From the NCBI GenBank assembly GCA_965222075.1, contig OZ244937.1, forward strand, positions 1,920,001-1,984,000: a stretch of DNA of 64,000 nucleotides, written 5' to 3'. Origin of the DNA: Candidatus Latescibacterota bacterium. GTDB taxonomy: Bacteria; Latescibacterota; UBA2968; GCA-2709665. Shown one piece after another: positions 1 through 64,000 of the stretch; position 1 is the stretch's first letter; each line of letters starts with the position of its first letter. Position numbers and translations under genes: made by a program. Under the pieces are notes generated by a model. That model saw only the letters and a list, made by a program, of their open reading frames with translations, was not told the origin of the DNA and ran no database searches.

Positions 1-11
1 TCCTGCGTTGC

Positions 12-971
12 CTATACCCCGCCCTCCTGATCCTGACGGAACAGACCCAGGAAACGATCTTCATACAAGCTGTACAGGTTCCACCGATCCAGTTCCTTTT
101 TGAGCTGGGCTGCCTTCTCTTTAGAACGTCCGTCCTCTACCTCCAGGAAGAGCCGTTCGATCTTTTCCATCACATACTGCGGTACCTTCTCCTCGTCGAC
201 CTCTTCCAGCCCATCCTCTTCGGTCTCCTCCCATTCCATGCTCGAAAACGTCGTCCGGATCTTCTCCTCAATCTCGTCCATCGTCCCCTCCATCTGCTCA
301 ACCGCGTCGTCTATCTCCGCCATATCGATCCGCACCCCGAGAAGACGCTCAAAGACCCGGACAATTTCCCGGGACGCCTTTGGATTGGGCATCATCTGTG
401 CGTACAGGGGCATCGTGGCCATCAAACATGCGGCCTGGATCTTCCTTATCCCGGCAAATCCCAAAAGGAGCCCGTTCAAACCCGAAATCTGGCCCTCCCG
501 CAGGATCTCAACCCCGTGAGGAACAAGGGCATCTCTCAGGGTCTCCCGGTTTGCCGCCCCCATAACCTGGACCGTTTCCCTGTGGCTGATCGACATCGCC
601 TGCGCCGCAGCCGTATAGATGGTCTCGACCTTCAGGTGTTCTGCAAAGTCCAGAATCTGGCTCATCAAACGAATCCCGCCCGTCCCCCAAATCTGTGCCT
701 CGCTCTCGAAGATCACCAGCCCGGGATCCTGCACGTAGTAGAACACATGGGAGGGCAGATCCGTGAAAGACCTGGCGATCCCATTTTCCACCACAACCGC
801 TTCCGGCGTAAAATACTCGCTCATATCCACCTCGGCGAAGGGTACGCCTTCCAGCTTCCTGCGCAGGTAATCCAGCGCCCCAACCCCCACACTCCCCATC
901 CCCGGCCACGCCGCCAGCAGAATCGGGGACTCGCTTTCACCTGTAATATCCCGATGGATCTTCAGATTCAT
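12..971 (-). CDS. PAC2 (proteasome assembly chaperone) family protein
   Basis: N-terminal 'LLAAWPGMGSVG', 'GQISGLNGLLLG' and 'PNPKAS' motifs typical of the PAC2/PNP-like fold. ATG at 971 has a GGAGGAGG RBS (979-986); the ORF-track start at 995 is probably too long. Confidence 0.8.
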   Translation of the reverse strand: MNLKIHRDITGESESPILLAAWPGMGSVGVGALDYLRRKLEGVPFAEVDMSEYFTPEAVVVENGIARSFTDLPSHVFYYVQDPGLVIFESEAQIWGTGGIRLMSQILDFAEHLKVETIYTAAAQAMSISHRETVQVMGAANRETLRDALVPHGVEILREGQISGLNGLLLGFAGIRKIQAACLMATMPLYAQMMPNPKASREIVRVFERLLGVRIDMAEIDDAVEQMEGTMDEIEEKIRTTFSSMEWEETEEDGLEEVDEEKVPQYVMEKIERLFLEVEDGRSKEKAAQLKKELDRWNLYSLYEDRFLGLFRQDQEGGV

Positions 972-1149
972 TGGGATGCCTCCTCCCATCGTCAACCAGA
1001 AATTTTCAGATCATCAGTGTCCATAATCTTACGCTAAAATATATCACAAAAGGTCCAAAATCCAATATATATCAACACACCGGTTGCAAGTTGTGGGTTT
1101 TCCTCCTTCCCTCAATCCTTTCGGCTTCAACCCGGAACGCATACGCTTT

Positions 1150-1968
1150 CTACCTCAGTCCCAGTTCCCGCAGTGTTGTATCTATCATTCCAAAAGCGAT
1201 CCGGGCCTTCTCCATTCGCATGTGCGGAGAGGTCTCAACCGAAATATACCGGTCGTAGCCCACCTTGCCCAGCGCCTCTGCGAAGCAGCGAAAATCCAGC
1301 TGGTCACCCTCCTCTCCGGGAATCAAGAATTGGCTGTAGGGATACATACCCTGCACGCCCTTCACATGACAGTGTACGGTAAGCGGGCCCAGCTGCTCTG
1401 TTGTGGCAGCGATATCGGCACCCAGATGGTAGAAATTGGTAATATCGTTCAGCAGCTTCAAATGCACAGATCCCACGTGGTGAATCAACAGCGGCACCTT
1501 GTTGGGCGAATCGATAATATTCGATTCGTGATTGTGAATATTCATCGTCAGCCCCAGTTCACCGGCTCGCTTACAGAGTGGCTTTAAGACCTCAACCAGC
1601 ACCTTCCAGGCGTGGGGGTCTCCTTTTTTCGACCACCCGCTCAAAAAATTGACCCCGGCGGCCCCCAACTCCACGGCCACATCCTGCAGCAGGTTGTAGA
1701 ACCTGATCGCGCCGTCCATGTCCTCATCGGCCATCGCCATCAGATTGGGCACGGTAAATGGATTGATCACTGCAACCTTCAGCCCGTGCTCGGCCACCAT
1801 CGCCTTCACCTCCCGCAGCAGGCTGTCGGTCACCTCTCCGGAGGGGATGTGTGCGTCCGGGCCGCACATCATCTCGATCCCGTCGTAGCCCACCTCGCCC
1901 AGGATCTTCACCACATTCTCCAGGGGCTGGTCCTGCATCCCTCCCGCATGGTACGAAATTCCGATCAT
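1150..1968 (-). CDS. Sugar phosphate isomerase/epimerase (xylose isomerase-like/AP endonuclease 2 TIM barrel)
   Basis: 'GYDGIE', 'NIHNHE', 'LLNDITN', 'HCHVKG' and 'GYDRYISVE' motifs; 4-nt overlap with the upstream gene. Confidence 0.8.
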   Translation of the reverse strand: MIGISYHAGGMQDQPLENVVKILGEVGYDGIEMMCGPDAHIPSGEVTDSLLREVKAMVAEHGLKVAVINPFTVPNLMAMADEDMDGAIRFYNLLQDVAVELGAAGVNFLSGWSKKGDPHAWKVLVEVLKPLCKRAGELGLTMNIHNHESNIIDSPNKVPLLIHHVGSVHLKLLNDITNFYHLGADIAATTEQLGPLTVHCHVKGVQGMYPYSQFLIPGEEGDQLDFRCFAEALGKVGYDRYISVETSPHMRMEKARIAFGMIDTTLRELGLR

Positions 1969-3068
1969 GCCTCCTCCTTCCCGGCCCGGAGTCGCTCCAG
2001 CGGATGCGACCGGTCCGCCGGCGGAAATGGCACCCGGGCGCCTGTAATTTGCGACTCGTAAGCTCCCAGGATCATCTCTAAGGCCGCCAACCCATCACGC
2101 CCGCTCGAAATCGGATCCCGGTCCTCCTCGATCGCCTCGATCAGGTCCAGAATGGCCAGCCGGTTGCCGTCTTCCAACTCGTCCATCTCCAGAGACAACA
2201 ACTCCCACTGCTGCGACCTGTCTTCCGGCGCCCAGAGACCGTAGGGATAGATGACAACCCTGGACGCAGCGCTTCGGAAGTACAGCCGGCCCTCCCGGCC
2301 CACAATCTCCGTCCCCATGGGTCCCGGCTCTCCTCCCGGGTGATTGGCCCTGGAACTGAAAAAACCGGACACGCCGCTGTGGAACGCAAAATAGCTATTG
2401 ATACAATCCCCCGCCACCAAGTAGCACGGCTCGTACCCTTCGTGCACATCCGCTGCCTCGATGTCTCGGCCCGCTGTGGTCACATGCGCAGACATCCAGG
2501 CCACATCGCCTGTAAAAAACCGCATCATATTGAACAGGTGCGTGCCCAGTACCATCATATCTTCCCCTCCACCCCGGTGATCCTGACTGCCCTGTGTATA
2601 CATCGCCTGCACCTCCCCGATCCGTCCCTCCTCCAGCAGGCGTTTAACTGCGTGAATCTGCGACAGATAGACCCCCTGGTGCGCCACCGCCAGCTTCACG
2701 CCCGCCCGATCCGCGGCAGCCACCATCCGGTCGCCGGCTTCCAAACTTGGAGCAAAGGGCTTCTCGCAATAAACGTGACACCCCGCCTCCACGCAGGCGG
2801 TCACCATCTCCTCGTGGCAGTCCACCCACCGGGGACAAACAATCGCGACATCAAGATCCTCTACCTTTAGCATCTCCCGGTAATCGGCGTAGGTCCGCTC
2901 CGCACCGGTCTCTTCCGCCGCCTGGCGTCTGCCTTCCTCGTCCGGATCGGCCACTGCAACCAGATCGGCTCGTTCCACCCCAATCGTGCTCTTGTGGAGC
3001 CTGTGGCCAAAGCCCCCTCCCCCGGTCCTGCCGATTGCCCCTACACGGTAGGTTCTCTCTTCTGACAT
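1965..3068 (-). CDS. Gfo/Idh/MocA family oxidoreductase (copy A)
   Basis: N-terminal Rossmann fold, 'HVYCEKP' and 'GTHLFN' motifs; AGGAG RBS. Confidence 0.9.
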   Translation of the reverse strand: MSEERTYRVGAIGRTGGGGFGHRLHKSTIGVERADLVAVADPDEEGRRQAAEETGAERTYADYREMLKVEDLDVAIVCPRWVDCHEEMVTACVEAGCHVYCEKPFAPSLEAGDRMVAAADRAGVKLAVAHQGVYLSQIHAVKRLLEEGRIGEVQAMYTQGSQDHRGGGEDMMVLGTHLFNMMRFFTGDVAWMSAHVTTAGRDIEAADVHEGYEPCYLVAGDCINSYFAFHSGVSGFFSSRANHPGGEPGPMGTEIVGREGRLYFRSAASRVVIYPYGLWAPEDRSQQWELLSLEMDELEDGNRLAILDLIEAIEEDRDPISSGRDGLAALEMILGAYESQITGARVPFPPADRSHPLERLRAGKEEA

Positions 3069-3101
3069 AGCCTCTCCTCTGCTAATGATTTTCGGTTGGG
3101 C

Positions 3102-4190
3102 TCAAAAAAGCGTCTCCAGCGGATGTCTCCGGTCCGCAGCTGGAAAGGTCACCCTGGCACCGATGATCTGCGACGCGTAGGCCCCCAGAATCATCTCCAG
3201 GGCCGCCACCGCGCTCCGCCCGCTGGATAGGGGATCCCGGTCCTCCTCTATGGCGTCGATCAGGTCCAGAACGGCAAGCCGGTTTCCCTCCCCGAGTGCG
3301 GCCGTCTCCAGAGACAGCAACTCCCATTGCTGCGACCTGTCTTCCGGCGCCCAGAGGCCGTAGGGATAGACCAGCGCCTCCCCCGAACCGCCGCCTCTCA
3401 GCGCCATCCGTCCTTCCCGCCCCACAATCTCCATGCCGTAGGAACGGCCTTCTCCCGGCTGATTCACCCTCGAATCGAAAAACCCCGACACCCCGTTTTG
3501 AAACGCAAAATAGCTGTTGATGCAATCCCCCGCCACAGGCCCGATCGGTTCGCGTGCTTCCCGCACGTCATCCGGTCCGATCTCACGCCCCTCTGCGGTC
3601 ACGTGCGCAGACATCCAGGCCACGTCGCCCACGAAAAACCGCATCGTGTTGAACAGGTGCGTGCCCAGCACCATCATATCTTCTCCCCCACCCCGGCGGC
3701 TGTCCTGTTTGCCGTGGGCGTAAACCGCCTGCACCTCTCCGACCCGGCCCGCCTGCAGGAGACGCTTCACCTCCTGAACCTGTGGCAGATAGACCCCCTG
3801 GTGCGCCACCGCCAGCTTCACCCCCGCCCGGTCCGCTGCGGCCACCATCCGGTCCCCCGCCTCCAAGCTTGCCGCCATCGGCTTCTCGCAGTAAACATGG
3901 CACCCCGCCTCCACACAGGCGGTCACCATCTCCTCGTGGCAGTCCACCCACCGGGGGCCCACGGTGACAAGGTCCAGCCCCTCCTTTTCCAGCATCTCCC
4001 GATAATCGGCGTAGGTCCGTTCTGCACCGGTCACCTCCGCTACCTTCTGCCGCCCGGCCTCGTCCGGATCGGCCACCACCACAAAATCGACCTGCTCGGC
4101 TCCCAGAAAGCCCAGGTGGAGACCGTGGCCGTAATCGCCGCTTCCGGTCCGGCCAATGGCTCCCGCTCGGTACCGTTTCTGCTCTGACAT
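3102..4190 (-). CDS. Gfo/Idh/MocA family oxidoreductase (copy B, tandem paralog)
   Basis: 'HVYCEKP' and 'GTHLFN' motifs; collinear with and highly similar to 1965-3068. Confidence 0.9.
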   Translation of the reverse strand: MSEQKRYRAGAIGRTGSGDYGHGLHLGFLGAEQVDFVVVADPDEAGRQKVAEVTGAERTYADYREMLEKEGLDLVTVGPRWVDCHEEMVTACVEAGCHVYCEKPMAASLEAGDRMVAAADRAGVKLAVAHQGVYLPQVQEVKRLLQAGRVGEVQAVYAHGKQDSRRGGGEDMMVLGTHLFNTMRFFVGDVAWMSAHVTAEGREIGPDDVREAREPIGPVAGDCINSYFAFQNGVSGFFDSRVNQPGEGRSYGMEIVGREGRMALRGGGSGEALVYPYGLWAPEDRSQQWELLSLETAALGEGNRLAVLDLIDAIEEDRDPLSSGRSAVAALEMILGAYASQIIGARVTFPAADRRHPLETLF

Positions 4191-4199
4191 AACGCCTCC

Positions 4200-5246
4200 T
4201 CACGAATTCAGGATCACGCCCAGCGCCTCGTTGGGACGCTGGATCAGATCTTCACAGGCATCGGGCGCCTCATCGATCGGCGCCCGGTGGGTGATCAGCG
4301 GCTCCACCACCAGCTCCCCGTCATCCATAAACCGCAGGCATTCCTCCAGATTGCGCGTCGTCGTCCAGGGCACAAAGACCGGGGGATAATCCGCTCCGTG
4401 TTCCCAGGCCTCGTCGTGGTACCCGGGCCCCGTCCGGGCCGCACTGCGCACATCTAAGTTGCCCAGCGCAGCGGCAAACATATGCTCGATCTTCGCCCCT
4501 CCCACAATCACGATCCGTCCCATCCTGTGCGTATCGGGCGCCTGCTTCATCATCTGCACGAGGGTCTTGAACGCCTCCGTCCCATCTCCTCCAAACGCGA
4601 TAATAGCGGCATCTACTCCGTAGCCCCGTGTAAACATCCTGGAGACCGCCACGGGGTCTTCTTCGTCTATGTTGATGGTCCGGTGGGGGCCTGTCTTCTG
4701 CGCCCGTTCCAGGCGCATCGGCAAACGGTCCAGCGCCATCACATGACACCCCGACAGCCGCGCCCACTGGCAGGCGAGCTGTCCCACGGGGCCCACGCCC
4801 ACCACAGCCACGTGCTCGCCCAGCTGCACCTCCGCCCTGCGGATCGCGTTGAGCGCCGTCGCCGCTAAGCAGCTGAACGCCGCGTGGTCGAACGACACCC
4901 CCTCAGGCACCGGAACCGCCATATTCCTGGGCACGCAGGCGTGGGTCGCATGCTGCGCATACCCCCCGCCCATGCACGCCATCCGCGTACCAATCGCGAT
5001 ATCCTCGCACCCCTCGCCCTGCCCGATCACCACCCCGGCATTCCCATAGCCGAAAGCCCGGGGCGGACCGTCCGAAGGATTTTTCCTCCGGCCCATCACC
5101 CCGCCCAGTTCGGTCCCCGGGCTGATCAGGCTCGCCTTCACCTCCACCTGCACCTGTCCCGGCTGCGGCTGCGGAATCGGCTCCTCTTCCACCGAAATCC
5201 TGCCTCCCCCGTCAATCGCAACCACCTTCCGCATTCCCTCTGCCAT
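4200..5246 (-). CDS. Medium-chain dehydrogenase/reductase (zinc-binding ADH-like family)
   Basis: GroES-like N-terminal domain 'SLISPGTE...GYGNAG', Rossmann 'VVGVGPVG', C-terminal 'PLITHR'. Confidence 0.85.
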   Translation of the reverse strand: MAEGMRKVVAIDGGGRISVEEEPIPQPQPGQVQVEVKASLISPGTELGGVMGRRKNPSDGPPRAFGYGNAGVVIGQGEGCEDIAIGTRMACMGGGYAQHATHACVPRNMAVPVPEGVSFDHAAFSCLAATALNAIRRAEVQLGEHVAVVGVGPVGQLACQWARLSGCHVMALDRLPMRLERAQKTGPHRTINIDEEDPVAVSRMFTRGYGVDAAIIAFGGDGTEAFKTLVQMMKQAPDTHRMGRIVIVGGAKIEHMFAAALGNLDVRSAARTGPGYHDEAWEHGADYPPVFVPWTTTRNLEECLRFMDDGELVVEPLITHRAPIDEAPDACEDLIQRPNEALGVILNS

Positions 5247-5311
5247 CTTCGCATCTCCTTATTTCTGCGTGTTGACCAATAGGCCTGTTCTCTCTCAGCC
5301 ATTCCGCAGCC

Positions 5312-7315
5312 TCAATACCACTTGTGCACCGTGTGGCCCTGCTTGCCGAACCAGACGGCGTCCACAACCAGGCCGGTCGCCGTAGCCAGGATGTAGGCGA
5401 CGAGCACACCGATGAAAAACGGCCTGGATTTTCGGTAAAAAGAGGCCCCCACGAGTTTGAGCAGAATAAACTTGGTCAGCCAGGCCAGAAAGAGCGTAAA
5501 ACTCGTCAACCGCGTCAGCCAGGCACCGGACAGGGCGAACCCCACCGGATGGAACGGCCACCAGGCAAAGCGGAAGCGCATGATGTTCAAAAACGTCATA
5601 AACACGGCACCGGCCAAGAAGAACCAGTAATCGGCCGCCTCCATCGCTTCGGGAGAGATGATATCGTTCACCGCCCGCTGGTACCCGCCCGCCCCTGCCC
5701 GGATAATCAGCCAGTTGGGCTGAAAATTGTACCCCCCGATCGTGTAACCCAGCCAGATCGTGAACAGCGTGGAGGCCACAATACCCAGCACGAAGGCCGC
5801 GTACACGCCGCCGAAAAACCGCCGCTTGCCGCCGGAAATAAAGTCGCCCAGGCGGTTGATATGCGTACCCACAGAAAACGCAAACCCCCGGAAATGGTTG
5901 ATGGCGACCGATGCCGGGTAAAGAATTGCGTGGGACGCGGCGGAGATCGCGCTTGCCCCCCCAAGCGCCGCCGACGCGAGATTCCACGCCGACGTGGGCG
6001 ACCCCACGTAGATGTGCCCCGAATCGGCCAGAATCTTGGCCACCCCGAAGTAGACCAGAAACATGGTCGGAAGCAGGACAAAGATCACGGTCACATCCAT
6101 CCCTGCCTGCCAGAGCCACGCAACAACGTAAAGACAGGAAACCCCCAGGCCCAGAAAAGCCGCCCGGTAGGAAAGCAGCTCCCCGCTGTCGTCAACAGGC
6201 GACTCCTTCGGACGGAGGGCCTTCATAAAGGCGTCTCGCAGGTGTCCCCGGGACACCAGCAACCACCAGATGGCCAGGGCCACAAACGCGCCGCCCGTCT
6301 GCCACCGGTAACGCCCGGCCATGTAATTGGGCGAAATCGCCTCCACGCCCAACCGGTTCAGAATACCCCCCTCAAAAATGAACAGCAAATCAAAGAACCA
6401 GAGGCTGAAAAGCACCTCCAGGCTGGCAAAATAGGAAAAGCAGATCACCACCACACTCAGAAAAATCCACTGCGGGGGAAACTGCCGGCCCAGCGAAATC
6501 CAGGTTCCCTGCGCTGTGGGAAAGGTCGGAAAGGTGGGATAAAACCAGGCGATGATATTCCACCCGAAAACAAAATAGGTAATCGCAAACCCAACCCAGA
6601 ACGCCTTCCCCTGCATAAATTCCGGCAGCGTGCGCTGTCCGCTGCCCGCATGGGAGGTCATCTCCACAATCGGCTCCATAGCTGGATAAACGATCTTCTC
6701 GTGCTCGGACCACTGCCGATGAATAATAATGGCCGCGCACAAGCAGGCCAGCGCCACGGCGCTTACAAACGTGAACCACCAGAAAAGCGGCATCGCCCAG
6801 GCCTCCCAGGGAATCGGCACCCCCGCGGGCAGGCCGTCGTAAAACCAGGTCATCGCCCCGTCTTTGTTTGTGGGGATAATCCAGTCGGGCAGATAGGGAT
6901 GCAGAAATTCCACCCACCGGTTCTCGGGCGTTGCGAAATAATAGGGCGTAACAATAACGCCCACCAGGTACCCGCTCACCCCGTAGGTCGGCCCGAGCGA
7001 GCTGATAAATCCCATCGCGAAAATGGTAATCCACTCGCTCGGAGAAAAAACAAACGCTTTCCCCACCCACCGGCCCAGCGCAGAACAGACGATAATGGAC
7101 AGCAGCGAAAGAATCAGGTTGCCCATGGGCATGTGGCTGTACGCCATAAACGAGGCGTGCAGAATATAGCGAACCGTATTGCCCAGCACGCTGATGGCAA
7201 CCACCAGGCAGAGCCCAAAAATGATCGACCGGTACGTCACCCCCCGGTCTTCCAGGGGTTGCTCGAACGCTTCAGGAAGATGCGCCTGCACAGCCTGTGG
7301 AGGCGATTGGCTCAA
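5312..7315 (-). CDS. DUF6785/DUF6784-type polytopic membrane protein (OPT-like putative transporter)
   Basis: 667 aa with many hydrophobic segments; 'PYYFATPENRW', 'QWSEHEKIVYP', 'WWPFHPVGF' and 'RPFFIG' family motifs, shared with 35805-37769. Confidence 0.75.
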   Translation of the reverse strand: MSQSPPQAVQAHLPEAFEQPLEDRGVTYRSIIFGLCLVVAISVLGNTVRYILHASFMAYSHMPMGNLILSLLSIIVCSALGRWVGKAFVFSPSEWITIFAMGFISSLGPTYGVSGYLVGVIVTPYYFATPENRWVEFLHPYLPDWIIPTNKDGAMTWFYDGLPAGVPIPWEAWAMPLFWWFTFVSAVALACLCAAIIIHRQWSEHEKIVYPAMEPIVEMTSHAGSGQRTLPEFMQGKAFWVGFAITYFVFGWNIIAWFYPTFPTFPTAQGTWISLGRQFPPQWIFLSVVVICFSYFASLEVLFSLWFFDLLFIFEGGILNRLGVEAISPNYMAGRYRWQTGGAFVALAIWWLLVSRGHLRDAFMKALRPKESPVDDSGELLSYRAAFLGLGVSCLYVVAWLWQAGMDVTVIFVLLPTMFLVYFGVAKILADSGHIYVGSPTSAWNLASAALGGASAISAASHAILYPASVAINHFRGFAFSVGTHINRLGDFISGGKRRFFGGVYAAFVLGIVASTLFTIWLGYTIGGYNFQPNWLIIRAGAGGYQRAVNDIISPEAMEAADYWFFLAGAVFMTFLNIMRFRFAWWPFHPVGFALSGAWLTRLTSFTLFLAWLTKFILLKLVGASFYRKSRPFFIGVLVAYILATATGLVVDAVWFGKQGHTVHKWY

Positions 7316-7377
7316 TACGCTCCCTCTGCGGGAAATCCCGTCCCTTCCGTAGTTTTTCCGTGGATTCCGTGGCGCTT

Positions 7378-8169
7378 CTAAAGCGCCACAATCTGCTTCA
7401 TCCGCTTCGCCATCTCAACCTGCACCTCCCGGTCTCCGCCCACCTCGTGGATCACATAGGAATCGTACCCGATCCCCCGGAGTTCCGCCATCACGCCAGG
7501 CCAGTCCGTATCCCCTTCCAGGAGATGCACAAACCGATGCTCCTTCCGGAGGAAATCCTTGAAATGCACCCGCACGATCCGGCCCCCCAGCCCCCGGATC
7601 CAGTGCTCTGGAAAACCGTAGGCCATCATATTCGCCGTATCCAGATACGTCCCCACCCACGGGCTGCTCACCGCATCCACGAACGCCGCCATCTCCCGGG
7701 GGCTCAACAGGAATTTGTTCCACACATTTTCAATCCCGATGGCCACCCCCGCCTCCTCGGCCGCCGGCGCCATCTCCCGCATCACCCCCAGCATCCCGTC
7801 CCACGCCTGCTCGTAGGTCCCCTCAGCCGTCAACTGCCCCGGGTGCAGGAGCACCGCGTCCACCCCCAGTACATGAGCGATCTCCAGAGACCGCGCCAGA
7901 TTCCTCTGCCCCTTTTCCCGCTCGCCCGCATCCAGGCTCAGCAAACTGCCGCGCTCTGCGTACTGGCTGATGGAACTGCCGATCTCGACCCCCACCTCAT
8001 CGCACCGCGCCCGCACCCCCCGAATCTCATCGTCGCTCATATTCACATCCAGATCGCGACCCTCCCCAAAAACAAGCTCCAGCGCCTCGTATCCCGCACC
8101 CTGGCAGAGCTGGAGCGTCTCATCCAGGGAATAGTTCCCCAGAATAATCTGCGTCACACCGATCTTCAT
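7378..8169 (-). CDS. Sugar phosphate isomerase/epimerase (hexulose-6-phosphate isomerase-like TIM barrel)
   Basis: 'IENVWNKFLLSP', 'YLDTAN' and 'VHFKDF' motifs; ATG at 8169 preceded by AGGAGGAGG. Confidence 0.85.
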   Translation of the reverse strand: MKIGVTQIILGNYSLDETLQLCQGAGYEALELVFGEGRDLDVNMSDDEIRGVRARCDEVGVEIGSSISQYAERGSLLSLDAGEREKGQRNLARSLEIAHVLGVDAVLLHPGQLTAEGTYEQAWDGMLGVMREMAPAAEEAGVAIGIENVWNKFLLSPREMAAFVDAVSSPWVGTYLDTANMMAYGFPEHWIRGLGGRIVRVHFKDFLRKEHRFVHLLEGDTDWPGVMAELRGIGYDSYVIHEVGGDREVQVEMAKRMKQIVAL

Positions 8170-8280
8170 ATTCCTCCTCCTTACCAGAATTTCCTCCAAA
8201 ACCTCCGGCACCAAACATAAGTGCTCCAGCCAAAAGATGCAAGCCATTCCGTCTTTTGTTGAAGACAGGGAAACCGGCGC

Positions 8281-8309
8281 TTGACATAGCATTGATGTTC
8301 AGATATATT
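8281..8309 (+). promoter_or_regulatory. Sigma70-type promoter TTGACA-17-TATATT
   Basis: Consensus -35, 17-nt spacer and near-consensus -10 in an AT-rich intergenic patch. Confidence 0.7.
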
Positions 8310-8363
8310 GAGAGTATTACAATTAGTATTAATATTTATCATACCAGGAAGGAGGAAAGACCC

Positions 8364-8462
8364 TTGGCTGTCCGCAAAATCGCCATCACCGTTCCCCCTG
8401 CAATCCTTCAGCGCATCGATGGATGGGCGGAAAAACTGAAGAAATCGCGGAGGCCCCGATGA
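8364..8462 (+). pseudogene. Truncated ribbon-helix-helix (CopG/antitoxin-like) gene, 32 aa
   Basis: TTG start after AAGGAGG. MAVRKIAITVPPAILQRIDGWAEKLKKSR matches the RHH strand, helix 1 and 'SR' turn, then stops before helix 2. Stop overlaps the next ATG (ATGA). Confidence 0.6.
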
Positions 8463-9730
8463 TAGTCAAACAGATCGAACTCATCTACCTGGATGTCCCC
8501 TTTACGCCTCACACCGACAAACACATCCAGTACTGGCTCCCCGCCTGGCGGATCTTCCAGATCTGCAAGCTCAGCCTGGACAACGGCCAGGTCGGCTGGG
8601 GCGAAACCCTCCACAACTACACCTGGTCACAGGTGCCGGAGGACATCGAGAAACGCGCGGTGGGCCGTCCCGCCGCCGAACTGATGTGGGACGACAGCCT
8701 GGGGGCCGGCGTGCAGATGGCCCTCTTCGACGCGGTGGCCAGGGCCCAGGGGGTGCCGGTCTACCGGCTGCTGGGCGCTAAAGTCAGAGACTGGTGCCCC
8801 ATCTCCTGGTGGAACATCGACATGCCCGCTAAGGACTGGGCCGAGGAGTGCCGGCAGGCCGTGAAAGCCGGCTACACGAGCGCCAAACTCAAGGCCCGTC
8901 CCTGGTTCGACCTCCACGCCGGCATCCAGGCCATCCGCAGGGTCGTACCCGCAGGGTTTCACCTGGACTTAGACTACAACGGCACCCTGGGCAACTCCGC
9001 CAACGCGGTGCCCCACCTCAAAGAACTGGAGGCCTACGAGCAGGTCGCCATGATCGAATCCCCCATCCCCCAGAACGATGTGGCCGGAAACCGCCAGATC
9101 CGCACCCGCTTCAACCGCCCCTTAGCCATGCACTACGGCAATCCCCCGATTATGACAGCCCTGGCCGAAGACGTCACCGACGGCTTCGTGCTCGGCGTGG
9201 GCACCTCCCGCCTCCTGCGCCAGGCCGCGATTTGCGAAGAGGCCAACAAACCCTTCTGGCTGCAGCTCGTCGGCAGCGGCATCACCACCGCCTGGGCCGC
9301 CCACATGGGCGCGGTCCTGTCCCAGGCCAAGTGGCCTGCCATCACCTGCATGAACGTCTGGCAGCACCCGTTGATTACACCCGGGCACGAGATCCGCGGC
9401 GGCTTCTACCGCGTTCCCGAAACCCCGGGCCTGGGCGTAGAGATCGACCAGGCGGCCCTCAAGCGCTATCGCGTCGACTACGACACCGTCGAAACCCCTC
9501 CCCACCTCTACCGGTACGTCCGGGCCAGCGGAGAGGTGACGTACTACGCCTGCGACCGGCAGGAACTCCACCAGGTCTACCCCTCAGACGCCCAGCCGAT
9601 CTCGGAGAAAGGCTCAACCCTGGAGGTTGTCCCGGACGACGGAAGCAGCGCCTTTCAGAAGCTGTATCGTGAAACGGTGCAGGCTTCGGTACGACGGGTC
9701 GAAAGGCGGCGAAAAAAGAGAGAGGCGTAA
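8459..9730 (+). CDS. Mandelate racemase/muconate lactonizing enzyme family (enolase superfamily)
   Basis: 'GWGET', 'ALFDAVARAQGVPVYRLLG', 'KLK', 'LDYN', 'IESPI' and 'PETPGLGVEID' motifs. Confidence 0.85.
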   Translation: MIVKQIELIYLDVPFTPHTDKHIQYWLPAWRIFQICKLSLDNGQVGWGETLHNYTWSQVPEDIEKRAVGRPAAELMWDDSLGAGVQMALFDAVARAQGVPVYRLLGAKVRDWCPISWWNIDMPAKDWAEECRQAVKAGYTSAKLKARPWFDLHAGIQAIRRVVPAGFHLDLDYNGTLGNSANAVPHLKELEAYEQVAMIESPIPQNDVAGNRQIRTRFNRPLAMHYGNPPIMTALAEDVTDGFVLGVGTSRLLRQAAICEEANKPFWLQLVGSGITTAWAAHMGAVLSQAKWPAITCMNVWQHPLITPGHEIRGGFYRVPETPGLGVEIDQAALKRYRVDYDTVETPPHLYRYVRASGEVTYYACDRQELHQVYPSDAQPISEKGSTLEVVPDDGSSAFQKLYRETVQASVRRVERRRKKREA

Positions 9731-9737
9731 GCGATAC

Positions 9738-9776
9738 AAAAACCCCCTGCCGCTTCACATTGCAGCAAGGGGTTTA
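9738..9776. terminator. Possible bidirectional hairpin terminator between convergent genes
   Basis: Imperfect inverted repeat AAACCCCCTGCCGC...GCAGCAAGGGGTTT with A/T flanks, just after the 9730 stop. Confidence 0.5.
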
Positions 9777-9928
9777 TGCGCATCGGAAGACTGTTTGCTT
9801 ACCCACGGACTGACTCATCCATACCGCACCCCCGTCGGAATCACGTCCTTCCCCTCCCGCATCGCCAGTGCCGTCTCCAGCGTGAAAGCCTCCCCAACGG
9901 CCTCCTCCCGTTCCAGAAAGCGAATCCG

Positions 9929-11236
9929 TTATTCAACAAACGCCCGGTAAATCGCCTGCACCGCCCGCTCGTAATCCTCCTCTTCCACCCCCACGATAAT
10001 ATTGATCTCCGAAGATCCCTGGTCAATCACACGAACGTTCACCCCCGCGTCGGCCAGGGCCACGAAAAGCCGTGCGGCAATCCCTACCCGATGCGACATT
10101 CCCTCGCCCACCGTGGCGATCAACGCCAGCCCGGGGATCAACTCGGTCCGGTCGGGTTCAAGAATCCGCCGGATATCGTTCAGGAGCGCCTCTCCCCTCC
10201 CATCGAGCTCTTCATCCTTTATAATGACCGAGACCGTATCGATACCGGTAGGGGTATGTTCATAACTGATATCGTGGGAAGCGACCACTTCTAAGATCCG
10301 CCGGCCAACCCCCTTCTCCTGGTTCATCAGGGCCTTCTCAATGTAGAGCATCGTAAAATGAGGACGCCCGGCAACGCCCACAATCAATTCATCCGTCAGC
10401 TCCCGCTCGGGCAGAATCAGCGTCCCCGGATCGTCGGGCCGGTTGGTATTCCGAATCTGAATCGGAATGCGGGCCTCACGAACCGGGAACATCGCCTCAT
10501 CGTGAAACACGTCCGCTCCCATATAGGACAGCTCCCGAATCTCCCGATAGGTGATCTCACGCACCGGCCTGGCATCCGGAACCAGGCGGGGATCGGCCAT
10601 CAACATCCCCGATACATCGGTCCAGTTCTCGTATACATCGGCGCCCACGGCCTGTGCCACGATCGCCCCCGTAACATCGGACCCCCCCCGTGAAAAGGTC
10701 TTCACCTGCCCTTCGGAATTGGCCCCGTAAAACCCCGGAATCACATACAACCCGTCCCCGCCCAGATGCTCCTTTAAAAGCGCATAGCTTACAGGATCGA
10801 ACTGGCCGTCGGGACGAAACCGTATGGCCTCTGCAGCATCCACAAACGCCGCCCCAAGCAGATCGGCCAGCACCTGCCCGCAGAGATACTCTCCCCGGGA
10901 TGCTACAAAGTCGCTGCTTGCTCCCTCCTGGATATCCTCGCGAAGCTGGTCCAACAGACCGTCAATATCCAGTCCCAGGCCCAACGCCTCCACCAGTTCC
11001 CGGTAGCGAGCCCGAATACGTCCGTAAGGCTCAGAAAAATCCAGCTTCTGCCGGGCCAGCTCGCAGCAGAGGTAAAGCAGATCGGTTATCTTGGTATCCT
11101 CCAGGTTGCGCTTACCCGGCGCGGAAGGTACCACAAACCGACGACGTACATCCGAACCGATAATCTGCTTCACCTTCCTGAACTGGCCTGCATTCGCCAG
11201 CGAAGTCCCCCCGAACTTGCAGACAATCGACGCCAC
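9929..11236 (-). CDS. lysC: Aspartate kinase
   Basis: 'CKFGGTSLA', 'VVPSAPGKR', 'FSRGGSDVTGA', 'ENWTDVSG' and two C-terminal ACT domains; GTG start at 11236 with GGAGG. Confidence 0.92.
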   Translation of the reverse strand: MASIVCKFGGTSLANAGQFRKVKQIIGSDVRRRFVVPSAPGKRNLEDTKITDLLYLCCELARQKLDFSEPYGRIRARYRELVEALGLGLDIDGLLDQLREDIQEGASSDFVASRGEYLCGQVLADLLGAAFVDAAEAIRFRPDGQFDPVSYALLKEHLGGDGLYVIPGFYGANSEGQVKTFSRGGSDVTGAIVAQAVGADVYENWTDVSGMLMADPRLVPDARPVREITYREIRELSYMGADVFHDEAMFPVREARIPIQIRNTNRPDDPGTLILPERELTDELIVGVAGRPHFTMLYIEKALMNQEKGVGRRILEVVASHDISYEHTPTGIDTVSVIIKDEELDGRGEALLNDIRRILEPDRTELIPGLALIATVGEGMSHRVGIAARLFVALADAGVNVRVIDQGSSEINIIVGVEEEDYERAVQAIYRAFVE

Positions 11237-11299
11237 TTCCAAACCTCCGTCAAACGGCAAAAGGTGAGGAGGCATCCCACAGGAATTTTAAAACAGCTT

Positions 11300-12238
11300 C
11301 TAAGAAGCCGGTTTAGAAGCCAGCTTCTGGCGTTCTACACGAAGCGTTTTAAGCAGCTTCTTGACCTCCCGATTCGAGGGGGCGATCCTCACCGAACTGT
11401 TCAGGGCCTCAATCGCAGCATCCAGATCGGACAGCTCACGGGTTTTCTGATAAATATCTGTGTAGCCAAGCCCCAGCACATGATATGCACGTGCCTTGTC
11501 TTTGTCGGACAGGGATTCATAGGATAGGGCATCTCCCGCTAAGACAATGGCATCTTCGGAGTCCTGCGTACAGAACGAATAGTACGAAGCGAAGACACGG
11601 GCCCGGGCAATCACATCTTCACCCGCGCCATATTGAATCCCCCTGTTTACCACCTTTAACGCTTCGTCGAAACGCTTGAAGGTCTGCAACATGCGGGCGA
11701 TATCCACCGCCTGCCTGCACAGCCTGTCTCTCCATTTCCGATCCACAGGCAAATGTCGGAATGTATAACCCGACCAAATGCTGTCCTGCTCGGTCCACAT
11801 CCTCAGGACTCCGTCAGCCATTTTTTGGTTTTTCAGCTTTGAGGCCGTTCGGGACAGGTAGTAGGTATTGTCATAGTAGAGCTTTCCCAGCCTCCGAAGC
11901 ACCGGCAGATAGTCGGGAATAATAGCGTAGGCCTGTCTGTAGAGGACGATCACGGAATCGCCCATCACAGCATCAACACCAGCAAGCAGCGCTTGCGCCT
12001 CCAGGAGCTTCAGGCGTCGCTCGCGCGCCTGTTTACCGGCCGGCGTTTTTGGATACCGTTGGGCAATCTCACCATAACTGTCGATCGCCTTTGGAAGGGT
12101 CTCCAGCTCCTCTTCCAGGTCCCGGGACGTCACATAATACATCCGTTTGGCCTCTTCCGCCTGCCGATCTGTACAGGCCGAACCCACCAAAAGACCGATA
12201 CCCACCATCACCCGAAGGTACTTTCCCATAGTCGCCAT
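11300..12238 (-). CDS. TPR-like helical lipoprotein
   Basis: Signal peptide with lipobox 'VGSAC' followed by helical repeats ('ARAYHVLGLGY', 'AAIEALNSSVRIAP'). Confidence 0.6.
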   Translation of the reverse strand: MATMGKYLRVMVGIGLLVGSACTDRQAEEAKRMYYVTSRDLEEELETLPKAIDSYGEIAQRYPKTPAGKQARERRLKLLEAQALLAGVDAVMGDSVIVLYRQAYAIIPDYLPVLRRLGKLYYDNTYYLSRTASKLKNQKMADGVLRMWTEQDSIWSGYTFRHLPVDRKWRDRLCRQAVDIARMLQTFKRFDEALKVVNRGIQYGAGEDVIARARVFASYYSFCTQDSEDAIVLAGDALSYESLSDKDKARAYHVLGLGYTDIYQKTRELSDLDAAIEALNSSVRIAPSNREVKKLLKTLRVERQKLASKPAS

Positions 12239-12280
12239 CTCCTTACCACACCTTTTAAACCTACTCCACATCTGCCCGCA

Positions 12281-13228
12281 TCAACACCCTGAGGGGATCT
12301 TTTTTTGCATACGCTCAACCAGCCGTCGATTGAACTCCTGGGCGGTGTGATAGCCCTGCATCTTAAGCTGGTAGTTGAGTGCAATCGCTTCGGCAATCAC
12401 CGTAATATACTTACCCGGATAGATCGGAATCGTAACCTGGGGAATCTCCACATCTAAAATCGAGACCCAGTCTTCATCCAGGCCGATCCGATCGTATCTC
12501 TCAGAATCGTCCCACTCCACCAGTTTTACAACCACCTCGATCCGTTTCTGAAACCGAACGGCCCGGACCCCGAACATATTCCGGACGTTTAGAACCCCCA
12601 GCCCCCGAATCTCCAAATGATCCCGAAGCGTATCCGCGCTTGTCCCCACCAGCATACCCTGCAACTTCCTGAATACGAACACGACGTCATCTGCAACCAG
12701 CGTGTGTCCCCGTTCCACAAGATCAAGGGCAATTTCACTCTTGCCAATACCGCTGCGTCCAATAAAGAGCAGGCCGATACCGTAAACATCCACCAACGAC
12801 CCATGCTGTGTCGTTCTGGGAGCAAAAACATCATCTAAGCAATCGGAGAGAAAATGGGAAAACTTCGTCGTGGAAAAGGAGGTCGTCAACAGGGGCACAC
12901 CCCGCTGATCGGACAGTTCCTTCATCACGGGCAGAACATCGTTATCGTCGGTAATCACAAGACAGGGAATATCAAACTGGTAAATGGTCTCCAGCACCAT
13001 CCGACACTTCTCCGAGGAAAGCCCCCCCAGGTAGAGCATCTCGGAATTGCCCATGACCTGCGCCCGGTCGTAGGTAAAAAGCCCGACAAAACCGGCCAGC
13101 ACCAGGCCAGGCCTGTGGACATCGCTGAATGCAAGCTTATTGTCCAGCCCCTTGTGACCGGCAACCAGCTCCAAAGACAGCTTTTCACCGTAGTCCTGAA
13201 TCACCTCACCTATGGAGATCGTCTGCAC
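12281..13228 (-). CDS. hprK: HPr(Ser) kinase/phosphorylase
   Basis: 'HRPGL', Walker A 'GRSGIGKSE', 'LVADD' and 'LEIRGLG' signature motifs. Confidence 0.95.
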   Translation of the reverse strand: MQTISIGEVIQDYGEKLSLELVAGHKGLDNKLAFSDVHRPGLVLAGFVGLFTYDRAQVMGNSEMLYLGGLSSEKCRMVLETIYQFDIPCLVITDDNDVLPVMKELSDQRGVPLLTTSFSTTKFSHFLSDCLDDVFAPRTTQHGSLVDVYGIGLLFIGRSGIGKSEIALDLVERGHTLVADDVVFVFRKLQGMLVGTSADTLRDHLEIRGLGVLNVRNMFGVRAVRFQKRIEVVVKLVEWDDSERYDRIGLDEDWVSILDVEIPQVTIPIYPGKYITVIAEAIALNYQLKMQGYHTAQEFNRRLVERMQKKIPSGC

Positions 13229-13342
13229 AGCCTATTCCTCGGTTTCCGAACGCACCGCGGGAGAAGCCTACACTGGCCCCAGCCTGCGACGTTTGTCGTG
13301 TAACTTCCAAAACCCCGACAAAAGCCCATTTTGCCCACGAGG

Positions 13343-13371
13343 AATATATGCCAAAAACCTCCACCTGTCAA
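13343..13371 (-). promoter_or_regulatory. Sigma70-type promoter TTGACA-17-TATATT for hprK
   Basis: Minus-strand TTGACA at 13371-13366 and TATATT at 13348-13343. Confidence 0.65.
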
Positions 13372-13404
13372 GCGTGTCCCCCCTTTTCAGAAAGGACTTC
13401 CCGC

Positions 13405-13433
13405 TTGACTTCCCCTCCTCAAAATACTATACT
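13405..13433 (+). promoter_or_regulatory. Sigma70-type promoter TTGACT-17-TATACT for the membrane-protein pair
   Basis: Near-consensus -35 and -10 with 17-nt spacing, back-to-back with the hprK promoter. Confidence 0.65.
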
Positions 13434-13481
13434 CTCAGCGCGGCAAATCGTCCTCTGTTCTCAAATTCCGGGTCCAATATT

Positions 13482-14699
13482 ATGGTATTCACGCTTAGTC
13501 TGTTCATTGCCTTTCTGATTTTCTTTTTCGGGAGTCGTTTTTTTGAGCGCCACAACATCCCGGCGCCCCTCGACAGCCTCCGCATGGGACAGTTGCACCA
13601 TCTGCTGCTGGGCATCTTTATCGGGCTGTTCTTTCCTTCAAATAACGCCCTGGTCCACCTCTTTGAAGGACTCAGATACAGCCTGGTAGGCATCGCTCTG
13701 GTCTGGTTCGGATTTCAAGCTGGCCTCAATTTTGACCTCCAAAGGTTTCGAACGCATCCACCCCGTCAGCTCCTTTCAGAGACAATACAGGCAGTCGGTA
13801 CGTTCCTGCTGGTATTTCTGGGCGTCATCGCCAGCAGGCCATTGCTGAACACCTACCTGGGAGTAGAAAAAGACATCACCCTGGTAGCCCTCCTGCTTGG
13901 GGCCTTTGCAACAACCCTCCGCACTCCGATCTTTCACTGGAGAAAAAAAACCTTATCCCCCTCCGTTTGCGCCAATCCGGTCGGCCTCATCCTCTTTGGC
14001 TTACTCTTCCCTCTGGTGGGGGAAAACACTGTCCTCCGCCCACTTATCCTGGTGGGTTACGCAAACACCCTCGCCATCCTTGCAGGGCTGGGACTTCTGT
14101 TGGGCATCACACTCGATTTCATTTTCCACGCCCACAAAGAGAGCCTCAGATGCATCTATCTATCAGTGGGGATTATCGCTGCCATAGGCGGTCCCTGTCT
14201 ACCACTCCAGACCCCCGGCATTTTCGTCGGATTTGTAGGAGGGGGGTGGCTGATTAACACAACCGTTCGGCGGCGGGAGGTTCTGGAACTGGCCGAACGC
14301 GCAGGGGCCGTTGCAGAACCGATCTTCTTTATGCTCCTGGGCAGTCTTATGGTTGGCGGTGAAGAATCCTTTTTCAAACCCTATCCCCTCGTTCTCTTCA
14401 CCGTCGGCCTCTTCCTGATGAGAGGCCTGATCAGGATGCTGGGCGTCGTTGCAGCCTGGCACATTTCGGACCGGAACCGGACCTGGCAGAATATCATAGA
14501 TGTGGGATGGTGCCCTTTGGGCACCCTCTCTGCTGCCCTCGTTGTTCAGGGCCTTTATCTGCCGCTCCGGCTTACCCACAACACTTTGATAGCAGGCGCG
14601 CTGTTCTCGGTGTTTTTGAGTCAGATATTTCTCACCTCACCCTCCAGAAAAAGCGTTGTCCATTCTCCTTCATCTCAGCCTGGTTCCTTGCAGGCATAG
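13482..14699 (+). CDS. Polytopic membrane protein, cation:proton antiporter (CPA2)-like
   Basis: About 405 aa with roughly 12 hydrophobic segments; 'WFGFQAGLNFD' and 'EPIFFMLLG' resemble CPA2 motifs. Start chosen downstream of the promoter. Confidence 0.55.
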   Translation: MVFTLSLFIAFLIFFFGSRFFERHNIPAPLDSLRMGQLHHLLLGIFIGLFFPSNNALVHLFEGLRYSLVGIALVWFGFQAGLNFDLQRFRTHPPRQLLSETIQAVGTFLLVFLGVIASRPLLNTYLGVEKDITLVALLLGAFATTLRTPIFHWRKKTLSPSVCANPVGLILFGLLFPLVGENTVLRPLILVGYANTLAILAGLGLLLGITLDFIFHAHKESLRCIYLSVGIIAAIGGPCLPLQTPGIFVGFVGGGWLINTTVRRREVLELAERAGAVAEPIFFMLLGSLMVGGEESFFKPYPLVLFTVGLFLMRGLIRMLGVVAAWHISDRNRTWQNIIDVGWCPLGTLSAALVVQGLYLPLRLTHNTLIAGALFSVFLSQIFLTSPSRKSVVHSPSSQPGSLQA

Positions 14700-14707
14700 C
14701 GCAGATT

Positions 14708-15907
14708 ATGCGAACGCTCTTTATCTGTTTTTTACTCGGCAGCCTGGTCTGGTTAATCCAGCAGGGGCCAGCACCCTTCTCAGAACCAACTGCCTACCTG
14801 GGGCTTCTGATCGTCCTTCCAGTCCTGGCATCGCAGGTGGCTGGAAAGGGCGGTCTCCCTCCTTACATCGGGGCCCTGATCGCCGGATTTCTGTTGGGGC
14901 CAACAGGCCTCTTCTCTAAGTCTGCGCTTGATGCAATCCAGCCCTTTTCAGAACTCGCAGCAGCCTGGGTTGGGCTTTATCTGGGCGCCTCCTTCTCCCC
15001 CTCGATAATCTCCAACAGGCGGTCTTTATATGCCGCATCCGCCGCCGTCATCGGGACGGTCCTGATCACCTTCACATTCCTGCTCCTCACCGTTGACTTC
15101 GTCCCCGCGCATGCCCTCCAAATGGGGATTCTGGCCGCTCTGGCCGCCCCCTTTTTCACCCATTTCTCCCCGCCCAGCCCACGCAGAGCCCTGTCCTTCT
15201 CTCTGCTTACTACCGGTCTGGGCCTTGTACTTTGGGGGATCTTCCTGGCCATCCACACGCCAGCCGTTCTAACCTTTTCTCAACCGCTTCCGGCGCTTGT
15301 GTTGTGGGGAATTGGAATTGAATTGGTCTATCGATGCGCACACAGGATTCGGACAGAGCCCGGTCGATACATCCTCTTTGGCGCCACAACCCTGCTCATC
15401 CTCATCGCATCCCGGAGCCTCCAGTTCTCATCCCTCTTTCTATCCTTACTCACCGGACTGGCCCTCTCTCTCCGCTGTGGTCAGAACCGTGAATCCTTCC
15501 GCACCCTGGAGGGCCTGTCGGGACTGCTTGTCTCCCTCGTCCTGGCCCACTTTGCAGCCCGGCTCAATCCAGTCGGGGCCTTACAACTTGCCCCCTCCCA
15601 CTGGCAGGTCCTCTTGATCTATGCCGCTTCTATGGCCGTTGGAAAAACGGTTGGAAGCGTTTTGGGAAGCCGTCTAACCGCCAGTCCTTTCCGGGACTGG
15701 TCACAGATTTTACCCCAGGGCCTTCTGGCCGGCGTCCTCATTCCCCAGGTACTCCCCCTCCAGAGCTTCACCGCCCTCTCCCCTCCGGCCGCAATAGAAA
15801 CCGGACTCATCCTCATCTGCGGCATCGCAATCCCAATCCTGCTCCGCCCGGTTTGGATGTTGGTCGAGAAAATAGAAATCAAGAGGAATTTTAAGACAGC
15901 TACTTAA
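14708..15907 (+). CDS. Second polytopic membrane protein, cation:proton antiporter-like
   Basis: 'GLPPYIGALIAGFLLGPTGL' N-terminal motif and 'LPQG' C-terminal motif of the Na+/H+ exchanger fold; 8 nt downstream of the previous gene. Confidence 0.6.
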   Translation: MRTLFICFLLGSLVWLIQQGPAPFSEPTAYLGLLIVLPVLASQVAGKGGLPPYIGALIAGFLLGPTGLFSKSALDAIQPFSELAAAWVGLYLGASFSPSIISNRRSLYAASAAVIGTVLITFTFLLLTVDFVPAHALQMGILAALAAPFFTHFSPPSPRRALSFSLLTTGLGLVLWGIFLAIHTPAVLTFSQPLPALVLWGIGIELVYRCAHRIRTEPGRYILFGATTLLILIASRSLQFSSLFLSLLTGLALSLRCGQNRESFRTLEGLSGLLVSLVLAHFAARLNPVGALQLAPSHWQVLLIYAASMAVGKTVGSVLGSRLTASPFRDWSQILPQGLLAGVLIPQVLPLQSFTALSPPAAIETGLILICGIAIPILLRPVWMLVEKIEIKRNFKTAT

Positions 15908-17229
15908 CGATCCAGTTCTCTGGACCAACTTGCCGGATCCGTTTCATCAATTCGTGAGTAAGTTTTCCAGTACCGAATTTCGTCCTGAAATCCAAATGGC
16001 TTGCAGGCCGCCGGATATTTATTGCAGAGAATCCCGTGCTTGAATACCAACCCTTTCATTCGCGCCGAGACGACCACTTTGGTGGTTGGCGGTGGCAGGA
16101 TTTTGAGAAGGCTAACAGACCTCTTAAGGTGGGGCACAATAATCAGGAACAGGCACACCCACGCCGCCATAAAAAGGTACGGATCATAATAAGGAAACCT
16201 CGGCACCCATCCCTTATTATTCAACCAGCCGTGCACCCGATCACCCACACGATCAAACAACGGCACCAGCAGATTCACCACCACAAGCATGAGGATTTTG
16301 TCATAATATGTGGGCTGGCCGATATACCGCAAAATAACATAGGTGGCCAGTATCCCGGCGCCGTAGACTAACCCATACAGCAACCTTCCCACATTTGTTC
16401 TTGGAGAAGTACGCGGATCGGTCGCCAGCAGGGTTATGCCAATAAACACGGCCGCATCGATGGGCGTGGGGATTAACGGCAAATTCAGAACGGATGTGAA
16501 AAAGAAGAAAAGCAAACTGAGAGCAAGTGCTGCCCCGGCAGTAATCAGCACAATCGGGAAGAAGAATTGGAGAACAATTCCCAACAGAAATAGAACCTCA
16601 TATAGATTCGGCGGGAGATAGAAGGCCACAATAAAATCCAGGCCCCCTGTCATATAAATAGAGCCGGTACTCATAAGAACGACACTCGTCGCGGCCAGTG
16701 CGAACCCCGACGGATTGAAAACATGTCTCAACTCGCCGTCCTGACGCCACTGAATGAATTCTTTGGCCAAAAATGCCACAAAGAGCATCACGAGCTGGAA
16801 GTAGAAATACTCCTCGTTGAACCAGATAAACAAATTGAGGCTCAATGTAACCGGAATGGGTAAGAACGCCAGGCGCCAGGGCTTTCGCCTCGACCAGGAC
16901 AGAAGCCCTTCAACCAAATAGGCGAATATGATCTGGACTATGATAAGCAGAACGCGGCTTCCAACCTCTTCCCAATAAAGTCCCCAGTAGACATAAAGGC
17001 AGGTCTGCGCGGGCACCAGGATGTAATGGTGTTTTCGGATCCTCTGTTGAATTTCAAAAGTCGTTCCCACACGACGGCCGTGCAAGAACAGGACAATTTG
17101 CCAGATCAACAGGCCAATGGCCGCCGCAAAGACCGAAACCGTCAGTGTGAGGTTATGGCGGAGAGACACCAACCACGAAACCCCGAACATAAGGGCATTG
17201 AGAATGACGATTACTTTTGCGACCTGCAC
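15904..17229 (-). CDS. RnfD/NqrB-like (UnbU-type) integral membrane protein
   Basis: 'RHVFNPSGFAL' and 'TDPRTSPRT' motifs of the NQR2/RnfD family; multiple transmembrane segments; no rnf/nqr partner genes nearby. Confidence 0.6.
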   Translation of the reverse strand: MQVAKVIVILNALMFGVSWLVSLRHNLTLTVSVFAAAIGLLIWQIVLFLHGRRVGTTFEIQQRIRKHHYILVPAQTCLYVYWGLYWEEVGSRVLLIIVQIIFAYLVEGLLSWSRRKPWRLAFLPIPVTLSLNLFIWFNEEYFYFQLVMLFVAFLAKEFIQWRQDGELRHVFNPSGFALAATSVVLMSTGSIYMTGGLDFIVAFYLPPNLYEVLFLLGIVLQFFFPIVLITAGAALALSLLFFFFTSVLNLPLIPTPIDAAVFIGITLLATDPRTSPRTNVGRLLYGLVYGAGILATYVILRYIGQPTYYDKILMLVVVNLLVPLFDRVGDRVHGWLNNKGWVPRFPYYDPYLFMAAWVCLFLIIVPHLKRSVSLLKILPPPTTKVVVSARMKGLVFKHGILCNKYPAACKPFGFQDEIRYWKTYSRIDETDPASWSRELDR

Positions 17230-17276
17230 CGAAACCTCCTTTCAAAAATCCGGGCCACGAAAAAATAAGTGGGATC

Positions 17277-18518
17277 CTACGGCTTCAGCCACTTCTTCAG
17301 GAACGCGAGACTCTTCCCCATCACGATTTCGTGGCCTCCTTCATGCAGATCGATCTCAATCCGGTCCCCGATCCCCAGTTTCTCGTAGTGCGCCCTGGAA
17401 TCCTCGTACTCCTCCAGCATCATCGGCCACCAGCCGATCCCGTCGGCCTTCCCCTGCTCCACCAGCAGGGGAACGGGGCAAATCAGCGAAACCAGGTCGC
17501 TGTCGGTAAACTCGCGCAGCCACCCGGGAATCCAGATATGCTCTTCGTCCACCGACAGGAAACAGCTATAGCGCGGATCGTCCACGGCCATCTTATTCCG
17601 CCGGTGGTTGAACCACGCGCACACCACCGCAGCCTTGATTCGGGACTCCAGCGGGGTCGTGAACATCGTATAGGCCCCGCCCAGGCTGATCCCGTACATC
17701 CCCGTGCGCTCGACGTCGACCTCGGGACGCGTCTCCAGGTAATCCAGCAGGCGCTTCGTGCGGTAAATCTCCAGCCCCCAGATCGTCTTGCCCAGAAGCT
17801 TGCACAGGCGTTCCATGCGGGCCCGGGGGTGAGCGCCCGTGATATTCATGGGCACGATCACGGCAAATCCCTCCTCGGCCAGCGTCCGACCGTAACCCTT
17901 GTAGATGTCGGATGGGTCGTCCAGCCCGAACACGCGCTCCGGAGAGGAACCGATGCCGTGCTGGGCGATCACCAGCGGGGCCGGGCCTTTGCGCCCTTTG
18001 GGCAGCGCCAGGATGCCCCGCCCGCGGAGGTTTCCGACAAGGTCGATCGTAAGCCACCACGCCTGGATCTTGTCGTCTTCGTACCAGAGTTCGAGCACCG
18101 GGTTGAGCGGCTGCTCTTCGATCTCGAAATCGCCCAGTGTCTGGCGCCAGCGTGCCCGGTTGGGCGCCACCGACTTCTCGAACGCCTCGATCGACGAATA
18201 GTCCCGGTGCCAGTAAGCCTTTTGACGGGGTTCGTAGTCCAGAATCACGCTACGCAGATAGTCCTCGGTCTCGTTCCGGAGCAGGTGCTGCCGGTCGCTG
18301 ACCCATCGGCTGATGACCTCCGGACGCTGTTTGTAGGGGTTGGGAACATCCTGCATACCGGCCTCCTCCTTTGAGAGTACCCTGGCATCCTTACGCTTCC
18401 CGGAAGCCGCCTTGCTTCCGGGGTCTCCGTAAACGAGCGCCGTCCAAAACCCCGGAGCGACCCCCAGAACAACTGTTAAGATCCCTGCTGCAAGCGCCTT
18501 TCGTCCGACATTGGCCAT
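17277..18518 (-). CDS. Secreted alpha/beta hydrolase (dienelactone hydrolase/acetyl esterase-like)
   Basis: Signal-like N-terminus, 'AQHG', nucleophile elbow 'GISLGG', 'GKADG' and 'GGHE' triad motifs. Confidence 0.8.
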   Translation of the reverse strand: MANVGRKALAAGILTVVLGVAPGFWTALVYGDPGSKAASGKRKDARVLSKEEAGMQDVPNPYKQRPEVISRWVSDRQHLLRNETEDYLRSVILDYEPRQKAYWHRDYSSIEAFEKSVAPNRARWRQTLGDFEIEEQPLNPVLELWYEDDKIQAWWLTIDLVGNLRGRGILALPKGRKGPAPLVIAQHGIGSSPERVFGLDDPSDIYKGYGRTLAEEGFAVIVPMNITGAHPRARMERLCKLLGKTIWGLEIYRTKRLLDYLETRPEVDVERTGMYGISLGGAYTMFTTPLESRIKAAVVCAWFNHRRNKMAVDDPRYSCFLSVDEEHIWIPGWLREFTDSDLVSLICPVPLLVEQGKADGIGWWPMMLEEYEDSRAHYEKLGIGDRIEIDLHEGGHEIVMGKSLAFLKKWLKP

Positions 18519-18633
18519 CTTCTCCCTCCTTTGCGTCGCGCGCCGCGCCCTCCGGGGTCAGGGGAGGGTCGCGAACTCGTGCGTATAAAAACGGAACCGG
18601 TTCCCCCCATCGGCCAGCCGGACCCGCCATCCC

Positions 18634-21600
18634 TCATTCTCGGACCTGCCATCCTCTAACCTCCCCCCGGTCTGTGGCCAGCACCACGCTCCCTTCCAAA
18701 CACTCGATACAGGTGGGCATACCCGTAATATGGTCCATCCGGACAACCTCCCCCTCGCCATCTATAAAAGCCACCGTGCCGTCCTCACATCCCACGGCGA
18801 TGCGTACTTCGCCCTTCGCACCAATGCACGCCAGAACGGTTGGCGGATTGGGAAGCCGCCGGGTCCAGACCTTCCGGCACCGATGGTCCAGGGCGATCAC
18901 CATCCCGTTGGAGGTCGCTGAAAGGATCTCCTTCTTGCCGTCACCGTCCAGATCGGCAAGATCCAGATCGCGCATATTCTGCGCTGGAATGTTCTGCCCC
19001 GGCCCGAAGTTGGCGTTGTACAGCGGCGTCCCGTCACTCGCCCACACGCTCACGCGGTTCCAGGCCCCGTTGACCTCGCTGACCACCTCTTTTTTTCCGT
19101 CGCCATCTATATCATCATAAAAAATGTGCTTGCGGCTCATACACGCCCACCCCCCGATATTCGTGTGTCCGGAAGGAACGTCGTTGAAACCGCGTGGCTT
19201 TGGATCCAGCGTACGGTTGTTCACCACCGCCAGGGCGTGCGAGTCTGTGGGCTGGCGTGCAATCAGGAGGTTGATGCTCCCCGCGGGGCCGTCAATAAGC
19301 GCGAATTTCGACCCCGGCCCCCAGAACACCGGCAGCCGCTTGACGAGTTCCCCGTTCTCGTCGATGATCTCCAGCGTGCACGCACCCCCCACAAAAGCCT
19401 GACTTTTTCCGTTGAGAAACACACCTGTGTGAAGCCCGTGCACCCCCTCGTGCCCCGGAGCCGACTTGAACCAGTAGGGTTTTGCAGCCCGGAACACAGC
19501 GGGGTCTTCCTGGCACACGAACACCCACTTCCGTTCGCCGGTAGCCAGGTCAAAGGCAATCACCTTTTCGTCCACGCAGCCCACCAGCAGCAGGCCGTGT
19601 TCCTCCCACCAGCGCAACAGGCGAACAGGACCCTCCGTACGGAGCGTTCGGACCTCCTCCCCGTCCTGTCCCAACACGTGAACCCTCTCCCCTTCAGCCG
19701 CACAGATCCGTATCCCACCATCGGAGGAAATGGTCACAAGATCTACAACTTCCCCGCCCACATCTGTAGTAAAAATCGTGGGCAGCGACGGTACATCCAG
19801 CCTGAGGAGCGGGCTTGCCGCTTCTACAAACCGCTCCCGCTCTCCCCGTCCCTGGACCAGGAGCGACTTGAGCCGACCGATCACCTTTTCAAGCGCCCCC
19901 GAATCCGGCACAGCGCCTGAAACGGTATGACGTCCCGCAGCAATCCGAAATGCCGAAAGACCGTCGGACCCTCTCTCTAAATCCAGTGCCTCCCCGTCCA
20001 TCCGCAACACCGGGGCGTTCTCAAGAGCCAGACGTATCTCCGTGTCACAGTCGGCAACCACCTCCAGGATACCCTTTTGAAAGTCCCAATCGACATGTAC
20101 GGGCACATCCGCAGTAAAGAGAGGCACATCAAGCGCAGCCCCTCTCAATCCCATCCCGTGGAGATGGTCCTGTGCCAGCACCACCAGCTCGCCCTGAAGT
20201 CCACCATACTCGCCCACAACGGCAACAGCCGGCTCCGGCAGCGCCAGAACCCCTGCGTTCTCCTCCAGCCGCGCACACACCAGAGGCGTGTCCGGTGTGC
20301 CTCTGTCTCCTGCGACGAGTGAAAAGAAGATCTTCCGCCCTCCATCCTGTGTCGAACCCAGCCACGCCATCCTTGCCTCGCCATCCTCAACGGTGGTCTC
20401 AACCGGGTCCGACATACGGATCTCAAAAGGCGTCTCCATTCCTTCGATGCGAACACTACCTCCATCCGGCATCGTCTCCCATGCCCCATTCCCCTGCCAG
20501 AGGATCTCCACCTCCATATCCTCGCTGTCGGCGCGAAAGGTCAGCCTGTCCACAATCAGGGCATACCGATCCACACGTTGAGCCAGGATCCTCCGCCAGC
20601 TGCAAAACGCCGCTTTGGGTGTCTCACCCACCGCCACGGCAGTCTGCCCCACCATATCCCGGTAGCGGAACGCGGCATCCATGGCTACCTCCGGCTCCAC
20701 CATGCCATCAGCCCTTGTCAGGACCTGGTTCAGGAAACCCTCAAGCACCGTCTGTCCGCCCAGCCGCAGTTCCAGAATTGGGAACGTGTGGTACGGATTG
20801 CGCGATGCGCCGTTCAAGCCTTTGATCAGGACGAAGTCCCCCAAAGCATCGGGCGCGCTCCGAAAGCTGCTGAACTGAAAGGACTCCTCCAGCGGCAGGC
20901 CGCTGGCGCGACTCTCCCACATCGGCCGGGCTACGGATAGCGTGCTCCACTTTCTCAGCAGATTAACCGGCAGTTCCGGCTTGAGGTGGGCTTCGGGCCA
21001 GTACGACTGGCCGATACGGGAGATCTCCAGGTCAATCCCGGTGCGACGCAGATATTCCAGATAACGGCCGTCTTGCATGACATAGGCTGCCTTGTGGAGA
21101 TATCCGATGGAAGCCGCATTGAGCACCGCGTCAGGCTCGCGACCGGAAATGAGGACCTCCTGTCCGAGAAGCAGCGTGGCAAGCACTCCGTTCTCGATCA
21201 GCTTCCGGTCGCCCGTAAACAGCATGTAAGTGAGTATAGGATCCATCCCGGTATTGTACCAGTTCAGGTTGTCGTCCTCACTTTGCACCCAGTGATGCCG
21301 GTGCAGCGGAGAGAAGTACCACCTGGCACCGTCAACACAGTGCTGCCACAGCGGATCGGGATAGTCCTTTTGAAAGTACCGACCCAGGCAGTAGAGGGCA
21401 ACCGCCGACCACTTCGCGTGTCGGGTGCCCACCTGGGGTGGCGGTTCGGCGTACGCATCTTCACCTTTCAGAAAATTTTCATGGATCTGCTTGCGCCAGC
21501 CCTGCTCCTGCGGATGGCTGAGCTGTTTGGACAAGGCATTGGCGACCCGCAGGCGTTCCTCATCGGTAAACACCGGGCTCTCTTCGATCAAATCCCAGTA

Positions 21601-22386
21601 CAGAACCATTATATGGGCGCCGTAGTGGTAAGGGCCACTCAATGGCTCGTCCTTGTTTTCAACCTGTTCGCCGTCGACCTCCGCGACCTCAGCCTTCGCC
21701 TGGTCATCCGGAAAAGCCAGACGGATGGCCTCCCGGGCGTGGAATTCATCCCCCGTCATATAGTACATTGCCATCCGCTTGCTGATGCTGTTCCATCCGA
21801 ATTTGCCGTCTTTCCCCATTCCAGCAGCAATATCCCAGGTCTCGACATCTCTCACGTCCTGCGGCACCTGAATTCCCTTCCCGAGCTGGACCTCCATCAG
21901 CCAGCCGACAGAGAGCGTTCCATCGCCGGCCTCTGCCTGTGCCAACTTCTCGATGAACACCTCGACCGCCTCGGCGATTCCGACCGCGTCGCTGCCGCCT
22001 GCAAAAATAACGTTGTGACCGCCCCCGAAGGGATTGTGCAAAGACCGCACCTCATGGCCTTCCGGGCCGGGATACCGCAAATCCAGCAACGTATAGTACC
22101 GGTTGTAGAGTTCCTCGATGGTCTTATTCGTCGACCGGTTGCCCAAAACGATCAGATTGCCTGTAATCGGCACGGCTCCTGCTGGGGAATCATCCGTTGC
22201 AATGGGGACTTTAACACCTGAAAGCTTTTCAATAACCTCCTGTATCTGAGAAGCCTCCTCACCGTAGATGCCGCTGCCGGCAGTCACAATGGTTGCGTTT
22301 GACCTGCCCTCTTTTACCAGATCCGTGGTCAGATGCAAATCCTTAAGCTCTGTATAAACTGGATGAATACCTTCAACAGTCTCCAT
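18634..22386 (-). CDS. Large multidomain protein with C-terminal FG-GAP/beta-propeller (paralog A)
   Basis: About 1250 aa; 'DIDGDGKKE' and 'DLDGDGKKE' calcium-blade motifs; helical mid-domain. Start at METVEG set by alignment to paralog B. Confidence 0.75.
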   Translation of the reverse strand: METVEGIHPVYTELKDLHLTTDLVKEGRSNATIVTAGSGIYGEEASQIQEVIEKLSGVKVPIATDDSPAGAVPITGNLIVLGNRSTNKTIEELYNRYYTLLDLRYPGPEGHEVRSLHNPFGGGHNVIFAGGSDAVGIAEAVEVFIEKLAQAEAGDGTLSVGWLMEVQLGKGIQVPQDVRDVETWDIAAGMGKDGKFGWNSISKRMAMYYMTGDEFHAREAIRLAFPDDQAKAEVAEVDGEQVENKDEPLSGPYHYGAHIMVLYWDLIEESPVFTDEERLRVANALSKQLSHPQEQGWRKQIHENFLKGEDAYAEPPPQVGTRHAKWSAVALYCLGRYFQKDYPDPLWQHCVDGARWYFSPLHRHHWVQSEDDNLNWYNTGMDPILTYMLFTGDRKLIENGVLATLLLGQEVLISGREPDAVLNAASIGYLHKAAYVMQDGRYLEYLRRTGIDLEISRIGQSYWPEAHLKPELPVNLLRKWSTLSVARPMWESRASGLPLEESFQFSSFRSAPDALGDFVLIKGLNGASRNPYHTFPILELRLGGQTVLEGFLNQVLTRADGMVEPEVAMDAAFRYRDMVGQTAVAVGETPKAAFCSWRRILAQRVDRYALIVDRLTFRADSEDMEVEILWQGNGAWETMPDGGSVRIEGMETPFEIRMSDPVETTVEDGEARMAWLGSTQDGGRKIFFSLVAGDRGTPDTPLVCARLEENAGVLALPEPAVAVVGEYGGLQGELVVLAQDHLHGMGLRGAALDVPLFTADVPVHVDWDFQKGILEVVADCDTEIRLALENAPVLRMDGEALDLERGSDGLSAFRIAAGRHTVSGAVPDSGALEKVIGRLKSLLVQGRGERERFVEAASPLLRLDVPSLPTIFTTDVGGEVVDLVTISSDGGIRICAAEGERVHVLGQDGEEVRTLRTEGPVRLLRWWEEHGLLLVGCVDEKVIAFDLATGERKWVFVCQEDPAVFRAAKPYWFKSAPGHEGVHGLHTGVFLNGKSQAFVGGACTLEIIDENGELVKRLPVFWGPGSKFALIDGPAGSINLLIARQPTDSHALAVVNNRTLDPKPRGFNDVPSGHTNIGGWACMSRKHIFYDDIDGDGKKEVVSEVNGAWNRVSVWASDGTPLYNANFGPGQNIPAQNMRDLDLADLDGDGKKEILSATSNGMVIALDHRCRKVWTRRLPNPPTVLACIGAKGEVRIAVGCEDGTVAFIDGEGEVVRMDHITGMPTCIECLEGSVVLATDRGEVRGWQVRE
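22061..22293. repeat. 233-bp near-identical direct repeat, copy 1 (copy 2 at 25949-26181)
   Basis: By-eye alignment gives about 8 mismatches in 233 nt, within the N-terminal coding parts of the two paralogs. Confidence 0.85.
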
Positions 22387-22467
22387 CGGATTTCTCTCCC
22401 GTGACGGACGGCCCCTCCAAACAACCTGAATGTCCGGATACGAATACCGTCCGTATAACACCAGAAC

Positions 22468-25400
22468 CTAACGCTCCACTTTCCACCCCTTGACCTCGCC
22501 CTCCTCCGTTGCCAGCACCACACCTCCATTCAAACGCTCGATACAGGTCGGTCTGCCCGTAACCCCATCCATCCGAACGATCTCTCCTTCACCGTCCAGC
22601 ACCACCACCATACCGTCCTCGCAGCCTGCGACGATCCGCGGTGCGCCTTCCACATCAACACAGGTCAAGACAGTCGGCGGACTGGGAAGCCGTCTGGCCC
22701 AGATCTTATTGCACTGGTAGTCCAGGGCGATCACCATCCCGTTGGAGGTCGCTGCAAGGATCTCCTTCTTGCCGTCACCGTCCAGATCGGCAACATCCAG
22801 ATCGCGCACGTTTTCTGGAGGAGGGACAAGAACCGGCACCTCCTGTTTCGCCGGACCGAAGTTGACGTTGTACAGCGGCGTCCCATCGCTCGCCCACACC
22901 GTGATGTGGTTCCAGGTCCCGACGATCTCACTGATAACTTCCTTTTGCCCGTCGCCGTCCAGATCCTCATAAAAAATGTGGTTGCGGCTCGCGCATCCCC
23001 ATGCATCGACATACGTGTGGCCGGGAGGTACACCGTGGAAGCTGCGCGGCTTCGGGTCCAGCGTGCGATTGTTGATCACCGCCAGGGAGTGCGTGTCCGC
23101 GGGCCGTCGCCCAACAAGCAGATTGATGCTCCCCTCCGGACCGTCGATCAGTTCAAATACCGCGCCCGGCCCCCAGAACACAGCCACCCGCTTGACCAGT
23201 TCGCCGTTCTCGTCGATGATCTCCAGTGTACAGGCGCTTCCCACAAAGGCCTGGCTCTTCCCATCCAGAAACACACCGGCGTGAAGCCCGTGAATCCCCC
23301 CGTGCCCCGGCGCAGACTTGAACCAGTACGTCTTCGCCGCTCGGAACACATCCGGGTCCATCTCGGAAACAAAGACCCACTTGCGGTCGCCGGTAGACGG
23401 GTCAAAGGCAATCACCTTCTCGTCCGCACAGCCTGCCAGCAGCAGATTGTGCTCTTCCCACCAGCGTAGCACCCGAATAGGACCATCTGTCCAGAGCGTC
23501 CGGACCTCCGCTCCGTCCTTTGTCAACACATGTACCACTTCCCCCTCGGCCACGCAGATCCGCATCCCTCCGTCTGTGAGAATAGTGACGAGGTTCACAA
23601 CTTCGCCGCCTACACTTGTGGTAAAGACCGCGGGCAGTGTCGGAACATCGGGTCTGGGAAAGTGACCAGCAATCTCCACAAGCCGATTCCGCTCATTCCG
23701 GCCCTGGTTCAGGAGGCCATTGAGCCGACCTCTCACCTTCTCAAGCGCTTCCGGGTCCGGTCCGGCACCTGAGACGATATGCCGCCCAGCGGCAATCCGA
23801 AATGAAGTAAGACCGTCGGCCCTCCCCTCCAGACGCAACACTTCCCCATCTATCCGCAATTCGGAGACAACCCCAAGAGCCAGGCAAATCTCCGCGTCCC
23901 TATCGGATACCACCTCCAGGATACCCCTTTGAAAGTCCCAATCGACATGTACGGGCACATCCGCAGTAAAGAGAGGCGCATCAAGCGCAGCCCCCTTCAT
24001 TCCCACCCCGTGGAGATGGTCCTGAGCCAGCACAACCAGCTCGCCCTGAAGCCCACCGTACTCACCCACAACGGCAACTGCCGGCTCTGGCAGCGCCAGG
24101 GCCGCTGCGGTGTCTCCCAACCGCACACAACCCGGAGAGACATCCGAGGCGCCTTTACCACTGGCAATAAGAGAAAAGAAGATTTTCTGTTCTCCGTCCC
24201 GCACAGAATCGCGCCACACCATCCTCGCCTTTCCCAAAACCTTTTTCCGAGTTGGGCTCCCGCTCATAAAAACCATACCTCCCACTTCACCCTCGACCGT
24301 GGTCTTAAGCGGATCCGACATATGGATTCCAAGGGGTCTCTCCATTCCTTCGATGCGAACACTACCTCCATCCTGCATCGCCTCCCATGTCCCATTCCCC
24401 TGCCACTGGATTTCTACTTCCATATTCTCGCTGTCGGCGCGAAACGCCAGATTATCCACGATCAGGGCATACCGACCCACGCGTTGGGCCAGCGTCCTCC
24501 GCCAGGTGGAAAACGGCGCTTTGGGTGTCTCGCCCACCGCCACGGCGGTCTGACCGACCACATTCCGATGCCACAGCGCCGCGTCCATGGCCACCTGCGG
24601 CCCCACCATGCCGTCCGCCCTTGTCAGAACCCGGTTCAGAAAACCCTCCAGGACCGTCTGCCCGTCCAGCCGCAGTTCCAGAACCGCAAAGGTGTGATAC
24701 GGGTGGCGTCCCGCGCCGTTCCAGCCTTTGATCAGAATGAGATCCCCCGAAGCATCGGGCGCGCTTCGGAAGCTGCCAACCAGAAAGGAACCCTCAATTG
24801 GCAGCCCGCTGGAGCGCTCCTGCCACATCGGTTTAAGCATCGGTTGAATGGTCCACTTTCCCACCAGGTCCACCGGCAGTTCCGGCTTAAGGTGCGCTTC
24901 GGGCCAGAACGACTGGCCCAGGCGGAATACATCCAGGTCGATCCCCGTGCGGCGCAGATATTCCAGATAGCGGCCATCCTGCATCAGATAGGCGGCCTTA
25001 TGGAGAAATCCGATAGAAGCCGAGACGAGCACTTTGTCGGGCTCAGGACCGGAAATGAGGATCTCCTGTCCGCGAAGCAGTATGGCGAGCACCCCGTTCT
25101 CGACCGGCCCCCGATCCCCCGCAAACAGCATATAGGAGAGAGCAGGGGCGATACCGGTATTGTACCAGTAGAGATGTTCGTACGCCGCATTTACCCGATC
25201 GGGCTGATGCAGCGGGACAAAATATGCCTTGACCGCGTCAATACACTTCTGCCAGAATGGATCGGAATAGCCCCTCTGAAAATAGCGAGCGAGGCAGTAA
25301 AGGGACACGTACGACCACACCCCGTGGCGGTCACCGGCCGACCACACGCGGTCACCGGCCCTGGATTCATATATCTGCCTGCGCCAGCCCTGTTCCTGCG

Positions 25401-26298
25401 GGTGGCTGAACTGCTTGGAAAAGGCGTTGGTCACCCGCAGACGCTCCTCATCGGTAAACACCGGACTCTCTTCAATCAGATCCCAGTAGAGAATCATCAT
25501 GTGGGCGCCGTAGTGATAAGGGCCACTTAATGGCTCGTCCTTGTTCTCAATCCGTTCGTCGTCGGCCTCCGCAACCTCCTCCATCGCGCGGGCATCCGGA
25601 AAAGCCAGACGGATAAACTCCCGGGCGTGGAATTCGTCTCCGGTCATGTAATACATCGCCATCCGCTTGCTGATGCTGTTCCAGCCGAAGTAGCCCCTCG
25701 ATCCGGAACCGGCCGAGGCCTCCCAGATCTCGAACTCCCCCACATCCTCCGGCGCCTCTATCCCCTTGCCAAGCTGGATCTCCATCAACCAGCCCACAGA
25801 CAGCGTTCCATCGCCAGCCTCTGCCTGAGTCAGCTTTTCCCTGAGCACTTCCGTAGCAGAAGCCACACCGGCGCCATCGCTGCCACCTGCGAAAATAACG
25901 TTGTAACCCTCCCCGAAGGGATTGTGTAAAGACCGTACCTCATAGCCCTCCGGGCCGGGATACCGCAAATCCAGCAACGTATGGTACCGGTTGTAGAGTT
26001 CCTCGATGGTCTTATTCGTCGACCGATTGCCTAAAACGATCAGATTGCCTGTAATCGGTACGGCTCCTGCTGGGGAATCATCCGTTGCAATGGGAACTTT
26101 GACACCTGAAAGCTTTTCAATGACCTCCTGTATCTGAGAAGCCTCCTCATCGTAGATGCCGCTGCCGGCAGTCACAATGGTGGCGTTCGGCCCGCTCTGT
26201 TTCACAAGCTCGGTGGTCAGATACAGATCTTTGAGTTCCGTGTACACCGGCGGAATCTGCATGGATTGTCCTGAATCATACATAGTAGTTTTCCTCAT
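22468..26298 (-). CDS. Large multidomain protein with C-terminal FG-GAP/beta-propeller (paralog B)
   Basis: 1276 aa, collinear with 18634-22386; 4-nt overlap with the upstream gene. Exact start uncertain (26298 or 26283). Confidence 0.75.
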   Translation of the reverse strand: MRKTTMYDSGQSMQIPPVYTELKDLYLTTELVKQSGPNATIVTAGSGIYDEEASQIQEVIEKLSGVKVPIATDDSPAGAVPITGNLIVLGNRSTNKTIEELYNRYHTLLDLRYPGPEGYEVRSLHNPFGEGYNVIFAGGSDGAGVASATEVLREKLTQAEAGDGTLSVGWLMEIQLGKGIEAPEDVGEFEIWEASAGSGSRGYFGWNSISKRMAMYYMTGDEFHAREFIRLAFPDARAMEEVAEADDERIENKDEPLSGPYHYGAHMMILYWDLIEESPVFTDEERLRVTNAFSKQFSHPQEQGWRRQIYESRAGDRVWSAGDRHGVWSYVSLYCLARYFQRGYSDPFWQKCIDAVKAYFVPLHQPDRVNAAYEHLYWYNTGIAPALSYMLFAGDRGPVENGVLAILLRGQEILISGPEPDKVLVSASIGFLHKAAYLMQDGRYLEYLRRTGIDLDVFRLGQSFWPEAHLKPELPVDLVGKWTIQPMLKPMWQERSSGLPIEGSFLVGSFRSAPDASGDLILIKGWNGAGRHPYHTFAVLELRLDGQTVLEGFLNRVLTRADGMVGPQVAMDAALWHRNVVGQTAVAVGETPKAPFSTWRRTLAQRVGRYALIVDNLAFRADSENMEVEIQWQGNGTWEAMQDGGSVRIEGMERPLGIHMSDPLKTTVEGEVGGMVFMSGSPTRKKVLGKARMVWRDSVRDGEQKIFFSLIASGKGASDVSPGCVRLGDTAAALALPEPAVAVVGEYGGLQGELVVLAQDHLHGVGMKGAALDAPLFTADVPVHVDWDFQRGILEVVSDRDAEICLALGVVSELRIDGEVLRLEGRADGLTSFRIAAGRHIVSGAGPDPEALEKVRGRLNGLLNQGRNERNRLVEIAGHFPRPDVPTLPAVFTTSVGGEVVNLVTILTDGGMRICVAEGEVVHVLTKDGAEVRTLWTDGPIRVLRWWEEHNLLLAGCADEKVIAFDPSTGDRKWVFVSEMDPDVFRAAKTYWFKSAPGHGGIHGLHAGVFLDGKSQAFVGSACTLEIIDENGELVKRVAVFWGPGAVFELIDGPEGSINLLVGRRPADTHSLAVINNRTLDPKPRSFHGVPPGHTYVDAWGCASRNHIFYEDLDGDGQKEVISEIVGTWNHITVWASDGTPLYNVNFGPAKQEVPVLVPPPENVRDLDVADLDGDGKKEILAATSNGMVIALDYQCNKIWARRLPSPPTVLTCVDVEGAPRIVAGCEDGMVVVLDGEGEIVRMDGVTGRPTCIERLNGGVVLATEEGEVKGWKVER
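25949..26181. repeat. 233-bp near-identical direct repeat, copy 2
   Basis: Matches 22061-22293. Confidence 0.85.
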
Positions 26299-29114
26299 TC
26301 TGTCTCCAATCTTTGGCTCCGGCGTCCTGGCGACTCAGGATGGTAAAGCTCGAATTCAGAGGCACCAACTGACGCAAAGTCGAATTGCTGGTCTACCGCA
26401 CACAAATATCCGTCCGCGGTTACGACAAGCACCTCAGCAAGCCGGTCCCCGTCGACATCGGCGACTACAGGGGCGCTCAGAGACCGGTCCAGGTCCAGGG
26501 ACCACAACACCTTCCCTCCCTCGCTCTCTCCCTTAATCGCGTATATCCGGGAACCCGCACCAATAAACTCACTTACCCCATCCCCGTCGATGTCGGCTGT
26601 GACAATATCCCCTTTGATATCCACCTCCAGCGTCCATTTCACCCGTCCCGTCTTCGCATCGTAGCACCGCAGTTCGCCCGGGTGAGCAACCCCCAGCTCC
26701 ATCTCTCCGTCCCCATCGACATCGGCCAATCCTCCGTGGTACGTCGCCATCATCTCCGGACCGGGGTCGACCATCCAGAGGGGCTCCCGAGCCAGCGTCA
26801 TCGCACCCCATATCCCGTGGTTGGCAGAGGTCAACTGCTCTCTTTCCCCGTCTTTATTCAGGTCGGTAAGAACAATCGACCCGTAGGCCGTCCACATTCC
26901 ATCTTTGAAAATGGCAGGTGGTGACACCGGATCTTGAAGGAACGCCCCTGTGTTGCCGTTCAGCGTCACACAGAAATCCAGGCTCATCATCAGGATATCG
27001 TCGATGCCATCTCCATCCACGTCGTAAATACTCGGCAATCCGGTGGGACCCAGGCAGTGGTGGTGGTAGAACCCCGTATTCTTGCCGTCGTTGTGCCAGA
27101 GTACGCTCCCATCCCGCCCGTCCAGCGCCCAACTCTCGTTTGATGAGCCCGCTCCACCGAACGGGGTCCAGCGGGTGCAGACGTACACATCCAGCACCCC
27201 ATCCCCGTTAAAATTTCCCACCGTCCACCGGTGGACCGACCGGTACGCGGTCGCAGCAGCCATGCCGGGGACTTCCCATAACCAGCGCACGGTTCCGTCG
27301 CAATTTAACGCAGCCAGCGCGGCATTTCCTGAGCCTGTGCGTGTCCCAACCAGCACCTCCTTCCGACCGTCCCCGTCCAGGTCTGCGGCCAGGACGCCCT
27401 CGCCGCCGCTCCCCGACCAGGAGGTGCCCCAACCCCGGTAGCGCCACCTCCGCTCCAGCGGCTTTTGAGGGTCGCCCGTGGCCTTGAAGGCCTGGACCCA
27501 CCCGTCGCTGGTCTGAATAATGAGTTCGTTCTTCCCATCGCCGTCCAGGTCGGCAACCGTGGGCACCGCTGAGAATCCCCCCCCCGCCGCCCACCGACCT
27601 GAAACCGTGCCGTTTGAGTCGATCACCTGGATATACCCACGGTTATCACCCGCCAGGATCTCCGGCCGGCCGGCCCCATCCAGATCGTTCACTGCCAGGA
27701 CCTTCATCTCCATCTCGGGATCGACCTGCCACGAACGCTTCTCCCGCCAGAGGCCATCTGCGTCCGGACCAACGGCCAAAAAACGCTCCGGTGCGGCATC
27801 TCCGTCATCGTCGATCGCGACCAGCAAGTCCCCCCGGCCATCGCCGTCCCAGTCCGTTATGAAAGGCGCCTTGGGATCGTGCGAACGGGAGCCCATGCCA
27901 ATATCGTACTCCACCCGGGAATCCGCCTCCAGGCGGCACCGGGACCGTCGCCAGCGTTCCTTCCACTCCCCCTCCTCGCAGGAGATCACCACGAAATCCG
28001 AGTACTCCCGGCACGTCAAATGCCTCTGTTCCGAAAGGAGTAGCTCCATCCGCCCATCGCCGTCAACGTCGCACACCGACTCCAGGTAGCTGTTCCTCCG
28101 CTCGAACTTCAGTTCCCCCGTTGTCCCGTCGTAGAGGTGCAACCGCCAGTCCTCGTCGTAGACCGAAATGACAATCTCAATCCGCCCATCGCCGTCAACG
28201 TCGCACACCGACTTTGGAACGAAGTGCAGCAGGTGTCCTGTAAAGGGATACCACCACCCCCAGAACTTGCTCCAGAGCATACGCCCCTGTCCGTTTTCCG
28301 CTTTGATAACCACCAGCTGCAGGGCGATCAGGTCGTCCATCACCACGATTTCATTGAGCCCGTCCCCGTCTACATCCGCGATGCAACACTGCCCGTAGTT
28401 GCGCTGCTTCTGGCCTCCCGCCTCCCATTCAAAGCGAAGCTTCTCATCGCCGTTGCACACGTCCAGGGCCACCACGCCCCCCTGCACGGCCGCGCAGACC
28501 TCATACGCCCCATCGCCGTCTATGTCTCCCACCGTGGACGTAGCGTGAGCCCAGACCCCGCCTTTGTTAAACTCCTTTTCCCAGATAAGCCTTCCCTGCG
28601 CCGCACCGTCTTCAAACGTAAAAAAATGCGCGGAGTTGTACTCCTGGCACTCGGTCACTGCGGCAATCTGAAGCCCCCTGCGACCGGGATCGAGCTTCCC
28701 CACGTGTGTACGCCAGTTCGGGGCCCAGGCCGTGGGCGTGCGCCAGAGGATCGTACCGTCAACGCCGGAGACGACCACAGGCCCGTCCATCACAATCTCT
28801 TTCCGCCCATCCTCGTCCAGATCGACGATGGTTACGATCGTCCCCCCGGCCACGCTCACCCACTTCTCCTTCCCATCGACCGTCGTGGCAATCAACCGCC
28901 CTGCGCCCATACGCAGGACCTCCATTTCTCCATCTCCGTCCACATCCTCGACCACCACGTTCTCCATACGACCCCGGCCGAGATGATAACACCATTTCAC
29001 AACCGGCTGACGGATCTCGCCGGAGGCGGAAGAATGCCCCGAAAGCTGGACATCGTGGCGGGGCATCGGCCATTCACCCACCCTGTTCGGATCTGAAATA
29101 TTCGACGTTTCCAT
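26295..29114 (-). CDS. VCBS/FG-GAP repeat beta-propeller protein
   Basis: More than ten DxDGDG(x)2-3[ED] motifs; PQQ-propeller-like N-terminal 'WPMPRHD...SG'; no obvious signal peptide. Confidence 0.85.
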   Translation of the reverse strand: METSNISDPNRVGEWPMPRHDVQLSGHSSASGEIRQPVVKWCYHLGRGRMENVVVEDVDGDGEMEVLRMGAGRLIATTVDGKEKWVSVAGGTIVTIVDLDEDGRKEIVMDGPVVVSGVDGTILWRTPTAWAPNWRTHVGKLDPGRRGLQIAAVTECQEYNSAHFFTFEDGAAQGRLIWEKEFNKGGVWAHATSTVGDIDGDGAYEVCAAVQGGVVALDVCNGDEKLRFEWEAGGQKQRNYGQCCIADVDGDGLNEIVVMDDLIALQLVVIKAENGQGRMLWSKFWGWWYPFTGHLLHFVPKSVCDVDGDGRIEIVISVYDEDWRLHLYDGTTGELKFERRNSYLESVCDVDGDGRMELLLSEQRHLTCREYSDFVVISCEEGEWKERWRRSRCRLEADSRVEYDIGMGSRSHDPKAPFITDWDGDGRGDLLVAIDDDGDAAPERFLAVGPDADGLWREKRSWQVDPEMEMKVLAVNDLDGAGRPEILAGDNRGYIQVIDSNGTVSGRWAAGGGFSAVPTVADLDGDGKNELIIQTSDGWVQAFKATGDPQKPLERRWRYRGWGTSWSGSGGEGVLAADLDGDGRKEVLVGTRTGSGNAALAALNCDGTVRWLWEVPGMAAATAYRSVHRWTVGNFNGDGVLDVYVCTRWTPFGGAGSSNESWALDGRDGSVLWHNDGKNTGFYHHHCLGPTGLPSIYDVDGDGIDDILMMSLDFCVTLNGNTGAFLQDPVSPPAIFKDGMWTAYGSIVLTDLNKDGEREQLTSANHGIWGAMTLAREPLWMVDPGPEMMATYHGGLADVDGDGEMELGVAHPGELRCYDAKTGRVKWTLEVDIKGDIVTADIDGDGVSEFIGAGSRIYAIKGESEGGKVLWSLDLDRSLSAPVVADVDGDRLAEVLVVTADGYLCAVDQQFDFASVGASEFELYHPESPGRRSQRLETE

Positions 29115-29168
29115 GCGTCAACTCCTCTTTCTTTTCAGAAATGCCCGAAAGTGATCAACATTCTCCCC

Positions 29169-32100
29169 TCACCTTTCAGACTTAAAAACACCACTTCTGG
29201 TGTAGCCATCTTTCATCTCCTGGGGCAGGGTGCGCCAGATCAGGAAGTGCTTGCGGATCGTGTTGAGGAACCCCCGGTTGATCCGCTGCCACGACGCCAT
29301 ATCTCCGGACAGCCGCTGGATATGGACCTCCACCCCGTAGATGCCGAACTGCCCTGTCGGCGCCGCCACCATGCGCACCCGCTGGCTGATGCCCAGGTCG
29401 TAAGGGGCCAGCCAGGTCATCATCTCGATGGCGTAGACCGGCTCTCCCTCCCGCTTCTGGGCAGCAAACCGCACCCCTTCGGTCATAAACGCTCCGGTGG
29501 ATCCCTCCCCGTAGGAGTCGAATACCTCCGCCAGATAGACGTAAGCCCCGGCCACCTCTGCCCCGGCCACCGTGAAGGGGAAATCGAACAGCCAGTGGTC
29601 TCCATCCGGAGGGGGGAAAACCCACTGCCGCGTGACGTCCGGCACAGCCATTGCCGCGGCCTTCCGGGAGGGGTAGAGCGCCGAGAGCATCACTGTGGCC
29701 ATGACAACCAGTGTGGACGTGACCGCCGACAGCGACGAATAGTTGAGCGTCAACCCCCCCAGCATTCCGGCCAACGACAGAATCATCACCACCACCTGTC
29801 CCACAAGGTAGCCCATCACCGCCCCCACCGTGGCGAACACCGTCGCCTCTGCCAGGAACAGCGCCGACACGTGGGACGGGGCCAGGCCCAGCGATGAGTA
29901 GATGCCGATCTCCGAAAACCGCTCATAGACCGACCCCATCATCGTGTTGAGCACGATCAGCGCTGCAATTGCGATCGGGATGAGGAGGTTGCTCACACCC
30001 TTCAGCGACGTGGCCCCGATGGAGGAATAGACCGCCACCTTCTCCGCCACGCCCACGAACGCCGTCAGCGCCACCCGCGCCATAAACGCCTCGACTTGCG
30101 GGATGAAGTCCTGCTGTTTGAATCGGCCCACGGCCACCGACTGCAGCGACCCTCCCAGGTCCATCGCCGTCCGATACGGCAGCACGGCCACATTCTCCGG
30201 GTCGAGGTGAACAAATGCCTTGATCGGCTCTTTCGCCAGCACCTCTGGGTCCGCCGACTGGACCTGAGCCATTTCGTCCCCCTCCTCCACAGTATCCACC
30301 GGCGTGAGATGCTCATCGTCCAGGTCCTTCAGCGCCCGCATCCGCTCCGAGTCCAGAACCCCCACCACCCGCAGCATCCTGCCGAACAGCCGCACCTGGG
30401 CCCGGCCGACGTCCTCCGATCCAACCCCGAGCAGCTCCGCCATCGTGTCGGGCAGGAGGCAGACCTCCCGCTCCCCCTCCCGGAACCAGCGTCCGGCGCT
30501 CAAACAGCGGTCCACGCCCATGATCTCCGGCTCCCGCCAGGTCAGACCGACCAGCCCGTTGGCGTAGGTCCGATGCCCCTCCCTCTCCACTTCGAAGTAT
30601 GCCTGCCCCTTTCGCACGCCAGGCAGACACCAGGCCCGGGACACAACCGTAGCCTGCTCGCTGAATGCGCTTGAGAGCACATCCAGCGCCGAAGCCTGCA
30701 GCCCCCGCCACCCCCGGTCGCGCACCAGCATCCCCTCATACCCGGGCCGGTTGTCTCTGGGCATCTTGTAGAACTTGAGCGACGTGACCACCGACGTGAA
30801 CGAAAGGACCGTGAACGTCAGCAGGATGAGTGTGACCGCTGTAAGACCCGTGCGCATCGGCCGGTTTCGCAAATTGGAAATGCCCAGCGACATGGCCGCT
30901 GCGACCGCACTCACCCGCCCCACGTCCGCCCGGGGGATCTCTTTGCCCCCGCTCCGCAGGCGGCGCAGCACCTCGCCGAACTTCCCCACCAGCAGGCCCA
31001 ACACCCCGCACGCCAGGGACAGAATGACGAACGCCAGAAAGATGATGTAGGGCGTTGAAGCCAGCTTGAACGCCGGATGCACCCACCTCAGGATTAAAAA
31101 GACCGCAACGAACACCGCAGCAGCACCCAGCAGCCGCTTCCGGATGTCTGCAAAACCCAGCAGCAGCCGCTCCGCAAAGAACGAAAACGGCAGCAGCAGC
31201 GCAAAGTAGAACACGATCCCATGCACCGTGTCGTTGGCCGTGGACTTCACGTCCGGGTAGGCCCGCGCCTCCAGCCCCCACGCCCGCCGCGTCTCCGAGA
31301 TGAACCGGTCGTAGTCCAGCCGCTCTAAGGCGCTCCGGGCGTTCAACAGGGCTCTGCGCGCCTCCCCATGCAGCCCCTCCACCCGCCGGTTCTCCACCCC
31401 GTACCGGGCAAGTTGTTTCAACCGCGCGTCGTTGAGCACCCACATATCCCGCGCTCCCCGATACGAGGGGAACGTGATGACGCCCTCCTCAGCCGGATAA
31501 CCAACCCCCTTTGACCGGGTCACGACATCGTCTGTCACCTTTACAACCGGGTGCAGCAACAGCTCGTCCGGGGCGTTCGTCAGCAGGTACTTGATCCCGA
31601 CAATTCCAGTACTCACAAACAGCTTTGAGCGCTGTCCCGGCGGCACGAACGCCACGGCTGCCAGCGAGACACGAGCTGGAGACCCCACCAGCACCGCTCC
31701 CCCCGACCAGTCGGCCATCGCCCGCCCACCAACGTGCGTCACACCGTAAGACCGCAGGGGCCCGTCGTCCGGGCCAAGGATGGTCATGGCATCCAGGGCG
31801 AACAGGGTCCGGGAGTCGAAGATCTCGAACAGCGTCAGCGCCCGGCACTCAAACAGGACCGCCATGGTCTCCATCTCTTCTGACGTCAGCCGCACCTGGA
31901 GCGGGTACGTCTTGTCCCCATCCTCCCCCAGGTCCGGGGCCATGGCTACCTCCCCATCTTCGCCCAGCCTGTAAGCCACCAGGGTCACCGTACGCGTCCA
32001 GGCGTGCGCCGGCGACCGCACGCTCCGCAGCCGGAACCGCCCCGCCTTGTCCGTTAGCACCGCCGTCATCGTCCGCACCCCGGTCCGGCTGTCCGCCGGG

Positions 32101-33782
32101 CCATAGGCTACCACCGCCCCCGGCACCTTTCGCTTGGGCACAAAAGGATTCACCTGCCGGTCGAACAGGTAGACCGATCCGCTCAGGTCTGCCGCATAGT
32201 CCTTGAAATCGTACTTCGCCTCCGGGAAGAACTCGACATCCCGGCACGCCTTCAGCAGCATCCCCACAGTCGTCTGCGCCTGCGACGCCACCTTTTCAAA
32301 GTCCACCCGGTCCGCCACGTCTGCCGGCGTATCGATCCGCTCCCGGCTGTCGTGGGGCGTGGCGAACGTCATCGCCGTCATCCCGTGATAGAGCACCGCC
32401 TCCATATCAAACGCCAGGGGCGCGGACATGAAGTTCCACCACTCCCGGTTCGGCGGGGCAAGCGCATCCATCAACCGGGCCTGCGGCGGCTCTCCGGGAA
32501 ACAGCTCCGCCTCATAACTTGCAAACTGCTGTGAAAAAAACCTCAGCGTATTCTTCCGGTACCAGTCCGTCCGCCCCGTCCTCCACCCGGAATAGAACGT
32601 CCCCTGGCTGAAGAGCGCAGCCCGGCTGTCCCCCGACGAGAAGTCCAGCCCCATGAACAGGTCGAAGTCGATCCGATCCTCCGGCCGTATCTTCTCCCGA
32701 AAATGCGGGCTCTTTCGAGCGTGCCGGTAGACAAAATCGTTGATCCCCGCCAGCCCGTTGAAGTGCCCGGACGTGGCCAGCACCAGCACCGAAAACTTCG
32801 GGCGATGCACCGACAGCGCCTCTGCAATCTCCAAAAGCGAAGCAACACCCGCAGCCGACTCCGCACCCGGCGCGCGCGACGGAACGATGGACATCGCGTC
32901 GTAATACGCCTCGATAACAACAAGCCGGTCTTTCCACCGCCGGGGCTCTGCGCCCGGCCGGCCCGGCATCATCTCGTCCGACCCCCGAATGAACCCGTAG
33001 ACGTTCCACGTGGACGCCTCCTCCCACACCATCCGCGCCCTCACCGTCGCCTCCTCCCCGGCCTCTGCAAGCTCCCTCAACCGCACGCCTTCCTCCGCAT
33101 CCGCCCAGAAGCGCGGCACATTGGCAGGCACCGGCAATACCTTCAACTCCGCCTGCCCGCGGTTCACCACCCCATTATCGAAAAAAATCACCGCCACCGC
33201 ACCCAGCATCATCGGGTGGATGTAGTTCCGGTCGCAGTCGAAGTCCATCAGCACGATGGACCCCTCCACACGCTTCCCGTTGAAGTCCGCAAACGCCCCC
33301 TTCCCTCCGTAGATCAACCGTCCCGTTACACCCCCTGCCGGCAGCGTTGAGGTCCGGATGTGGTTCGGCCACAGACAGGCCAGGGCAACCTCCTCCCCCG
33401 TTGCCCCCACCCTCAGCCGCGCCCCCCGGTCTACCGGCACGGCCACTGTGAAGGAGTCCGTCCGGATATCCTGCAATCCGATCCGCTCGAACTCTCCCAG
33501 GATGTAGTCGTATGCCGCCCGGTTGCCCGGGTAGCCCACCGCCCGCGACGGCCAGGAAGACAGCGTTCGGATCTGCCGGGCAATCCGCTCTGGCGAGACC
33601 CGGGCCATTGCCGCCTGGATATCCGACGCCAGGACCGGAACCTGTGGCCGCTGGTAGCCCGCCTGCCAGTCCATGAACCGGCCAAAGAACTGCCTCGAAA
33701 TTGCACCGGGGTCCAGGATCCACACACAGATGTTGACCGCAATGCCGATGGCCAGCAAAAGATATAGCAGTAATTTTTTCAT
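29169..33782 (-). CDS. M28-peptidase-like/PA domain fused to FtsX/MacB-like permease
   Basis: N-terminal TM; 'SRAVGYPGNRAAYDYI', PA-like insert, 'YYDAMS...PGAESAAG...LLE'; C-terminal 'NLRNRPMRTGLT' and 'VYERFSEIGIYSSLG' FtsX motifs. Start at MKKLLLY. Confidence 0.8.
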   Translation of the reverse strand: MKKLLLYLLLAIGIAVNICVWILDPGAISRQFFGRFMDWQAGYQRPQVPVLASDIQAAMARVSPERIARQIRTLSSWPSRAVGYPGNRAAYDYILGEFERIGLQDIRTDSFTVAVPVDRGARLRVGATGEEVALACLWPNHIRTSTLPAGGVTGRLIYGGKGAFADFNGKRVEGSIVLMDFDCDRNYIHPMMLGAVAVIFFDNGVVNRGQAELKVLPVPANVPRFWADAEEGVRLRELAEAGEEATVRARMVWEEASTWNVYGFIRGSDEMMPGRPGAEPRRWKDRLVVIEAYYDAMSIVPSRAPGAESAAGVASLLEIAEALSVHRPKFSVLVLATSGHFNGLAGINDFVYRHARKSPHFREKIRPEDRIDFDLFMGLDFSSGDSRAALFSQGTFYSGWRTGRTDWYRKNTLRFFSQQFASYEAELFPGEPPQARLMDALAPPNREWWNFMSAPLAFDMEAVLYHGMTAMTFATPHDSRERIDTPADVADRVDFEKVASQAQTTVGMLLKACRDVEFFPEAKYDFKDYAADLSGSVYLFDRQVNPFVPKRKVPGAVVAYGPADSRTGVRTMTAVLTDKAGRFRLRSVRSPAHAWTRTVTLVAYRLGEDGEVAMAPDLGEDGDKTYPLQVRLTSEEMETMAVLFECRALTLFEIFDSRTLFALDAMTILGPDDGPLRSYGVTHVGGRAMADWSGGAVLVGSPARVSLAAVAFVPPGQRSKLFVSTGIVGIKYLLTNAPDELLLHPVVKVTDDVVTRSKGVGYPAEEGVITFPSYRGARDMWVLNDARLKQLARYGVENRRVEGLHGEARRALLNARSALERLDYDRFISETRRAWGLEARAYPDVKSTANDTVHGIVFYFALLLPFSFFAERLLLGFADIRKRLLGAAAVFVAVFLILRWVHPAFKLASTPYIIFLAFVILSLACGVLGLLVGKFGEVLRRLRSGGKEIPRADVGRVSAVAAAMSLGISNLRNRPMRTGLTAVTLILLTFTVLSFTSVVTSLKFYKMPRDNRPGYEGMLVRDRGWRGLQASALDVLSSAFSEQATVVSRAWCLPGVRKGQAYFEVEREGHRTYANGLVGLTWREPEIMGVDRCLSAGRWFREGEREVCLLPDTMAELLGVGSEDVGRAQVRLFGRMLRVVGVLDSERMRALKDLDDEHLTPVDTVEEGDEMAQVQSADPEVLAKEPIKAFVHLDPENVAVLPYRTAMDLGGSLQSVAVGRFKQQDFIPQVEAFMARVALTAFVGVAEKVAVYSSIGATSLKGVSNLLIPIAIAALIVLNTMMGSVYERFSEIGIYSSLGLAPSHVSALFLAEATVFATVGAVMGYLVGQVVVMILSLAGMLGGLTLNYSSLSAVTSTLVVMATVMLSALYPSRKAAAMAVPDVTRQWVFPPPDGDHWLFDFPFTVAGAEVAGAYVYLAEVFDSYGEGSTGAFMTEGVRFAAQKREGEPVYAIEMMTWLAPYDLGISQRVRMVAAPTGQFGIYGVEVHIQRLSGDMASWQRINRGFLNTIRKHFLIWRTLPQEMKDGYTRSGVFKSER

Positions 33783-33802
33783 GTAGAATGTCACACAGCC
33801 CC

Positions 33803-35791
33803 TCAGTAGATCACTTCTGACACCGCCTTGGAGATCAGGGCGACAGCAATGGAGGCCATACCCACCAGGCCCATTCCGCAGGAGTATCCTGCCAGCAGAA
33901 CCGGCGCATACGCCCTCCACCGTTCACCCCCGAATCGCCTTCCAAAGACGTAGCGACCGAGCATCGCCCCGACAAACTGCGGAATGACGAAGTGCGGCCA
34001 CGTGCCCAGCCCCCCCACAAATCCATAGAAGATGAGTGTGGGTGCGCCAAGGAGGGATAGCAGAAGGTACATCCCCCCTCCAAAAACGAACCCGACCAAA
34101 ATGGCGTCCCAGCGGATGATCTGCCCAAAAATGTCAATCCCCCCACCACCGGGCATCGTAGACCGAATCCACATCGTCTGAATCGTGGCATGGAACGGCC
34201 AGAACTTCTGGACGAAGGGGTAAGCGGCGGAGGGAATCGGACCCAACCGCCAGATGAACGACCAGAAGATAAAGCTGCAAACAAGCATCACAACGAACGT
34301 GACGGCTACCATCCTCACCAGGCTCCCGAACTTCGTCCGGGTTAACTCCATTTGCCTGAAGGTGTTGGCATTCCCCCCGTGATCGAACATCGGAATCGGC
34401 GCGAACCAGACCGCAGCCCCCTTATAACCCGACAGGTAGAAGGACGCCTCCCGCAAAAAAGGAATGGAGGACCCGTAGGGGCTCCCCGTCAGTCCAATCA
34501 TCCGCGCTCCGATGTAGGAGCTGAACGGCGTCCACAAAAACCCGAACGCCGCCGTAATCACCCACGGAAACGCCGGTACCAGGTAGCGGACCAGGACAAC
34601 AAAAGCCGCCGTGCTCACCCCCCAGATCAAGACCGGTATCCGGATCGGGATATCTCCACGGCCCGCAGGTAGATCCTGCCTTTTTTTGCCTCTCGTCTCT
34701 CTCCTCTCGCGTCTCTGTTTCAGGATCGTCCGGCCGGCAAGGACGAACCCTACAAAGGCGATAACGAGAGACGTCCCCACCCCGAAGCTCAGCCAGAAAT
34801 CGAACGAATTGGAGATCTGCGTCGGAATCGCCGTCATCCCCGGTGACCAGGTGTGGAGCACACCCCACCGATAAAGGATCGGGTTGGTGACCAGATTGAC
34901 CAGCATCGAGGCAGCAAAGCTGCCCGCCACGATCCAGAACGGCAGCACAAGCCCGATAAGCACGTGGGCCAGATCCGTCCCGATGCCGAAAATTGCCGCC
35001 GGTAGCGACGCCCGGAGGCTGTCCGTCACGTCCACGAACGGAATTGGGAAAATCTGCACCGTCTCCGTCAGGAACAGCCCGGAAATCGTCGGCACCGTCA
35101 CGTAGATAAGTCCCCAGATCGCCCCGATCATAGCGCCCACGCTGAACACGTTCCACCGCCATCCCTCCTGTTTGGACGAGGTCTCCCCCAGCGCCGTTGC
35201 TCCCCCCGCCTGCACCGGGGCCATCGGAAAGGACAATCGTTCCACGTCACTCGTCACACGGAACATGACGTATCCAAGCGACAGGGAATTGATCCGGTTA
35301 AGGACCATCACCACGATGAGGATGACGATTGGTTTCACCCAGTGCGGGTGCAGAAAGCTCCTCGTATCGTACGCGGAAGACCCGGTGGGCGGAGCCACCC
35401 AATCCGGGATATGTTCCGCAATCCCCTCCGCCTGCGGAGACTGGACGAGGTACTGGTCCCACACCAGTCCACCGAAAGGTCCTCCGAACAGATCCGCCCC
35501 GGTCCCCAGCTTCCCCCCCATCATCACCAGCCCCCCGGCAATCCAGTAGAGGATGATAATCTCCTGGGTCCGAAGCCTTATGAAAGAACGCTTGGCAATC
35601 TCGATGAACAGGATAACGGTGACCCACTCCGCCCCGCCCGCCATGCTCTGGCCCGTCACCAGGCCCAGGTAGATCGCACCCGGCAACATCAAAAACCCGA
35701 CGAACAGGGCTCCCCAGATTGTCTTGAGGTTGAAACCCTCCTCAAAGGGAGCAGCCTCCGTGTCCCGGATTTCAGATTCGAAAGTTGCCAA
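33803..35791 (-). CDS. OPT/YSL-like membrane protein (putative peptide transporter)
   Basis: Polytopic, with 'AEWVTVILF', 'ERLSFPMAP' and 'PIPSAAYP' motifs. TTG start at 35791 is inferred and uncertain. Confidence 0.7.
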   Translation of the reverse strand: MATFESEIRDTEAAPFEEGFNLKTIWGALFVGFLMLPGAIYLGLVTGQSMAGGAEWVTVILFIEIAKRSFIRLRTQEIIILYWIAGGLVMMGGKLGTGADLFGGPFGGLVWDQYLVQSPQAEGIAEHIPDWVAPPTGSSAYDTRSFLHPHWVKPIVILIVVMVLNRINSLSLGYVMFRVTSDVERLSFPMAPVQAGGATALGETSSKQEGWRWNVFSVGAMIGAIWGLIYVTVPTISGLFLTETVQIFPIPFVDVTDSLRASLPAAIFGIGTDLAHVLIGLVLPFWIVAGSFAASMLVNLVTNPILYRWGVLHTWSPGMTAIPTQISNSFDFWLSFGVGTSLVIAFVGFVLAGRTILKQRRERRETRGKKRQDLPAGRGDIPIRIPVLIWGVSTAAFVVLVRYLVPAFPWVITAAFGFLWTPFSSYIGARMIGLTGSPYGSSIPFLREASFYLSGYKGAAVWFAPIPMFDHGGNANTFRQMELTRTKFGSLVRMVAVTFVVMLVCSFIFWSFIWRLGPIPSAAYPFVQKFWPFHATIQTMWIRSTMPGGGGIDIFGQIIRWDAILVGFVFGGGMYLLLSLLGAPTLIFYGFVGGLGTWPHFVIPQFVGAMLGRYVFGRRFGGERWRAYAPVLLAGYSCGMGLVGMASIAVALISKAVSEVIY

Positions 35792-35804
35792 ATAAGCCCC
35801 CGCT

Positions 35805-37769
35805 TCAATATCCCAGCCACGGCTCGATCCAGGGATGGATCCGGTGCCCGGCGCCGTGGAAGAAGATAACGTCAATCAGGAACGAAAAGATGACCGCCGC
35901 GATATGCCCCACAATCAGGCCGAGAAAAAACGGCTTGGCCTTTCGATACAACGTGACTCCGCCAAATCGCACGATCAGATATTTGCAGGCCCACCCGATG
36001 AAGATGCACAGGACGAAGTTCCGAATGATATTCGTGCTGGCCACCGTGAAGCCGATGGGATGGAGCGGCCACCAGGGGAACCGGTAGCGCATGAATGTCA
36101 GCAGGGCCATAAGCACGGCCCCGACCCCGAAACAGGTGAGCAATTCCCAGTTCGGAGGCGCCGGGTCCTTCGCCTCGGCGACCACGCTCCGGAAGGTGTA
36201 GTGACTCCCGGCGCGGAACTCCCATCCAAAATTCGACGCTCCGTCCCGGTAGGGCAGGTAAAACGTCACGACGAGCGTTGTGACCATGCCGATGACCAGG
36301 CTCAACGCCAACCAGACCAGCATCCTGCGTCGTTGCCCTCGGAGGAAGTCCGCCCATCGGGCCACGTGTGAAAATGGCCCCAGGTAGTTCGGGATGAGAC
36401 GGGAGAAACCCAGAGCCACCAGACTCGACGGCGCCATTTTGTCGGATCCCAGGGCGAGTATCGCAATTCCCTGCGAACTCGCCGGCGCGGACACGAACAT
36501 CAGCCCGGACTCGACAACGATCCGTGTGACCCCGATCGCAAGGAGCAGGCCCACCCCCATGACCAGGAACGCCAGATACGGCTGTAGCCCGATATTGATC
36601 AGCCATCCTACGGAGAACAGCCACCCCAGGGCAACCCCCCAGAAGGCAACGCGAAACGGAATCAACTCATCCCCGTCGTCCGCAGACTTCCGGCCAAACC
36701 CGGCCAGGACCACCTCTTTCAGATGCTGCCGGGCGATCCACAGACCCCACAACACGAACACGAAAAACGCTCCGGCGCACTGCCATCCGCCGATGGGGTA
36801 GAGGGACGGGGGATAGAGCCCCGGCCTGAAAGTAATGTTGACGCCCAACCTGTTCAGGATGCCGACCTGCACCATGTAAAACAGGAAGAAAAACCAGATG
36901 CTGAACAGGATCTCCAGGTTGGCGAAGTAGGCAAACCCAATCGCAAAGGCGCTCTTGAGGGTGTAAACCCCGGGAAACCCACTTGCGAAAGAGAACATCG
37001 TCCCCCTCAGAGGCACCAGGGGCGTGGCTGGCGCAAAGTAGCCGATCACATTCCACCCAAGCGTCCCGAACGCCACGGCAAACCCCGACCAGAAAAGCCG
37101 GCTTTGCATAAACACAGGCAACAGCCGCCTCCCATCGGACCCTTCGATGATATCCAGCGTCACGCCCACCAGCGGGTAGGTCAGCCGCTCGTGCTCTGCC
37201 CACTGCTTCCTCAAAATCACCCCCAAACAGATCGACGCCACCGCCATCGCCAGGACCGGCAGCAGCCACCAGAACAGGGGCGAAACCCACGGCTGCCACG
37301 GCATCGAAGCGCCCTCCGGCAGCCCCTCGAAGAACCACTTCATCGCCCCTGAATGGTCCGTAGGAATGAGCCACGCCGGGAGATACGGGTGGATATATTT
37401 ATCCCACTGATTCTCCGGCGAGGCGAAGTAGTAGGGACTGGCCACGATGCCCAGCATGCTCGCCGCACCCCGATACGCACCGCCCGAAAGCCCCAGGCAC
37501 AGGATGATGAACAGTTCTCGCGGGGCCAGCCCCGCCTGGGGCCGGACGGCCTTGATGGCCGGGTTGATGAGGGTTACAACGATTAGAAAAATCGAAAGCA
37601 GCGACGTTGGGATGAACCCGTATTCCACCCACGACGACCGGGCAACGTAGCGGGAGTAGTCAATCCAGAATTGAGAAAGCATGGCAACGGCGATGCCGAT
37701 GACCACCGACCGGGGGGTGATCCGATTCGACCGCCCCACCTCGACCGCTCTCTCTGTCAGTCCCTCCAT
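35805..37769 (-). CDS. DUF6785/DUF6784-type polytopic membrane protein (OPT-like)
   Basis: 'PYYFASPENQW', 'QWAEHERLTYP', 'WWPLHPIGF' and 'KPFFLG' motifs; paralog of 5312-7315. Confidence 0.75.
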   Translation of the reverse strand: MEGLTERAVEVGRSNRITPRSVVIGIAVAMLSQFWIDYSRYVARSSWVEYGFIPTSLLSIFLIVVTLINPAIKAVRPQAGLAPRELFIILCLGLSGGAYRGAASMLGIVASPYYFASPENQWDKYIHPYLPAWLIPTDHSGAMKWFFEGLPEGASMPWQPWVSPLFWWLLPVLAMAVASICLGVILRKQWAEHERLTYPLVGVTLDIIEGSDGRRLLPVFMQSRLFWSGFAVAFGTLGWNVIGYFAPATPLVPLRGTMFSFASGFPGVYTLKSAFAIGFAYFANLEILFSIWFFFLFYMVQVGILNRLGVNITFRPGLYPPSLYPIGGWQCAGAFFVFVLWGLWIARQHLKEVVLAGFGRKSADDGDELIPFRVAFWGVALGWLFSVGWLINIGLQPYLAFLVMGVGLLLAIGVTRIVVESGLMFVSAPASSQGIAILALGSDKMAPSSLVALGFSRLIPNYLGPFSHVARWADFLRGQRRRMLVWLALSLVIGMVTTLVVTFYLPYRDGASNFGWEFRAGSHYTFRSVVAEAKDPAPPNWELLTCFGVGAVLMALLTFMRYRFPWWPLHPIGFTVASTNIIRNFVLCIFIGWACKYLIVRFGGVTLYRKAKPFFLGLIVGHIAAVIFSFLIDVIFFHGAGHRIHPWIEPWLGY

Positions 37770-37847
37770 TTGAATAAAACTCCGCTTATTTAGACACAGA
37801 AGCCGCTCCAACCATACAGCCACCGTCGGTAATGATAGAAGCTCCCG

Positions 37848-37934
37848 TCAGATGTCACCCATCTTTTGAGCCGAAGCGAAACCAATATCTCCCGCGCCTC
37901 CCGTGACCAACGCCACCTTTGTTGCAGTTGCCAT
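37848..37934 (-). pseudogene. Truncated short-chain dehydrogenase (SDR) N-terminal remnant, 28 aa
   Basis: GGAGG RBS then MATATKVALVTGGAGDIGFASAQKMGDI*. The TGxxxxIG Rossmann motif is followed almost at once by a stop. Confidence 0.75.
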
Positions 37935-37998
37935 TTTGGACCTCCATTCGGCATGAAATCAATCAATGATAGACTTTATGGGCCGCTAGCTCCATTCC

Positions 37999-38973
37999 TC
38001 ATCCTCGCACTTCCACAACCTGCCCTGTCCGGGCCGATTCCGCAGCAGCATCCAGAACGGCAAGTGAGGGGAGGACCTGCCGGCCGGCGGATTCTGGCTC
38101 CCGTCCGGTAAGCACGGCATCCACAAACTCGGCCATTTGTGCGTCGAAGGCGTTCTGATAGGCGCGATCGGAAGACTCTTCAACAATGGGTTGTCCATCC
38201 AGCCGGAGGGTGTGCCAGCAGTCAATGACAAGCGTTCCTTTCTGGCAGACGATGATCATATCCCTTCGGGTATGCTTCGAGCAGAAGGAGTCATAATTGA
38301 CAGCGTACGCCCCATTGTCCAGGGCAATGCTCGCCATGAAATCGTCCTCCCCGGTGTGGTCGACGCTGTTGTTGTGAGCCGTGGCGTAAACCCGGAGGGG
38401 ACGTGCATCGGCCATCCAGGGATAGAAATCAAACGTATGGGTGCCGGAACTCTCCATCAGAACATGCCGGCAGTCTTTGTACCAGGGCGGGAAGCTCGTG
38501 TTGTAGTGAAGCATGGTATAGAGAAAATGGAGGGGGTTTCCAACATCCCCAGACCGGAGGACCTCGCGGACCTTCCGGCAGACAGCCAGGAAGCGACAGC
38601 ACTGCGCCGACATCAGCGTCAGGTTCAGACGCTCCGCCTCCGACACGAGAGTCACGCCATCTGCATGGCCCTCGGCCATAGGCTTCTCAACCAGGACGTG
38701 TTTGCCCGCCTGGAGGGCCGCCATGACGTGGTCGAAGTGAAGGTTGCTGGGGGTGCAAAGGACAACGGCGTCGATGCCGGGATCGGCCAGAGCATCTTCA
38801 TAGGCACCGTAGGCGCGTGGTGCGCCGTAGTCGCTGGCCGCGGCCATGCGCCGGCCCTCGTCCCGGCTGACAGCGGCGACAACCCGGGCCTGGTCACACT
38901 TCTGAATCGCTCTAAAGTGGAGCTTTGAGACATTGCCGCAGCCCACCACCCCCAGACACAATCTATCGGACAT
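37999..38973 (-). CDS. Gfo/Idh/MocA family oxidoreductase
   Basis: 'GVVGCG', 'GKHVLVEKP', 'GTHTFD' and 'AAAESARTGQVV' motifs. Confidence 0.9.
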   Translation of the reverse strand: MSDRLCLGVVGCGNVSKLHFRAIQKCDQARVVAAVSRDEGRRMAAASDYGAPRAYGAYEDALADPGIDAVVLCTPSNLHFDHVMAALQAGKHVLVEKPMAEGHADGVTLVSEAERLNLTLMSAQCCRFLAVCRKVREVLRSGDVGNPLHFLYTMLHYNTSFPPWYKDCRHVLMESSGTHTFDFYPWMADARPLRVYATAHNNSVDHTGEDDFMASIALDNGAYAVNYDSFCSKHTRRDMIIVCQKGTLVIDCWHTLRLDGQPIVEESSDRAYQNAFDAQMAEFVDAVLTGREPESAGRQVLPSLAVLDAAAESARTGQVVEVRG

Positions 38974-39033
38974 AGGAGAACCTCCACTTTATATTGACAA
39001 GCACACGGTAGCTTCTTAGCTTAAGGACAATAA

Positions 39034-39186
39034 GGAAATTTACCAATAGTCACTGTTATTTTCAAGAATGATGACGGGGCACCACTTACGGTTGACCTGA
39101 ACGGATCGTCGGTGGAAGGCGAGATGGAGGTCACGGTTCCGTCTTCGGGACTCGTGGTACGGCGGACGGATGGCCGTGGTCGTTGA
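39034..39186 (+). pseudogene. Start-less coding remnant of a beta-rich domain
   Basis: Stop-bounded frame GNLPIVTVIFKNDDGAPLTVDLNGSSVEGEMEVTVPSSGLVVRRTDGRGR* reads as protein-like; a TTGACA-17-TAGCTT motif lies upstream at 38994-39022. Confidence 0.4.
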
Positions 39187-39187
39187 T

Positions 39188-39718
39188 TTACGGGGCATCT
39201 CCCTTTGTGATGGGGTAGTTCGCCCAGAACCAGGCGTTCCAGCCCTCGTAAAACGCCTGGGTTCGGGTATACCCCAAATCTTCGATCATCAGTCTGACAA
39301 AGAAAAAACTGTTCCGGCAGCTTCTGCCGCCGCAGTAGGCAATGATCCAGGTGTCTTTGGGCAGGTCGCCCAGCACATGCCGTATTCTGAGTTCGAATGA
39401 GAGAACCGGAATGCTCAGAGCGCCCGGAATGTGCCCGGCGGCATAGGCGTCGGGAGAACGGGTATCGATAAAGACGGCGTCTTTGCGATCGAATGCCCGT
39501 TTTGCCTCGTCTAAGGTAACGCGCATGCCCTCCACGTGCAGGTTCCATTCGATCCGTCCCGACAGAGGGATAGCATCGGGCGTTCGAAGCGGAATGCCGG
39601 CATCCGAAAAGGCATTGTAGGCAAACCCTGCTCCGGAGCCGATCAGGAGGACGGCGACGGCCTTTAAAATCAGGCGGCCCACGCCTGTATCCACTCTTTC
39701 CGGTCTGTCTGTCTCCAT
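39188..39718 (-). CDS. Membrane-anchored rhodanese-like domain protein
   Basis: One N-terminal TM; 'FIDTRS...YAAGHIPGALSI', active-site loop 'YCGGRSC', 'EGWNAW'. Confidence 0.85.
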   Translation of the reverse strand: METDRPERVDTGVGRLILKAVAVLLIGSGAGFAYNAFSDAGIPLRTPDAIPLSGRIEWNLHVEGMRVTLDEAKRAFDRKDAVFIDTRSPDAYAAGHIPGALSIPVLSFELRIRHVLGDLPKDTWIIAYCGGRSCRNSFFFVRLMIEDLGYTRTQAFYEGWNAWFWANYPITKGDAP

Positions 39719-39863
39719 CGCTCTTCACCACCTCCCTGGCAAAAAAAGCTTTTTATGGTACCGAGAACGTATAATATGGCTTAGCGTCGGTTTTCGCTTG
39801 GTTCGCTCCCGCCGGATTGCCAAATCCACGCCGAGCATCCCGACCCCAGCCCCCAATCCCTCT

Positions 39864-39892
39864 TTGACATTTCGCCTTTCATGTGCTATTTT
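39864..39892 (+). promoter_or_regulatory. Sigma70-type promoter TTGACA-17-TATTTT with extended -10 TG
   Basis: Consensus -35 and spacing, about 40 nt upstream of the 39934 ATG. Confidence 0.55.
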
Positions 39893-39933
39893 GCACCTTC
39901 CCCTGTACCTCTTTCCAACCAGGAGCCATCACA

Positions 39934-42318
39934 ATGAACCTTGCCGTCACAGAAGGCGTCTATTCAAAAGACAGCTACGAACCCAACCTCTGCACCCTGC
40001 GGGACGGCAAAACGTGCTGGACCGCCTGGGCGGCCTACGGCGCGGCGGGGTCCAGGGCATTTGTGCGGAAATTCGTCGGGAAAACCGCCGGTCCCATCGA
40101 GCCGCTGTCCCCCAACAATACCATGCAGACGCGCCCCATCTGCATCCCGAACGGGGATGAGGTAGTATTTGTCTGGCTTGAAAAGGCCGGCCAGCAGTAC
40201 GCGTTTTGGACCCGGAAACAGGATGGGAATGCGTTCACCCGGTGCCGGGAGTGCCACGTCCTGCCCGCTTCGGCAAAGGTCTGGGAGCCGCAGGCCCTCC
40301 TCGATGAAAGCGGCGCCCTCTGGATCTGCTGGGCCCACTCCGTCAGAGGAGACAGCCGCATCGAAATCCTCAGAACCCTCCCGGATGGCAAAACCGCAAC
40401 GTACTCGTTGGGAAATCGGGTACGCTACAATTACCGGCCCAGGATGGTCGAATGGGGGTCGGAAGGCGTCTACATCATCTGGGACAGCTACGTTGACGGC
40501 ACCTACGACATCTACGGCTGTGCGGTCGATCCGGCAGGCCCTCAGGAAGCGGTCAAAATCAGCCGCGACGCCGGGTGGGAAAACAGATCGACCCTCTGCC
40601 GGGACGCCGGCGGTGAACTCTGGGCGGTGTGGGTGCGCGGTGTGGACGTCATGTACCACAGCAGCACCCTCCAGCAGAAGTACTCCCTGCGGGGCGCCCG
40701 TTTGGACGGTCGGTCCTGGGCGCCTCTGTCGGGTGCGGACGGAGGCGCCGACATTGCGCCGCTCCACTACGGGCTGTTGACCGACTTCCCGAAACCGCCC
40801 AACCTGGGGCACATGGGCAGGCGGCTCTTCCCGATCCTCAAGGGCGCCGAAGGCGACGGCGTCTGGCTCTTCTACGAGGTCAAGGCAGACAGTGAGCAGG
40901 GCACGCTCACCTCCAGGGGCCGCCTCTTCGGCCATACCTGCGCCGACGGCGCCTGGTCGGAACCCTGCAACGTGGCCGACGGGAACATTTTCTACGAACT
41001 TCCCCACAATAGCACGGTCGGAACCGGGGTCTACCTCCTGTCGCAGGACATGATCACCGATGAGCGTTACCTGGAAAAGGTCGACCTCTCCACCGACCTC
41101 CCCGTTGTACCCCCTGAAAACCGCCGCATCGACCTGACCGAATGGAAGGAAGTCCGGCTGCCATTTGAGAACCTGCGAAAGACAGACCGGCCCCGCAACG
41201 ACCTGCCCGGCGGGGAAAGCGGGAAATACCACCTCTTCTGGGTGGACCTGCACTGCCACTCGGCGGCCTCCATCGAAATGGAGGGCGAGCCGGATGAGCT
41301 GGGCCACTACGCCCGGCACAAGGCGCAAATCGACGGGCTGACCGTCTCCGACAACGACTGCTTCTGGAACCTGCATACCCGCCAGAACGTGCGCCACCTG
41401 AAGGACTACGAGTGGGACTACGTCAAAGGCAACGCGATGGTCCTCAACGAACCCGGACAGTTTGCCATGTTTCCCGGCTACGAAATGACCGTGACCGACC
41501 GGGTGGACTCCGGGCGGGACCACCGGTCGGTGATGTCGGACGACGACGAAATGGAAATGGACCTGCTTCACTTCAAGTACAAAGAGGCCCACTCGAAGGG
41601 CGAGCGGCATACCCACAAGGACACCAGGGAGTGTATCGCCTGGTTCAAAGAAAAAGGTTACCTTCCCCTCCCCCACCCCCACCACGGGAAATGGAACCTC
41701 TACGACACGGACGTCGAGTGGGGCATCGACTTGTGTGCTGCCTGGATGATCAACATCGACCTTTACGACATCTATTTCAAATACCTGAACGCGGGCCATA
41801 AATTCGCCTTCACCGGCAGCGGGGACAGCCACCACCGCAACCCCGGCTTAAGCGGTGCGCTCACCGGCATCTGGGCCGAGCGCCTGGACCGTACCGCCTT
41901 CCTGAACGCGATCAAAGCGAGACGCTGCTACGCAACGGCCGGCCAGAAAATTCTGATCGAATTCACGATCAACGATCAGATGATGGGCAGCTCGCTGGTC
42001 GTTGAGGACGACCCGGTGCTGAAGTGGCGGGTCGTGGGCGAAGCGGGCCAGGAATACATCCTGCGCGTCCACCGGGACGGGCGTCTGATGCACGACGACC
42101 GGTTCATCGGCCAGACCCGGGGAGAGCGAAAAGAATTCCGGCTGCGCCAGTATCGCCCCGGAAAGCACTACTACTACCTCGAAGTCATGGCCCCCGACCC
42201 CATCCCCCAATACCCGGCCAACGTCGCGCACGCCATGGGCGCCAAAGGCTGGAGCACACCCATCTGGGTCGAGACACCTGCCTGCCGCGACGACCGCGGC
42301 GCAGGCAGGTCGGGATGA
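39934..42318 (+). CDS. PHP-like metallohydrolase (DUF3604/CehA-McbA-like) with N-terminal beta-propeller
   Basis: 'WVDLHCHS', 'PGYE', 'PHPHH', 'GSGDSH' and 'RRCYATAG' motifs; AGGAG RBS. Confidence 0.75.
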   Translation: MNLAVTEGVYSKDSYEPNLCTLRDGKTCWTAWAAYGAAGSRAFVRKFVGKTAGPIEPLSPNNTMQTRPICIPNGDEVVFVWLEKAGQQYAFWTRKQDGNAFTRCRECHVLPASAKVWEPQALLDESGALWICWAHSVRGDSRIEILRTLPDGKTATYSLGNRVRYNYRPRMVEWGSEGVYIIWDSYVDGTYDIYGCAVDPAGPQEAVKISRDAGWENRSTLCRDAGGELWAVWVRGVDVMYHSSTLQQKYSLRGARLDGRSWAPLSGADGGADIAPLHYGLLTDFPKPPNLGHMGRRLFPILKGAEGDGVWLFYEVKADSEQGTLTSRGRLFGHTCADGAWSEPCNVADGNIFYELPHNSTVGTGVYLLSQDMITDERYLEKVDLSTDLPVVPPENRRIDLTEWKEVRLPFENLRKTDRPRNDLPGGESGKYHLFWVDLHCHSAASIEMEGEPDELGHYARHKAQIDGLTVSDNDCFWNLHTRQNVRHLKDYEWDYVKGNAMVLNEPGQFAMFPGYEMTVTDRVDSGRDHRSVMSDDDEMEMDLLHFKYKEAHSKGERHTHKDTRECIAWFKEKGYLPLPHPHHGKWNLYDTDVEWGIDLCAAWMINIDLYDIYFKYLNAGHKFAFTGSGDSHHRNPGLSGALTGIWAERLDRTAFLNAIKARRCYATAGQKILIEFTINDQMMGSSLVVEDDPVLKWRVVGEAGQEYILRVHRDGRLMHDDRFIGQTRGERKEFRLRQYRPGKHYYYLEVMAPDPIPQYPANVAHAMGAKGWSTPIWVETPACRDDRGAGRSG

Positions 42319-42354
42319 CCGCCACTGTAGTTCCCCCCCCCGAAAAGAAGAAAC

Positions 42355-42376
42355 GGGGCGCACGGCCGTGCGCCCC
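42355..42376. repeat. REP-like perfect palindrome GGGGCGCACGGCCGTGCGCCCC
   Basis: 22-bp palindrome between convergent genes, resembling GTAG-type REP elements; may also act as a terminator. Confidence 0.65.
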
Positions 42377-42405
42377 TGCGATATCTATCCGACACACTCG
42401 ACCGA

Positions 42406-43740
42406 TCAGTAAATCGGCAGATAGTGGTCAACCTCCCACTGGCTCACACTCTGGTGATACTGCCGCCACTCCTCGCGCTTGCACGCGATGTAGTAGTCCC
42501 CATAGACTTCCCCCAGCGCGCCCTTGACCACCTCGTCCTGCTCTAAGTAGTCGAGGGCCTCTCTGAGGGTCGAGGGCAGAAAACCGATGCCCCGCCGGTG
42601 CAGCTCCTCTTCAGGAACCTCGTAGAGGTTATCGTCGTTGCGCTCTCCCGGATCGATCTTGTTCTCGATCCCGTCCAGCCCGGCGGCAAGCATCGCCGAG
42701 CAGGCCAGGTAGGGGTTTGCCGAGCCGTCCACCGAACGGTTCTCAATACGTCCCGGCCCGGGAATGCGGATCATCTGCGTCCGGTTGGACGCGCCGTAGG
42801 TCACATACACCGGCGCCCACGAAGCCCCGGAGCGGGGCGCGCCCCGGACCAGCCGCTTGTAACTGTTGACGATCGGCGCCGCCACGGCGACCAGCGCCTT
42901 GGCATGTTTGAGGAGACCGCCGATAAACCAGTAGGCCTGCTCGGACAGGCCCATCTCATCCCCCTCGTCTAAAAACAGATTCGTCCTGTTATCTTCGTCC
43001 CACAGGCTCATGTGATAGTGCGCGCCGCTGCCCGTCAGGTGTGCAAAAGGCTTGGGCATAAAGGTCGCCAGCAGCCCGTACTGTTCGGCATTCACCTTAA
43101 CCATCCACCTGAAAAAGGTATGCCGGTCCGCCGTCGTCAGCGCGTTCGAGTAGTGCCAATTGATCTCGAACTGGCAGTTGGCGTCTTCGTGGTCGTTCGC
43201 ATAGGGGTCCCAGCCCAGTTCCTGCATGTATTTGATCAGCGTCGTCATCACATCCAAATTCCGGTGCAGCGTTACCAGGTCGTAGCAGGGCTTTTCCAGG
43301 ATATCAAGCGGGTCGAACGGCGCATACTGCCCGCTCTCATCCTGTTTGAGCAGCATGAACTCGGCTTCGACACCCACATTGAAGAAATACCCGCTCTCCC
43401 CGGCCTTCTCCAGCTGCCGCTGCAAAATCGTGCGCGGGCAGTAGTCCCACGGCTTATCTTCAACGTGGATATTACCCGCCACCCACGCCGTGTTCTTGCG
43501 CCACGGCAGAACCGTAAGCGAACCAAAATCGGGGAGATTCGCCATATCCGGATCGTGCGGCCCCTGCCCCATGTTGCCCGCTGCGAAACCTGCAAACCCC
43601 GCCCCCTCCGCTGCCATATCGTCCAGGTGCGTCACCGGCACCACCTTGGCCTTTGGCATCCCGTTCATCTCCACGAACGAGCAGAGGATAAATTCGATCC
43701 CTTTCTCGTTAACAAGCTCCTTAACCTGATCCAGCGTCAT
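42406..43740 (-). CDS. gmaS: Type III glutamate-ammonia ligase / gamma-glutamylmethylamide synthetase
   Basis: 'GAGFAGFA', 'DHEDANCQFEIN', 'ATFMPKPF', 'SGASWAP' and 'NRTQMIRIP' motifs of the GlnT/GmaS clade, in methylamine gene context. Confidence 0.85.
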   Translation of the reverse strand: MTLDQVKELVNEKGIEFILCSFVEMNGMPKAKVVPVTHLDDMAAEGAGFAGFAAGNMGQGPHDPDMANLPDFGSLTVLPWRKNTAWVAGNIHVEDKPWDYCPRTILQRQLEKAGESGYFFNVGVEAEFMLLKQDESGQYAPFDPLDILEKPCYDLVTLHRNLDVMTTLIKYMQELGWDPYANDHEDANCQFEINWHYSNALTTADRHTFFRWMVKVNAEQYGLLATFMPKPFAHLTGSGAHYHMSLWDEDNRTNLFLDEGDEMGLSEQAYWFIGGLLKHAKALVAVAAPIVNSYKRLVRGAPRSGASWAPVYVTYGASNRTQMIRIPGPGRIENRSVDGSANPYLACSAMLAAGLDGIENKIDPGERNDDNLYEVPEEELHRRGIGFLPSTLREALDYLEQDEVVKGALGEVYGDYYIACKREEWRQYHQSVSQWEVDHYLPIY

Positions 43741-43770
43741 AATCGACTCCCCTCCCTCTAAAATAAAAGG

Positions 43771-44001
43771 TTAGAGATTTTTCTGGTTGTTCTGAATCGT
43801 CTGAATAAGAGTGTCGTCGTGATCCAGGTTTTCCATCTCTTCCCTGTAGCTCGAACATTCAAACCTCATCTGCCAGACCGTATACACAACCCAGAAAACA
43901 AAACAGATCACGAACAGCAGGCCCTCTGTCCCCACAAAGGGATATATAGGCCCCATGTCTACCGGATTCCCTCCCCAGCTCTCAACAAGACCTGTCCTCA
44001 T
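43771..44001 (-). CDS. Small single-TM membrane protein of methylamine/amt clusters
   Basis: 76 aa; 'GPIYPFVGTE' followed by a TM helix; AAGGAGG RBS. Confidence 0.65.
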   Translation of the reverse strand: MRTGLVESWGGNPVDMGPIYPFVGTEGLLFVICFVFWVVYTVWQMRFECSSYREEMENLDHDDTLIQTIQNNQKNL

Positions 44002-44049
44002 CCTTCACCTCCTTGAATGAATAAAGCCCCATCAATCCCAAATCCGCAA

Positions 44050-45735
44050 TCAAAAGAGTCCCACCGTCTGTCCCTTCTCGTCAAAATCGATCGACTCCGC
44101 AGAAGGCACCCTGGGAAGGCCGGGCATGGTCATAATATCGCCTGCCAGCACCACCACGAACCCGGCGCCTGCGGAAACCCGGACATCACGGACGGGCAGG
44201 TCGAAATTTCTCGGCCTGCCCTTCAACCCCGGATCTGTGGACAGAGAATACTGGGTCTTTGCCATACAGATCGGCAGATCGCCATACCCTTCTCTCTCCA
44301 ACCGTCGGAACCTGGCCCTCAGGCTCTTGTCGCCCATAATATCGTTCGCCCCATAAATCTCCTGAGCGATCGTTCGGACCTTATCCCAGAGCCTGCACTT
44401 ATTCGGATACAGAAACCTGAAATCGCTCCTGGTCGTCTCGGCAACCTTCACCACCGTCCCTGCCAGCGCCTCTGCGCCTTCCCCGCCCCTCGCCCAGTGG
44501 TCGGCCTGCACGACCTCCACCCCCAGGTGGTCGCACTTATCCCGAACCAGCGCCACCTCCTCCGGCGTATCCGTCGAAAACGTATTGATCGCCACAACCC
44601 CCGGCAGGCCGAAGAGACGGATATTCTCGATATGCTTCTTGAGGTTCTCAATCCCCCTGTCCAGCGCCGCCATGTTGGGCCGCGTGAGTTCCTTTAACTC
44701 GACCCCGCCGTGGGATTTCAGCGCCCGCACCGTCGCAACCAGAACCACAACATCGGGACGAAGACCCGCCTGCCGGCACTTGATATTCAAAAACTTCTCC
44801 GCGCCCAGGTCTGCGCCGAACCCGGCCTCGGTAACCGTATACTCGGACAGCCTCATCGCCAGTTTAGTCGCCATCACCGAATTGCACCCGTGAGCGATAT
44901 TGGCAAACGGACCGCCGTGTACGATGGCCGGGTTGTTCTCCAGTGTCTGCACCAGGTTGGGCATGAGCGCATTCCGCAGCAACACCGCCATTGCACCGTG
45001 AACGTTGAGATACGCGGCCGTAATGGCCTTCCTCGAACGCGTATACGCCACGATGATTTTGCCCAGCCGGTCTCGCAGCTCCTCCAGCGACTCCGACAGA
45101 CATAGTATCGCCATCACCTCCGAAGCCACCGTAATGTCAAATCCGGACTCGCGGGGGAACGAATTGCCCGGACCGCCCAGGCCGATGACGATGTTCCGAA
45201 GCGCCCGGTCGTTCATATCCACAGCGCGTTTCCACACAACACGCCTCGGATCGATATCCAGCCGGTTTCCCTGGTGGATGTGATTGTCCAGCACGGCCGC
45301 CAGCAGGTTGTGCGCCGTGCCAATCGCGTGCATATCCCCCGTAAAGTGGAGGTTGACATCCTCCATCGGCACAACCTGGGCATACCCCCCGCCCGCCGCC
45401 CCTCCTTTCATCCCGAAACAGGGCCCCAGCGAAGGCTCGCGTAAGCAAACGGTGGCCTGCTTTCCGATCCGGTTCAATCCATCGCCCAGCCCCACCGCCG
45501 TCGTCGTCTTCCCCTCTCCCGAAGGCGTCGGATTAATCGAAGAAACCAGCACCAGCTTGCCAGCAGGCGCATTCTCCAGGCTGCGGTAGTAATCCACCGA
45601 AACCTTCGCCTTCAACTTCCCGTAAGGCTCGATATGCGCCTGATCGATCCCCAGCTTCTGAGCCACCTCCTCAATCGGAAGCAGTGCTGCCCGCCGCGCA
45701 ATCTCGATGTCCGGCGGCATCTCCCGCTTGCCCAT
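44050..45735 (-). CDS. fhs: Formate--tetrahydrofolate ligase
   Basis: 'TPSGEGKTT', '[12 protein letters not shown]', '[14 protein letters not shown]', '[14 protein letters not shown]' and 'IMTMPGLP' motifs. Confidence 0.97.
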
Positions 45736-45745
45736 AGCACCCCTT

Positions 45746-47161
45746 TCACCCTTCGTCTTGCGACACGCCTCCATCCCGCGCCGCTTCGAGCTCCACGCGA
45801 ATGATCTCATTCGCATCGTCCGATTCTGTCTCTATCCCCCGGTGGTCCATTCCCGCCAGTTCAACCTGCTGGGGAATTCTGAGCAGATTCAACCTTTTCA
45901 GAAGAAGGCCGAGGATGTAACAGGGCAGGAAACCGAGCACAACGAACATAATGATCGCACCGATGGTCTGCCCCCAGGGCGTAATGACCGCATAGGCGGA
46001 ATTGGGTGAACTTGGATACCCCCACAGCACAAACCCTGCAACAATAACCCCGATCACGCCAGCATATCCGTGAACGGCAACGGCGCCGACCGCATCGTCA
46101 ATTTTGAACTTCCGCTCCACCCAGTAGTGCAGCTTGTACATACACAACACCCCGAAGCCGCCGATAAGATGGGCCTGCAGCGGATGGTACAGGTCGTTTC
46201 CCGCCGAAGCGGTAATAATGCCCGCCAGTCCCCCCGAAAACGTCCAGTAGGGATCGCCCTTGGACACAAAATATCCCGCGATCAACCCTCCGGCCAGCGA
46301 CATCAAAAAGTTAAACGTAATCGCGCTCAACGTCGTGGGCGTCAGATAGATCGTCGTGGCCGAGAAAAACGTCCTGGCATCGGAAGCATCGACATCCCAG
46401 ATCGGCACATTGCAGGCGGCGTAAAATCCCCAGAACCCGGTATAGATCAGAAACAGCCCGATGACGACCAGCCAGGTGTTGTGCGGAGGGAAATTCCGGG
46501 GCGTCCCATCCGGGCGAAACCTCCCGATTCTCGGGCCCAGATGGTAGAGAATTGCCAGTGCCGATCCCCCGCTGATGGCGTGGATCACCCCCGACGCATA
46601 GGCGTCGTGGTAGCCCAGCACCTGGACCATCCATCCATCCGCCGACCATCCCCACGCAGCGTCGATCACCCAGGTGATTGACCCCACCAGAACGGCGAAT
46701 AGCCAGAAGGCGCTCGACCGGATGCGTTCGATCACCGCCCCCGAAAGAATCGAACCCGCCGTCCAGGAAAAGATCAGAAACGCCGCCCAGAACACGCCGT
46801 TGATACGCGCCCATGCCGCCGTGTCCGCCGCCGACAGCCCCCCACCGTGGGGCTTCCCCCCCATGTGCGTTCCCATCAACTCGTTCCAGGGCTCCGCCCA
46901 GGCGGCGGATTTTAAGCCTCCTGTGATGCCCGGCCCGTTCTGAAAGGCGAAATAGATCCACCATCCGAAAAAGTAAAACGTCACCGTCACCAGCGGAATA
47001 AGCATCGCATTCTTCATCAGGGTGTGCATCATATTCTTGCGGCGAGAAACGCCCACTTCGTACAGGCAGAACCCCACGTGAATGAGGAACATCAGAACAA
47101 TGCACACCCAATAGTAGAACTCTGTAAAAATAACCGACAATGCACTCAGTTCATTCTCCAT
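45746..47161 (-). CDS. amt: Ammonium transporter family protein (probably methylamine-associated)
   Basis: '[10 protein letters not shown]', 'LGPRIGRF' and '[12 protein letters not shown]' with the twin-His retained; about 11 TMs. Confidence 0.88.
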
Positions 47162-47198
47162 AGGTCTATCTCCCTCCCGGTCCTGCGTTGGCCTGCGG

Positions 47199-48539
47199 TT
47201 AGCTCCACGGAAACGGGCTGTTTGACACCGGGTGCAGCCTCCCCTCGGCGTAACGCGAAAAGCGAAAGGGCGCCAGCATGGCGCTTTCATGTCCCATAAT
47301 CTCTTCCGCGACCAGCTCTCCCACGCCAATCATCTTGTACCCATGGTTGGAATCGGCAATGATGTAGCAGTTCTCGCAGAACACGTCGAACACCGGGAAG
47401 CTGTCCGGCGTAAACGCCCCCAGCCCCCCTGAAGGATCATCGCTTTTATAATATTTGAACTTGCCCTCAAAACGCTTCTGGCAGAAGGCCAGCGCCGAAC
47501 ACCACATGCGGGCGAAATCCTCGCCCGCCACAAAATCGGGCGACTTGGGGCCGTAAGGGTCCACTTTCACCTCGTCCGGATCGGTCTCAACCCTGTAGGG
47601 CATACCGCCCCCCTGGACGCCGCCGAAGCAGAAATCCGGCTTGTAGTAAATGCCCCACAGCGCCTCGGTGATCAGGGAGCCGTCCACGTCCGAATACAGC
47701 GGCACATCGGTGTCTACGTGGATCACGGGGGGCATCTTTCCGTCGTTGGTCTTCTGGAAGTCGGGATCAACGCCCAGCGTGCCCTCCTGCAAACACCAGT
47801 AGGTCCACATCCGGATATCGTGGTGCATCCTGCCGTCGCGGCCCTTGATACTGACCGTCCCGGGCAGGTCCAGCATCTCCCAGACCGACTTGATCCAGGG
47901 CCCCGCGCCCACCACCACGTAATCCGTCTGAATCACGTTCCGATCAGTCACCACGCCCGAGATCGCCTTCCCCGAGAATTGAAATCCGGTGACCCGGACG
48001 CCGGAGAGAATCTGCACACCCTCGTTTTGCGCTTTGGCAGCCAGGCCTTCCATTGAGGCCTTGTTGTTGGCATACCCTCCCTTCTTCTCGTGTAGGACCG
48101 ACGTAATTCCCCTGGCCTGCCAGTCGTGAAAAATGCCTTTCATATACGCCTTGCAGTCGGCTTCTCCCTCGATAAATTCGGAGGGGTAGCCGATCTCTTT
48201 CTGCTGTGCGGCAATGCTGGCCACGTCCGTGTGCATCACCTCGGGGCTGATCTGCATGTAGCCCACCGGATGGTAACTGTATACCCCGGGGTCGCTTTCC
48301 CATACCTGAACGCTGTGGGCCATCAGCTCGCGCATCGCCGGCTGGTAATAGTTGTTGCGCACCACCCCGCATGCAATCCCCGACGCCCCGGCGGCGATCC
48401 CCGTCTTGTCCACAATGAGAACGTCCGAGCCGCTTCCCCTCCCACTCGCCTTCAACGCAAGCGCGAGGTGGTAACCGGTACTCAGCCCGTGAACGCCGGC
48501 GCCGATAATCACATATCTGGAAGCCTCAGGCACCCCCAT
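47199..48539 (-). CDS. mgdA: N-methylglutamate dehydrogenase subunit A-like FAD oxidoreductase
   Basis: 'IIGAGVHGLST', 'GASGIACGVVRNNYYQPAM' and 'DSNHGYKMIGVG' motifs typical of MgdA; gene context. Confidence 0.75.
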   Translation of the reverse strand: MGVPEASRYVIIGAGVHGLSTGYHLALALKASGRGSGSDVLIVDKTGIAAGASGIACGVVRNNYYQPAMRELMAHSVQVWESDPGVYSYHPVGYMQISPEVMHTDVASIAAQQKEIGYPSEFIEGEADCKAYMKGIFHDWQARGITSVLHEKKGGYANNKASMEGLAAKAQNEGVQILSGVRVTGFQFSGKAISGVVTDRNVIQTDYVVVGAGPWIKSVWEMLDLPGTVSIKGRDGRMHHDIRMWTYWCLQEGTLGVDPDFQKTNDGKMPPVIHVDTDVPLYSDVDGSLITEALWGIYYKPDFCFGGVQGGGMPYRVETDPDEVKVDPYGPKSPDFVAGEDFARMWCSALAFCQKRFEGKFKYYKSDDPSGGLGAFTPDSFPVFDVFCENCYIIADSNHGYKMIGVGELVAEEIMGHESAMLAPFRFSRYAEGRLHPVSNSPFPWS

Positions 48540-49020
48540 CGGTCGTACTCCCAACAAGCTGCGTGTAATTTCCGCCATAAAAAATCAGCGGACGGCCCTC
48601 ATTCGCATTCCCCGCCACAATCTCGCCAACAAAAATATCGTGGTCACCGCCGGGAAAAATATCGGTCAAATAACAGTCCACAAACGCCAGCCCCTCCGCC
48701 AGGATCGGAGCGCCCGTCTCCGCCTCGGTGAGCTTCAGGTTGGAGAAATCTTTCGGGCCGGGGGCCGCGAACTGCCGGGAAACCGCCTCCTGTTCGTCTG
48801 TCAGCACATTCATCGCGAAGCACTTGCCCTGCGTTAGCGATCCGTGCATCTGGTTGCGCTTATCCACCGCCACCAGAACCAGCGGCGGGTCCAGCGACAG
48901 CGACGCAACCGCATTCGCCGTCATTCCGCAGAGTTGGCCCTCGTGACGCGTGGTCACCACCGTCACCCCCGTTGCAAAACAGCCCATAATCCGCCGCTGT
49001 TCCATCGCATCGAACGCCAT
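48526..49020 (-). CDS. Flavin reductase (HpaC/RutF-like)
   Basis: 'FATGVTVVT', 'GMTANAVASLSLDPPLVLV', 'GGDHDIFVGEI' and 'PLIFY' motifs. Confidence 0.92.
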   Translation of the reverse strand: MAFDAMEQRRIMGCFATGVTVVTTRHEGQLCGMTANAVASLSLDPPLVLVAVDKRNQMHGSLTQGKCFAMNVLTDEQEAVSRQFAAPGPKDFSNLKLTEAETGAPILAEGLAFVDCYLTDIFPGGDHDIFVGEIVAGNANEGRPLIFYGGNYTQLVGSTTDGGA

Positions 49021-49033
49021 CCCCGTTCCCTTT

Positions 49034-51370
49034 TTAAGAACGCGGCCGCGCCTTCTCCGGATCGTAGAACGGGAAGCGCACCACCATCGCCGGAATCCGT
49101 TTCTGGTACCCGTCCAGCTTGCCCACCTCCACCTCTGTGCCCATATCCGAGTACTCCACGACCATCCGGCAAAGCGCAATATTCTTGCGCAAAATCGGAG
49201 ACCGTATGCCGCTGGTGACCACGCCCACCCGGCTGCGCCCCACGTGAACGCTGTCGCCGTGGACCGCCGGCTCGTTGCCCTCCAACTCAAGCCCGACGAG
49301 CACCCGCTGGGGGTGTTCCCTGTGCCGAACAAGCGCCTCCTTACCGATAAAGTCGTCCGCCTTCTCAAGGGCAACCGTAAAGCCAATACCGGCCTCAAAC
49401 GGGTTGACCTGGTCCTCAAATTCGTAACCGGCAAAGATAAGTCCCGATTCGATGCGCAACATATCGAGCGCATCCAGCCCCAACGGCGTCAACCGGTGGG
49501 GTTGGCCCGCCTTCCAGACCGCGTCCCACACCGCAGGGGCATCCCCCGGATGGCACCAGACCTCGTAGCCCAGTTCTCCGGTGTAGCCCGTCCGCGAAAC
49601 CAAAATCGAAACGCCGTTCCCATCGCCGATGCGGCCGATGGTGAACCGAAACCAGTTCAGTTCCTCAAGCATCGGCTGCAGCGGCGGCGTCCACACCACC
49701 TCCCGCAGGATCTCCCGGCTCCTGGGCCCCTGCACCGAAAGGTTGTGGAGCTGGTCGGTAGACGTCCGGACCCAGACACGCAACCCCAGCTTTCCGGCCT
49801 GTTCACGCAGCCAGACCCCGCCGTAGTCATCGCCGCCGATCCAGCGGAAGTTGCTGTCGCCCAGCCGGAACAGCGTCCCGTCATCCAGCATACCGCCCGT
49901 CTCGTAACACATTGCCGAGTACGTAACCTGCCCCACCGACAGCCTGCGCACGTCGCGGGTCAGCGTCCGCTGCAGCAGTTCCTCGGCATCCGGACCGAGC
50001 ACCTCAAACTTGCGCAGGGGCGAGAGGTCCATCACCACCGCACGCTCCCGGCAGGCGTAATACTCCTCAATCGCGCCATGCCCGGTAAAGCAGGCCGGCA
50101 GCCAGAATCCCCGGTATTCCGTGAAATTCCGTGTCAGCGCAGACGTCCGGGGGTGAAACGCGGTTTTACGCGTCATCTGAGGGTCGGCATCCGGAGTCAT
50201 CCTGTGGGCAATCCCCTTCGAAAAACGATGCACCGCCGGATAGACCCGAACGTGAATATCCGTCGGATTCCAGCCGTTGGCCGGGTCGATATCGTCCGGA
50301 CAGGCCGAAGACAGGCAGACCAGGTCCGTCACCGCCCGCAGCAACACATAATCGCCCGGGCGCGACCAGGGCTCATCCATCAACAGCGCGTTGTTGCTGT
50401 CGATGCCCGTATTGTAGAAAAAATTAATCGCGGGCCAACCCCTGCGGGGAGCAATCGTATAAGGATGCAGCGCCGCATTAAAATTGTCCGAACAGTTGAT
50501 GTGGCCGGGGTACCCCATATCCTCGTAGTACCTGGCGGTACAGGCCAAAGCAAACGTATCGTGGCGCCCCACCGTATCGCGGATGACCTCCACTAAGGGC
50601 TGCATGTCCTGGTCATAAAACCTGGAAAACAAACCGGGCCCGGGATAGGCCGCGCCCATCAGCGTCCGCGTCGTGGTCGCGTCCAGCCCGCGTTCAACGC
50701 CCCGCTGCAGCTGCCGGCTGTCAAACGCCAGGAAATCCGAACACTGCCGCCCGTCAACATCGATCACCTGAATGTATTCGCCGGCCTTCACTTCATAAGC
50801 CATCGCCGTCGCCCGATCTACGCGCAGATCCAGGCGCAGATCGCCCGGGGGGGGCGGCAGCGGCGATTCGATCGCCTCCTCCAAACTGGCCCGTTTGACA
50901 ACAACGCGCAGCTCGGTGGGCGGATTCTGTTCTTCTACCCGCATAGGCCCGCCGGGCGCAGCCACAATGCAGATTGCCCCCCGCTTGACGGTAAACGCCT
51001 CCTCGTCCCCCGGCCGTGCCCCCTCCCCGAAAAGTCGCACCGCCCGAGCCTCCGTCGCGTCAATCCCCCGCTGCCGCAAAGCGGCCACAGCGGCCAGCGC
51101 ATTACCCTTCCCGTTTGTCAGGCCAGGCGAGAAGCTCACCAGCCTGCTGTCCGCACGGGCGCCCAGAGCCTCGAGATCTTCGTCCCCCTCCCAACTGAAA
51201 ACCGCAAGCTCGCACGGCTGGCCCCCTTCAACGTCGATGATGTTCATCCGGTCGCCCGCTGTAAGCGCCAGAACAATCGACCCACCGCCGCACACCCGGT
51301 ATCGCTCCACCCCGGGCTCCGGACGGAGCAGGCCCGCCTCGATCAAACGCGGCCTGCCTGTAACAGCCAT
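49034..51370 (-). CDS. tdm: Trimethylamine N-oxide demethylase (DUF1989 + GCV_T aminomethyltransferase)
   Basis: 778 aa; DUF1989 region 'GRQCSDF...HDTFALAC...YYEDMGYPGHINCS...SACPDDIDPANGWNPTDIHVR' followed by a GcvT domain 'SRTGYTGELGYE'. Confidence 0.85.
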   Translation of the reverse strand: MAVTGRPRLIEAGLLRPEPGVERYRVCGGGSIVLALTAGDRMNIIDVEGGQPCELAVFSWEGDEDLEALGARADSRLVSFSPGLTNGKGNALAAVAALRQRGIDATEARAVRLFGEGARPGDEEAFTVKRGAICIVAAPGGPMRVEEQNPPTELRVVVKRASLEEAIESPLPPPPGDLRLDLRVDRATAMAYEVKAGEYIQVIDVDGRQCSDFLAFDSRQLQRGVERGLDATTTRTLMGAAYPGPGLFSRFYDQDMQPLVEVIRDTVGRHDTFALACTARYYEDMGYPGHINCSDNFNAALHPYTIAPRRGWPAINFFYNTGIDSNNALLMDEPWSRPGDYVLLRAVTDLVCLSSACPDDIDPANGWNPTDIHVRVYPAVHRFSKGIAHRMTPDADPQMTRKTAFHPRTSALTRNFTEYRGFWLPACFTGHGAIEEYYACRERAVVMDLSPLRKFEVLGPDAEELLQRTLTRDVRRLSVGQVTYSAMCYETGGMLDDGTLFRLGDSNFRWIGGDDYGGVWLREQAGKLGLRVWVRTSTDQLHNLSVQGPRSREILREVVWTPPLQPMLEELNWFRFTIGRIGDGNGVSILVSRTGYTGELGYEVWCHPGDAPAVWDAVWKAGQPHRLTPLGLDALDMLRIESGLIFAGYEFEDQVNPFEAGIGFTVALEKADDFIGKEALVRHREHPQRVLVGLELEGNEPAVHGDSVHVGRSRVGVVTSGIRSPILRKNIALCRMVVEYSDMGTEVEVGKLDGYQKRIPAMVVRFPFYDPEKARPRS

Positions 51371-52764
51371 CAGTCCCCCTCTGCCTCTGCAAGCAGCTTC
51401 TCGGCCAGCGCCTTCTTCGCCTCCCTGTCCAGCTTTTTAATCTCGTTGTGGAGCATGCGCTCGTTCACCGACTGGTTCCAGTAATCCAGCGAGTCGAACC
51501 CGAGCAGCACGGCCTTTCCCACGAACTGCCGCAGCACCTCGTTGGTGGGCCCCATCACCCACCCCGCCTTGCCGTCGCGCAGGTACCGCTCGATCCCCAG
51601 CTCCGGCTTGTAGCCGGTGCCGCCACAGGCGTGCAGCATTTTGTCCGACACATTCGCCACATTCTTGGCCGCGGCAAACTTCACCTGCCACATCCAGTGC
51701 AGCACCTCCGCCCTGGGCAGGTTGGACAGATCCTCGTGGATCGACCAGTCACAGTTGTTCGTCAACTCGTCCATCGCCCTGGCCATCTGAAAAACGAAAG
51801 CCCGGCACGTATTCGTATCCATAACCGCCTCACCCACATAATCCTGGATGGTCGGATAGTCCGCAACACGCATGCCCACGTCCGCGTGCCGCTTGGCCGT
51901 GGTGTGGCGCTTCGCAATATCGATCAACCCCAGCGAGATGCCGTTCCAGCAGGCGGACGAGCACAGCAGGAAGAACGGATCCACCGTCTCGTCGTTCGAA
52001 TTCGCCCCATCCCCCACCGGCCCCACCAGCCGCTCTTCGGGGACCGTCACGTTGTCCACCTCGATCGCCCCCGACTGGTTGCCCCGCAGCCCCAGCCCGT
52101 CCCACTTCGACGGCTCCGCCTTGACCTCGTCGGCCATAACCAGAAAACAGGAAAGATTGGAGTAATCGCCCCCAAAGTCCGGACTCGTCGTCTGGACAAT
52201 GTACCAATCGGCAAAACCGCCCGACGTCGTCCACGACGCCTTCTTGCGCACCTTCCAGCCGCCGTCGACCGCCTCGGCCCCCGACGAAATCGGATACCAG
52301 AAGTGCGAGCCCGTCTCCGGATCCGAATAAGACAACGTCCCGACGAGGACATCCCTGTCGAGACGTTTCATCAACTCCTGAATCGTCGGATTGTCGTGGC
52401 TTCGGAACATCGCGGCGGCAACGGCCCCGATGTGCATCGTGTAGCACATCGCGGTACTGGCGCAACCGTACCGGGCGATCGTCTCCACGACCATCGCGGT
52501 ACACGTATGGTTCTCCCCCAGCCCGCCCCACGCCTCAGGCACGTTCAACCCCAGCAGACCCAGCGAGGCCAGCGCCTCGAAATTCTCGCGGGGAAACAGG
52601 CGCTTCTCATCGCTTTCCACCGCATTCTCCCGCAGCGTGGTCTGACAAAGCGCAATCAGCCTGCGCTGAAGCGCCTTCTGCTCCGGTGTCAGCACCCACT
52701 GCGGGTCCCAGTCGTAGCCCAGCCCCCAGAATTCTTCGTCCCCCCACAGTTTTGTATCGCTCAT
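51370..52764 (-). CDS. Acyl-CoA dehydrogenase-fold flavoprotein of unknown substrate
   Basis: 'CASTAMCYTMH', 'SDPETGSH', 'WDGLGLRGNQS' and 'GGTGY...IERYLRD' motifs; 1-nt stop/start overlap with tdm. Confidence 0.85.
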   Translation of the reverse strand: MSDTKLWGDEEFWGLGYDWDPQWVLTPEQKALQRRLIALCQTTLRENAVESDEKRLFPRENFEALASLGLLGLNVPEAWGGLGENHTCTAMVVETIARYGCASTAMCYTMHIGAVAAAMFRSHDNPTIQELMKRLDRDVLVGTLSYSDPETGSHFWYPISSGAEAVDGGWKVRKKASWTTSGGFADWYIVQTTSPDFGGDYSNLSCFLVMADEVKAEPSKWDGLGLRGNQSGAIEVDNVTVPEERLVGPVGDGANSNDETVDPFFLLCSSACWNGISLGLIDIAKRHTTAKRHADVGMRVADYPTIQDYVGEAVMDTNTCRAFVFQMARAMDELTNNCDWSIHEDLSNLPRAEVLHWMWQVKFAAAKNVANVSDKMLHACGGTGYKPELGIERYLRDGKAGWVMGPTNEVLRQFVGKAVLLGFDSLDYWNQSVNERMLHNEIKKLDREAKKALAEKLLAEAEGD

Positions 52765-52812
52765 ATCGTCCTCATCCGGTTACACTTGAACATTGGGAAA
52801 AATACCCAATCT

Positions 52813-53202
52813 TCAACTTTTTCTATACGCTTCTCCAAGTTCAACCAGCGGATGATGCTTCGACATCTGAAACTTGATCAGAATTTCCCGGGCGATCATG
52901 TCCCGCTCCTGCTGGTTGTGAGGCAACGCCATATCCTCCGGCACCACCACCCAGCCGTTGATGTTGCGATCGAACACCGCAGACCGGCCTTCCTCGTAGC
53001 CCATATGCACGTCTTCCAACCAGTTCAGGTCCTCCCACCCCATCACCTCGATATATTGCTTCAAGAACGGCGTCAGGAGTGAATAGTCCGGCACCAGGTT
53101 CACATCGTACCGATACCCGATGTGCTGTCCGATCTCCTTCTCACGTTCCGAGTCCAGGCCATCGGACTTCAGGTAATAGTCGACATCTTTGGCTTCGCCC
53201 AT
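52813..53202 (-). CDS. Hypothetical protein (129 aa)
   Basis: GAGGAG RBS, coding-like codon bias, first gene of the ACAD-tdm run; no family recognised. Confidence 0.7.
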   Translation of the reverse strand: MGEAKDVDYYLKSDGLDSEREKEIGQHIGYRYDVNLVPDYSLLTPFLKQYIEVMGWEDLNWLEDVHMGYEEGRSAVFDRNINGWVVVPEDMALPHNQQERDMIAREILIKFQMSKHHPLVELGEAYRKS

Positions 53203-53296
53203 AGGTTGCTCCTCAACTCGTGTGGCAAACGGCAAACGTCCCATCCACCCGCCCCCCGGGGTGGTGGGCAGGGCGTTTCACGTTTCACATGTCACG

Positions 53297-54688
53297 TCAA
53301 TACCGATCCATCTCCGGGTGCCCGACCGTATACCGCGTGCCCGCAAGCGGCACCTCGGCTATCGCCGAGGCCTCACACGTCAGTGCCGCCAAGTCTTCCG
53401 GTTCGAGGGAATGCACGTCGGTCTTGCCGCAGGCGCGGGCCATCATCTGGCACTCGATGGTCAACGCGTGGAGAAAATTGTAGACCCGTATGGCCGCCTC
53501 GTCCGGGTCCAGCCGCTTGCGCAGTTCCGGGTCCTGCGTGGCCACCCCCACAGGACAAAGCCCCGTATGGCAGTGGTAGCAGTAGCCCGCCGGCACCCCC
53601 ACGGTCCCCTCGTAATCCGCCTCGGGAATATCCTTGTTGCAATTGAGCGCAACCATCGCGGCCGTGCCGATCGCCACCGCATCCGCGCCCAGCGCTAAGG
53701 CCTTGGCCACATCCGCGCCGTTTCTGATGCCCCCGGCGTAGACGAGTGAGATCTCGCCCGACTTGCCAACGTCGTCCAGCGCCTTTCGGGCCTGCCGGAT
53801 CGCGGCGATGCCCGGAACGCCTGTCTCCTCCGTCGCCAGGTGGGGGCCGGCCCCTGTGGAGCCTTCCATCCCGTCGATGTAGATGCTATCCGGACCCGTC
53901 TTGGCGGCCATGCGCACATCGTCGTACACGCGGGCCGCGCCCAGCTTTAACTGGACCGGAACCTCCCAGTTTGTCGCCGCGCGGATCTCGTCGATTTTAA
54001 GCGCCAGATCGTCCGGCCCCAGCCAGTCCGGATGCCGGGCCGGAGAGCGCTGGTCGATGCCCGCAGGCAGCGAGCGCATCTCTGCGACCTGGTCGGTCAC
54101 CTTCTGCCCCATCAGGTGCCCCCCCAGGCCCACCTTGCAGCCCTGCCCGATGAAAAACTCCACCCCGTCCGCAAGCCTCAGGTGGTAGGGATTGAAACCG
54201 TAGCGGGACTGAATACACTGGTAAAGCCACTTCTCGGAATACCGCCGTTCGTCGGGAAGCATGCCGCCTTCCCCCGAACAGGTCGCCGTCCCGGCCATGG
54301 TGGCGCCCCTCGCCAGCGCAACCTTCGCCTCGTAAGACAGCGCGCCAAAGCTCATGCCCGTAATATAAATCGGGATGTCCAGAACCAGCGGGCGTTTGGC
54401 CCTGGGCCCCAGCACCGTTTCGGTTTCGCATTTTTCCCGATAGCCTTCAATCACAAAGCGTGTAAGCGTACCGGGCAAAAACGTCAGGTCGTCCCACGAA
54501 GGAATCTTCTTAAAAATGGCCATCCCGCGCATGCGGTATCGGCCCATCTCCGCCTTAATATGAATATCATCGACAACCTGAGGTGTAAACAGGAAATTCT
54601 GCCCCAGAACGTGCCGGTTGCGTTCCGGCTTCCCATGGTCTGAGACCTCCGCGCTCCCCATCTGGCGTTCCTGCTCTTCGATCGCCAT
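53297..54688 (-). CDS. mgsC: N-methylglutamate synthase subunit C (FMN-binding glutamate synthase domain)
   Basis: 'GMSFGALS', 'SGEGGM', 'GQGCKVGLGGHL', 'SPARHPDW', 'GGIRNGADVAKA' and the Cys cluster 'CYHCHTGLCP'. Confidence 0.8.
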   Translation of the reverse strand: MAIEEQERQMGSAEVSDHGKPERNRHVLGQNFLFTPQVVDDIHIKAEMGRYRMRGMAIFKKIPSWDDLTFLPGTLTRFVIEGYREKCETETVLGPRAKRPLVLDIPIYITGMSFGALSYEAKVALARGATMAGTATCSGEGGMLPDERRYSEKWLYQCIQSRYGFNPYHLRLADGVEFFIGQGCKVGLGGHLMGQKVTDQVAEMRSLPAGIDQRSPARHPDWLGPDDLALKIDEIRAATNWEVPVQLKLGAARVYDDVRMAAKTGPDSIYIDGMEGSTGAGPHLATEETGVPGIAAIRQARKALDDVGKSGEISLVYAGGIRNGADVAKALALGADAVAIGTAAMVALNCNKDIPEADYEGTVGVPAGYCYHCHTGLCPVGVATQDPELRKRLDPDEAAIRVYNFLHALTIECQMMARACGKTDVHSLEPEDLAALTCEASAIAEVPLAGTRYTVGHPEMDRY

Positions 54689-54716
54689 AGTCCTTTCCTC
54701 TCTTTCATCGCTACAG

Positions 54717-55577
54717 CTACAGCACGATCTTTTTTTCTGTTGGCTCCAGGTTGTCATAATTCCAGAGCTGCTTGCCGGCAACGATCTTCTGCATGTTCTC
54801 CACCCCGTTGGGCGCCTCCAGACCGTACATGTCCAGCTTGCGTTTCAACCAGGCCGCTTCCAACCCGGTCATCTCGCCCCGCACGGCATCCACACCCAGA
54901 GACGCAATCCGTCCACCAACGTAGATCGCCCCATCGTACATGGAGTCTCCGAGATTTCCGTCGGCATCTCCCAGAATGACCATACGGCCGCGCTGCATCA
55001 TAAACCCGGACAGGATGCCGGTCCGCCCCCCGACAATAATCGTACCGCCCTTCATATTAATACCGGTCCGCGATCCCACATCCCCCTTGCAGACCAGGTC
55101 CCCTCCCCGGATAGCGGCCCCAAAGGACGACCCCGCATTCTTCTCAACCACCACCGTGCCCGCCATCACATTCTCCGCGCAGGACCATCCCACCCGTCCC
55201 CTGATCCGAACGTTCGGGCCATCGTTCAGGCCCACGCCAAAATATCCCAACGAGCCTTCGAAGTCCAGCTTGAGCCGGTTTAAAATGCCCACGCCGAGGG
55301 AATGTTTGGCGTTTGGGTTCTGAACGACAATGTGGCCATAGCCCTGTTCCATCAACGCCCGAATCTTCACATTCACGGCCGGTGAGTCCATATCGGCCGC
55401 ATCGAACTCGGCGCGCTTGTCAAAGTCCACATCACAACTGTCCGGATAGACCAGACTGTCGCTGTCACCGGCCTCGAAATCGAAAAAGGTCCGGTGCGTG
55501 CGCCCGGCCAACTTCTCGTCGTGCATCCCCATCCTGTACGATTTGTGCGCTTGCTCGTGCGCTTTTAATTCTGCCAT
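54717..55577 (-). CDS. mgsB: N-methylglutamate synthase subunit B (GXGXG beta-helix domain)
   Basis: GltB/FwdC-like GxxMxGG repeats; lies between the amidotransferase and FMN subunits. Confidence 0.8.
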   Translation of the reverse strand: MAELKAHEQAHKSYRMGMHDEKLAGRTHRTFFDFEAGDSDSLVYPDSCDVDFDKRAEFDAADMDSPAVNVKIRALMEQGYGHIVVQNPNAKHSLGVGILNRLKLDFEGSLGYFGVGLNDGPNVRIRGRVGWSCAENVMAGTVVVEKNAGSSFGAAIRGGDLVCKGDVGSRTGINMKGGTIIVGGRTGILSGFMMQRGRMVILGDADGNLGDSMYDGAIYVGGRIASLGVDAVRGEMTGLEAAWLKRKLDMYGLEAPNGVENMQKIVAGKQLWNYDNLEPTEKKIVL

Positions 55578-56500
55578 ACCCGCGCCTCTCCCGCGTAAGG
55601 ATCAATCGTATCGATCTCGTGGGGAAAAACGGTTCGAATCGCCACCTCTTCCGAAGCCAAGGCGATGCCGTCCTCCCCCTCGTAGAGCACCATCGGCTTG
55701 GCGGCCATCACATCCTTGGCCATCCCCAGGCTATCCGAGGTCGCCACCAGGTAAGTGAACACCCCGTCCAGTTCCTCCACCGATTGCGTCATCGCATCCT
55801 CAAGCGAGGTGCCCCCATCGATCTTATCGGCAATATAAACGGCGATCAGTTCAGAGTCGCAGTTGGAAACAAAGCGGTGTCCCCGGCGCTCCAGCTCCCG
55901 GCGTTTGGACCAGTAATTGGTAAGCTGCCCGTTGTGCACCACCGACACATCGCTGAAAGGATAGGCCCAGTAAGGGTGGGCCGAGCAGATGTCCACGTCC
56001 GACTCGGTTGCCATGCGCACATGGCCGATGGCGTGGGTGCCCACGAATTCCCCCAGCTTGTATTGTTGGGAGACCTGGCTGGCGTCGCCCAGGTCCTTCA
56101 CCAGTTCCAAGCCCTTGCCAATAGATAGAATCTCCGCGTCTTCCACGTCCTCGATATAGTCCGCAAAACGGCGCAGGTCGCCATCGTATTTAACGCGATA
56201 CAGGTACGCGTACTCCGTGGCCTGCTCGGCAGAAACGATCTCCCCGCCCAGCGACTGGATGCGTTCGTCCACCGCTGCTCTGCGCGCTTTGATCTGATCG
56301 TGGATCTCGAAGCCGCTGGCGAGATCCTCGTTTTCTGCAACCTTGAACCGCATGGCCAGCTCGCCCGCCCTGGGCGTGCCATAAATCGCGAACCCCGCCG
56401 AATCCGGCCCTCGGTGTTTCATCGACTGAAGCATCAACGTCATCTCCCTGCCGATTGCTCCCGTCTTCCCCCGGTGAATAATTCCAGCAATCCCGCACAT
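55565..56500 (-). CDS. mgsA: N-methylglutamate synthase subunit A (class II glutamine amidotransferase)
   Basis: N-terminal 'MCGIAG', 'HRGPDSAG', 'GHVRMATES', 'VHNGQLTN' and 'DSE' motifs. Confidence 0.8.
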   Translation of the reverse strand: MCGIAGIIHRGKTGAIGREMTLMLQSMKHRGPDSAGFAIYGTPRAGELAMRFKVAENEDLASGFEIHDQIKARRAAVDERIQSLGGEIVSAEQATEYAYLYRVKYDGDLRRFADYIEDVEDAEILSIGKGLELVKDLGDASQVSQQYKLGEFVGTHAIGHVRMATESDVDICSAHPYWAYPFSDVSVVHNGQLTNYWSKRRELERRGHRFVSNCDSELIAVYIADKIDGGTSLEDAMTQSVEELDGVFTYLVATSDSLGMAKDVMAAKPMVLYEGEDGIALASEEVAIRTVFPHEIDTIDPYAGEARVWQN

Positions 56501-56513
56501 AGCCGTCTTGCTC

Positions 56514-57995
56514 CTATGGCAAACAATCCCAGTACGTCTCCATATCCCAATCCGTTACCGTGGCCAGAAAACGCTCCCACTCGTCCCGCTTGTAGTGCAT
56601 ATACACGTCGTACATATCGCCGGGCAGGGCCGACTTGATCACCTCGTCCTGCGCCAGCTTATCCAGCGCCTCCCCAAGCGACAGCGGCAGCTTCGTCACC
56701 TCTTTCCCCTCTTCAATCGCCTCGTAAATATTCCGCTGCTCCGGCTCGCCCGGGTCCAGTTCCCGCCGGATGCCATCTTCGAAGGCCTTCAACAGCGCCC
56801 CGGCCAGCAAGTAGGGGTTCACCATCGCGTCAACGGCGCGATACTCAAAGCGGCCCGGGCCGGAAATACGCAGCCCACAGGTGCGGTTCTGAAAGCCCCA
56901 ATCGGTATAGACCGGCGCCCAGAAGCCGGTCTCCCAGAGCCGCCGGTAGGAGTTGACCGTGGAACAGCCGATCGCCGTGAGCGCGGGCAAATGCTCCGTT
57001 ACCCCTCCGATACACTGCAACCCCGTTGGCGCCGGCTTCTTCTCTCCGGGCAGCGGCTCAAACGTATTCTGGCCTCCCTCCCGGTGGAGGAACGCGCCTT
57101 CCATCCCCGGGAGTTCATCGTTGCCCAGGAGGTTGACCACATCCTCACCCCCTCGCCACAAAGACAGGTTGTGGTGGCAGCCCGACGCCGACACCCCCAT
57201 AAAAGGCTTGCACATAAAACAGGCGATCAGGTCGTGCTCGCGCGCCACCTGAGCGCAAATCTGGCGATAGGTTGTCAACCGGTCGCAGGTGCGAAGCGCC
57301 TCGTCGAAGGTAAAATTCAACTCCAGCTGACCCGGAGCGTCCTCGTGGTCCCCCTGGATCATATCCAGCCCCATCGCCCGGCCGTAGTCGATCACCTGCA
57401 TCACCACCGGCCGGAGGGACTCAAACTGGTCGATGTGGTAACAATACGGCTTGCTGAACCCGTCTCCCGGCTTGCCGTCCGGCCCTTTCTGCAGCCACAT
57501 CATCTCCGGCTCGGCGCCGTGCCGCATGTGCAGCCCGTCGTGCTCCTCCTGGAACTGCGCCTGGATCCGCCGCAGGTTGCCGCGGCAGTCCGCCGTCAGA
57601 AACGCTCCGGCATCCTCTTCCTCTTCCCGGTTGCGGAACAGCGTACAAAAGACCCGTCCCACCCGCTTGTCCCAGGGCAGTTGAACAAATGTCTCGGGGT
57701 CCGGAATGCCCACCAGTTCCCAGGCCTCGGGGCCGTAGCCGATGTAATTGTCATAGCGGTCCATAAACAGGTTGGCCGTCGCACCGTAAACCAGTTGAAA
57801 GCCGCGCTGGGCAGTCCGATCCCAGTGGTCGGCAGGAATCCCCTTCCCCACCACACGGCCCGTCACTGAAATGAACTGGTAGTAAATATACGCAATCCCA
57901 AGGGCGTCGATCTTCGTGCGAACGTCCTTCACAAGCTCGTCGCGGCCTTCGCTCTGCACATAAGCCTCAAGATCTGTAGTCGTGCCGTTCGACAT
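56514..57995 (-). CDS. Divergent glutamine synthetase family (gamma-glutamyl-amine ligase) protein
   Basis: 'GAEPEM', 'DHEDAPGQLELN', 'FMCKPF', 'NSYRRL', 'NRTCGLR' and 'EYR...NPYL' motifs. Confidence 0.85.
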   Translation of the reverse strand: MSNGTTTDLEAYVQSEGRDELVKDVRTKIDALGIAYIYYQFISVTGRVVGKGIPADHWDRTAQRGFQLVYGATANLFMDRYDNYIGYGPEAWELVGIPDPETFVQLPWDKRVGRVFCTLFRNREEEEDAGAFLTADCRGNLRRIQAQFQEEHDGLHMRHGAEPEMMWLQKGPDGKPGDGFSKPYCYHIDQFESLRPVVMQVIDYGRAMGLDMIQGDHEDAPGQLELNFTFDEALRTCDRLTTYRQICAQVAREHDLIACFMCKPFMGVSASGCHHNLSLWRGGEDVVNLLGNDELPGMEGAFLHREGGQNTFEPLPGEKKPAPTGLQCIGGVTEHLPALTAIGCSTVNSYRRLWETGFWAPVYTDWGFQNRTCGLRISGPGRFEYRAVDAMVNPYLLAGALLKAFEDGIRRELDPGEPEQRNIYEAIEEGKEVTKLPLSLGEALDKLAQDEVIKSALPGDMYDVYMHYKRDEWERFLATVTDWDMETYWDCLP

Positions 57996-58016
57996 ATTCT
58001 CCTCCCTCGATCTATG

Positions 58017-58712
58017 TCAACTTGCCTCCAACGCCTGCAACGCAGCCCGACCGACCGGAACCACCCCCAATTCTTGCCCACTCTCTAAGAGGATATCCCA
58101 CAGATATGCGCCAAGTGAACGAGCGCCGATGATTGAAAACGCCGTCAGCGGACCGATATCCCGCCGGATCACAAGCTGGGTCGTCTTGGCAACGCTGCTC
58201 TGCCTGGCCGCACCATCGGGAAACGCCTCGGAATAAAAATCCAGCCCGCACACCTTGCGCATCAGCGCCCTGCTCGCCGGGCCGATCACGCGGATTTCCG
58301 ACCGCCCGTGGGTCACGTTCGTCACCGTGACAAACAGGCCGGCCTCCTGTACCGACGCCGTCACGCTTTTCAGTGTTGCGCCCTCCCCGCCAGGCGGCAT
58401 GCGAATAAAAAAGAGGTCATTCCGCAGGCGATAGACGTGGTCCGTCTCAACCGCATCCCCGTCACCAACGGTAAGCCCGGACAGGCCGAAAGCCGCCTGG
58501 ATAACCGCCTCCGCCTCCAGGCCTTCGACTGTGAGCTTGCCGTTGGGCGTCTCGTCGGCCAGCACAACGCCTTCCCGGGCCGCAGCGACCTCGGCCCCCA
58601 CCGTGGTATAGGCCTCTGCAACCAGCCAGCCCTGGTACTCGACAAACTGCGCTTCACGCTGCTGTGCAGCAGCGTGCAAAGGCGTCAATTTGACCGCCGC
58701 GGACATCGTCAC
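58017..58712 (-). CDS. soxG: Sarcosine oxidase gamma / MgdD-like subunit
   Basis: GcvT-like fold, 'KVCGLDF' and 'YLWDILLE' motifs; last gene of the beta-delta-alpha-gamma run. Confidence 0.75.
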   Translation of the reverse strand: MTMSAAVKLTPLHAAAQQREAQFVEYQGWLVAEAYTTVGAEVAAAREGVVLADETPNGKLTVEGLEAEAVIQAAFGLSGLTVGDGDAVETDHVYRLRNDLFFIRMPPGGEGATLKSVTASVQEAGLFVTVTNVTHGRSEIRVIGPASRALMRKVCGLDFYSEAFPDGAARQSSVAKTTQLVIRRDIGPLTAFSIIGARSLGAYLWDILLESGQELGVVPVGRAALQALEAS

Positions 58713-61630
58713 ATCTTCAACCTTTCTCCCCTGGGATCGTAAAAGGCCCCGTGGTGAACACGGGCCTCTTCTAAGGATTCATTCATATAAATCGTAAAAG
58801 CGGCCCCATTCCGGGCAGCCAGATCCGCCGGCAGCCAGCACAGCCCGATCACCTCCTTCAGCGTGGGGCTGAACCTGCAGGAGGTGACCCAGCCGATAAT
58901 CTCCAGCTTCCCGTCCGGGGAGGGTGTGACAATCTGCAGCCCCTCCTCGGGAACCCCCCCGGGCCTGGCCATCTTGAAGCCCACCAGCCGCCTCCTGGGC
59001 CCCTCTTTTGAAACCCGCACCAGATTGCGTTTCCCCAGAAAGTCGCGCTTATCCAGCTTCACCGCCCACTCCATATCGGCCGAAATCGGATCCGTCAGCG
59101 CATCGGTATCCTGTCCGACAATCATGTGGCCCTTCTCCAGCCTCAGCACCCGCTGCGCCTCCATCCCAAAGGGCGAAATCCCGAATTCCTCTCCCGCATC
59201 CATCAAGGCCTCCCACAGATGGAGGGCATACCCGGACGGACAGTGGACCTCGTAGGACAGTTCCCCCGTAAACCCGATCCGAAGCAGCCGGCAGGGCACA
59301 CTCGCCACCCTGGCGGATCGAATGCGCATATAGGCGAACCCCTGGTTGGAAAGATCCCGGTCCGTCAGCTTTTGCAGCACCGCCCGCGCCTGCGGGCCGG
59401 CCAAATTGAACGCGGAGTAAGTCTCCGTCAGATCGACCGCATGCACGCCACCTCCCCACCCCGACTGCATCCACCACTGTATCCACTCGTAAACGCCCGT
59501 CGCACCGGAGGACGTGGTGCTCATATACCACTCCTCTTCCCTCACATGGGCGCACACCCCGTCGTCCATCACCACCCCTTCGTCGTTGCACATCGCCCCG
59601 TAGCGCACCCGCCCCAGGCCCAGCTTGCGCCACCGGTTCACATAGAGCCGTTCGAGCAACCCGGGCACACCGGGACCGGTCAGCTGCAGCTTGCCCAGCG
59701 TGCTCACGTCGATGATGCCGACCCGCTCGCGCACGGCCTGCACTTCGGCGGCCGGGTCCCCATAGTGTTCCGGGCGCAGCCACAGCCCGGACACCATCAT
59801 TTTGGCGCCCCGCGCCAGGTGCCAGTCGTGAACCCCGGTCACCTGTACCGGTTCCATATTCTGTCCGGCCAACGCGCCCAGTGTCACAGGAACAACCGGA
59901 GGCCGCGACGTCGTCCTGCCGGTCTCCCGGACCGTCCATCCGTTGGCGCGGGCGCACAGGTGGATGGTGTTCATCGAACACATTCTCCCCTGGCAGGGGC
60001 CCATCGAAATCGTACTGTACCGCTTCAGCAGCTCAATGCTGGTGTAGCCTTCTGCGATCGATGTCTCCAGATCCTGGTCGGTCACATCCTCACAAAAGCA
60101 CAAAAACCGCTTCTTTTTGCCCGGCACAAGCGTCCGGGGAGACGTACGCCCCGGTTCGGCGGCCTTCTGCCGAGCCAGTGCGGAGATCTCACCTGTCTTC
60201 GGCGCGCTCCCCAGGCTAAGATAAGCGGCAGCGTTTGCGCCGGCCAGCCGGCCTTCGTCAATCTGCGTATCAACCGCGTGTGTCCCCGCTGCTCGCCCGG
60301 CCTCGTACACGCCCGGCGGCAGGTCAACCGGCAGGTTCTCGGCCCGGTCGGAGTCGTAGTCCGATTTGCCGCCCGCCATATACACCAGCCCGTGGTCCGG
60401 CGTCCACCCCATACTGACCGCGATCAGATCGCATTTCAGCGACTGCGCAGGCAGGTCGGAGCCGACCCGGACAATCACCGCACCCCGAACCGCCCCCGAA
60501 CCGCGCGCATGCAAAACCGTATGCCCGTAGAAAACCGGAACCCCGGCGGAAGCCAGCGCCTCTGCATGTGGGCTGGCACTGGCCTCCCGCTCGTCCACAA
60601 CGGCCGCCACGCTCACCCCCGCAGCGTGGAGGTCGGCGGCTACGGCCCACCCGTCGTCGTTGGCCGTTACAATCGCGGCCCTCCTGCCGATGACAACGCC
60701 GTAGAGATGGAGCAGGCGCTGCACCCCGCTGCCCAGCATCACGCCCGGCAGGTCGTTGTTGCCAAACAGCAGCGGCGTTTCAACAGCCCCGGTTGCCGCC
60801 ACCAGCGACTTCGCCCGAACCTTGAACAGGCGCGTCCCCCTCACGGCCGAGAGCCAGTTGTCCTGGTACCAGCCCAGCACCGCCGTATCGGTATAAACCG
60901 CGATGTTTGGCTGTCCATCAAGCGCTGCCAGAAGGTCCGACAGCGTCCCGGAGGCGGTATCCCACGGGGCAAACCGGAGGTGGCCGCCCAGACTCGGATT
61001 CTCGTCGAACAACAGCACCCGCGCACCCTGTTCGGCGGCTGCTAAAGCCGCACCCATCCCGGCCGGACCGCCGCCGATCACGGCGACGTCGCCATAGAGA
61101 TATTCCTTATCAAATTTACCCGGCGTGGAACGGAGATCGACCTCACCCAGGCCGGCGGCGTGGCGCAACACACGCTCGTAGAGCGGCCACATCGATCGGG
61201 GCCGGATGAACGTCTTGTAGTAGAACCCCGCCGGCATAAAGCGGGTGCCCAGCTGGACCAGGGACAGCAGATCGTGAGAAAGCGACGGCCAGGCGTTCTG
61301 GGGCCGCACGTCCATATCCGCTTCCACCCGCCGCTGGCAGGACCGCACATTCGGTTCATCGCCCACCTGCACCAAACAGTTGGGGCAGTGCCCGGCGCAG
61401 CAGAGCAACCCGCGCGGGCGGTGGTACTTGAACGAACGGCTCAACACGCTCACGTCTGCCGCTGCCAGCGCCGAAGCGATGGTATCGCCCGGATGCGCGG
61501 CGTAGGCCTTACCCTCAAAAAAGAACCGGATGGTGGAAGAACGGTCGATCACCTCACCTTTTTGGGGGGAAAGCCGGTTGGATCTCACGACCTGCCCCGG
61601 GTCGGCCGCCACAACCTGTTCTGTCTGCAC
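58709..61630 (-). CDS. soxA: Sarcosine oxidase alpha / MgdC-like subunit
   Basis: 'GDTIASAL...RSFKYHRPRG', 'IGGGPAG', 'LKRYSTISMGPCQG' and a C-terminal GcvT domain 'FTGELSYE'; GTG start inferred. Confidence 0.88.
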   Translation of the reverse strand: MQTEQVVAADPGQVVRSNRLSPQKGEVIDRSSTIRFFFEGKAYAAHPGDTIASALAAADVSVLSRSFKYHRPRGLLCCAGHCPNCLVQVGDEPNVRSCQRRVEADMDVRPQNAWPSLSHDLLSLVQLGTRFMPAGFYYKTFIRPRSMWPLYERVLRHAAGLGEVDLRSTPGKFDKEYLYGDVAVIGGGPAGMGAALAAAEQGARVLLFDENPSLGGHLRFAPWDTASGTLSDLLAALDGQPNIAVYTDTAVLGWYQDNWLSAVRGTRLFKVRAKSLVAATGAVETPLLFGNNDLPGVMLGSGVQRLLHLYGVVIGRRAAIVTANDDGWAVAADLHAAGVSVAAVVDEREASASPHAEALASAGVPVFYGHTVLHARGSGAVRGAVIVRVGSDLPAQSLKCDLIAVSMGWTPDHGLVYMAGGKSDYDSDRAENLPVDLPPGVYEAGRAAGTHAVDTQIDEGRLAGANAAAYLSLGSAPKTGEISALARQKAAEPGRTSPRTLVPGKKKRFLCFCEDVTDQDLETSIAEGYTSIELLKRYSTISMGPCQGRMCSMNTIHLCARANGWTVRETGRTTSRPPVVPVTLGALAGQNMEPVQVTGVHDWHLARGAKMMVSGLWLRPEHYGDPAAEVQAVRERVGIIDVSTLGKLQLTGPGVPGLLERLYVNRWRKLGLGRVRYGAMCNDEGVVMDDGVCAHVREEEWYMSTTSSGATGVYEWIQWWMQSGWGGGVHAVDLTETYSAFNLAGPQARAVLQKLTDRDLSNQGFAYMRIRSARVASVPCRLLRIGFTGELSYEVHCPSGYALHLWEALMDAGEEFGISPFGMEAQRVLRLEKGHMIVGQDTDALTDPISADMEWAVKLDKRDFLGKRNLVRVSKEGPRRRLVGFKMARPGGVPEEGLQIVTPSPDGKLEIIGWVTSCRFSPTLKEVIGLCWLPADLAARNGAAFTIYMNESLEEARVHHGAFYDPRGERLKM

Positions 61631-61631
61631 G

Positions 61632-61910
61632 CTATGCGTCTCCGATCGCCTGATTGGATTGCCAGAGATACGTCCTGACCACCTCGTTTGTGCGGGTATG
61701 CCGCTCGGCCAGAAACCAGACCCCGCACCCGGCATTGTGAAACCACCACTCCGTCTGCACCCCCATCTTGTTATTGCACAGATAGAGATAGTCGGCCCAC
61801 ACCGCATCGTCCACCGCCTGAGGGTCCTGGGGACGCGGGTTGTATTCCCCCCCAAACCGAAACTCACTCACACTGCGACCCCCGCAGTTGGGACAGGCCA
61901 GAATGAGCAT
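61632..61910 (-). CDS. soxD: Sarcosine oxidase delta / MgdB-like subunit
   Basis: Zn-binding pattern 'CPNCGGR..SEFRFGGE', 'EWWFHNAGC..WF...R.T.TNE'. Confidence 0.88.
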   Translation of the reverse strand: MLILACPNCGGRSVSEFRFGGEYNPRPQDPQAVDDAVWADYLYLCNNKMGVQTEWWFHNAGCGVWFLAERHTRTNEVVRTYLWQSNQAIGDA

Positions 61911-61931
61911 AGACAACCCCTTCATAAATGT

Positions 61932-63170
61932 CTAATGTCCTACCGACGCCGCGCCCTTTTCTCCGACCAGACGGCCTTTTTCAAAACGGGACAAACGGAA
62001 GGACGCAATCAGGTCCGGAGTGCGTCCGGTGGCGATGCATTCGGCCAGCATTTTGCCGCAAATCGGAGAAGCCTTAAAACCGTACGTCCCCCACCCCACA
62101 TCCACCAGAAACCCCTCCACGGGCGTAAACCCCATAATCGGACTGTAGTCGGGGGTCATGTCACACAGGCCGGCCCACTGGCGCAGGATACGGACCTGGC
62201 TCAGGGACGGAAAGAGCTCAAGCACGTGCCCGGCGATGCCTTCCAGAAACGAGAGGGAAGAATCCATGGAATAGGAGGCAAACGGATCCACGCTGGCGCC
62301 CATCACCAGTTCGCCCCGGTCGGACTGGCTGATGTAGACGTGCAGGCTGCCGGAAACAACGACCACGTCTAAGAAGGGCTTGAGCGGCTCGGTCACGCAG
62401 GCCTGCAGGGGGAACGTGGTCAGGGGCAGCTTAACCCCGGCCATGTCCGCAATCGTGGACCCCCATCCGGCGGTGGCGTTGAGCACCGTCCCGGTTTTGA
62501 TACGGCCGCGATTCGTCTCCACCCCGCTCACCTTCCCGTTCCGCACCTCCATCCCGGTCACTTCCGTCTGCTGGTGAATGTGCACGCCGCGCACGTCTGC
62601 ATGGTGCGCATAGCCCCACACGACCGCATCGTGCCGGATGATGCCCCCGGGCGGGTGGTAGAGCGCAGCCAGGATGGGATAACGGGGATGGTCGCTGAGG
62701 TCAAGACAGGGACAGAGGCGGGCAATCTCGTCGGGCCGGATCAGATACGACGCGACCCCCTCAAGCCGGTTCACCTCGGCCCGGCGGCGCATCGTATTCA
62801 CCGCGCCGTCGGTATGGGCCAGCGTCAGGTGCCCCCGCTGGGAAAACATCACGTTGAAATCCAGCTCGGTGGCCATCTGCTCGTAGAGCTTCACGCTCTC
62901 ATCGTAAAACCGGACACCTTCGGGGGTGAGGTAATTGCTGCGGATAATGGCGGTATTGCGCCCGCTGCCGCCCGAGCCGATATAGCGCTTTTCCAGCACC
63001 GCCACATCGGTGATGCCGTATTCGCAGGCCAGATAGTAGGCACAGGCCAGCCCGTGCGCTCCCCCGCCGATAATCACCGCATCATAGCGGTCTTTCAGGC
63101 TGTGAGACCGCCACATCCTGGGCAGCCGACCGTTGCCGTTGAGGACCTGACGGATCAGTTTGATAGACAT
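61932..63170 (-). CDS. soxB: Sarcosine oxidase beta subunit
   Basis: 'IIGGGAHGLA', 'GRNTAIIRSNY', 'RHDAVVWGYA', 'GWGTYGFKASP' and C-terminal 'GAASVGH'. Confidence 0.9.
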   Translation of the reverse strand: MSIKLIRQVLNGNGRLPRMWRSHSLKDRYDAVIIGGGAHGLACAYYLACEYGITDVAVLEKRYIGSGGSGRNTAIIRSNYLTPEGVRFYDESVKLYEQMATELDFNVMFSQRGHLTLAHTDGAVNTMRRRAEVNRLEGVASYLIRPDEIARLCPCLDLSDHPRYPILAALYHPPGGIIRHDAVVWGYAHHADVRGVHIHQQTEVTGMEVRNGKVSGVETNRGRIKTGTVLNATAGWGSTIADMAGVKLPLTTFPLQACVTEPLKPFLDVVVVSGSLHVYISQSDRGELVMGASVDPFASYSMDSSLSFLEGIAGHVLELFPSLSQVRILRQWAGLCDMTPDYSPIMGFTPVEGFLVDVGWGTYGFKASPICGKMLAECIATGRTPDLIASFRLSRFEKGRLVGEKGAASVGH

Positions 63171-63290
63171 AATAATCCGGACGCTTGGGGAATTTCAGCC
63201 GGGCAGGCAGCAAAAAAACGCTTACATAATTGCGCTTGATCGGCCAAATGTCAAGCCAAAAATCGTAGGATTACGAACGCATCGTGGCTT

Positions 63291-64000
63291 CTAATGTCTC
63301 CCTTCCGCCCAGCCCGGCCCCCCACCAAACACCCGGTTCGTTCCCGCCAGCGGAATCCCGCACGTCATGGACGCCTCTGACGTCAATGCGCGCAGATCTT
63401 CAGGATCCAGGTCGTGCACGTCGGCCTTTCCGCATGCCCGGGCGAGAATCTGGACCTCCGACGTCATCGCCTGTAGCAGATTGGCGACCCGCTCCGCCGC
63501 CTCGTCGATATCCAGACGCGCCATCAGGTCGGGGTCCTGCGTGGTAATGCCAACAGGGCAACGCCCGGTGTGGCAGTGGTGGCAGTAATGCGGCTCGGTG
63601 TCCAGCTTTTGGTAATCCGAAACGTAAATCGGCTTGTTGCAGTTAAGTGCAATCAGGGCCGCCGTCCCAATATAAACGGCATCCGCCCCCAGCGCCATAG
63701 CCTTCGCCGCATCCACCCCGTTTCGGATGCCCCCCGCAATAATAAGCTGCACCTCGCCGAACACCCCGATATCTTCCAGCGCCGCCCGCGCCTCGCACAC
63801 CGCGGCCAGCGTGGGAATGCCCGTGTGTTCCTGAGAAATCTCGGCCGACGCCCCTGTGCCGCCCTCCATGCCGTCTACCACAACAACATCTGCGCCCGCC
63901 TTTGCCGCCAGCCTCACATCGTCAAACACCCGGGTCGCCCCCATCTTCACAAAAATCGGCGCCTGCCAGTCGGTCGCCTCCCGCAGTTCCTCGATCTTGA
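63291..64000 (-). CDS. Second FMN-binding glutamate synthase domain protein (MgsC-like), 5' end outside the window
   Basis: Frame open to the window edge (KIEELREATDWQAPIFVKMGATRVFDDV); 'GGIRNGVDAAKA' and 'CHHCHTGRCPVG'; paralog of 53297-54688. Confidence 0.85.
   Translation of the reverse strand, partial: KIEELREATDWQAPIFVKMGATRVFDDVRLAAKAGADVVVVDGMEGGTGASAEISQEHTGIPTLAAVCEARAALEDIGVFGEVQLIIAGGIRNGVDAAKAMALGADAVYIGTAALIALNCNKPIYVSDYQKLDTEPHYCHHCHTGRCPVGITTQDPDLMARLDIDEAAERVANLLQAMTSEVQILARACGKADVHDLDPEDLRALTSEASMTCGIPLAGTNRVFGGGPGWAEGRH

Follow-up and report, generated by a model that had tools for sequence, protein, structure and literature searches.

Latescibacterota are widespread, uncultured bacteria whose nutrient uptake has been inferred from annotation only. 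The window analysed here, i.e., the whole stretch of 64,000 nucleotides, contains three adjacent and co-directional membrane-protein genes, referred to as A, B and C, and raises the question of what kind of system they encode and what might energize it. The genes are located on the minus strand of the window and are as tightly spaced as the first-pass annotation had reported, the gap being 13 nt from A to B and 20 nt from B to C. The three genes and their neighbours are the following:

37999..38973, minus strand: upstream gene, GFO/IDH/MocA oxidoreductase (PF01408, E 9.3e-27)
35805..37769, minus strand: gene A, 654 aa, likely ATG start at 37769 (ORF 35805-37823)
33803..35791, minus strand: gene B, 662 aa, TTG start at 35791 (ORF 33803-35875)
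29169..33782, minus strand: gene C, 1537 aa, ATG start at 33782 (ORF 29169-33920)
26295..29114, minus strand: downstream gene, 939 aa, FG-GAP repeats and a segment like RGL11_C (rhamnogalacturonan lyase family 11) (Pfam)
18634..26298, minus strand: two paralogous genes, ~1275 aa each, C-terminal beta-propeller, lambda-carrageenase-like/FG-GAP (Pfam)

The TTG assigned to gene B is the start also used in the database copy P0004. The oxidoreductase gene lies 230 nt ahead of A and the 939-aa gene starts 54 nt past the stop of C; proteins of ~1230-1270 aa resembling the two long paralogs also trail related C loci (L016, L022-L026). An N-terminal hydrophobic signal was not found in the three large downstream proteins by a hydropathy scan, which is a crude test; this would fit import towards these enzymes.

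The product of gene A is a polytopic membrane protein that matches, over its full length and above the cut-offs, both PF20581 (DUF6785; E 2.3e-99, 333.6 bits, cut-off 25, profile positions 1-498) and PF20580 (DUF6784; E 1.3e-29, 102.8 bits, cut-off 26.4). The product of gene B has no Pfam family at E <= 0.01, the sole match at E <= 10 being Ndc1_Nup (0.31); neither protein itself matches the OPT family PF03169 (B not even at E <= 10), and the barley carrier HvYS1 was not found by sequence with the profile of either family. PF03169 is matched, however, by 23 of the 60 aligned members of the B family (best E 1.3e-17), and precomputed assignments to it occur, among the matches listed, on 8/120 close B homologs. 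A structural model was available for the database representative P0004, which differs from B of the window at two residues at least (pLDDT 90.6), and its only clear Foldseek matches are to HvYS1 (7wst_A, E 1.1e-10, TM 0.61/0.67; 7wsr_A, E 2.2e-9, TM 0.63/0.69), the next one having E 0.018 and TM 0.11 and the rest TM <= 0.13; the modelled protein therefore has the fold of the solved OPT/YSL carriers. The OPT-like character initially assigned to A and B is in agreement with both the family matches and this fold. As regards their mutual relationship, the motif pairs LPAWLIP/IPDWVAP and ERLTYPL/ERLSFPM, from which distant paralogy had been proposed, sit inside the single significant BLASTP segment shared by the two proteins (23/97 identities, E 1e-4), and the paralogy extends over the whole length when the two families are aligned (hhalign 98.2%, E 5e-14, 573 columns). 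On the basis of these profile comparisons, A is a relative of the OPT superfamily, and DUF6785/DUF6784 is an OPT-fold carrier family. With the known OPT/YSL carriers (PF03169; HvYS1, 7wst/7wsr), which import oligopeptides or metal chelates together with protons, B has the fold in common and A is a full-length homolog of B; unlike them, A is filed as DUF6785/DUF6784 and exists in about 46 copies per genome, no other membrane-protein family noticed in these genomes being expanded as much.

Gene C encodes a much more complex protein, in which hydropathy discloses an N-terminal transmembrane helix (TM), ~830 aa devoid of TMs, three extra TMs, the first TM of an FtsX unit, a periplasmic domain, TM2-4 and, lastly, a soluble C-terminal domain of ~150 aa. 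The ectodomain side comprises the N-terminal anchor, a PA/M28-like part and a further periplasmic region. The following segments can be delimited:

32241..33623, minus strand: PA/M28-like ectodomain, M28 metal and catalytic positions replaced
30990..31229, minus strand: three extra TM helices (hydropathy peaks, residues 852-931 of 1537)
29649..30842, minus strand: type VII ABC permease unit (TM1, MacB-like periplasmic core, TM2-4)
29172..29633, minus strand: C-terminal cytoplasmic alpha/beta domain, ~150 aa (invariant columns; pLDDT 74-90)

The FtsX domain PF02687, i.e., the C-terminal permease domain, is matched clearly (E 9.8e-13, 48.7 bits, cut-off 25.5) and recurs in 8/8 paralogs of C in the source genome, MacB_PCD (PF12704) falls just below its cut-off (E 2.7e-5, 25.0 bits, cut-off 27) and PA remains below cut-off as well (E 0.0049). 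The modelled permease unit resembles 5xu1_S (VIA-align, Z 17.4), MacB 5nik_J (Z 16.8) and LolC 7arh_C (Z 14.0), and Z values of 12-17 were obtained with eleven structures of type VII permeases or of periplasmic domains from them; the family profile, in turn, finds YtrF, MacB and LolC in the PDB. The periplasmic domain, lying between TM1 and TM2 as a core domain of this class does and modelled with a pLDDT of ~90, superimposes on the MacB periplasmic region 3ftj_A (Z 13.3, rmsd 3.7, 181 residues) and on the domains of LolE, YknZ and LolC (Z 11-12). The loop between TM2 and TM3 carries an invariant ER..EIG motif (E1333, R1334, E1337, I1338, G1339), which we take to correspond to the MacB loop region contacting the ATPase. 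The three extra TMs are modelled poorly (pLDDT < 50; pTM of the C model 0.42), and the C-terminal domain, conserved family-wide, has no Pfam or NCBIfam match, Atlas scores of at most 0.77 and only borderline fold similarities (helix-grip/START, Aha1-C, KA1, BamC-N; Z 8-9). The fusion architecture proposed earlier is thus recovered by Pfam, PDB profile searches, hydropathy and fold comparison, and C is, as judged from homology and modelling, a type VII (MacB/LolC/FtsX-type) ABC permease. It has the same four-TM FtsX unit and TM1-TM2 periplasmic core as MacB, LolCDE, FtsEX, HrtBA, YtrEF and BceAB, and keeps the TM2-TM3 loop; unlike these transporters, it adds the ~830-aa ectodomain, three TMs and the C-terminal cytoplasmic domain.

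The ectodomain matches Peptidase_M28 (PF04389) with E 5.7e-6 and 26.6 bits (cut-off 21.3) over profile positions 12-105 of 193 only, and the best PDB match of the C family profile is the aminopeptidase 2ek8_A (E 6.9e-12), Nicalin being a weak one (E 0.001). M28 peptidases bind zinc through two His, two Asp and one Glu and use a further, catalytic Glu. When these positions are read off the 2ek8 alignment, HHDS is replaced by YYDA, DD by E and AEE by AHF in C; in 17/17 homologs HxD has become [YF]YDA, GADD has become GAE/GAD and EE has become H[FH], the last His not being kept. An active M28 peptidase was accordingly rejected, the zinc and catalytic residues being replaced in all 17. Such a degenerate site suits binding rather than cleavage, and a capture role of the ectodomain may be envisaged. 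A comparable situation exists in Nicalin, where a PA/M28-like fold with replaced catalytic and zinc positions belongs to a membrane complex, as does the inactive M28-like ectodomain of nicastrin; unlike Nicalin, C comes from a bacterium and has this domain joined to an ABC-type permease, and the two are related only as members of the M28 superfamily.

In order to assess whether the three genes travel together, we surveyed 80 related loci, which contain 82 C genes in all. A and/or B flank C in 71/82 cases: 24 have the A|C|B arrangement, 27 only B, 14 only A and six A|C|A, so that 20 have A without B alongside. In the source genome 7 of the 8 C copies flank A or B. In the 18 genomes with long contigs, 35/35 B matches share the strand of an adjoining C match, 34 of them within 600 nt and one at ~2 kb. 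The distribution in the phylum is similar for all components: among 61 genomes, A and C were each found in 47, B in 46, a small FtsX protein in 44 and a T-like ATPase in 43; all five are missing from family f9 (0/13) but occur in the 12 remaining families, although this joint absence concerns a single clade and is possibly one event. The expected co-occurrence in other genomes is therefore real: A, B and C form a conserved, recurrent module, and the window contains the local copy of a system that 47 of the 61 genomes sampled from the phylum carry. The partnership is not symmetrical, however. B, which unlike known OPT/YSL carriers always adjoins a type VII permease fusion (35/35 checked), is, as far as gene adjacency tells, the dedicated partner of C. 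To our knowledge, no type VII permease partner of OPT carriers has been described, and a text search of the literature found no permease fusion of this type in that role. As for A, the source genome harbors about 46 copies, ~36 of 43 have no neighbouring C, and genomes of the order to which the organism belongs contain 20-56 candidate copies each; on the A tree, with 17 rows adjacent to C and 37 solo ones, the C-adjacent copies are scattered (at least seven changes), so that the A-C pairing is loose. Given that loci with C and B only and loci with A and C only are both common, the heteromeric A/B pair that had been suggested is not required.

The next question concerns the energy source. Neither ABC_tran nor a solute-binding family was detected by Pfam among the 39 window proteins scanned, and none of the 50 ABC-ATPase matches of the genome falls within the window coordinates. 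In families f6, f8 and f11, however, C belongs to an ancestral-looking one-strand cluster in the order TPR-C-B-y-PqqD-like-small FtsX-ABC ATPase, sometimes with A ahead of the TPR gene; the small FtsX protein has 228 aa and no ectodomain. The source genome keeps the small-FtsX/ATPase pair at another site, and at 7/8 C loci neither the ATPase nor the small FtsX is linked. At the eighth (L019), an orphan LolD/MacB/FtsE-type ATPase gene lies upstream of a paralogous A-C-B locus, an arrangement seen in 7/80 loci, with an opposite-strand tRNA-Phe gene between the ATPase and A. The statement that no ATPase is present thus holds for the window and probably fails for the system; the apparent lack would be a matter of gene dispersal, and the most likely driver of C is an ATPase of the LolD/MacB type whose gene lies elsewhere in the genome, possibly with the 228-aa FtsX protein as a further partner. 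Docking of the orphan ATPase on residues 998-1583 of C (ORF numbering) was predicted with a score of 0.50 against 0.00 for the best control (at least 59% of the contacts agreeing between runs, partner pLDDT at least 69); this lends weak support and may reflect likeness only, since solved MacB/LolCDE complexes exist. The genome also has 35 FtsX-domain matches, many of them in orphan ~800-aa permeases that could equally use the candidate ATPases. As with type VII ABC transporters, candidate LolD/MacB-type ATPases are present and sometimes clustered with C; unlike in these, the candidate ATPase of C is usually unlinked, the clustered form includes a second FtsX, and C goes together with secondary carriers instead of a membrane-fusion protein or an exit duct in the outer membrane.

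Taken as a whole, these data lead us to favour, tentatively and at somewhat less than an even chance, an ATP-driven type VII mechanotransducer, C, working with the OPT-fold importers A and B. ATP hydrolysis by a LolD/MacB-type ATPase would act across the membrane on the large periplasmic part of C; this part, made of the degenerate PA/M28-like domain and the MacB-like core, would take hold of an oligomer or otherwise handle it (a peptide, a glycopeptide or a glycan fragment), and the OPT/YSL-fold carriers would bring this substrate into the cytoplasm, B as the dedicated partner and A as a frequent second one. At the window locus, the signal-less large beta-propeller/FG-GAP enzymes might then process the substrate in the cytoplasm. 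That C touches one of the carriers, which way transport runs, what is transported and which ATPase serves the window copy are what we infer here. A new kind of hybrid transporter is rather doubtful. In it, C together with the small FtsX and a LolD-type ATPase common to several units would seize or unfold oligomers in the periplasm by means of the pseudo-peptidase ectodomain and load them directly into a docked B, sometimes A; up to eight such units per genome would depend on a single ATPase. Among type VII ABC systems, extrusion, extraction and activation are the known modes of action, and we know of none that feeds an importer.

It is possible, though unlikely, that C and the carriers serve the same pathway as separate machines, A and B being independent proton-coupled importers of the products and C, with its ATPase, acting in the manner of FtsEX, BceAB or LolCDE, i.e., sensing flux or else activating, anchoring or extracting a periplasmic or membrane component; the linkage would then reflect co-regulation and not a complex. 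The ~36/43 A copies lacking a neighbouring C and the scattered C-adjacency on the A tree speak in its favour, as does the behaviour of FtsEX-EnvC and LolCDE, type VII systems that act on periplasmic partners and whose structures appear among the fold matches of C. Moreover, PMC9691689 describes HvYS1 as functioning on its own as a homodimer. Nevertheless, co-regulation would not usually call for a linkage as tight as that of the 35 B copies checked, all of which adjoin C and mostly do so within 600 nt, the spacing in the window is of 13 and 20 nt, and no periplasmic hydrolase partner is conserved alongside C in the loci surveyed.

Less probable still is a role in peptide export or envelope maintenance, in which C would form, with the ATPase and the small FtsX, a MacB-like exporter for a peptide or a constituent of the envelope; the PqqD-like protein would then recognise the peptide, and A/B would recycle or re-import the product. 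The PqqD-like gene adjoining the small FtsX and ATPase genes in f6, f8 and f11, and the orphan ATPase scoring nearly as well with the model of DarD (darobactin export) as with LolD, would also fit peptide export; furthermore, the cluster is retained in small genomes (1.3-2.6 Mb) near housekeeping genes such as mgsA, and the M28, PA, OPT and PqqD families all relate to peptides. However, the clusters showed neither a maturase nor a precursor-like gene, both the PqqD-like gene and y are far from every C locus in the source genome, and its C paralogs accompany polysaccharide-type enzymes.

The hybrid import machine originally envisaged, with the fusion capturing an oligomer for translocation by an obligate A/B heteromer and with no ATPase involved, stands as regards the module, the OPT-like paralogs and the fusion architecture, and could appeal to the window content, to A and B being paralogs of one fold, to OPT/YSL dimers forming through scaffold domains (PMC9691689) and to the 24/82 adjacent trios, but is highly improbable as an ATPase-less system with a required heteromer, given the ABC ATPase and second FtsX ending the cluster in three families (both present in the source genome), the invariant coupling loop and the C genes with B only (27/82) or with A without B (20/82).

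If C and B do work as a single machine, mechanotransmission-type ABC systems and secondary carriers would be linked for the first time, and oligomer uptake would have a new route; either way, a testable role emerges for two Pfam DUFs and one unnamed family, with the B branch paired, gene by gene, with a giant FtsX fusion whose peptidase domain is dead. The solo A copies, whose surroundings would likewise fit import towards the cytoplasm, offer a further term of comparison. Polysaccharide-utilisation-type loci couple a TonB-dependent receptor to an inner-membrane importer, and solo A copies resemble them in adjoining TonB-dependent-receptor-like genes (3/20 loci examined) as well as lyases, a sulfatase and GH113; unlike in those loci, the carrier is an OPT-fold DUF6785 protein and SusD-like proteins are absent among the 73 neighbours of solo A copies scanned. 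The lyase genes are of the alginate lyase and heparinase II/III-like types and are accompanied by sugar oxidoreductases, which suggests that the substrates of the A copies are varied organic compounds.

The three tightly spaced genes sighted in the first-pass annotation were confirmed in the window, which spans 1920001-1984000 of a 5.36-Mb genome assembled as one contig, and are followed on the same strand by several further genes.

Genes of the module and its neighbours (window coordinates)
35805-37769, minus: A, DUF6785/DUF6784 polytopic membrane protein, 654 aa
33803-35791, minus: B, putative OPT/YSL-fold partner, 662 aa; TTG start 13 nt past the stop of A
29169-33782, minus: C, giant M28-like/FtsX fusion, 1537 aa; ATG 20 nt past the stop of B
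Downstream of C after a 54-nt gap, minus: FG-GAP/RGL11_C-like protein, 939 aa
18634-26298, downstream of C, minus: two tandem beta-propeller paralogs, ~1275 aa
Downstream of C, after the beta-propeller genes, minus: alpha/beta hydrolase
Downstream of C, last listed after the hydrolase, minus: 7-TM protein
Upstream of A: GFO/IDH/MocA oxidoreductase

A search of PDB sequences matched the 939-aa protein only to designed or natural propellers, and disclosed no relatives of the 1276-aa protein. The first ~890 residues of the tandem paralogs have no Pfam or PDB sequence match and no N-terminal signal is seen; in related loci, C is followed by similar proteins of ~1230-1270 aa. Divergently upstream of the module lies an 811-aa protein that matches DUF3604 weakly (39883-42318, plus), and genes of one-carbon and nitrogen metabolism form a block at 44050-63998 (formate-tetrahydrofolate ligase, ammonium transporter, glutamate-synthase-like pieces, glutamine synthetases and GCV_T/sarcosine-oxidase-like proteins, one of them a 1052-aa fusion). 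A promoter/terminator scan of 22000-40000 gave no excess over shuffled sequences (7 vs 5.2 and 16 vs 15.2), so that operon limits cannot be drawn from it. Runs of three studies yielded contigs in which the 8.7-kb stretch recurs nearly unaltered, with 0-5 differences. A sponge metatranscriptome library (RNA run X12) has two short contigs that match exactly, 34142-34335 (within B) and 37326-37584 (within A); transcription of A and B is not claimed, since DNA carry-over is possible in this library and contigs carry no expression level.

The adjacency of the three genes recurs in other genomes. A, C and B are present, respectively, in 47, 47 and 46 of the 61 genomes sampled from the phylum, being found in twelve families and in 0/13 genomes of the remaining one (f9). 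In the genome under study, seven of the eight copies of C flank A and/or B and all three copies of B adjoin C, and A has 46 near-full-length matches, with 36 of the 43 gene-called copies located away from C. Related loci were examined in the best 80 of 553 C relatives, which hold 82 C genes.

Flanks of the 82 C genes in the best 80 of 553 relatives
A and B on either side (A|C|B): 24
B only: 27
A only: 14
A on both sides (A|C|A): 6
Neither: 11

In seven of the 11 cases with neither flank, A or B lies at most four genes off. The order A-B-C was found in none of these 80 loci. In 18 genomes with long contigs, each of the 35 B hits adjoins a C match on the same strand, the gene order being C then B everywhere except in the window, where B precedes C. 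When 54 A proteins are placed on a tree, the 17 that adjoin C do not form one subfamily but fall at scattered positions (at least seven changes needed). Taken together, the synteny counts, the co-distribution and the scattered A tree reveal that C and B are a tight core, and that A is a frequent, facultative neighbour that has radiated as a stand-alone carrier.

A is a full-length DUF6785 plus DUF6784 protein (Pfam, E 2.3e-99 and 1.3e-29); B matched no Pfam or NCBIfam family. Aligned pairwise, A and B have in common only the segment already spotted in the first reading (E 1e-4); the two family profiles align end to end (573 columns, hhalign 98.2%, E 5e-14), as expected of the distant paralogs proposed there. 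The B family comprises 2433 proteins at E <= 0.001 (8000 scored), falling into 955 clusters at 50% identity, and 23 of 60 aligned members match Pfam OPT. Moreover, when the AlphaFold prediction for B's database representative (pLDDT 90.6) was compared with the PDB, the barley YS1 carrier was the sole match (E 1.1e-10 and 2.2e-9, TM 0.61-0.69), all else being at TM <= 0.13. The profile alignment, the OPT matches and the YS1 fold match thus indicate that both A and B are divergent carriers of predicted OPT/YSL fold, in agreement with their original OPT-like designation. PDB sequence searches with the two family profiles gave nothing useful, and an Atlas search with A yielded no more than leads, scoring 0.78-0.80: clusters labelled 'peptide transporter', and a cluster 31% of whose members have OPT. 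PMC9691689 describes HvYS1 as a homodimer formed via a scaffold and considers an elevator-like model for it. The B proteins fall into two length classes, ~680 aa and ~805-960 aa, with the ~805-aa form in A-C-B loci; one long B of another genome (L124:5839-8718) carries C-terminal Reg_prop (two-component regulator propeller) repeats.

Pfam, PDB profile searches, hydropathy and a model of the last 705 residues uphold the architecture originally read for C (M28/PA region, extra TMs, MacB-like and FtsX domains, soluble C-terminus).

Parts of C, from the N-terminus
1: TM anchor
2: PA/M28-like ectodomain; nearest solved relative aminopeptidase 2ek8 (E 6.9e-12), weak Nicalin matches
3: ~330 more periplasmic residues without assignment
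4: three additional TMs
5: type VII ABC permease unit, complete; Z 12-17 to MacB, HrtB, YtrF, FtsX, LolC, YbbP and BceB
6: conserved cytoplasmic alpha/beta domain, ~150 aa; borderline fold matches

Since all 17 homologs inspected, members of distant families among them, have other residues at the canonical M28 metal and catalytic positions, the ectodomain is no ordinary peptidase and is more likely to have a binding role. TM2 and TM3 are joined by an invariant ER..EIG loop; in MacB, this loop docks the ATPase. For the C-terminal domain no fold family is claimed, because its Z of 8-9 is in a range that the tool calls common; an Atlas search with this domain gave scores of at most 0.77.

No ABC ATPase and no binding protein was found in a scan of the 64-kb window, so the absence of an ATPase first noted stands for the window; it does not hold for the system, as an ABC ATPase ends the cluster in families f6, f8 and f11 and candidates are located elsewhere in the genome. 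In f8 (three genomes), f11 and f6, a one-strand cluster has the order [A]-TPR protein-C-B-y-PqqD-like-small FtsX-ABC ATPase, A not being always present, where y is a conserved 294-aa protein of no family and the small FtsX is a 228-aa permease with no periplasmic domain. The protein y (L122:11235-12119, with homologs in L121, L123, L124 and L125, and at 740647-741606 in the genome under study) matches nothing in Pfam or NCBIfam; in three families its gene is flanked by B and the PqqD-like gene. A single copy of the small FtsX is present in 44/61 genomes, and it adjoins the ABC ATPase in every listed case. In the genome holding the window, the small FtsX/ATPase pair is located at 3.20 Mb and the y and PqqD-like genes at 0.74 Mb. 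The pair is not the cell-division FtsEX, because canonical FtsE (E 1.1e-73) and full-length FtsX (E 4.6e-56) are encoded elsewhere.

A further, orphan ATPase (LolD/MacB/FtsE/DevA type), 63% identical to that of the pair, is located upstream of a paralogous A-C-B locus at 2.63-2.64 Mb, parted from A by an oppositely oriented tRNA-Phe gene; the intervening stretch (L019:14550-15580, 2.640 Mb) also contains a small antisense ORF. Orthologs of this orphan ATPase precede A-C-B at seven of the loci taken from the best 80 of 553 relatives. Complex prediction of the orphan ATPase with the permease half of C scored 0.50, 0.50 and 0.47 (best control 0.00); the runs had at least 59% of their contacts in common and the partner pLDDT was at least 69. 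This lends weak support to docking; as MacB and LolCDE complexes are already solved, the score may show likeness only. The genome also has many other FtsX permeases (35 domain matches) that could use these ATPases.

On these grounds, C would be an ATP-driven mechanotransducer whose ATPase is encoded in trans, and the small FtsX may be its partner in the way that LolE is for LolC. The substrate, an oligomer in the periplasm, would be handled by the pseudo-peptidase/PA ectodomain of C, and B, often with A, would import it or its products; at the window locus, its destination would be the large, apparently cytoplasmic enzymes. We infer the substrate, the transport direction and the step that makes a single machine of the linked genes. 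A bolder possibility, in which the type VII ABC mechanotransducer loads a docked OPT-fold carrier, seems to us rather improbable. The ATPase-less importer first proposed, in which C captures an oligomer and an obligate A/B heteromer translocates it, is the least supported reading.

The OPT, type VII ABC and M28 families are already known. Full-text searches found no literature on DUF6785/DUF6784 (PF20581/PF20580), only unrelated papers joining FtsX, M28 and OPT, and, for Latescibacteria and OPT, nothing on topic among the matches listed; FtsX, MacB and TonB are not mentioned in the passages searched of a paper on sponge Latescibacterota (PMC12993501). As far as these searches show, four things are new: DUF6785/DUF6784 and the B family are assigned to the OPT fold; B is tied gene for gene to a giant fusion of FtsX and pseudo-M28; the cluster of eight genes looks ancestral; and A is expanded ~46-fold. 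The system is of clear interest for transport and environmental microbiology.

As for the expansion of A, genomes of the same order have 20-56 candidate DUF6785/DUF6784 matches each, and 14 well-known control genomes have none; 14 of the 46 matches in the genome under study were reported with in-frame stops, possibly representing match overhang or pseudogenes. A second copy in the window (5312-7315, minus) is set among sugar-type enzymes. At 20 solo A loci, the neighbours include TonB-dependent-receptor-like genes (three loci), sulfatase, alginate lyase, a heparinase II/III-like protein, GH113, sugar oxidoreductases, isomerase-like TIM barrels, peptidase S15, gamma-glutamyltranspeptidase and amidase. 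Directly 3' of solo A, CarboxypepD_reg proteins of ~1050 aa (L101:6891-10070, L103:5858-9055, L106:5463-8597; Plug in one) look like TonB-dependent receptors, and the pairing of solo A with such a gene suggests paired outer- and inner-membrane uptake units. Lastly, two DUF6784-like fragments near the C locus at 1.59 Mb (1582844-1583065 and 1590528-1590758), appear to be what is left of disrupted A copies; one of them is 78% identical to the C-terminal end of the focal A.

Follow-up and report, generated by a model that had tools for sequence, protein, structure and literature searches.

A methylamine island of 19 genes, all on the minus strand, lies at the end of the analyzed window (64 000 nucleotides of a Candidatus Latescibacterota genome), extending from position 42406 to ~2.4 kb past the window end. 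The island encompasses mgsA1B1C1, soxBDAG (=mgdABCD), the ligase gene gsX, mgsA2B2C2, a 143-aa ORF (hyp143), an ACAD-fold gene (acad), tdm, a flavin reductase gene, the DAO gene (dao), an Amt-type gene, fhs and gmaS. ORF and profile searches bear out, on this strand, all genes named in the original prediction and add three that were unnamed there, namely, the ACAD-fold gene, the reductase gene and the 143-aa ORF, along with soxD (61632–61925).

The N-methylglutamate (NMG) pathway for monomethylamine (MMA), which consists of GmaS, MgsABC and MgdABCD, is known from Methylocella silvestris, Methyloversatilis and Methylobacterium, and a full canonical copy (set 1) is present on the island. The canonical gmaS, encoding gamma-glutamylmethylamide synthetase (42406–43740; TIGR03105, 607 bits with a cut-off of 469.6), aligns with the solved GmaS 7cql at 431 bits and with 9qur (‘Glutamate--methylamine ligase’) at 416 bits. 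The heterotetrameric N-methyl amino acid dehydrogenase comprises the soxB/mgdA-type beta subunit (61932–63170; TIGR01373, 505 bits with a cut-off of 529; PF01266, 240 bits), the 97-aa soxD/mgdB-type delta subunit with a Cys-rich N-terminus (61632–61925; named by its size and its position between soxB and soxA), the soxA/mgdC-type alpha subunit (58709–61867, the start being probably internal, near 61560–61635; TIGR01372, 871 bits over residues 102–1051; GCV_T, Fer2_4 and SO_alpha_A3) and the soxG/mgdD-type gamma subunit (58017–58712; TIGR01375, 55 bits; PF04268, GCV_T). By family membership, soxBDAG is the ordinary NMG dehydrogenase. The gene for the FMN glutamate-synthase-like subunit, mgsC1 (63291–64000 in the window, which it leaves; full gene 468 aa, L001:291-1697; PF01645, 328 bits), is followed just outside the window by mgsB1 (L001:1707-2411; GXGXG, PF01493) and mgsA1 (L001:2399-3388; GATase_6/7), which complete set 1. 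Formate-tetrahydrofolate ligase is encoded by fhs (44050–45816; NF010030, 886 bits with a cut-off of 652).

The island further encodes the TMAO demethylase Tdm (49034–51370; NF053776, 1256 bits with a cut-off of 1100; DUF1989 and GCV_T), a family that converts TMAO to dimethylamine (DMA) and a C1 unit. Across the whole host genome (5.36 Mb, a single contig, 97.6% complete), searches for FMO-type tmm (PF00743) and for the Dmm catalytic subunit (PF11927) gave 0 matches each, the latter search yielding matches in other genomes. PF00724 has a single match, a 515-aa protein with the OYE domain alone, and no TMA or DMA dehydrogenase is found among the best 60 PDB chains listed for this protein of the island's own genome. 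Thus, the lack of tmm, dmm and tmd/dmd, which had been stated for the window, extends to the entire genome.

The second set of genes includes gsX (56514–57995), a divergent GS-family ligase of 493 aa that falls under the TIGR03105 cut-off (295.6 bits), is 33% identical to the island GmaS and aligns with 7cql at 184 bits. The synthase genes are mgsA2 (55565–56500; GATase_6/7), coding for a class-II (Ntn) amidotransferase subunit that retains the Cys nucleophile in the N-terminal Met-Cys-Gly, mgsB2 (54717–55577; GXGXG subunit, PF01493, 48 bits) and mgsC2 (53297–54781, the start being probably internal; FMN glutamate-synthase-like subunit, PF01645, 309 bits), with 38%, 42% and 58% identity, respectively, to their set 1 counterparts. 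The small protein hyp143 (52813–53244; 143 aa) has no Pfam or NCBIfam match, and its predicted model (pLDDT 73) has no fold match at E <= 0.001; its core of ~110 aa includes 59 invariant columns in an alignment of 20 sequences (A1). The dao gene (47199–48539, ORF to 48578) encodes a stand-alone FAD amine oxidoreductase of ~446 aa matching PF01266 over residues 22–237 only. Both the family profile and the predicted model of DAO, which is poor across residues 248–381 (~130 residues), match sarcosine oxidase beta, L-proline dehydrogenase beta and dimethylglycine oxidase, and the score with the soxB subfamily model is 62.6 bits (cut-off 529).

The second set is a conserved cassette, dao-gsX-mgsA2-mgsB2-mgsC2-hyp143, that is present in at least five phyla and is not a recent duplicate. 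Relatives of gsX with 68–97% identity were collected from 80 loci in Latescibacterota, Gemmatimonadota, Acidobacteriota, Verrucomicrobiota (Moanabacter), and Alpha- and Gammaproteobacteria. The genes adjoining gsX in these loci are mgsA2 (76), mgsB2 (73), mgsC2 (57), hyp143 (56) and dao (53), with dao directly 5' of gsX in 47 and hyp143 coming after mgsC2 in 54. Downstream sequence of 4.5 kb or more was available for 64 loci; gsX-mgsA2-mgsB2-mgsC2-hyp143 is unbroken in 51 of them, and 11 of the 13 exceptions represent a split form of the island; in all five genomes tested with the split form, mgsC2 is located at the acad-tdm locus, just 5' of acad. The original prediction took the second set for a duplication inside the island and counted two FAD beta-type subunits. 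The identity to set 1 (33–58%) and the distribution point instead to an old, horizontally shared six-gene cassette; SoxB at 61932 stands as a beta-type subunit, whereas DAO at 47199 is a stand-alone enzyme that belongs to no Sox/Mgd tetramer, adjoins gsX upstream in other genomes and, rather than soxBDAG, is the putative dehydrogenase of set 2.

The cassette draws on the enzyme families of the NMG pathway in the same logical sequence: an ATP-dependent ligase of the GS type comes first, then a glutamate-synthase-like enzyme in three parts, one of them an Ntn amidotransferase, and finally a flavin-dependent amine dehydrogenase. It differs in that its proteins belong to separate clades, a stand-alone DAO is found where the NMG pathway has a SoxBDAG-type tetramer, hyp143 is an extra component, and the cassette accompanies canonical GmaS but is mutually exclusive with Dmm. 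Canonical GmaS scoring over the curated cut-off is present in 48 of the 50 carrier genomes, so the cassette is an addition to the NMG pathway rather than a replacement.

In the phylogenetic tree of the ligases, a comparison that had been proposed from the sequence, gsX forms its own clade, separate from canonical GmaS. The GmaS hallmarks are invariant in all 81 gsX family members. With Trp in place of the flap Glu, no Asp at the Asp50' position and the catalytic Asp/Glu/Arg triad shared with GmaS, gsX appears to be an amine ligase rather than a glutamine synthetase. The MMA pocket proposed for RhGmaS comprises seven residues (Tyr147, Gln175, Asp177, Glu179, Glu186, Asn188 and Lys30'), each of which is matched identically in 81/81 gsX sequences, and therefore the sequence does not discriminate between DMA and MMA. 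Next to the pocket, gsX has fixed residues unlike those of GmaS, namely, N->G215, N->P221 and D->H187 (81/81 each) and W->F228 (74/81), and its flap is five residues shorter than that of the island GmaS. Canonical GmaS uses DMA poorly, with a Km of 16 mM compared with 27 uM for MMA in Table 1 of PMC7948447. Given that DMA is already turned over by canonical GmaS, a secondary-amine product seems to be within reach of this fold.

The distribution of gsX is linked to that of tdm, as the original prediction anticipated. Among the 50 gsX carriers, 36 encode Tdm; in an order sample of 401 genomes, tdm is found in 37 of the 48 genomes with gsX compared with 58 of the 353 others, counts that ignore phylogeny. 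Within the phylum of the host (168 genomes), all 17 tdm genomes contain gsX and none of the 146 gsX-negative genomes has tdm; the gsX carriers are confined to six of the 49 genera, and in many of these genomes, tdm and gsX are megabases apart. The anticipated anticorrelation with dmm is apparent as well. The tdm-adjacent Dmm copies are 67–100% identical to a reference copy from one locus; the PF11927 matches within gsX genomes are paralogues, only 27–29% identical to tdm-adjacent Dmm. In the order sample, the 95 genomes with tdm divide into 37 with gsX only, 47 with authentic Dmm only, 11 with neither and 0 with both; among the 85 genomes with Tdm scoring over the cut-off, the respective numbers are 33, 47, 5 and 0. 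The sample of the host phylum is in line with this pattern. In the Tdm tree, the gsX and Dmm states interleave, with at least nine gsX changes and at least seven Dmm changes on starred branches. An independent-pairs test (n = 9) gives ~4 opposite changes of Dmm, none in the same direction and ~5 pairs without change; this phylogeny-aware result runs the expected way, at a median p of 0.125, but has low statistical power. Taklimakanibacter, a culturable carrier, combines tdm, tmm and the cassette with no PF11927 match. Counting against the pattern, one complete genome of 3.0 Mb (G437) contains tdm, tmm and mgsA2B2C2-hyp143 and lacks gsX, dao and Dmm.

Because the cassette is found in genomes that make DMA and lack Dmm, the known enzyme for its removal, it probably encodes a hitherto undescribed route of DMA breakdown. 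In its full form, for which the chances appear to be about even, the island would provide a complete route from TMA/TMAO to glutamate-bound C1, with dao-gsX-mgsA2B2C2-hyp143 taking the step of Dmm. The ACAD-fold oxygenase with the flavin reductase would convert TMA to TMAO, from which Tdm, by its family, would produce DMA. The proposed role of gsX is that of a gamma-glutamyl-(di)methylamide synthetase that would join DMA to glutamate at the expense of ATP, yielding gamma-glutamyl-dimethylamide; MgsA2B2C2 would then pass the amine to the skeleton of 2-oxoglutarate or glutamate, giving N,N-dimethylglutamate. DAO, proposed to be an N,N-dimethylglutamate (or N-methylglutamate) demethylating dehydrogenase, would perform a single oxidative demethylation to N-methylglutamate, which SoxBDAG/MgdABCD, judging by family, would split into glutamate and methylene-THF; free MMA would be taken in by canonical GmaS and MgsA1B1C1. 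The substrates of gsX, MgsA2B2C2 and DAO are those that we infer, next to the observed anatomy, family assignments and genome distribution. The earlier suggestion that a second set fills the DMA gap is thus partly supported, by the absence of tmm, Dmm and tmd/dmd from the host genome, the separate clade of the ligase, the tdm link and the Dmm exclusion, and is modified in that the dehydrogenase is DAO and the set did not arise by duplication within the island. No published description of the cassette or the route was found in a literature search, and neither N,N-dimethylglutamate nor gamma-glutamyl-dimethylamide was found as a known bacterial metabolite in the literature searched.

The cassette might instead be a second self-contained NMG pathway for MMA, composed of a GmaS isoenzyme (gsX), an NMG synthase (MgsA2B2C2) and a single-subunit NMG dehydrogenase or oxidase (DAO) and used under other conditions (affinity, oxygen, nitrogen versus carbon source), with the DMA made by Tdm being excreted or handled otherwise. 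Such an arrangement, which we consider rather unlikely, is compatible with the intact amine pocket of gsX, with the fact that the cassette alone covers all three NMG steps, one enzyme apiece, and with the gsX genomes that lack tdm (14 of the 50 carriers, 11 of 48 in the order sample and 5 of 22 in the host phylum); moreover, tdm-positive, dmm-negative SAR11 that may not degrade DMA are described in PMC5520151. It predicts, however, no relation to Dmm, yet authentic Dmm is found in 0 of the 37 genomes with gsX and tdm compared with 47 of the 58 other tdm genomes, and it makes the cassette redundant in nearly all carriers, given their canonical GmaS. The fixed residues flanking the pocket argue against it, too, and the conservation of gsX across phyla (68–97% identity), compared with the identity of the island GmaS to alphaproteobacterial GmaS (only 43–47%), speaks for a separate function under tight constraint. 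A role in handling another small amine, such as ethylamine, hydroxylamine, N-methylhydroxylamine or another product of quaternary amine breakdown, is improbable. Ligases of this kind are promiscuous, with RhGmaS accepting ethylamine, hydroxylamine and propylamine (PMC7948447, Table 1), none of the curated family models names gsX, hyp143 or dao, and all named database relatives are labeled just ‘glutamine synthetase (family protein)’. But no other amine accounts for the tie to tdm combined with the exclusion of Dmm, and the location of mgsC2 at the acad-tdm locus in split islands is left unexplained.

The ACAD-fold gene (51370–52764; Acyl-CoA_dh N, M and C domains) flanks tdm, and on the other side of tdm is the NAD(P)H:flavin reductase gene (~164 aa, 48526–49020, the longest ORF, with an internal Met, extending to 49473 and overlapping tdm; PF01613, 135 bits over residues 163–306 of the long ORF). 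The ACAD-fold protein gives weak matches with HsaA, DszC and SfnB, which are oxygenases of the same fold, and amine-oxidizing two-component enzymes of this fold exist, DnmZ being among the PDB matches. These two proteins could, accordingly, be imagined as the missing DMA monooxygenase, with the gsX cassette unconnected to DMA, but this is highly improbable. Orthologues of acad are present in only 16 of the 50 carriers, leaving ~21 tdm-positive, Dmm-negative carriers without it, and among the 11 of 93 tdm loci where acad adjoins tdm, nine have authentic Dmm as well, whereas tmm is found in none of these 11 compared with 46 of the other 82 tdm loci. Tmm next to tdm and acad are each present in 16 of the 50 carriers, and the two coincide in G043 alone, where the copy is a 55% paralogue. 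Because the gene co-occurs with Dmm and occupies the usual position of tmm, it more likely stands in for Tmm, as the putative oxygenase of a TMA monooxygenase made up of two components. The tdm-adjacent position and the mutually exclusive occurrence are common to the ACAD-fold gene and FMO-type Tmm; the ACAD-like fold and the separate flavin reductase are not.

The proposed cassette route would occupy the same pathway slot after Tdm as DmmDABC, the heme-dependent oxidative N-demethylase (PF11927), which is often tdm-adjacent and has a complementary distribution. The proteins are unrelated: Dmm depends on O2 and NAD(P)H and sets MMA free, whereas the cassette would spend ATP and keep the amine glutamate-bound, with an oxygenase-free DMA step if DAO is a dehydrogenase. 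The first committed step, in which a GS-family ligase couples glutamate, through its gamma-carboxyl, to the amine, would be shared with the gamma-glutamylation routes for isopropylamine (IpuC), putrescine (PuuA) and aniline and, reportedly, with that of 1-naphthylamine ligase. Unlike the proposed route, these act on primary amines and proceed through oxygenases or hydrolases of the gamma-glutamyl amide, with no MgsABC-type synthase. DAO shares its fold with dimethylglycine oxidase/dehydrogenase and sarcosine oxidases and would perform the same type of chemistry, in which an N,N-dimethyl amino acid loses one methyl, but lacks a fused GcvT folate domain. Next to dao on the island is a divergent Amt-family channel gene (45746–47161, longest ORF to 47329; PF00909, 199 bits; TIGR00836, 191 bits, under the 343 cut-off), a candidate importer of methylated amines, whose orthologues (59–82% identity) adjoin the cassette in 18 of the 80 loci.

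The window covers bases 1,920,001-1,984,000 of a genome that consists of a single 5.36-Mb contig (97.6% complete, 5.2% contamination); the closest relatives in public data are MAGs that bear the label Latescibacterota or Gemmatimonadota. The amine island consists of 19 genes, all on the minus strand, and extends from position 42406 to the end of the window and about 2.4 kb beyond it (locus L001, the stretch just past the window end). In the order of transcription, these are mgsA1, mgsB1, mgsC1, soxB, soxD, soxA and soxG (MgdABCD type); gsX, which encodes a divergent ligase of the glutamine synthetase (GS) family (56514-57995), mgsA2, mgsB2, mgsC2 and hyp143, a 143-aa ORF without a family (52813-53244); an ACAD-fold gene (acad, 51370-52764), tdm, the gene for a PF01613 flavin reductase (48526-49020) and dao, the gene for a stand-alone DAO-type flavoprotein (47199); and, finally, the genes for an Amt-family channel (45746-47161), fhs and the canonical gmaS (42406). 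The intergenic gaps range from -13 to 120 nt, with the exception of a 309-nt gap before gmaS; further apparent overlaps between genes result from over-long ORF calls. Family searches of the island ORFs bore out the gene list of the original prediction, the inventory of which lacked three genes, those for the ACAD-fold protein, the flavin reductase and hyp143. Positions 1-42000 of the window hold genes unrelated to the island (FG-GAP/beta-propeller proteins, DUF6785/DUF6784 pairs and an aspartokinase-like gene). Among these, two tandem proteins of about 1275 aa match FG-GAP and carrageenase-like beta-propeller families (18634-22461 and 22468-26298), and two DUF6785/DUF6784 proteins are encoded 30 kb apart (5312-7315 and 35805-37823), neither pair having a relation to the amine island.

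Tdm scores 1256 bits on NF053776 (curated cut-off 1100) and matches PF09347 (DUF1989), PF01571 (GcvT) and PF08669, which places it in the family, and the canonical GmaS of the island scores 607 bits on TIGR03105 (cut-off 469.6). The first synthase set (set 1, mgsA1B1C1) is completed immediately beyond the window end, so that two sets are present as predicted, but the pathway is not recently duplicated: with identities of 33% between the ligases, 38% between the MgsA, 42% between the MgsB and 58% between the MgsC proteins, the two sets are old paralogues. Only three GS-family genes are detected by tblastn in the whole genome, namely gsX, gmaS and a gene for a 510-aa relative near 2,166,000, presumably the housekeeping glutamine synthetase.

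The absence of known DMA-removing enzymes, originally noted for the window, extends to the complete genome, which contains no matches to PF00743 (FMO-like proteins; the control search was positive in 7 of 14 reference genomes) or to PF11927, the family of the catalytic heme subunit of DMA monooxygenase (Dmm), for which the controls were negative in that run and the same search was positive in 6 of 50 and 120 of 401 other genomes. The search for a TMA or DMA dehydrogenase yielded a single OYE-family protein of 515 aa that lacks the C-terminal FAD/NAD domains and is unlike TMADH/DMADH; none of the best 60 PDB chains listed for this protein is a TMA or DMA dehydrogenase. Given the presence of tdm and these negative searches, the organism can make DMA from TMAO while encoding no known enzyme for its removal. 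According to the available text of PMC5520151, the DMA step is a genetic bottleneck of the known methylated-amine pathway, dmm being missing from many tdm-carrying bacteria.

The gsX gene belongs to a cassette shared by distant bacteria. The 80 gsX loci that were fetched with 10-kb flanks (68-97% identity to gsX) span Latescibacterota, Gemmatimonadota, Acidobacteriota, one Verrucomicrobiota MAG, many Hyphomicrobiales (including Methyloceanibacter, Aestuariivirga and two Taklimakanibacter isolates), Dongiaceae and Gammaproteobacteria. Next to gsX, mgsA2 is found in 76 of the 80 loci, mgsB2 in 73, mgsC2 in 57, hyp143 in 56, dao in 53 (directly upstream on the same strand in 47), an Amt-type gene in 18, tdm in 12 and the ACAD-fold gene in 7. 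The gsX-mgsA2-mgsB2-mgsC2-hyp143 block is uninterrupted in 51 of the 64 loci whose fetched sequence extends 4.5 kb or more on the downstream side of gsX. Of the 13 loci that depart from this arrangement, 11 belong to close relatives of the window genome and have an island that is divided behind mgsB2. Five such split-island genomes were tested, and in all of them mgsC2 (89-91% identity) is found at the acad-tdm locus, directly upstream of acad. The halves are megabases apart in four of these genomes (G004, G006, G007 and G008) and on separate contigs in the fifth (G002), and an in-frame TGA is present in two of the five matches to mgsC2. A reduced form occurs in one complete 3.0-Mb genome (G437; loci L098 and L182), where mgsA2-mgsB2-mgsC2-hyp143 adjoin tdm and tmm, with an efflux pump and an MscS channel encoded upstream, and where gsX, dao and Dmm are all missing; the cassette is here either in decay or a variant that operates independently of the ligase.

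The second synthase set (set 2, mgsA2B2C2) comprises a GATase_6/7 amidotransferase with the N-terminus MCG, a PF01493 (GXGXG) protein and a PF01645 (FMN glutamate-synthase) protein encoded by three separate genes, which is the MgsABC arrangement; as no curated MgsABC model was matched, its membership rests on this architecture and on the 38-58% identity to set 1. The flavoprotein at 47199, which had been taken for an MgdA-like, Sox-type beta subunit, is not one: it scores 62.6 bits on TIGR01373 (beta subunit; cut-off 529 bits), and elsewhere dao stands beside gsX without sox partner genes. The family profile and the predicted model (mean pLDDT 61, residues 248-381 unreliable, used for fold-family assignment only) give it the fold of the sarcosine/dimethylglycine-oxidase family. 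The hyp143 protein has a core of about 110 aa, in which 59 columns are invariant when 20 sequences of several phyla are aligned (alignment A1), and its gene nearly always follows mgsC2. It has no match in Pfam or NCBIfam, its AlphaFold model (pLDDT 73) has no Foldseek match in PDB at E <= 0.001, and in the ESM Atlas it reaches only unnamed or unrelated clusters at 0.89-0.92, below the stated threshold for recognition; it may thus be an unrecognized subunit of the second synthase or of the DAO. The Amt-family channel is divergent (191 bits on TIGR00836, cut-off 343), with counterparts at 59-82% identity in the 18 gsX loci that include such a gene, and may be an importer of methylated amines.

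The ligase itself scores 295.6 bits on the GmaS equivalog model TIGR03105, below the cut-off of 469.6 bits, and 184 bits against the solved GmaS 7cql, compared with 431 bits for the island GmaS. In the ligase tree, where characterised GmaS are represented by PDB chains only, a starred branch separates the 28 rows of gsX from the 16 rows of canonical GmaS, so that gsX falls outside the canonical clade. Nevertheless, the catalytic Asp177, Glu186 and Arg312 of GmaS correspond to D216, E225 and R371 of gsX, and the residues of the proposed MMA pocket, Tyr147, Gln175, Asp177, Glu179, Glu186, Asn188 and Lys30', are all retained as Y186, Q214, D216, E218, E225, N227 and K51; all these positions are invariant in the 81 gsX-family sequences (both residue lists for RhGmaS come from the available text of PMC7948447, and the numbering was mapped by hand from HMMER alignments to 7cql_A, assuming a 20-residue tag). 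The flap carries a tryptophan (W359, 'GFWAP'; 81/81) where glutamine synthetases have Glu, and the position of Asp50' (ammonium-binding in GS)/Ala48' is occupied by Val. Given the flap Trp, the lack of an Asp50' counterpart and the conserved catalytic and pocket residues, gsX is predicted to be a ligase of small amines that resembles GmaS, rather than a glutamine synthetase acting on ammonia.

Several residues flanking the pocket are fixed differently from canonical GmaS, namely N to G215, N to P221 and D to H187 (81/81 each), along with W to F228 (74/81); the flap is 5 residues shorter than in the island GmaS, and there is an insertion of about 24 residues. These differences fit an altered yet related specificity, and are compatible with either DMA or MMA. 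Canonical GmaS is poor on DMA, with a Km of 16 mM vs 27 uM for MMA (PMC7948447, Table 1). The gsX protein is unusually conserved across phyla. A protein search returns thousands of relatives, the best 120 of which are 75-97% identical, and all named proteins among these 120 are annotated simply as 'glutamine synthetase (family protein)'. A second gsX-like subclade, at 55-58% identity, is present in six genomes of the alphaproteobacterial order sample described below (G185, G092, G144, G258, G408 and G334), and three genomes combine it with the main gsX type.

The distribution of the cassette was analyzed in three sets of genomes. Among 50 carriers of gsX relatives (50 of the 80 loci, picked for long contigs and taxon spread), 48 encode canonical GmaS above the curated cut-off, which rules out the cassette as a replacement of the canonical NMG pathway; tdm is present in 36 (above the cut-off in 34 of these) and PF11927 in 6. 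The three PF11927 proteins fetched from gsX genomes are only 27-29% identical to the tdm-adjacent Dmm, and were rejected as Dmm because they are paralogues. The second set included 401 genomes drawn evenly from the order of one alphaproteobacterial carrier, of which 48 encode gsX, 95 tdm and 120 a PF11927 protein. The co-occurrence with tdm that was expected of the divergent ligase is observed (37 of the 48 gsX genomes vs 58 of the 353 others), and so is the anti-correlation with dmm, no genome among the 95 with tdm possessing both gsX and Dmm in this sample (uncorrected for kinship). For this count, 93 of the 95 tdm loci were fetched, and authentic Dmm was identified in 26 genomes as a gene adjacent to tdm whose product is 67-100% identical to a reference copy from one locus; a further 21 genomes were assigned to this class because their score range and model coverage matched. 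Among the 95 tdm genomes (E <= 1e-150), 37 have gsX only, 47 Dmm only and 11 neither; among the 85 with Tdm above the cut-off, again none has both, and these numbers are 33, 47 and 5. The Fisher p of about 1e-16 for the 95 genomes is uncorrected for kinship and makes the evidence look too strong, related genomes not being independent of one another. The five genomes with neither gene include G239, which has part of gsX at the end of a contig, and the aforementioned G437 with mgsA2B2C2-hyp143 but without gsX and dao; the remaining three are G093, G224 and G385, the tdm contigs of the latter two being short (11.1 and 8.8 kb).

In the Tdm tree (built with FastTree from the gene rather than the species, and including a long-branch group of divergent Tdm-like rows), the gsX and Dmm states interleave, with at least 9 changes of gsX and at least 7 of Dmm on starred branches. 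For 9 independent pairs with unlike gsX states, the Dmm state changes in the opposite direction in about 4, in the same direction in none and stays unchanged in about 5; the direction is right, and the test is underpowered (median sign-test p = 0.125). In the phylum of the window genome (168 genomes), 22 genomes have gsX and 17 have tdm, and all 17 tdm genomes carry gsX, so that tdm is found in no gsX-negative genome of this set; none of these 17 has a PF11927 match in the authentic score range. The carriers are confined to 6 of the 49 genera, and hence, this pattern reflects few independent events. In many of these genomes, gsX and tdm are megabases apart, so that their co-occurrence is not merely the inheritance of one island as a whole.

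The assignment of Tdm, GmaS, Fhs and the Sox/Mgd subunits to their families, the domain make-up of the two Mgs sets, the fold of dao and the genome distribution are established here, and every comparative test that was run agrees with the predicted role of the second set in filling the DMA gap; the substrates and intermediates are inferred. In the proposed route, gsX would ligate DMA to glutamate; the amidotransferase domain of MgsA2B2C2 would free DMA from the amide, and the synthase would reductively join it to a 2-oxoglutarate or glutamate skeleton, yielding N,N-dimethylglutamate; the DAO would strip one methyl group to produce N-methylglutamate, and SoxBDAG/MgdABCD would strip the second one, with the Amt-type channel possibly importing the amine. 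The chances that the cassette is a substitute for Dmm are judged to be about even. The cassette appears to work like the NMG pathway, with the same protein families. Its ligase scores below the cut-off of the curated GmaS model and branches apart from the canonical clade, the dehydrogenase is of another subunit type, and there is an additional conserved protein, hyp143; the cassette is a putative new version of an NMG-type pathway. The main competing explanation, that it is a second NMG pathway for MMA, agrees with the conserved GmaS amine pocket of gsX but does not predict the mutual exclusion with Dmm, and is considered unlikely.

Alternatively, the missing DMA monooxygenase could have been the ACAD-fold protein with the PF01613 reductase, the genes for which flank tdm. 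However, acad orthologues are present in only 16 of the 50 carriers, and 9 of the 11 tdm loci with an adjacent acad (among the 93 fetched: L103, L132, L136, L152-L154, L156, L157, L159, L161 and L162, with the PF01613 reductase in some genomes) already have authentic Dmm. It is tmm that is missing from all 11, compared with its presence beside tdm in 46 of the 82 other loci: acad occupies exactly the position otherwise held by the FMO-type tmm and is nearly exclusive with it. Among the 50 carriers, 16 have tdm-adjacent FMO-type Tmm and 16 have acad, the only overlap being one genome (G043) in which the copy is a 55% paralogue; this too argues against a role as DMA monooxygenase. Six tdm genomes among the carriers have neither Tmm nor acad at the thresholds used, and are left undecided because Tmm scores lie near the E-value limit that was applied. 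Most simply, the ACAD-fold protein and the reductase are read as a candidate non-homologous, two-component substitute for Tmm (TMA to TMAO); the acad sequence does not set it apart from ordinary acyl-CoA dehydrogenases, which are its best PDB matches (111 bits, against about 50 bits for the oxygenase DnmZ). The full scheme, in which the horizontally shared cassette of six genes (dao-gsX-mgsA2B2C2-hyp143) is an undescribed, Dmm-independent, ATP-driven DMA route via gamma-glutamyl-dimethylamide and N,N-dimethylglutamate to N-methylglutamate, complemented in this lineage by an ACAD-fold Tmm substitute, is more tentative than its DMA part and is somewhat doubtful as a whole.

The searched literature, with subscription journals and supplements outside its scope, contains no description of a glutamate-mediated DMA route, of this cassette or of a two-component or ACAD-type TMA monooxygenase, and no mention of gamma-glutamyl-dimethylamide; the mentions of dimethylglutamate or dimethylglutamine that were found concern only peptide natural products, drugs or cell metabolism. 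Searches of the same literature for a second gmaS, for DMA glutamylation and for Methyloceanibacter with DMA gave nothing on the cassette, and the available text of PMC9699525, on metformin and DMA, describes DMA/TMA genes of the standard kind on the chromosome and NMG genes on a plasmid, with nothing on the cassette.

If the cassette removes DMA, it would explain the complete use of TMAO and TMA in at least some Dmm-less lineages, would equip surveys of climate-active amines with a new marker of DMA turnover, and would widen glutamate-mediated amine chemistry from primary to secondary amines. If the full scheme is true, both 'signature' oxygenases of the textbook TMA pathway would have non-homologous substitutes, and surveys based on tmm and dmm markers would overlook organisms that degrade DMA and TMA in sponges, soils and sediments. 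The carriers include sponge-associated Latescibacterota, Gemmatimonadota and Acidobacteriota, soil Hyphomicrobiales and Methyloceanibacter, and two of them are cultured, Taklimakanibacter lacteus and T. albus (L044 and L062), which makes the idea directly testable; these two possess tdm, tmm and the cassette and gave no match to PF11927.

Sponge metatranscriptome contigs (libraries X17 and X20) match pieces of dao, tdm, mgsC2, mgsB2, gsX, soxA and soxB at >=99%, and single contigs bridge the gsX/mgsA2 and the soxG/gsX junctions. Because DNA may be present in such libraries, this hints only weakly at transcription of the island in situ, and the uncovered stretches (e.g. 50710-52041) carry no meaning. 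What looks like a different ligase-plus-HODM-like pairing is found at two other loci (L183 in G197 and L184 in G111), where a PF11927 paralogue, 27-28% identical to the tdm-adjacent Dmm, is encoded about 1.7 kb from a GS-like ligase that is 27-30% identical to GmaS.
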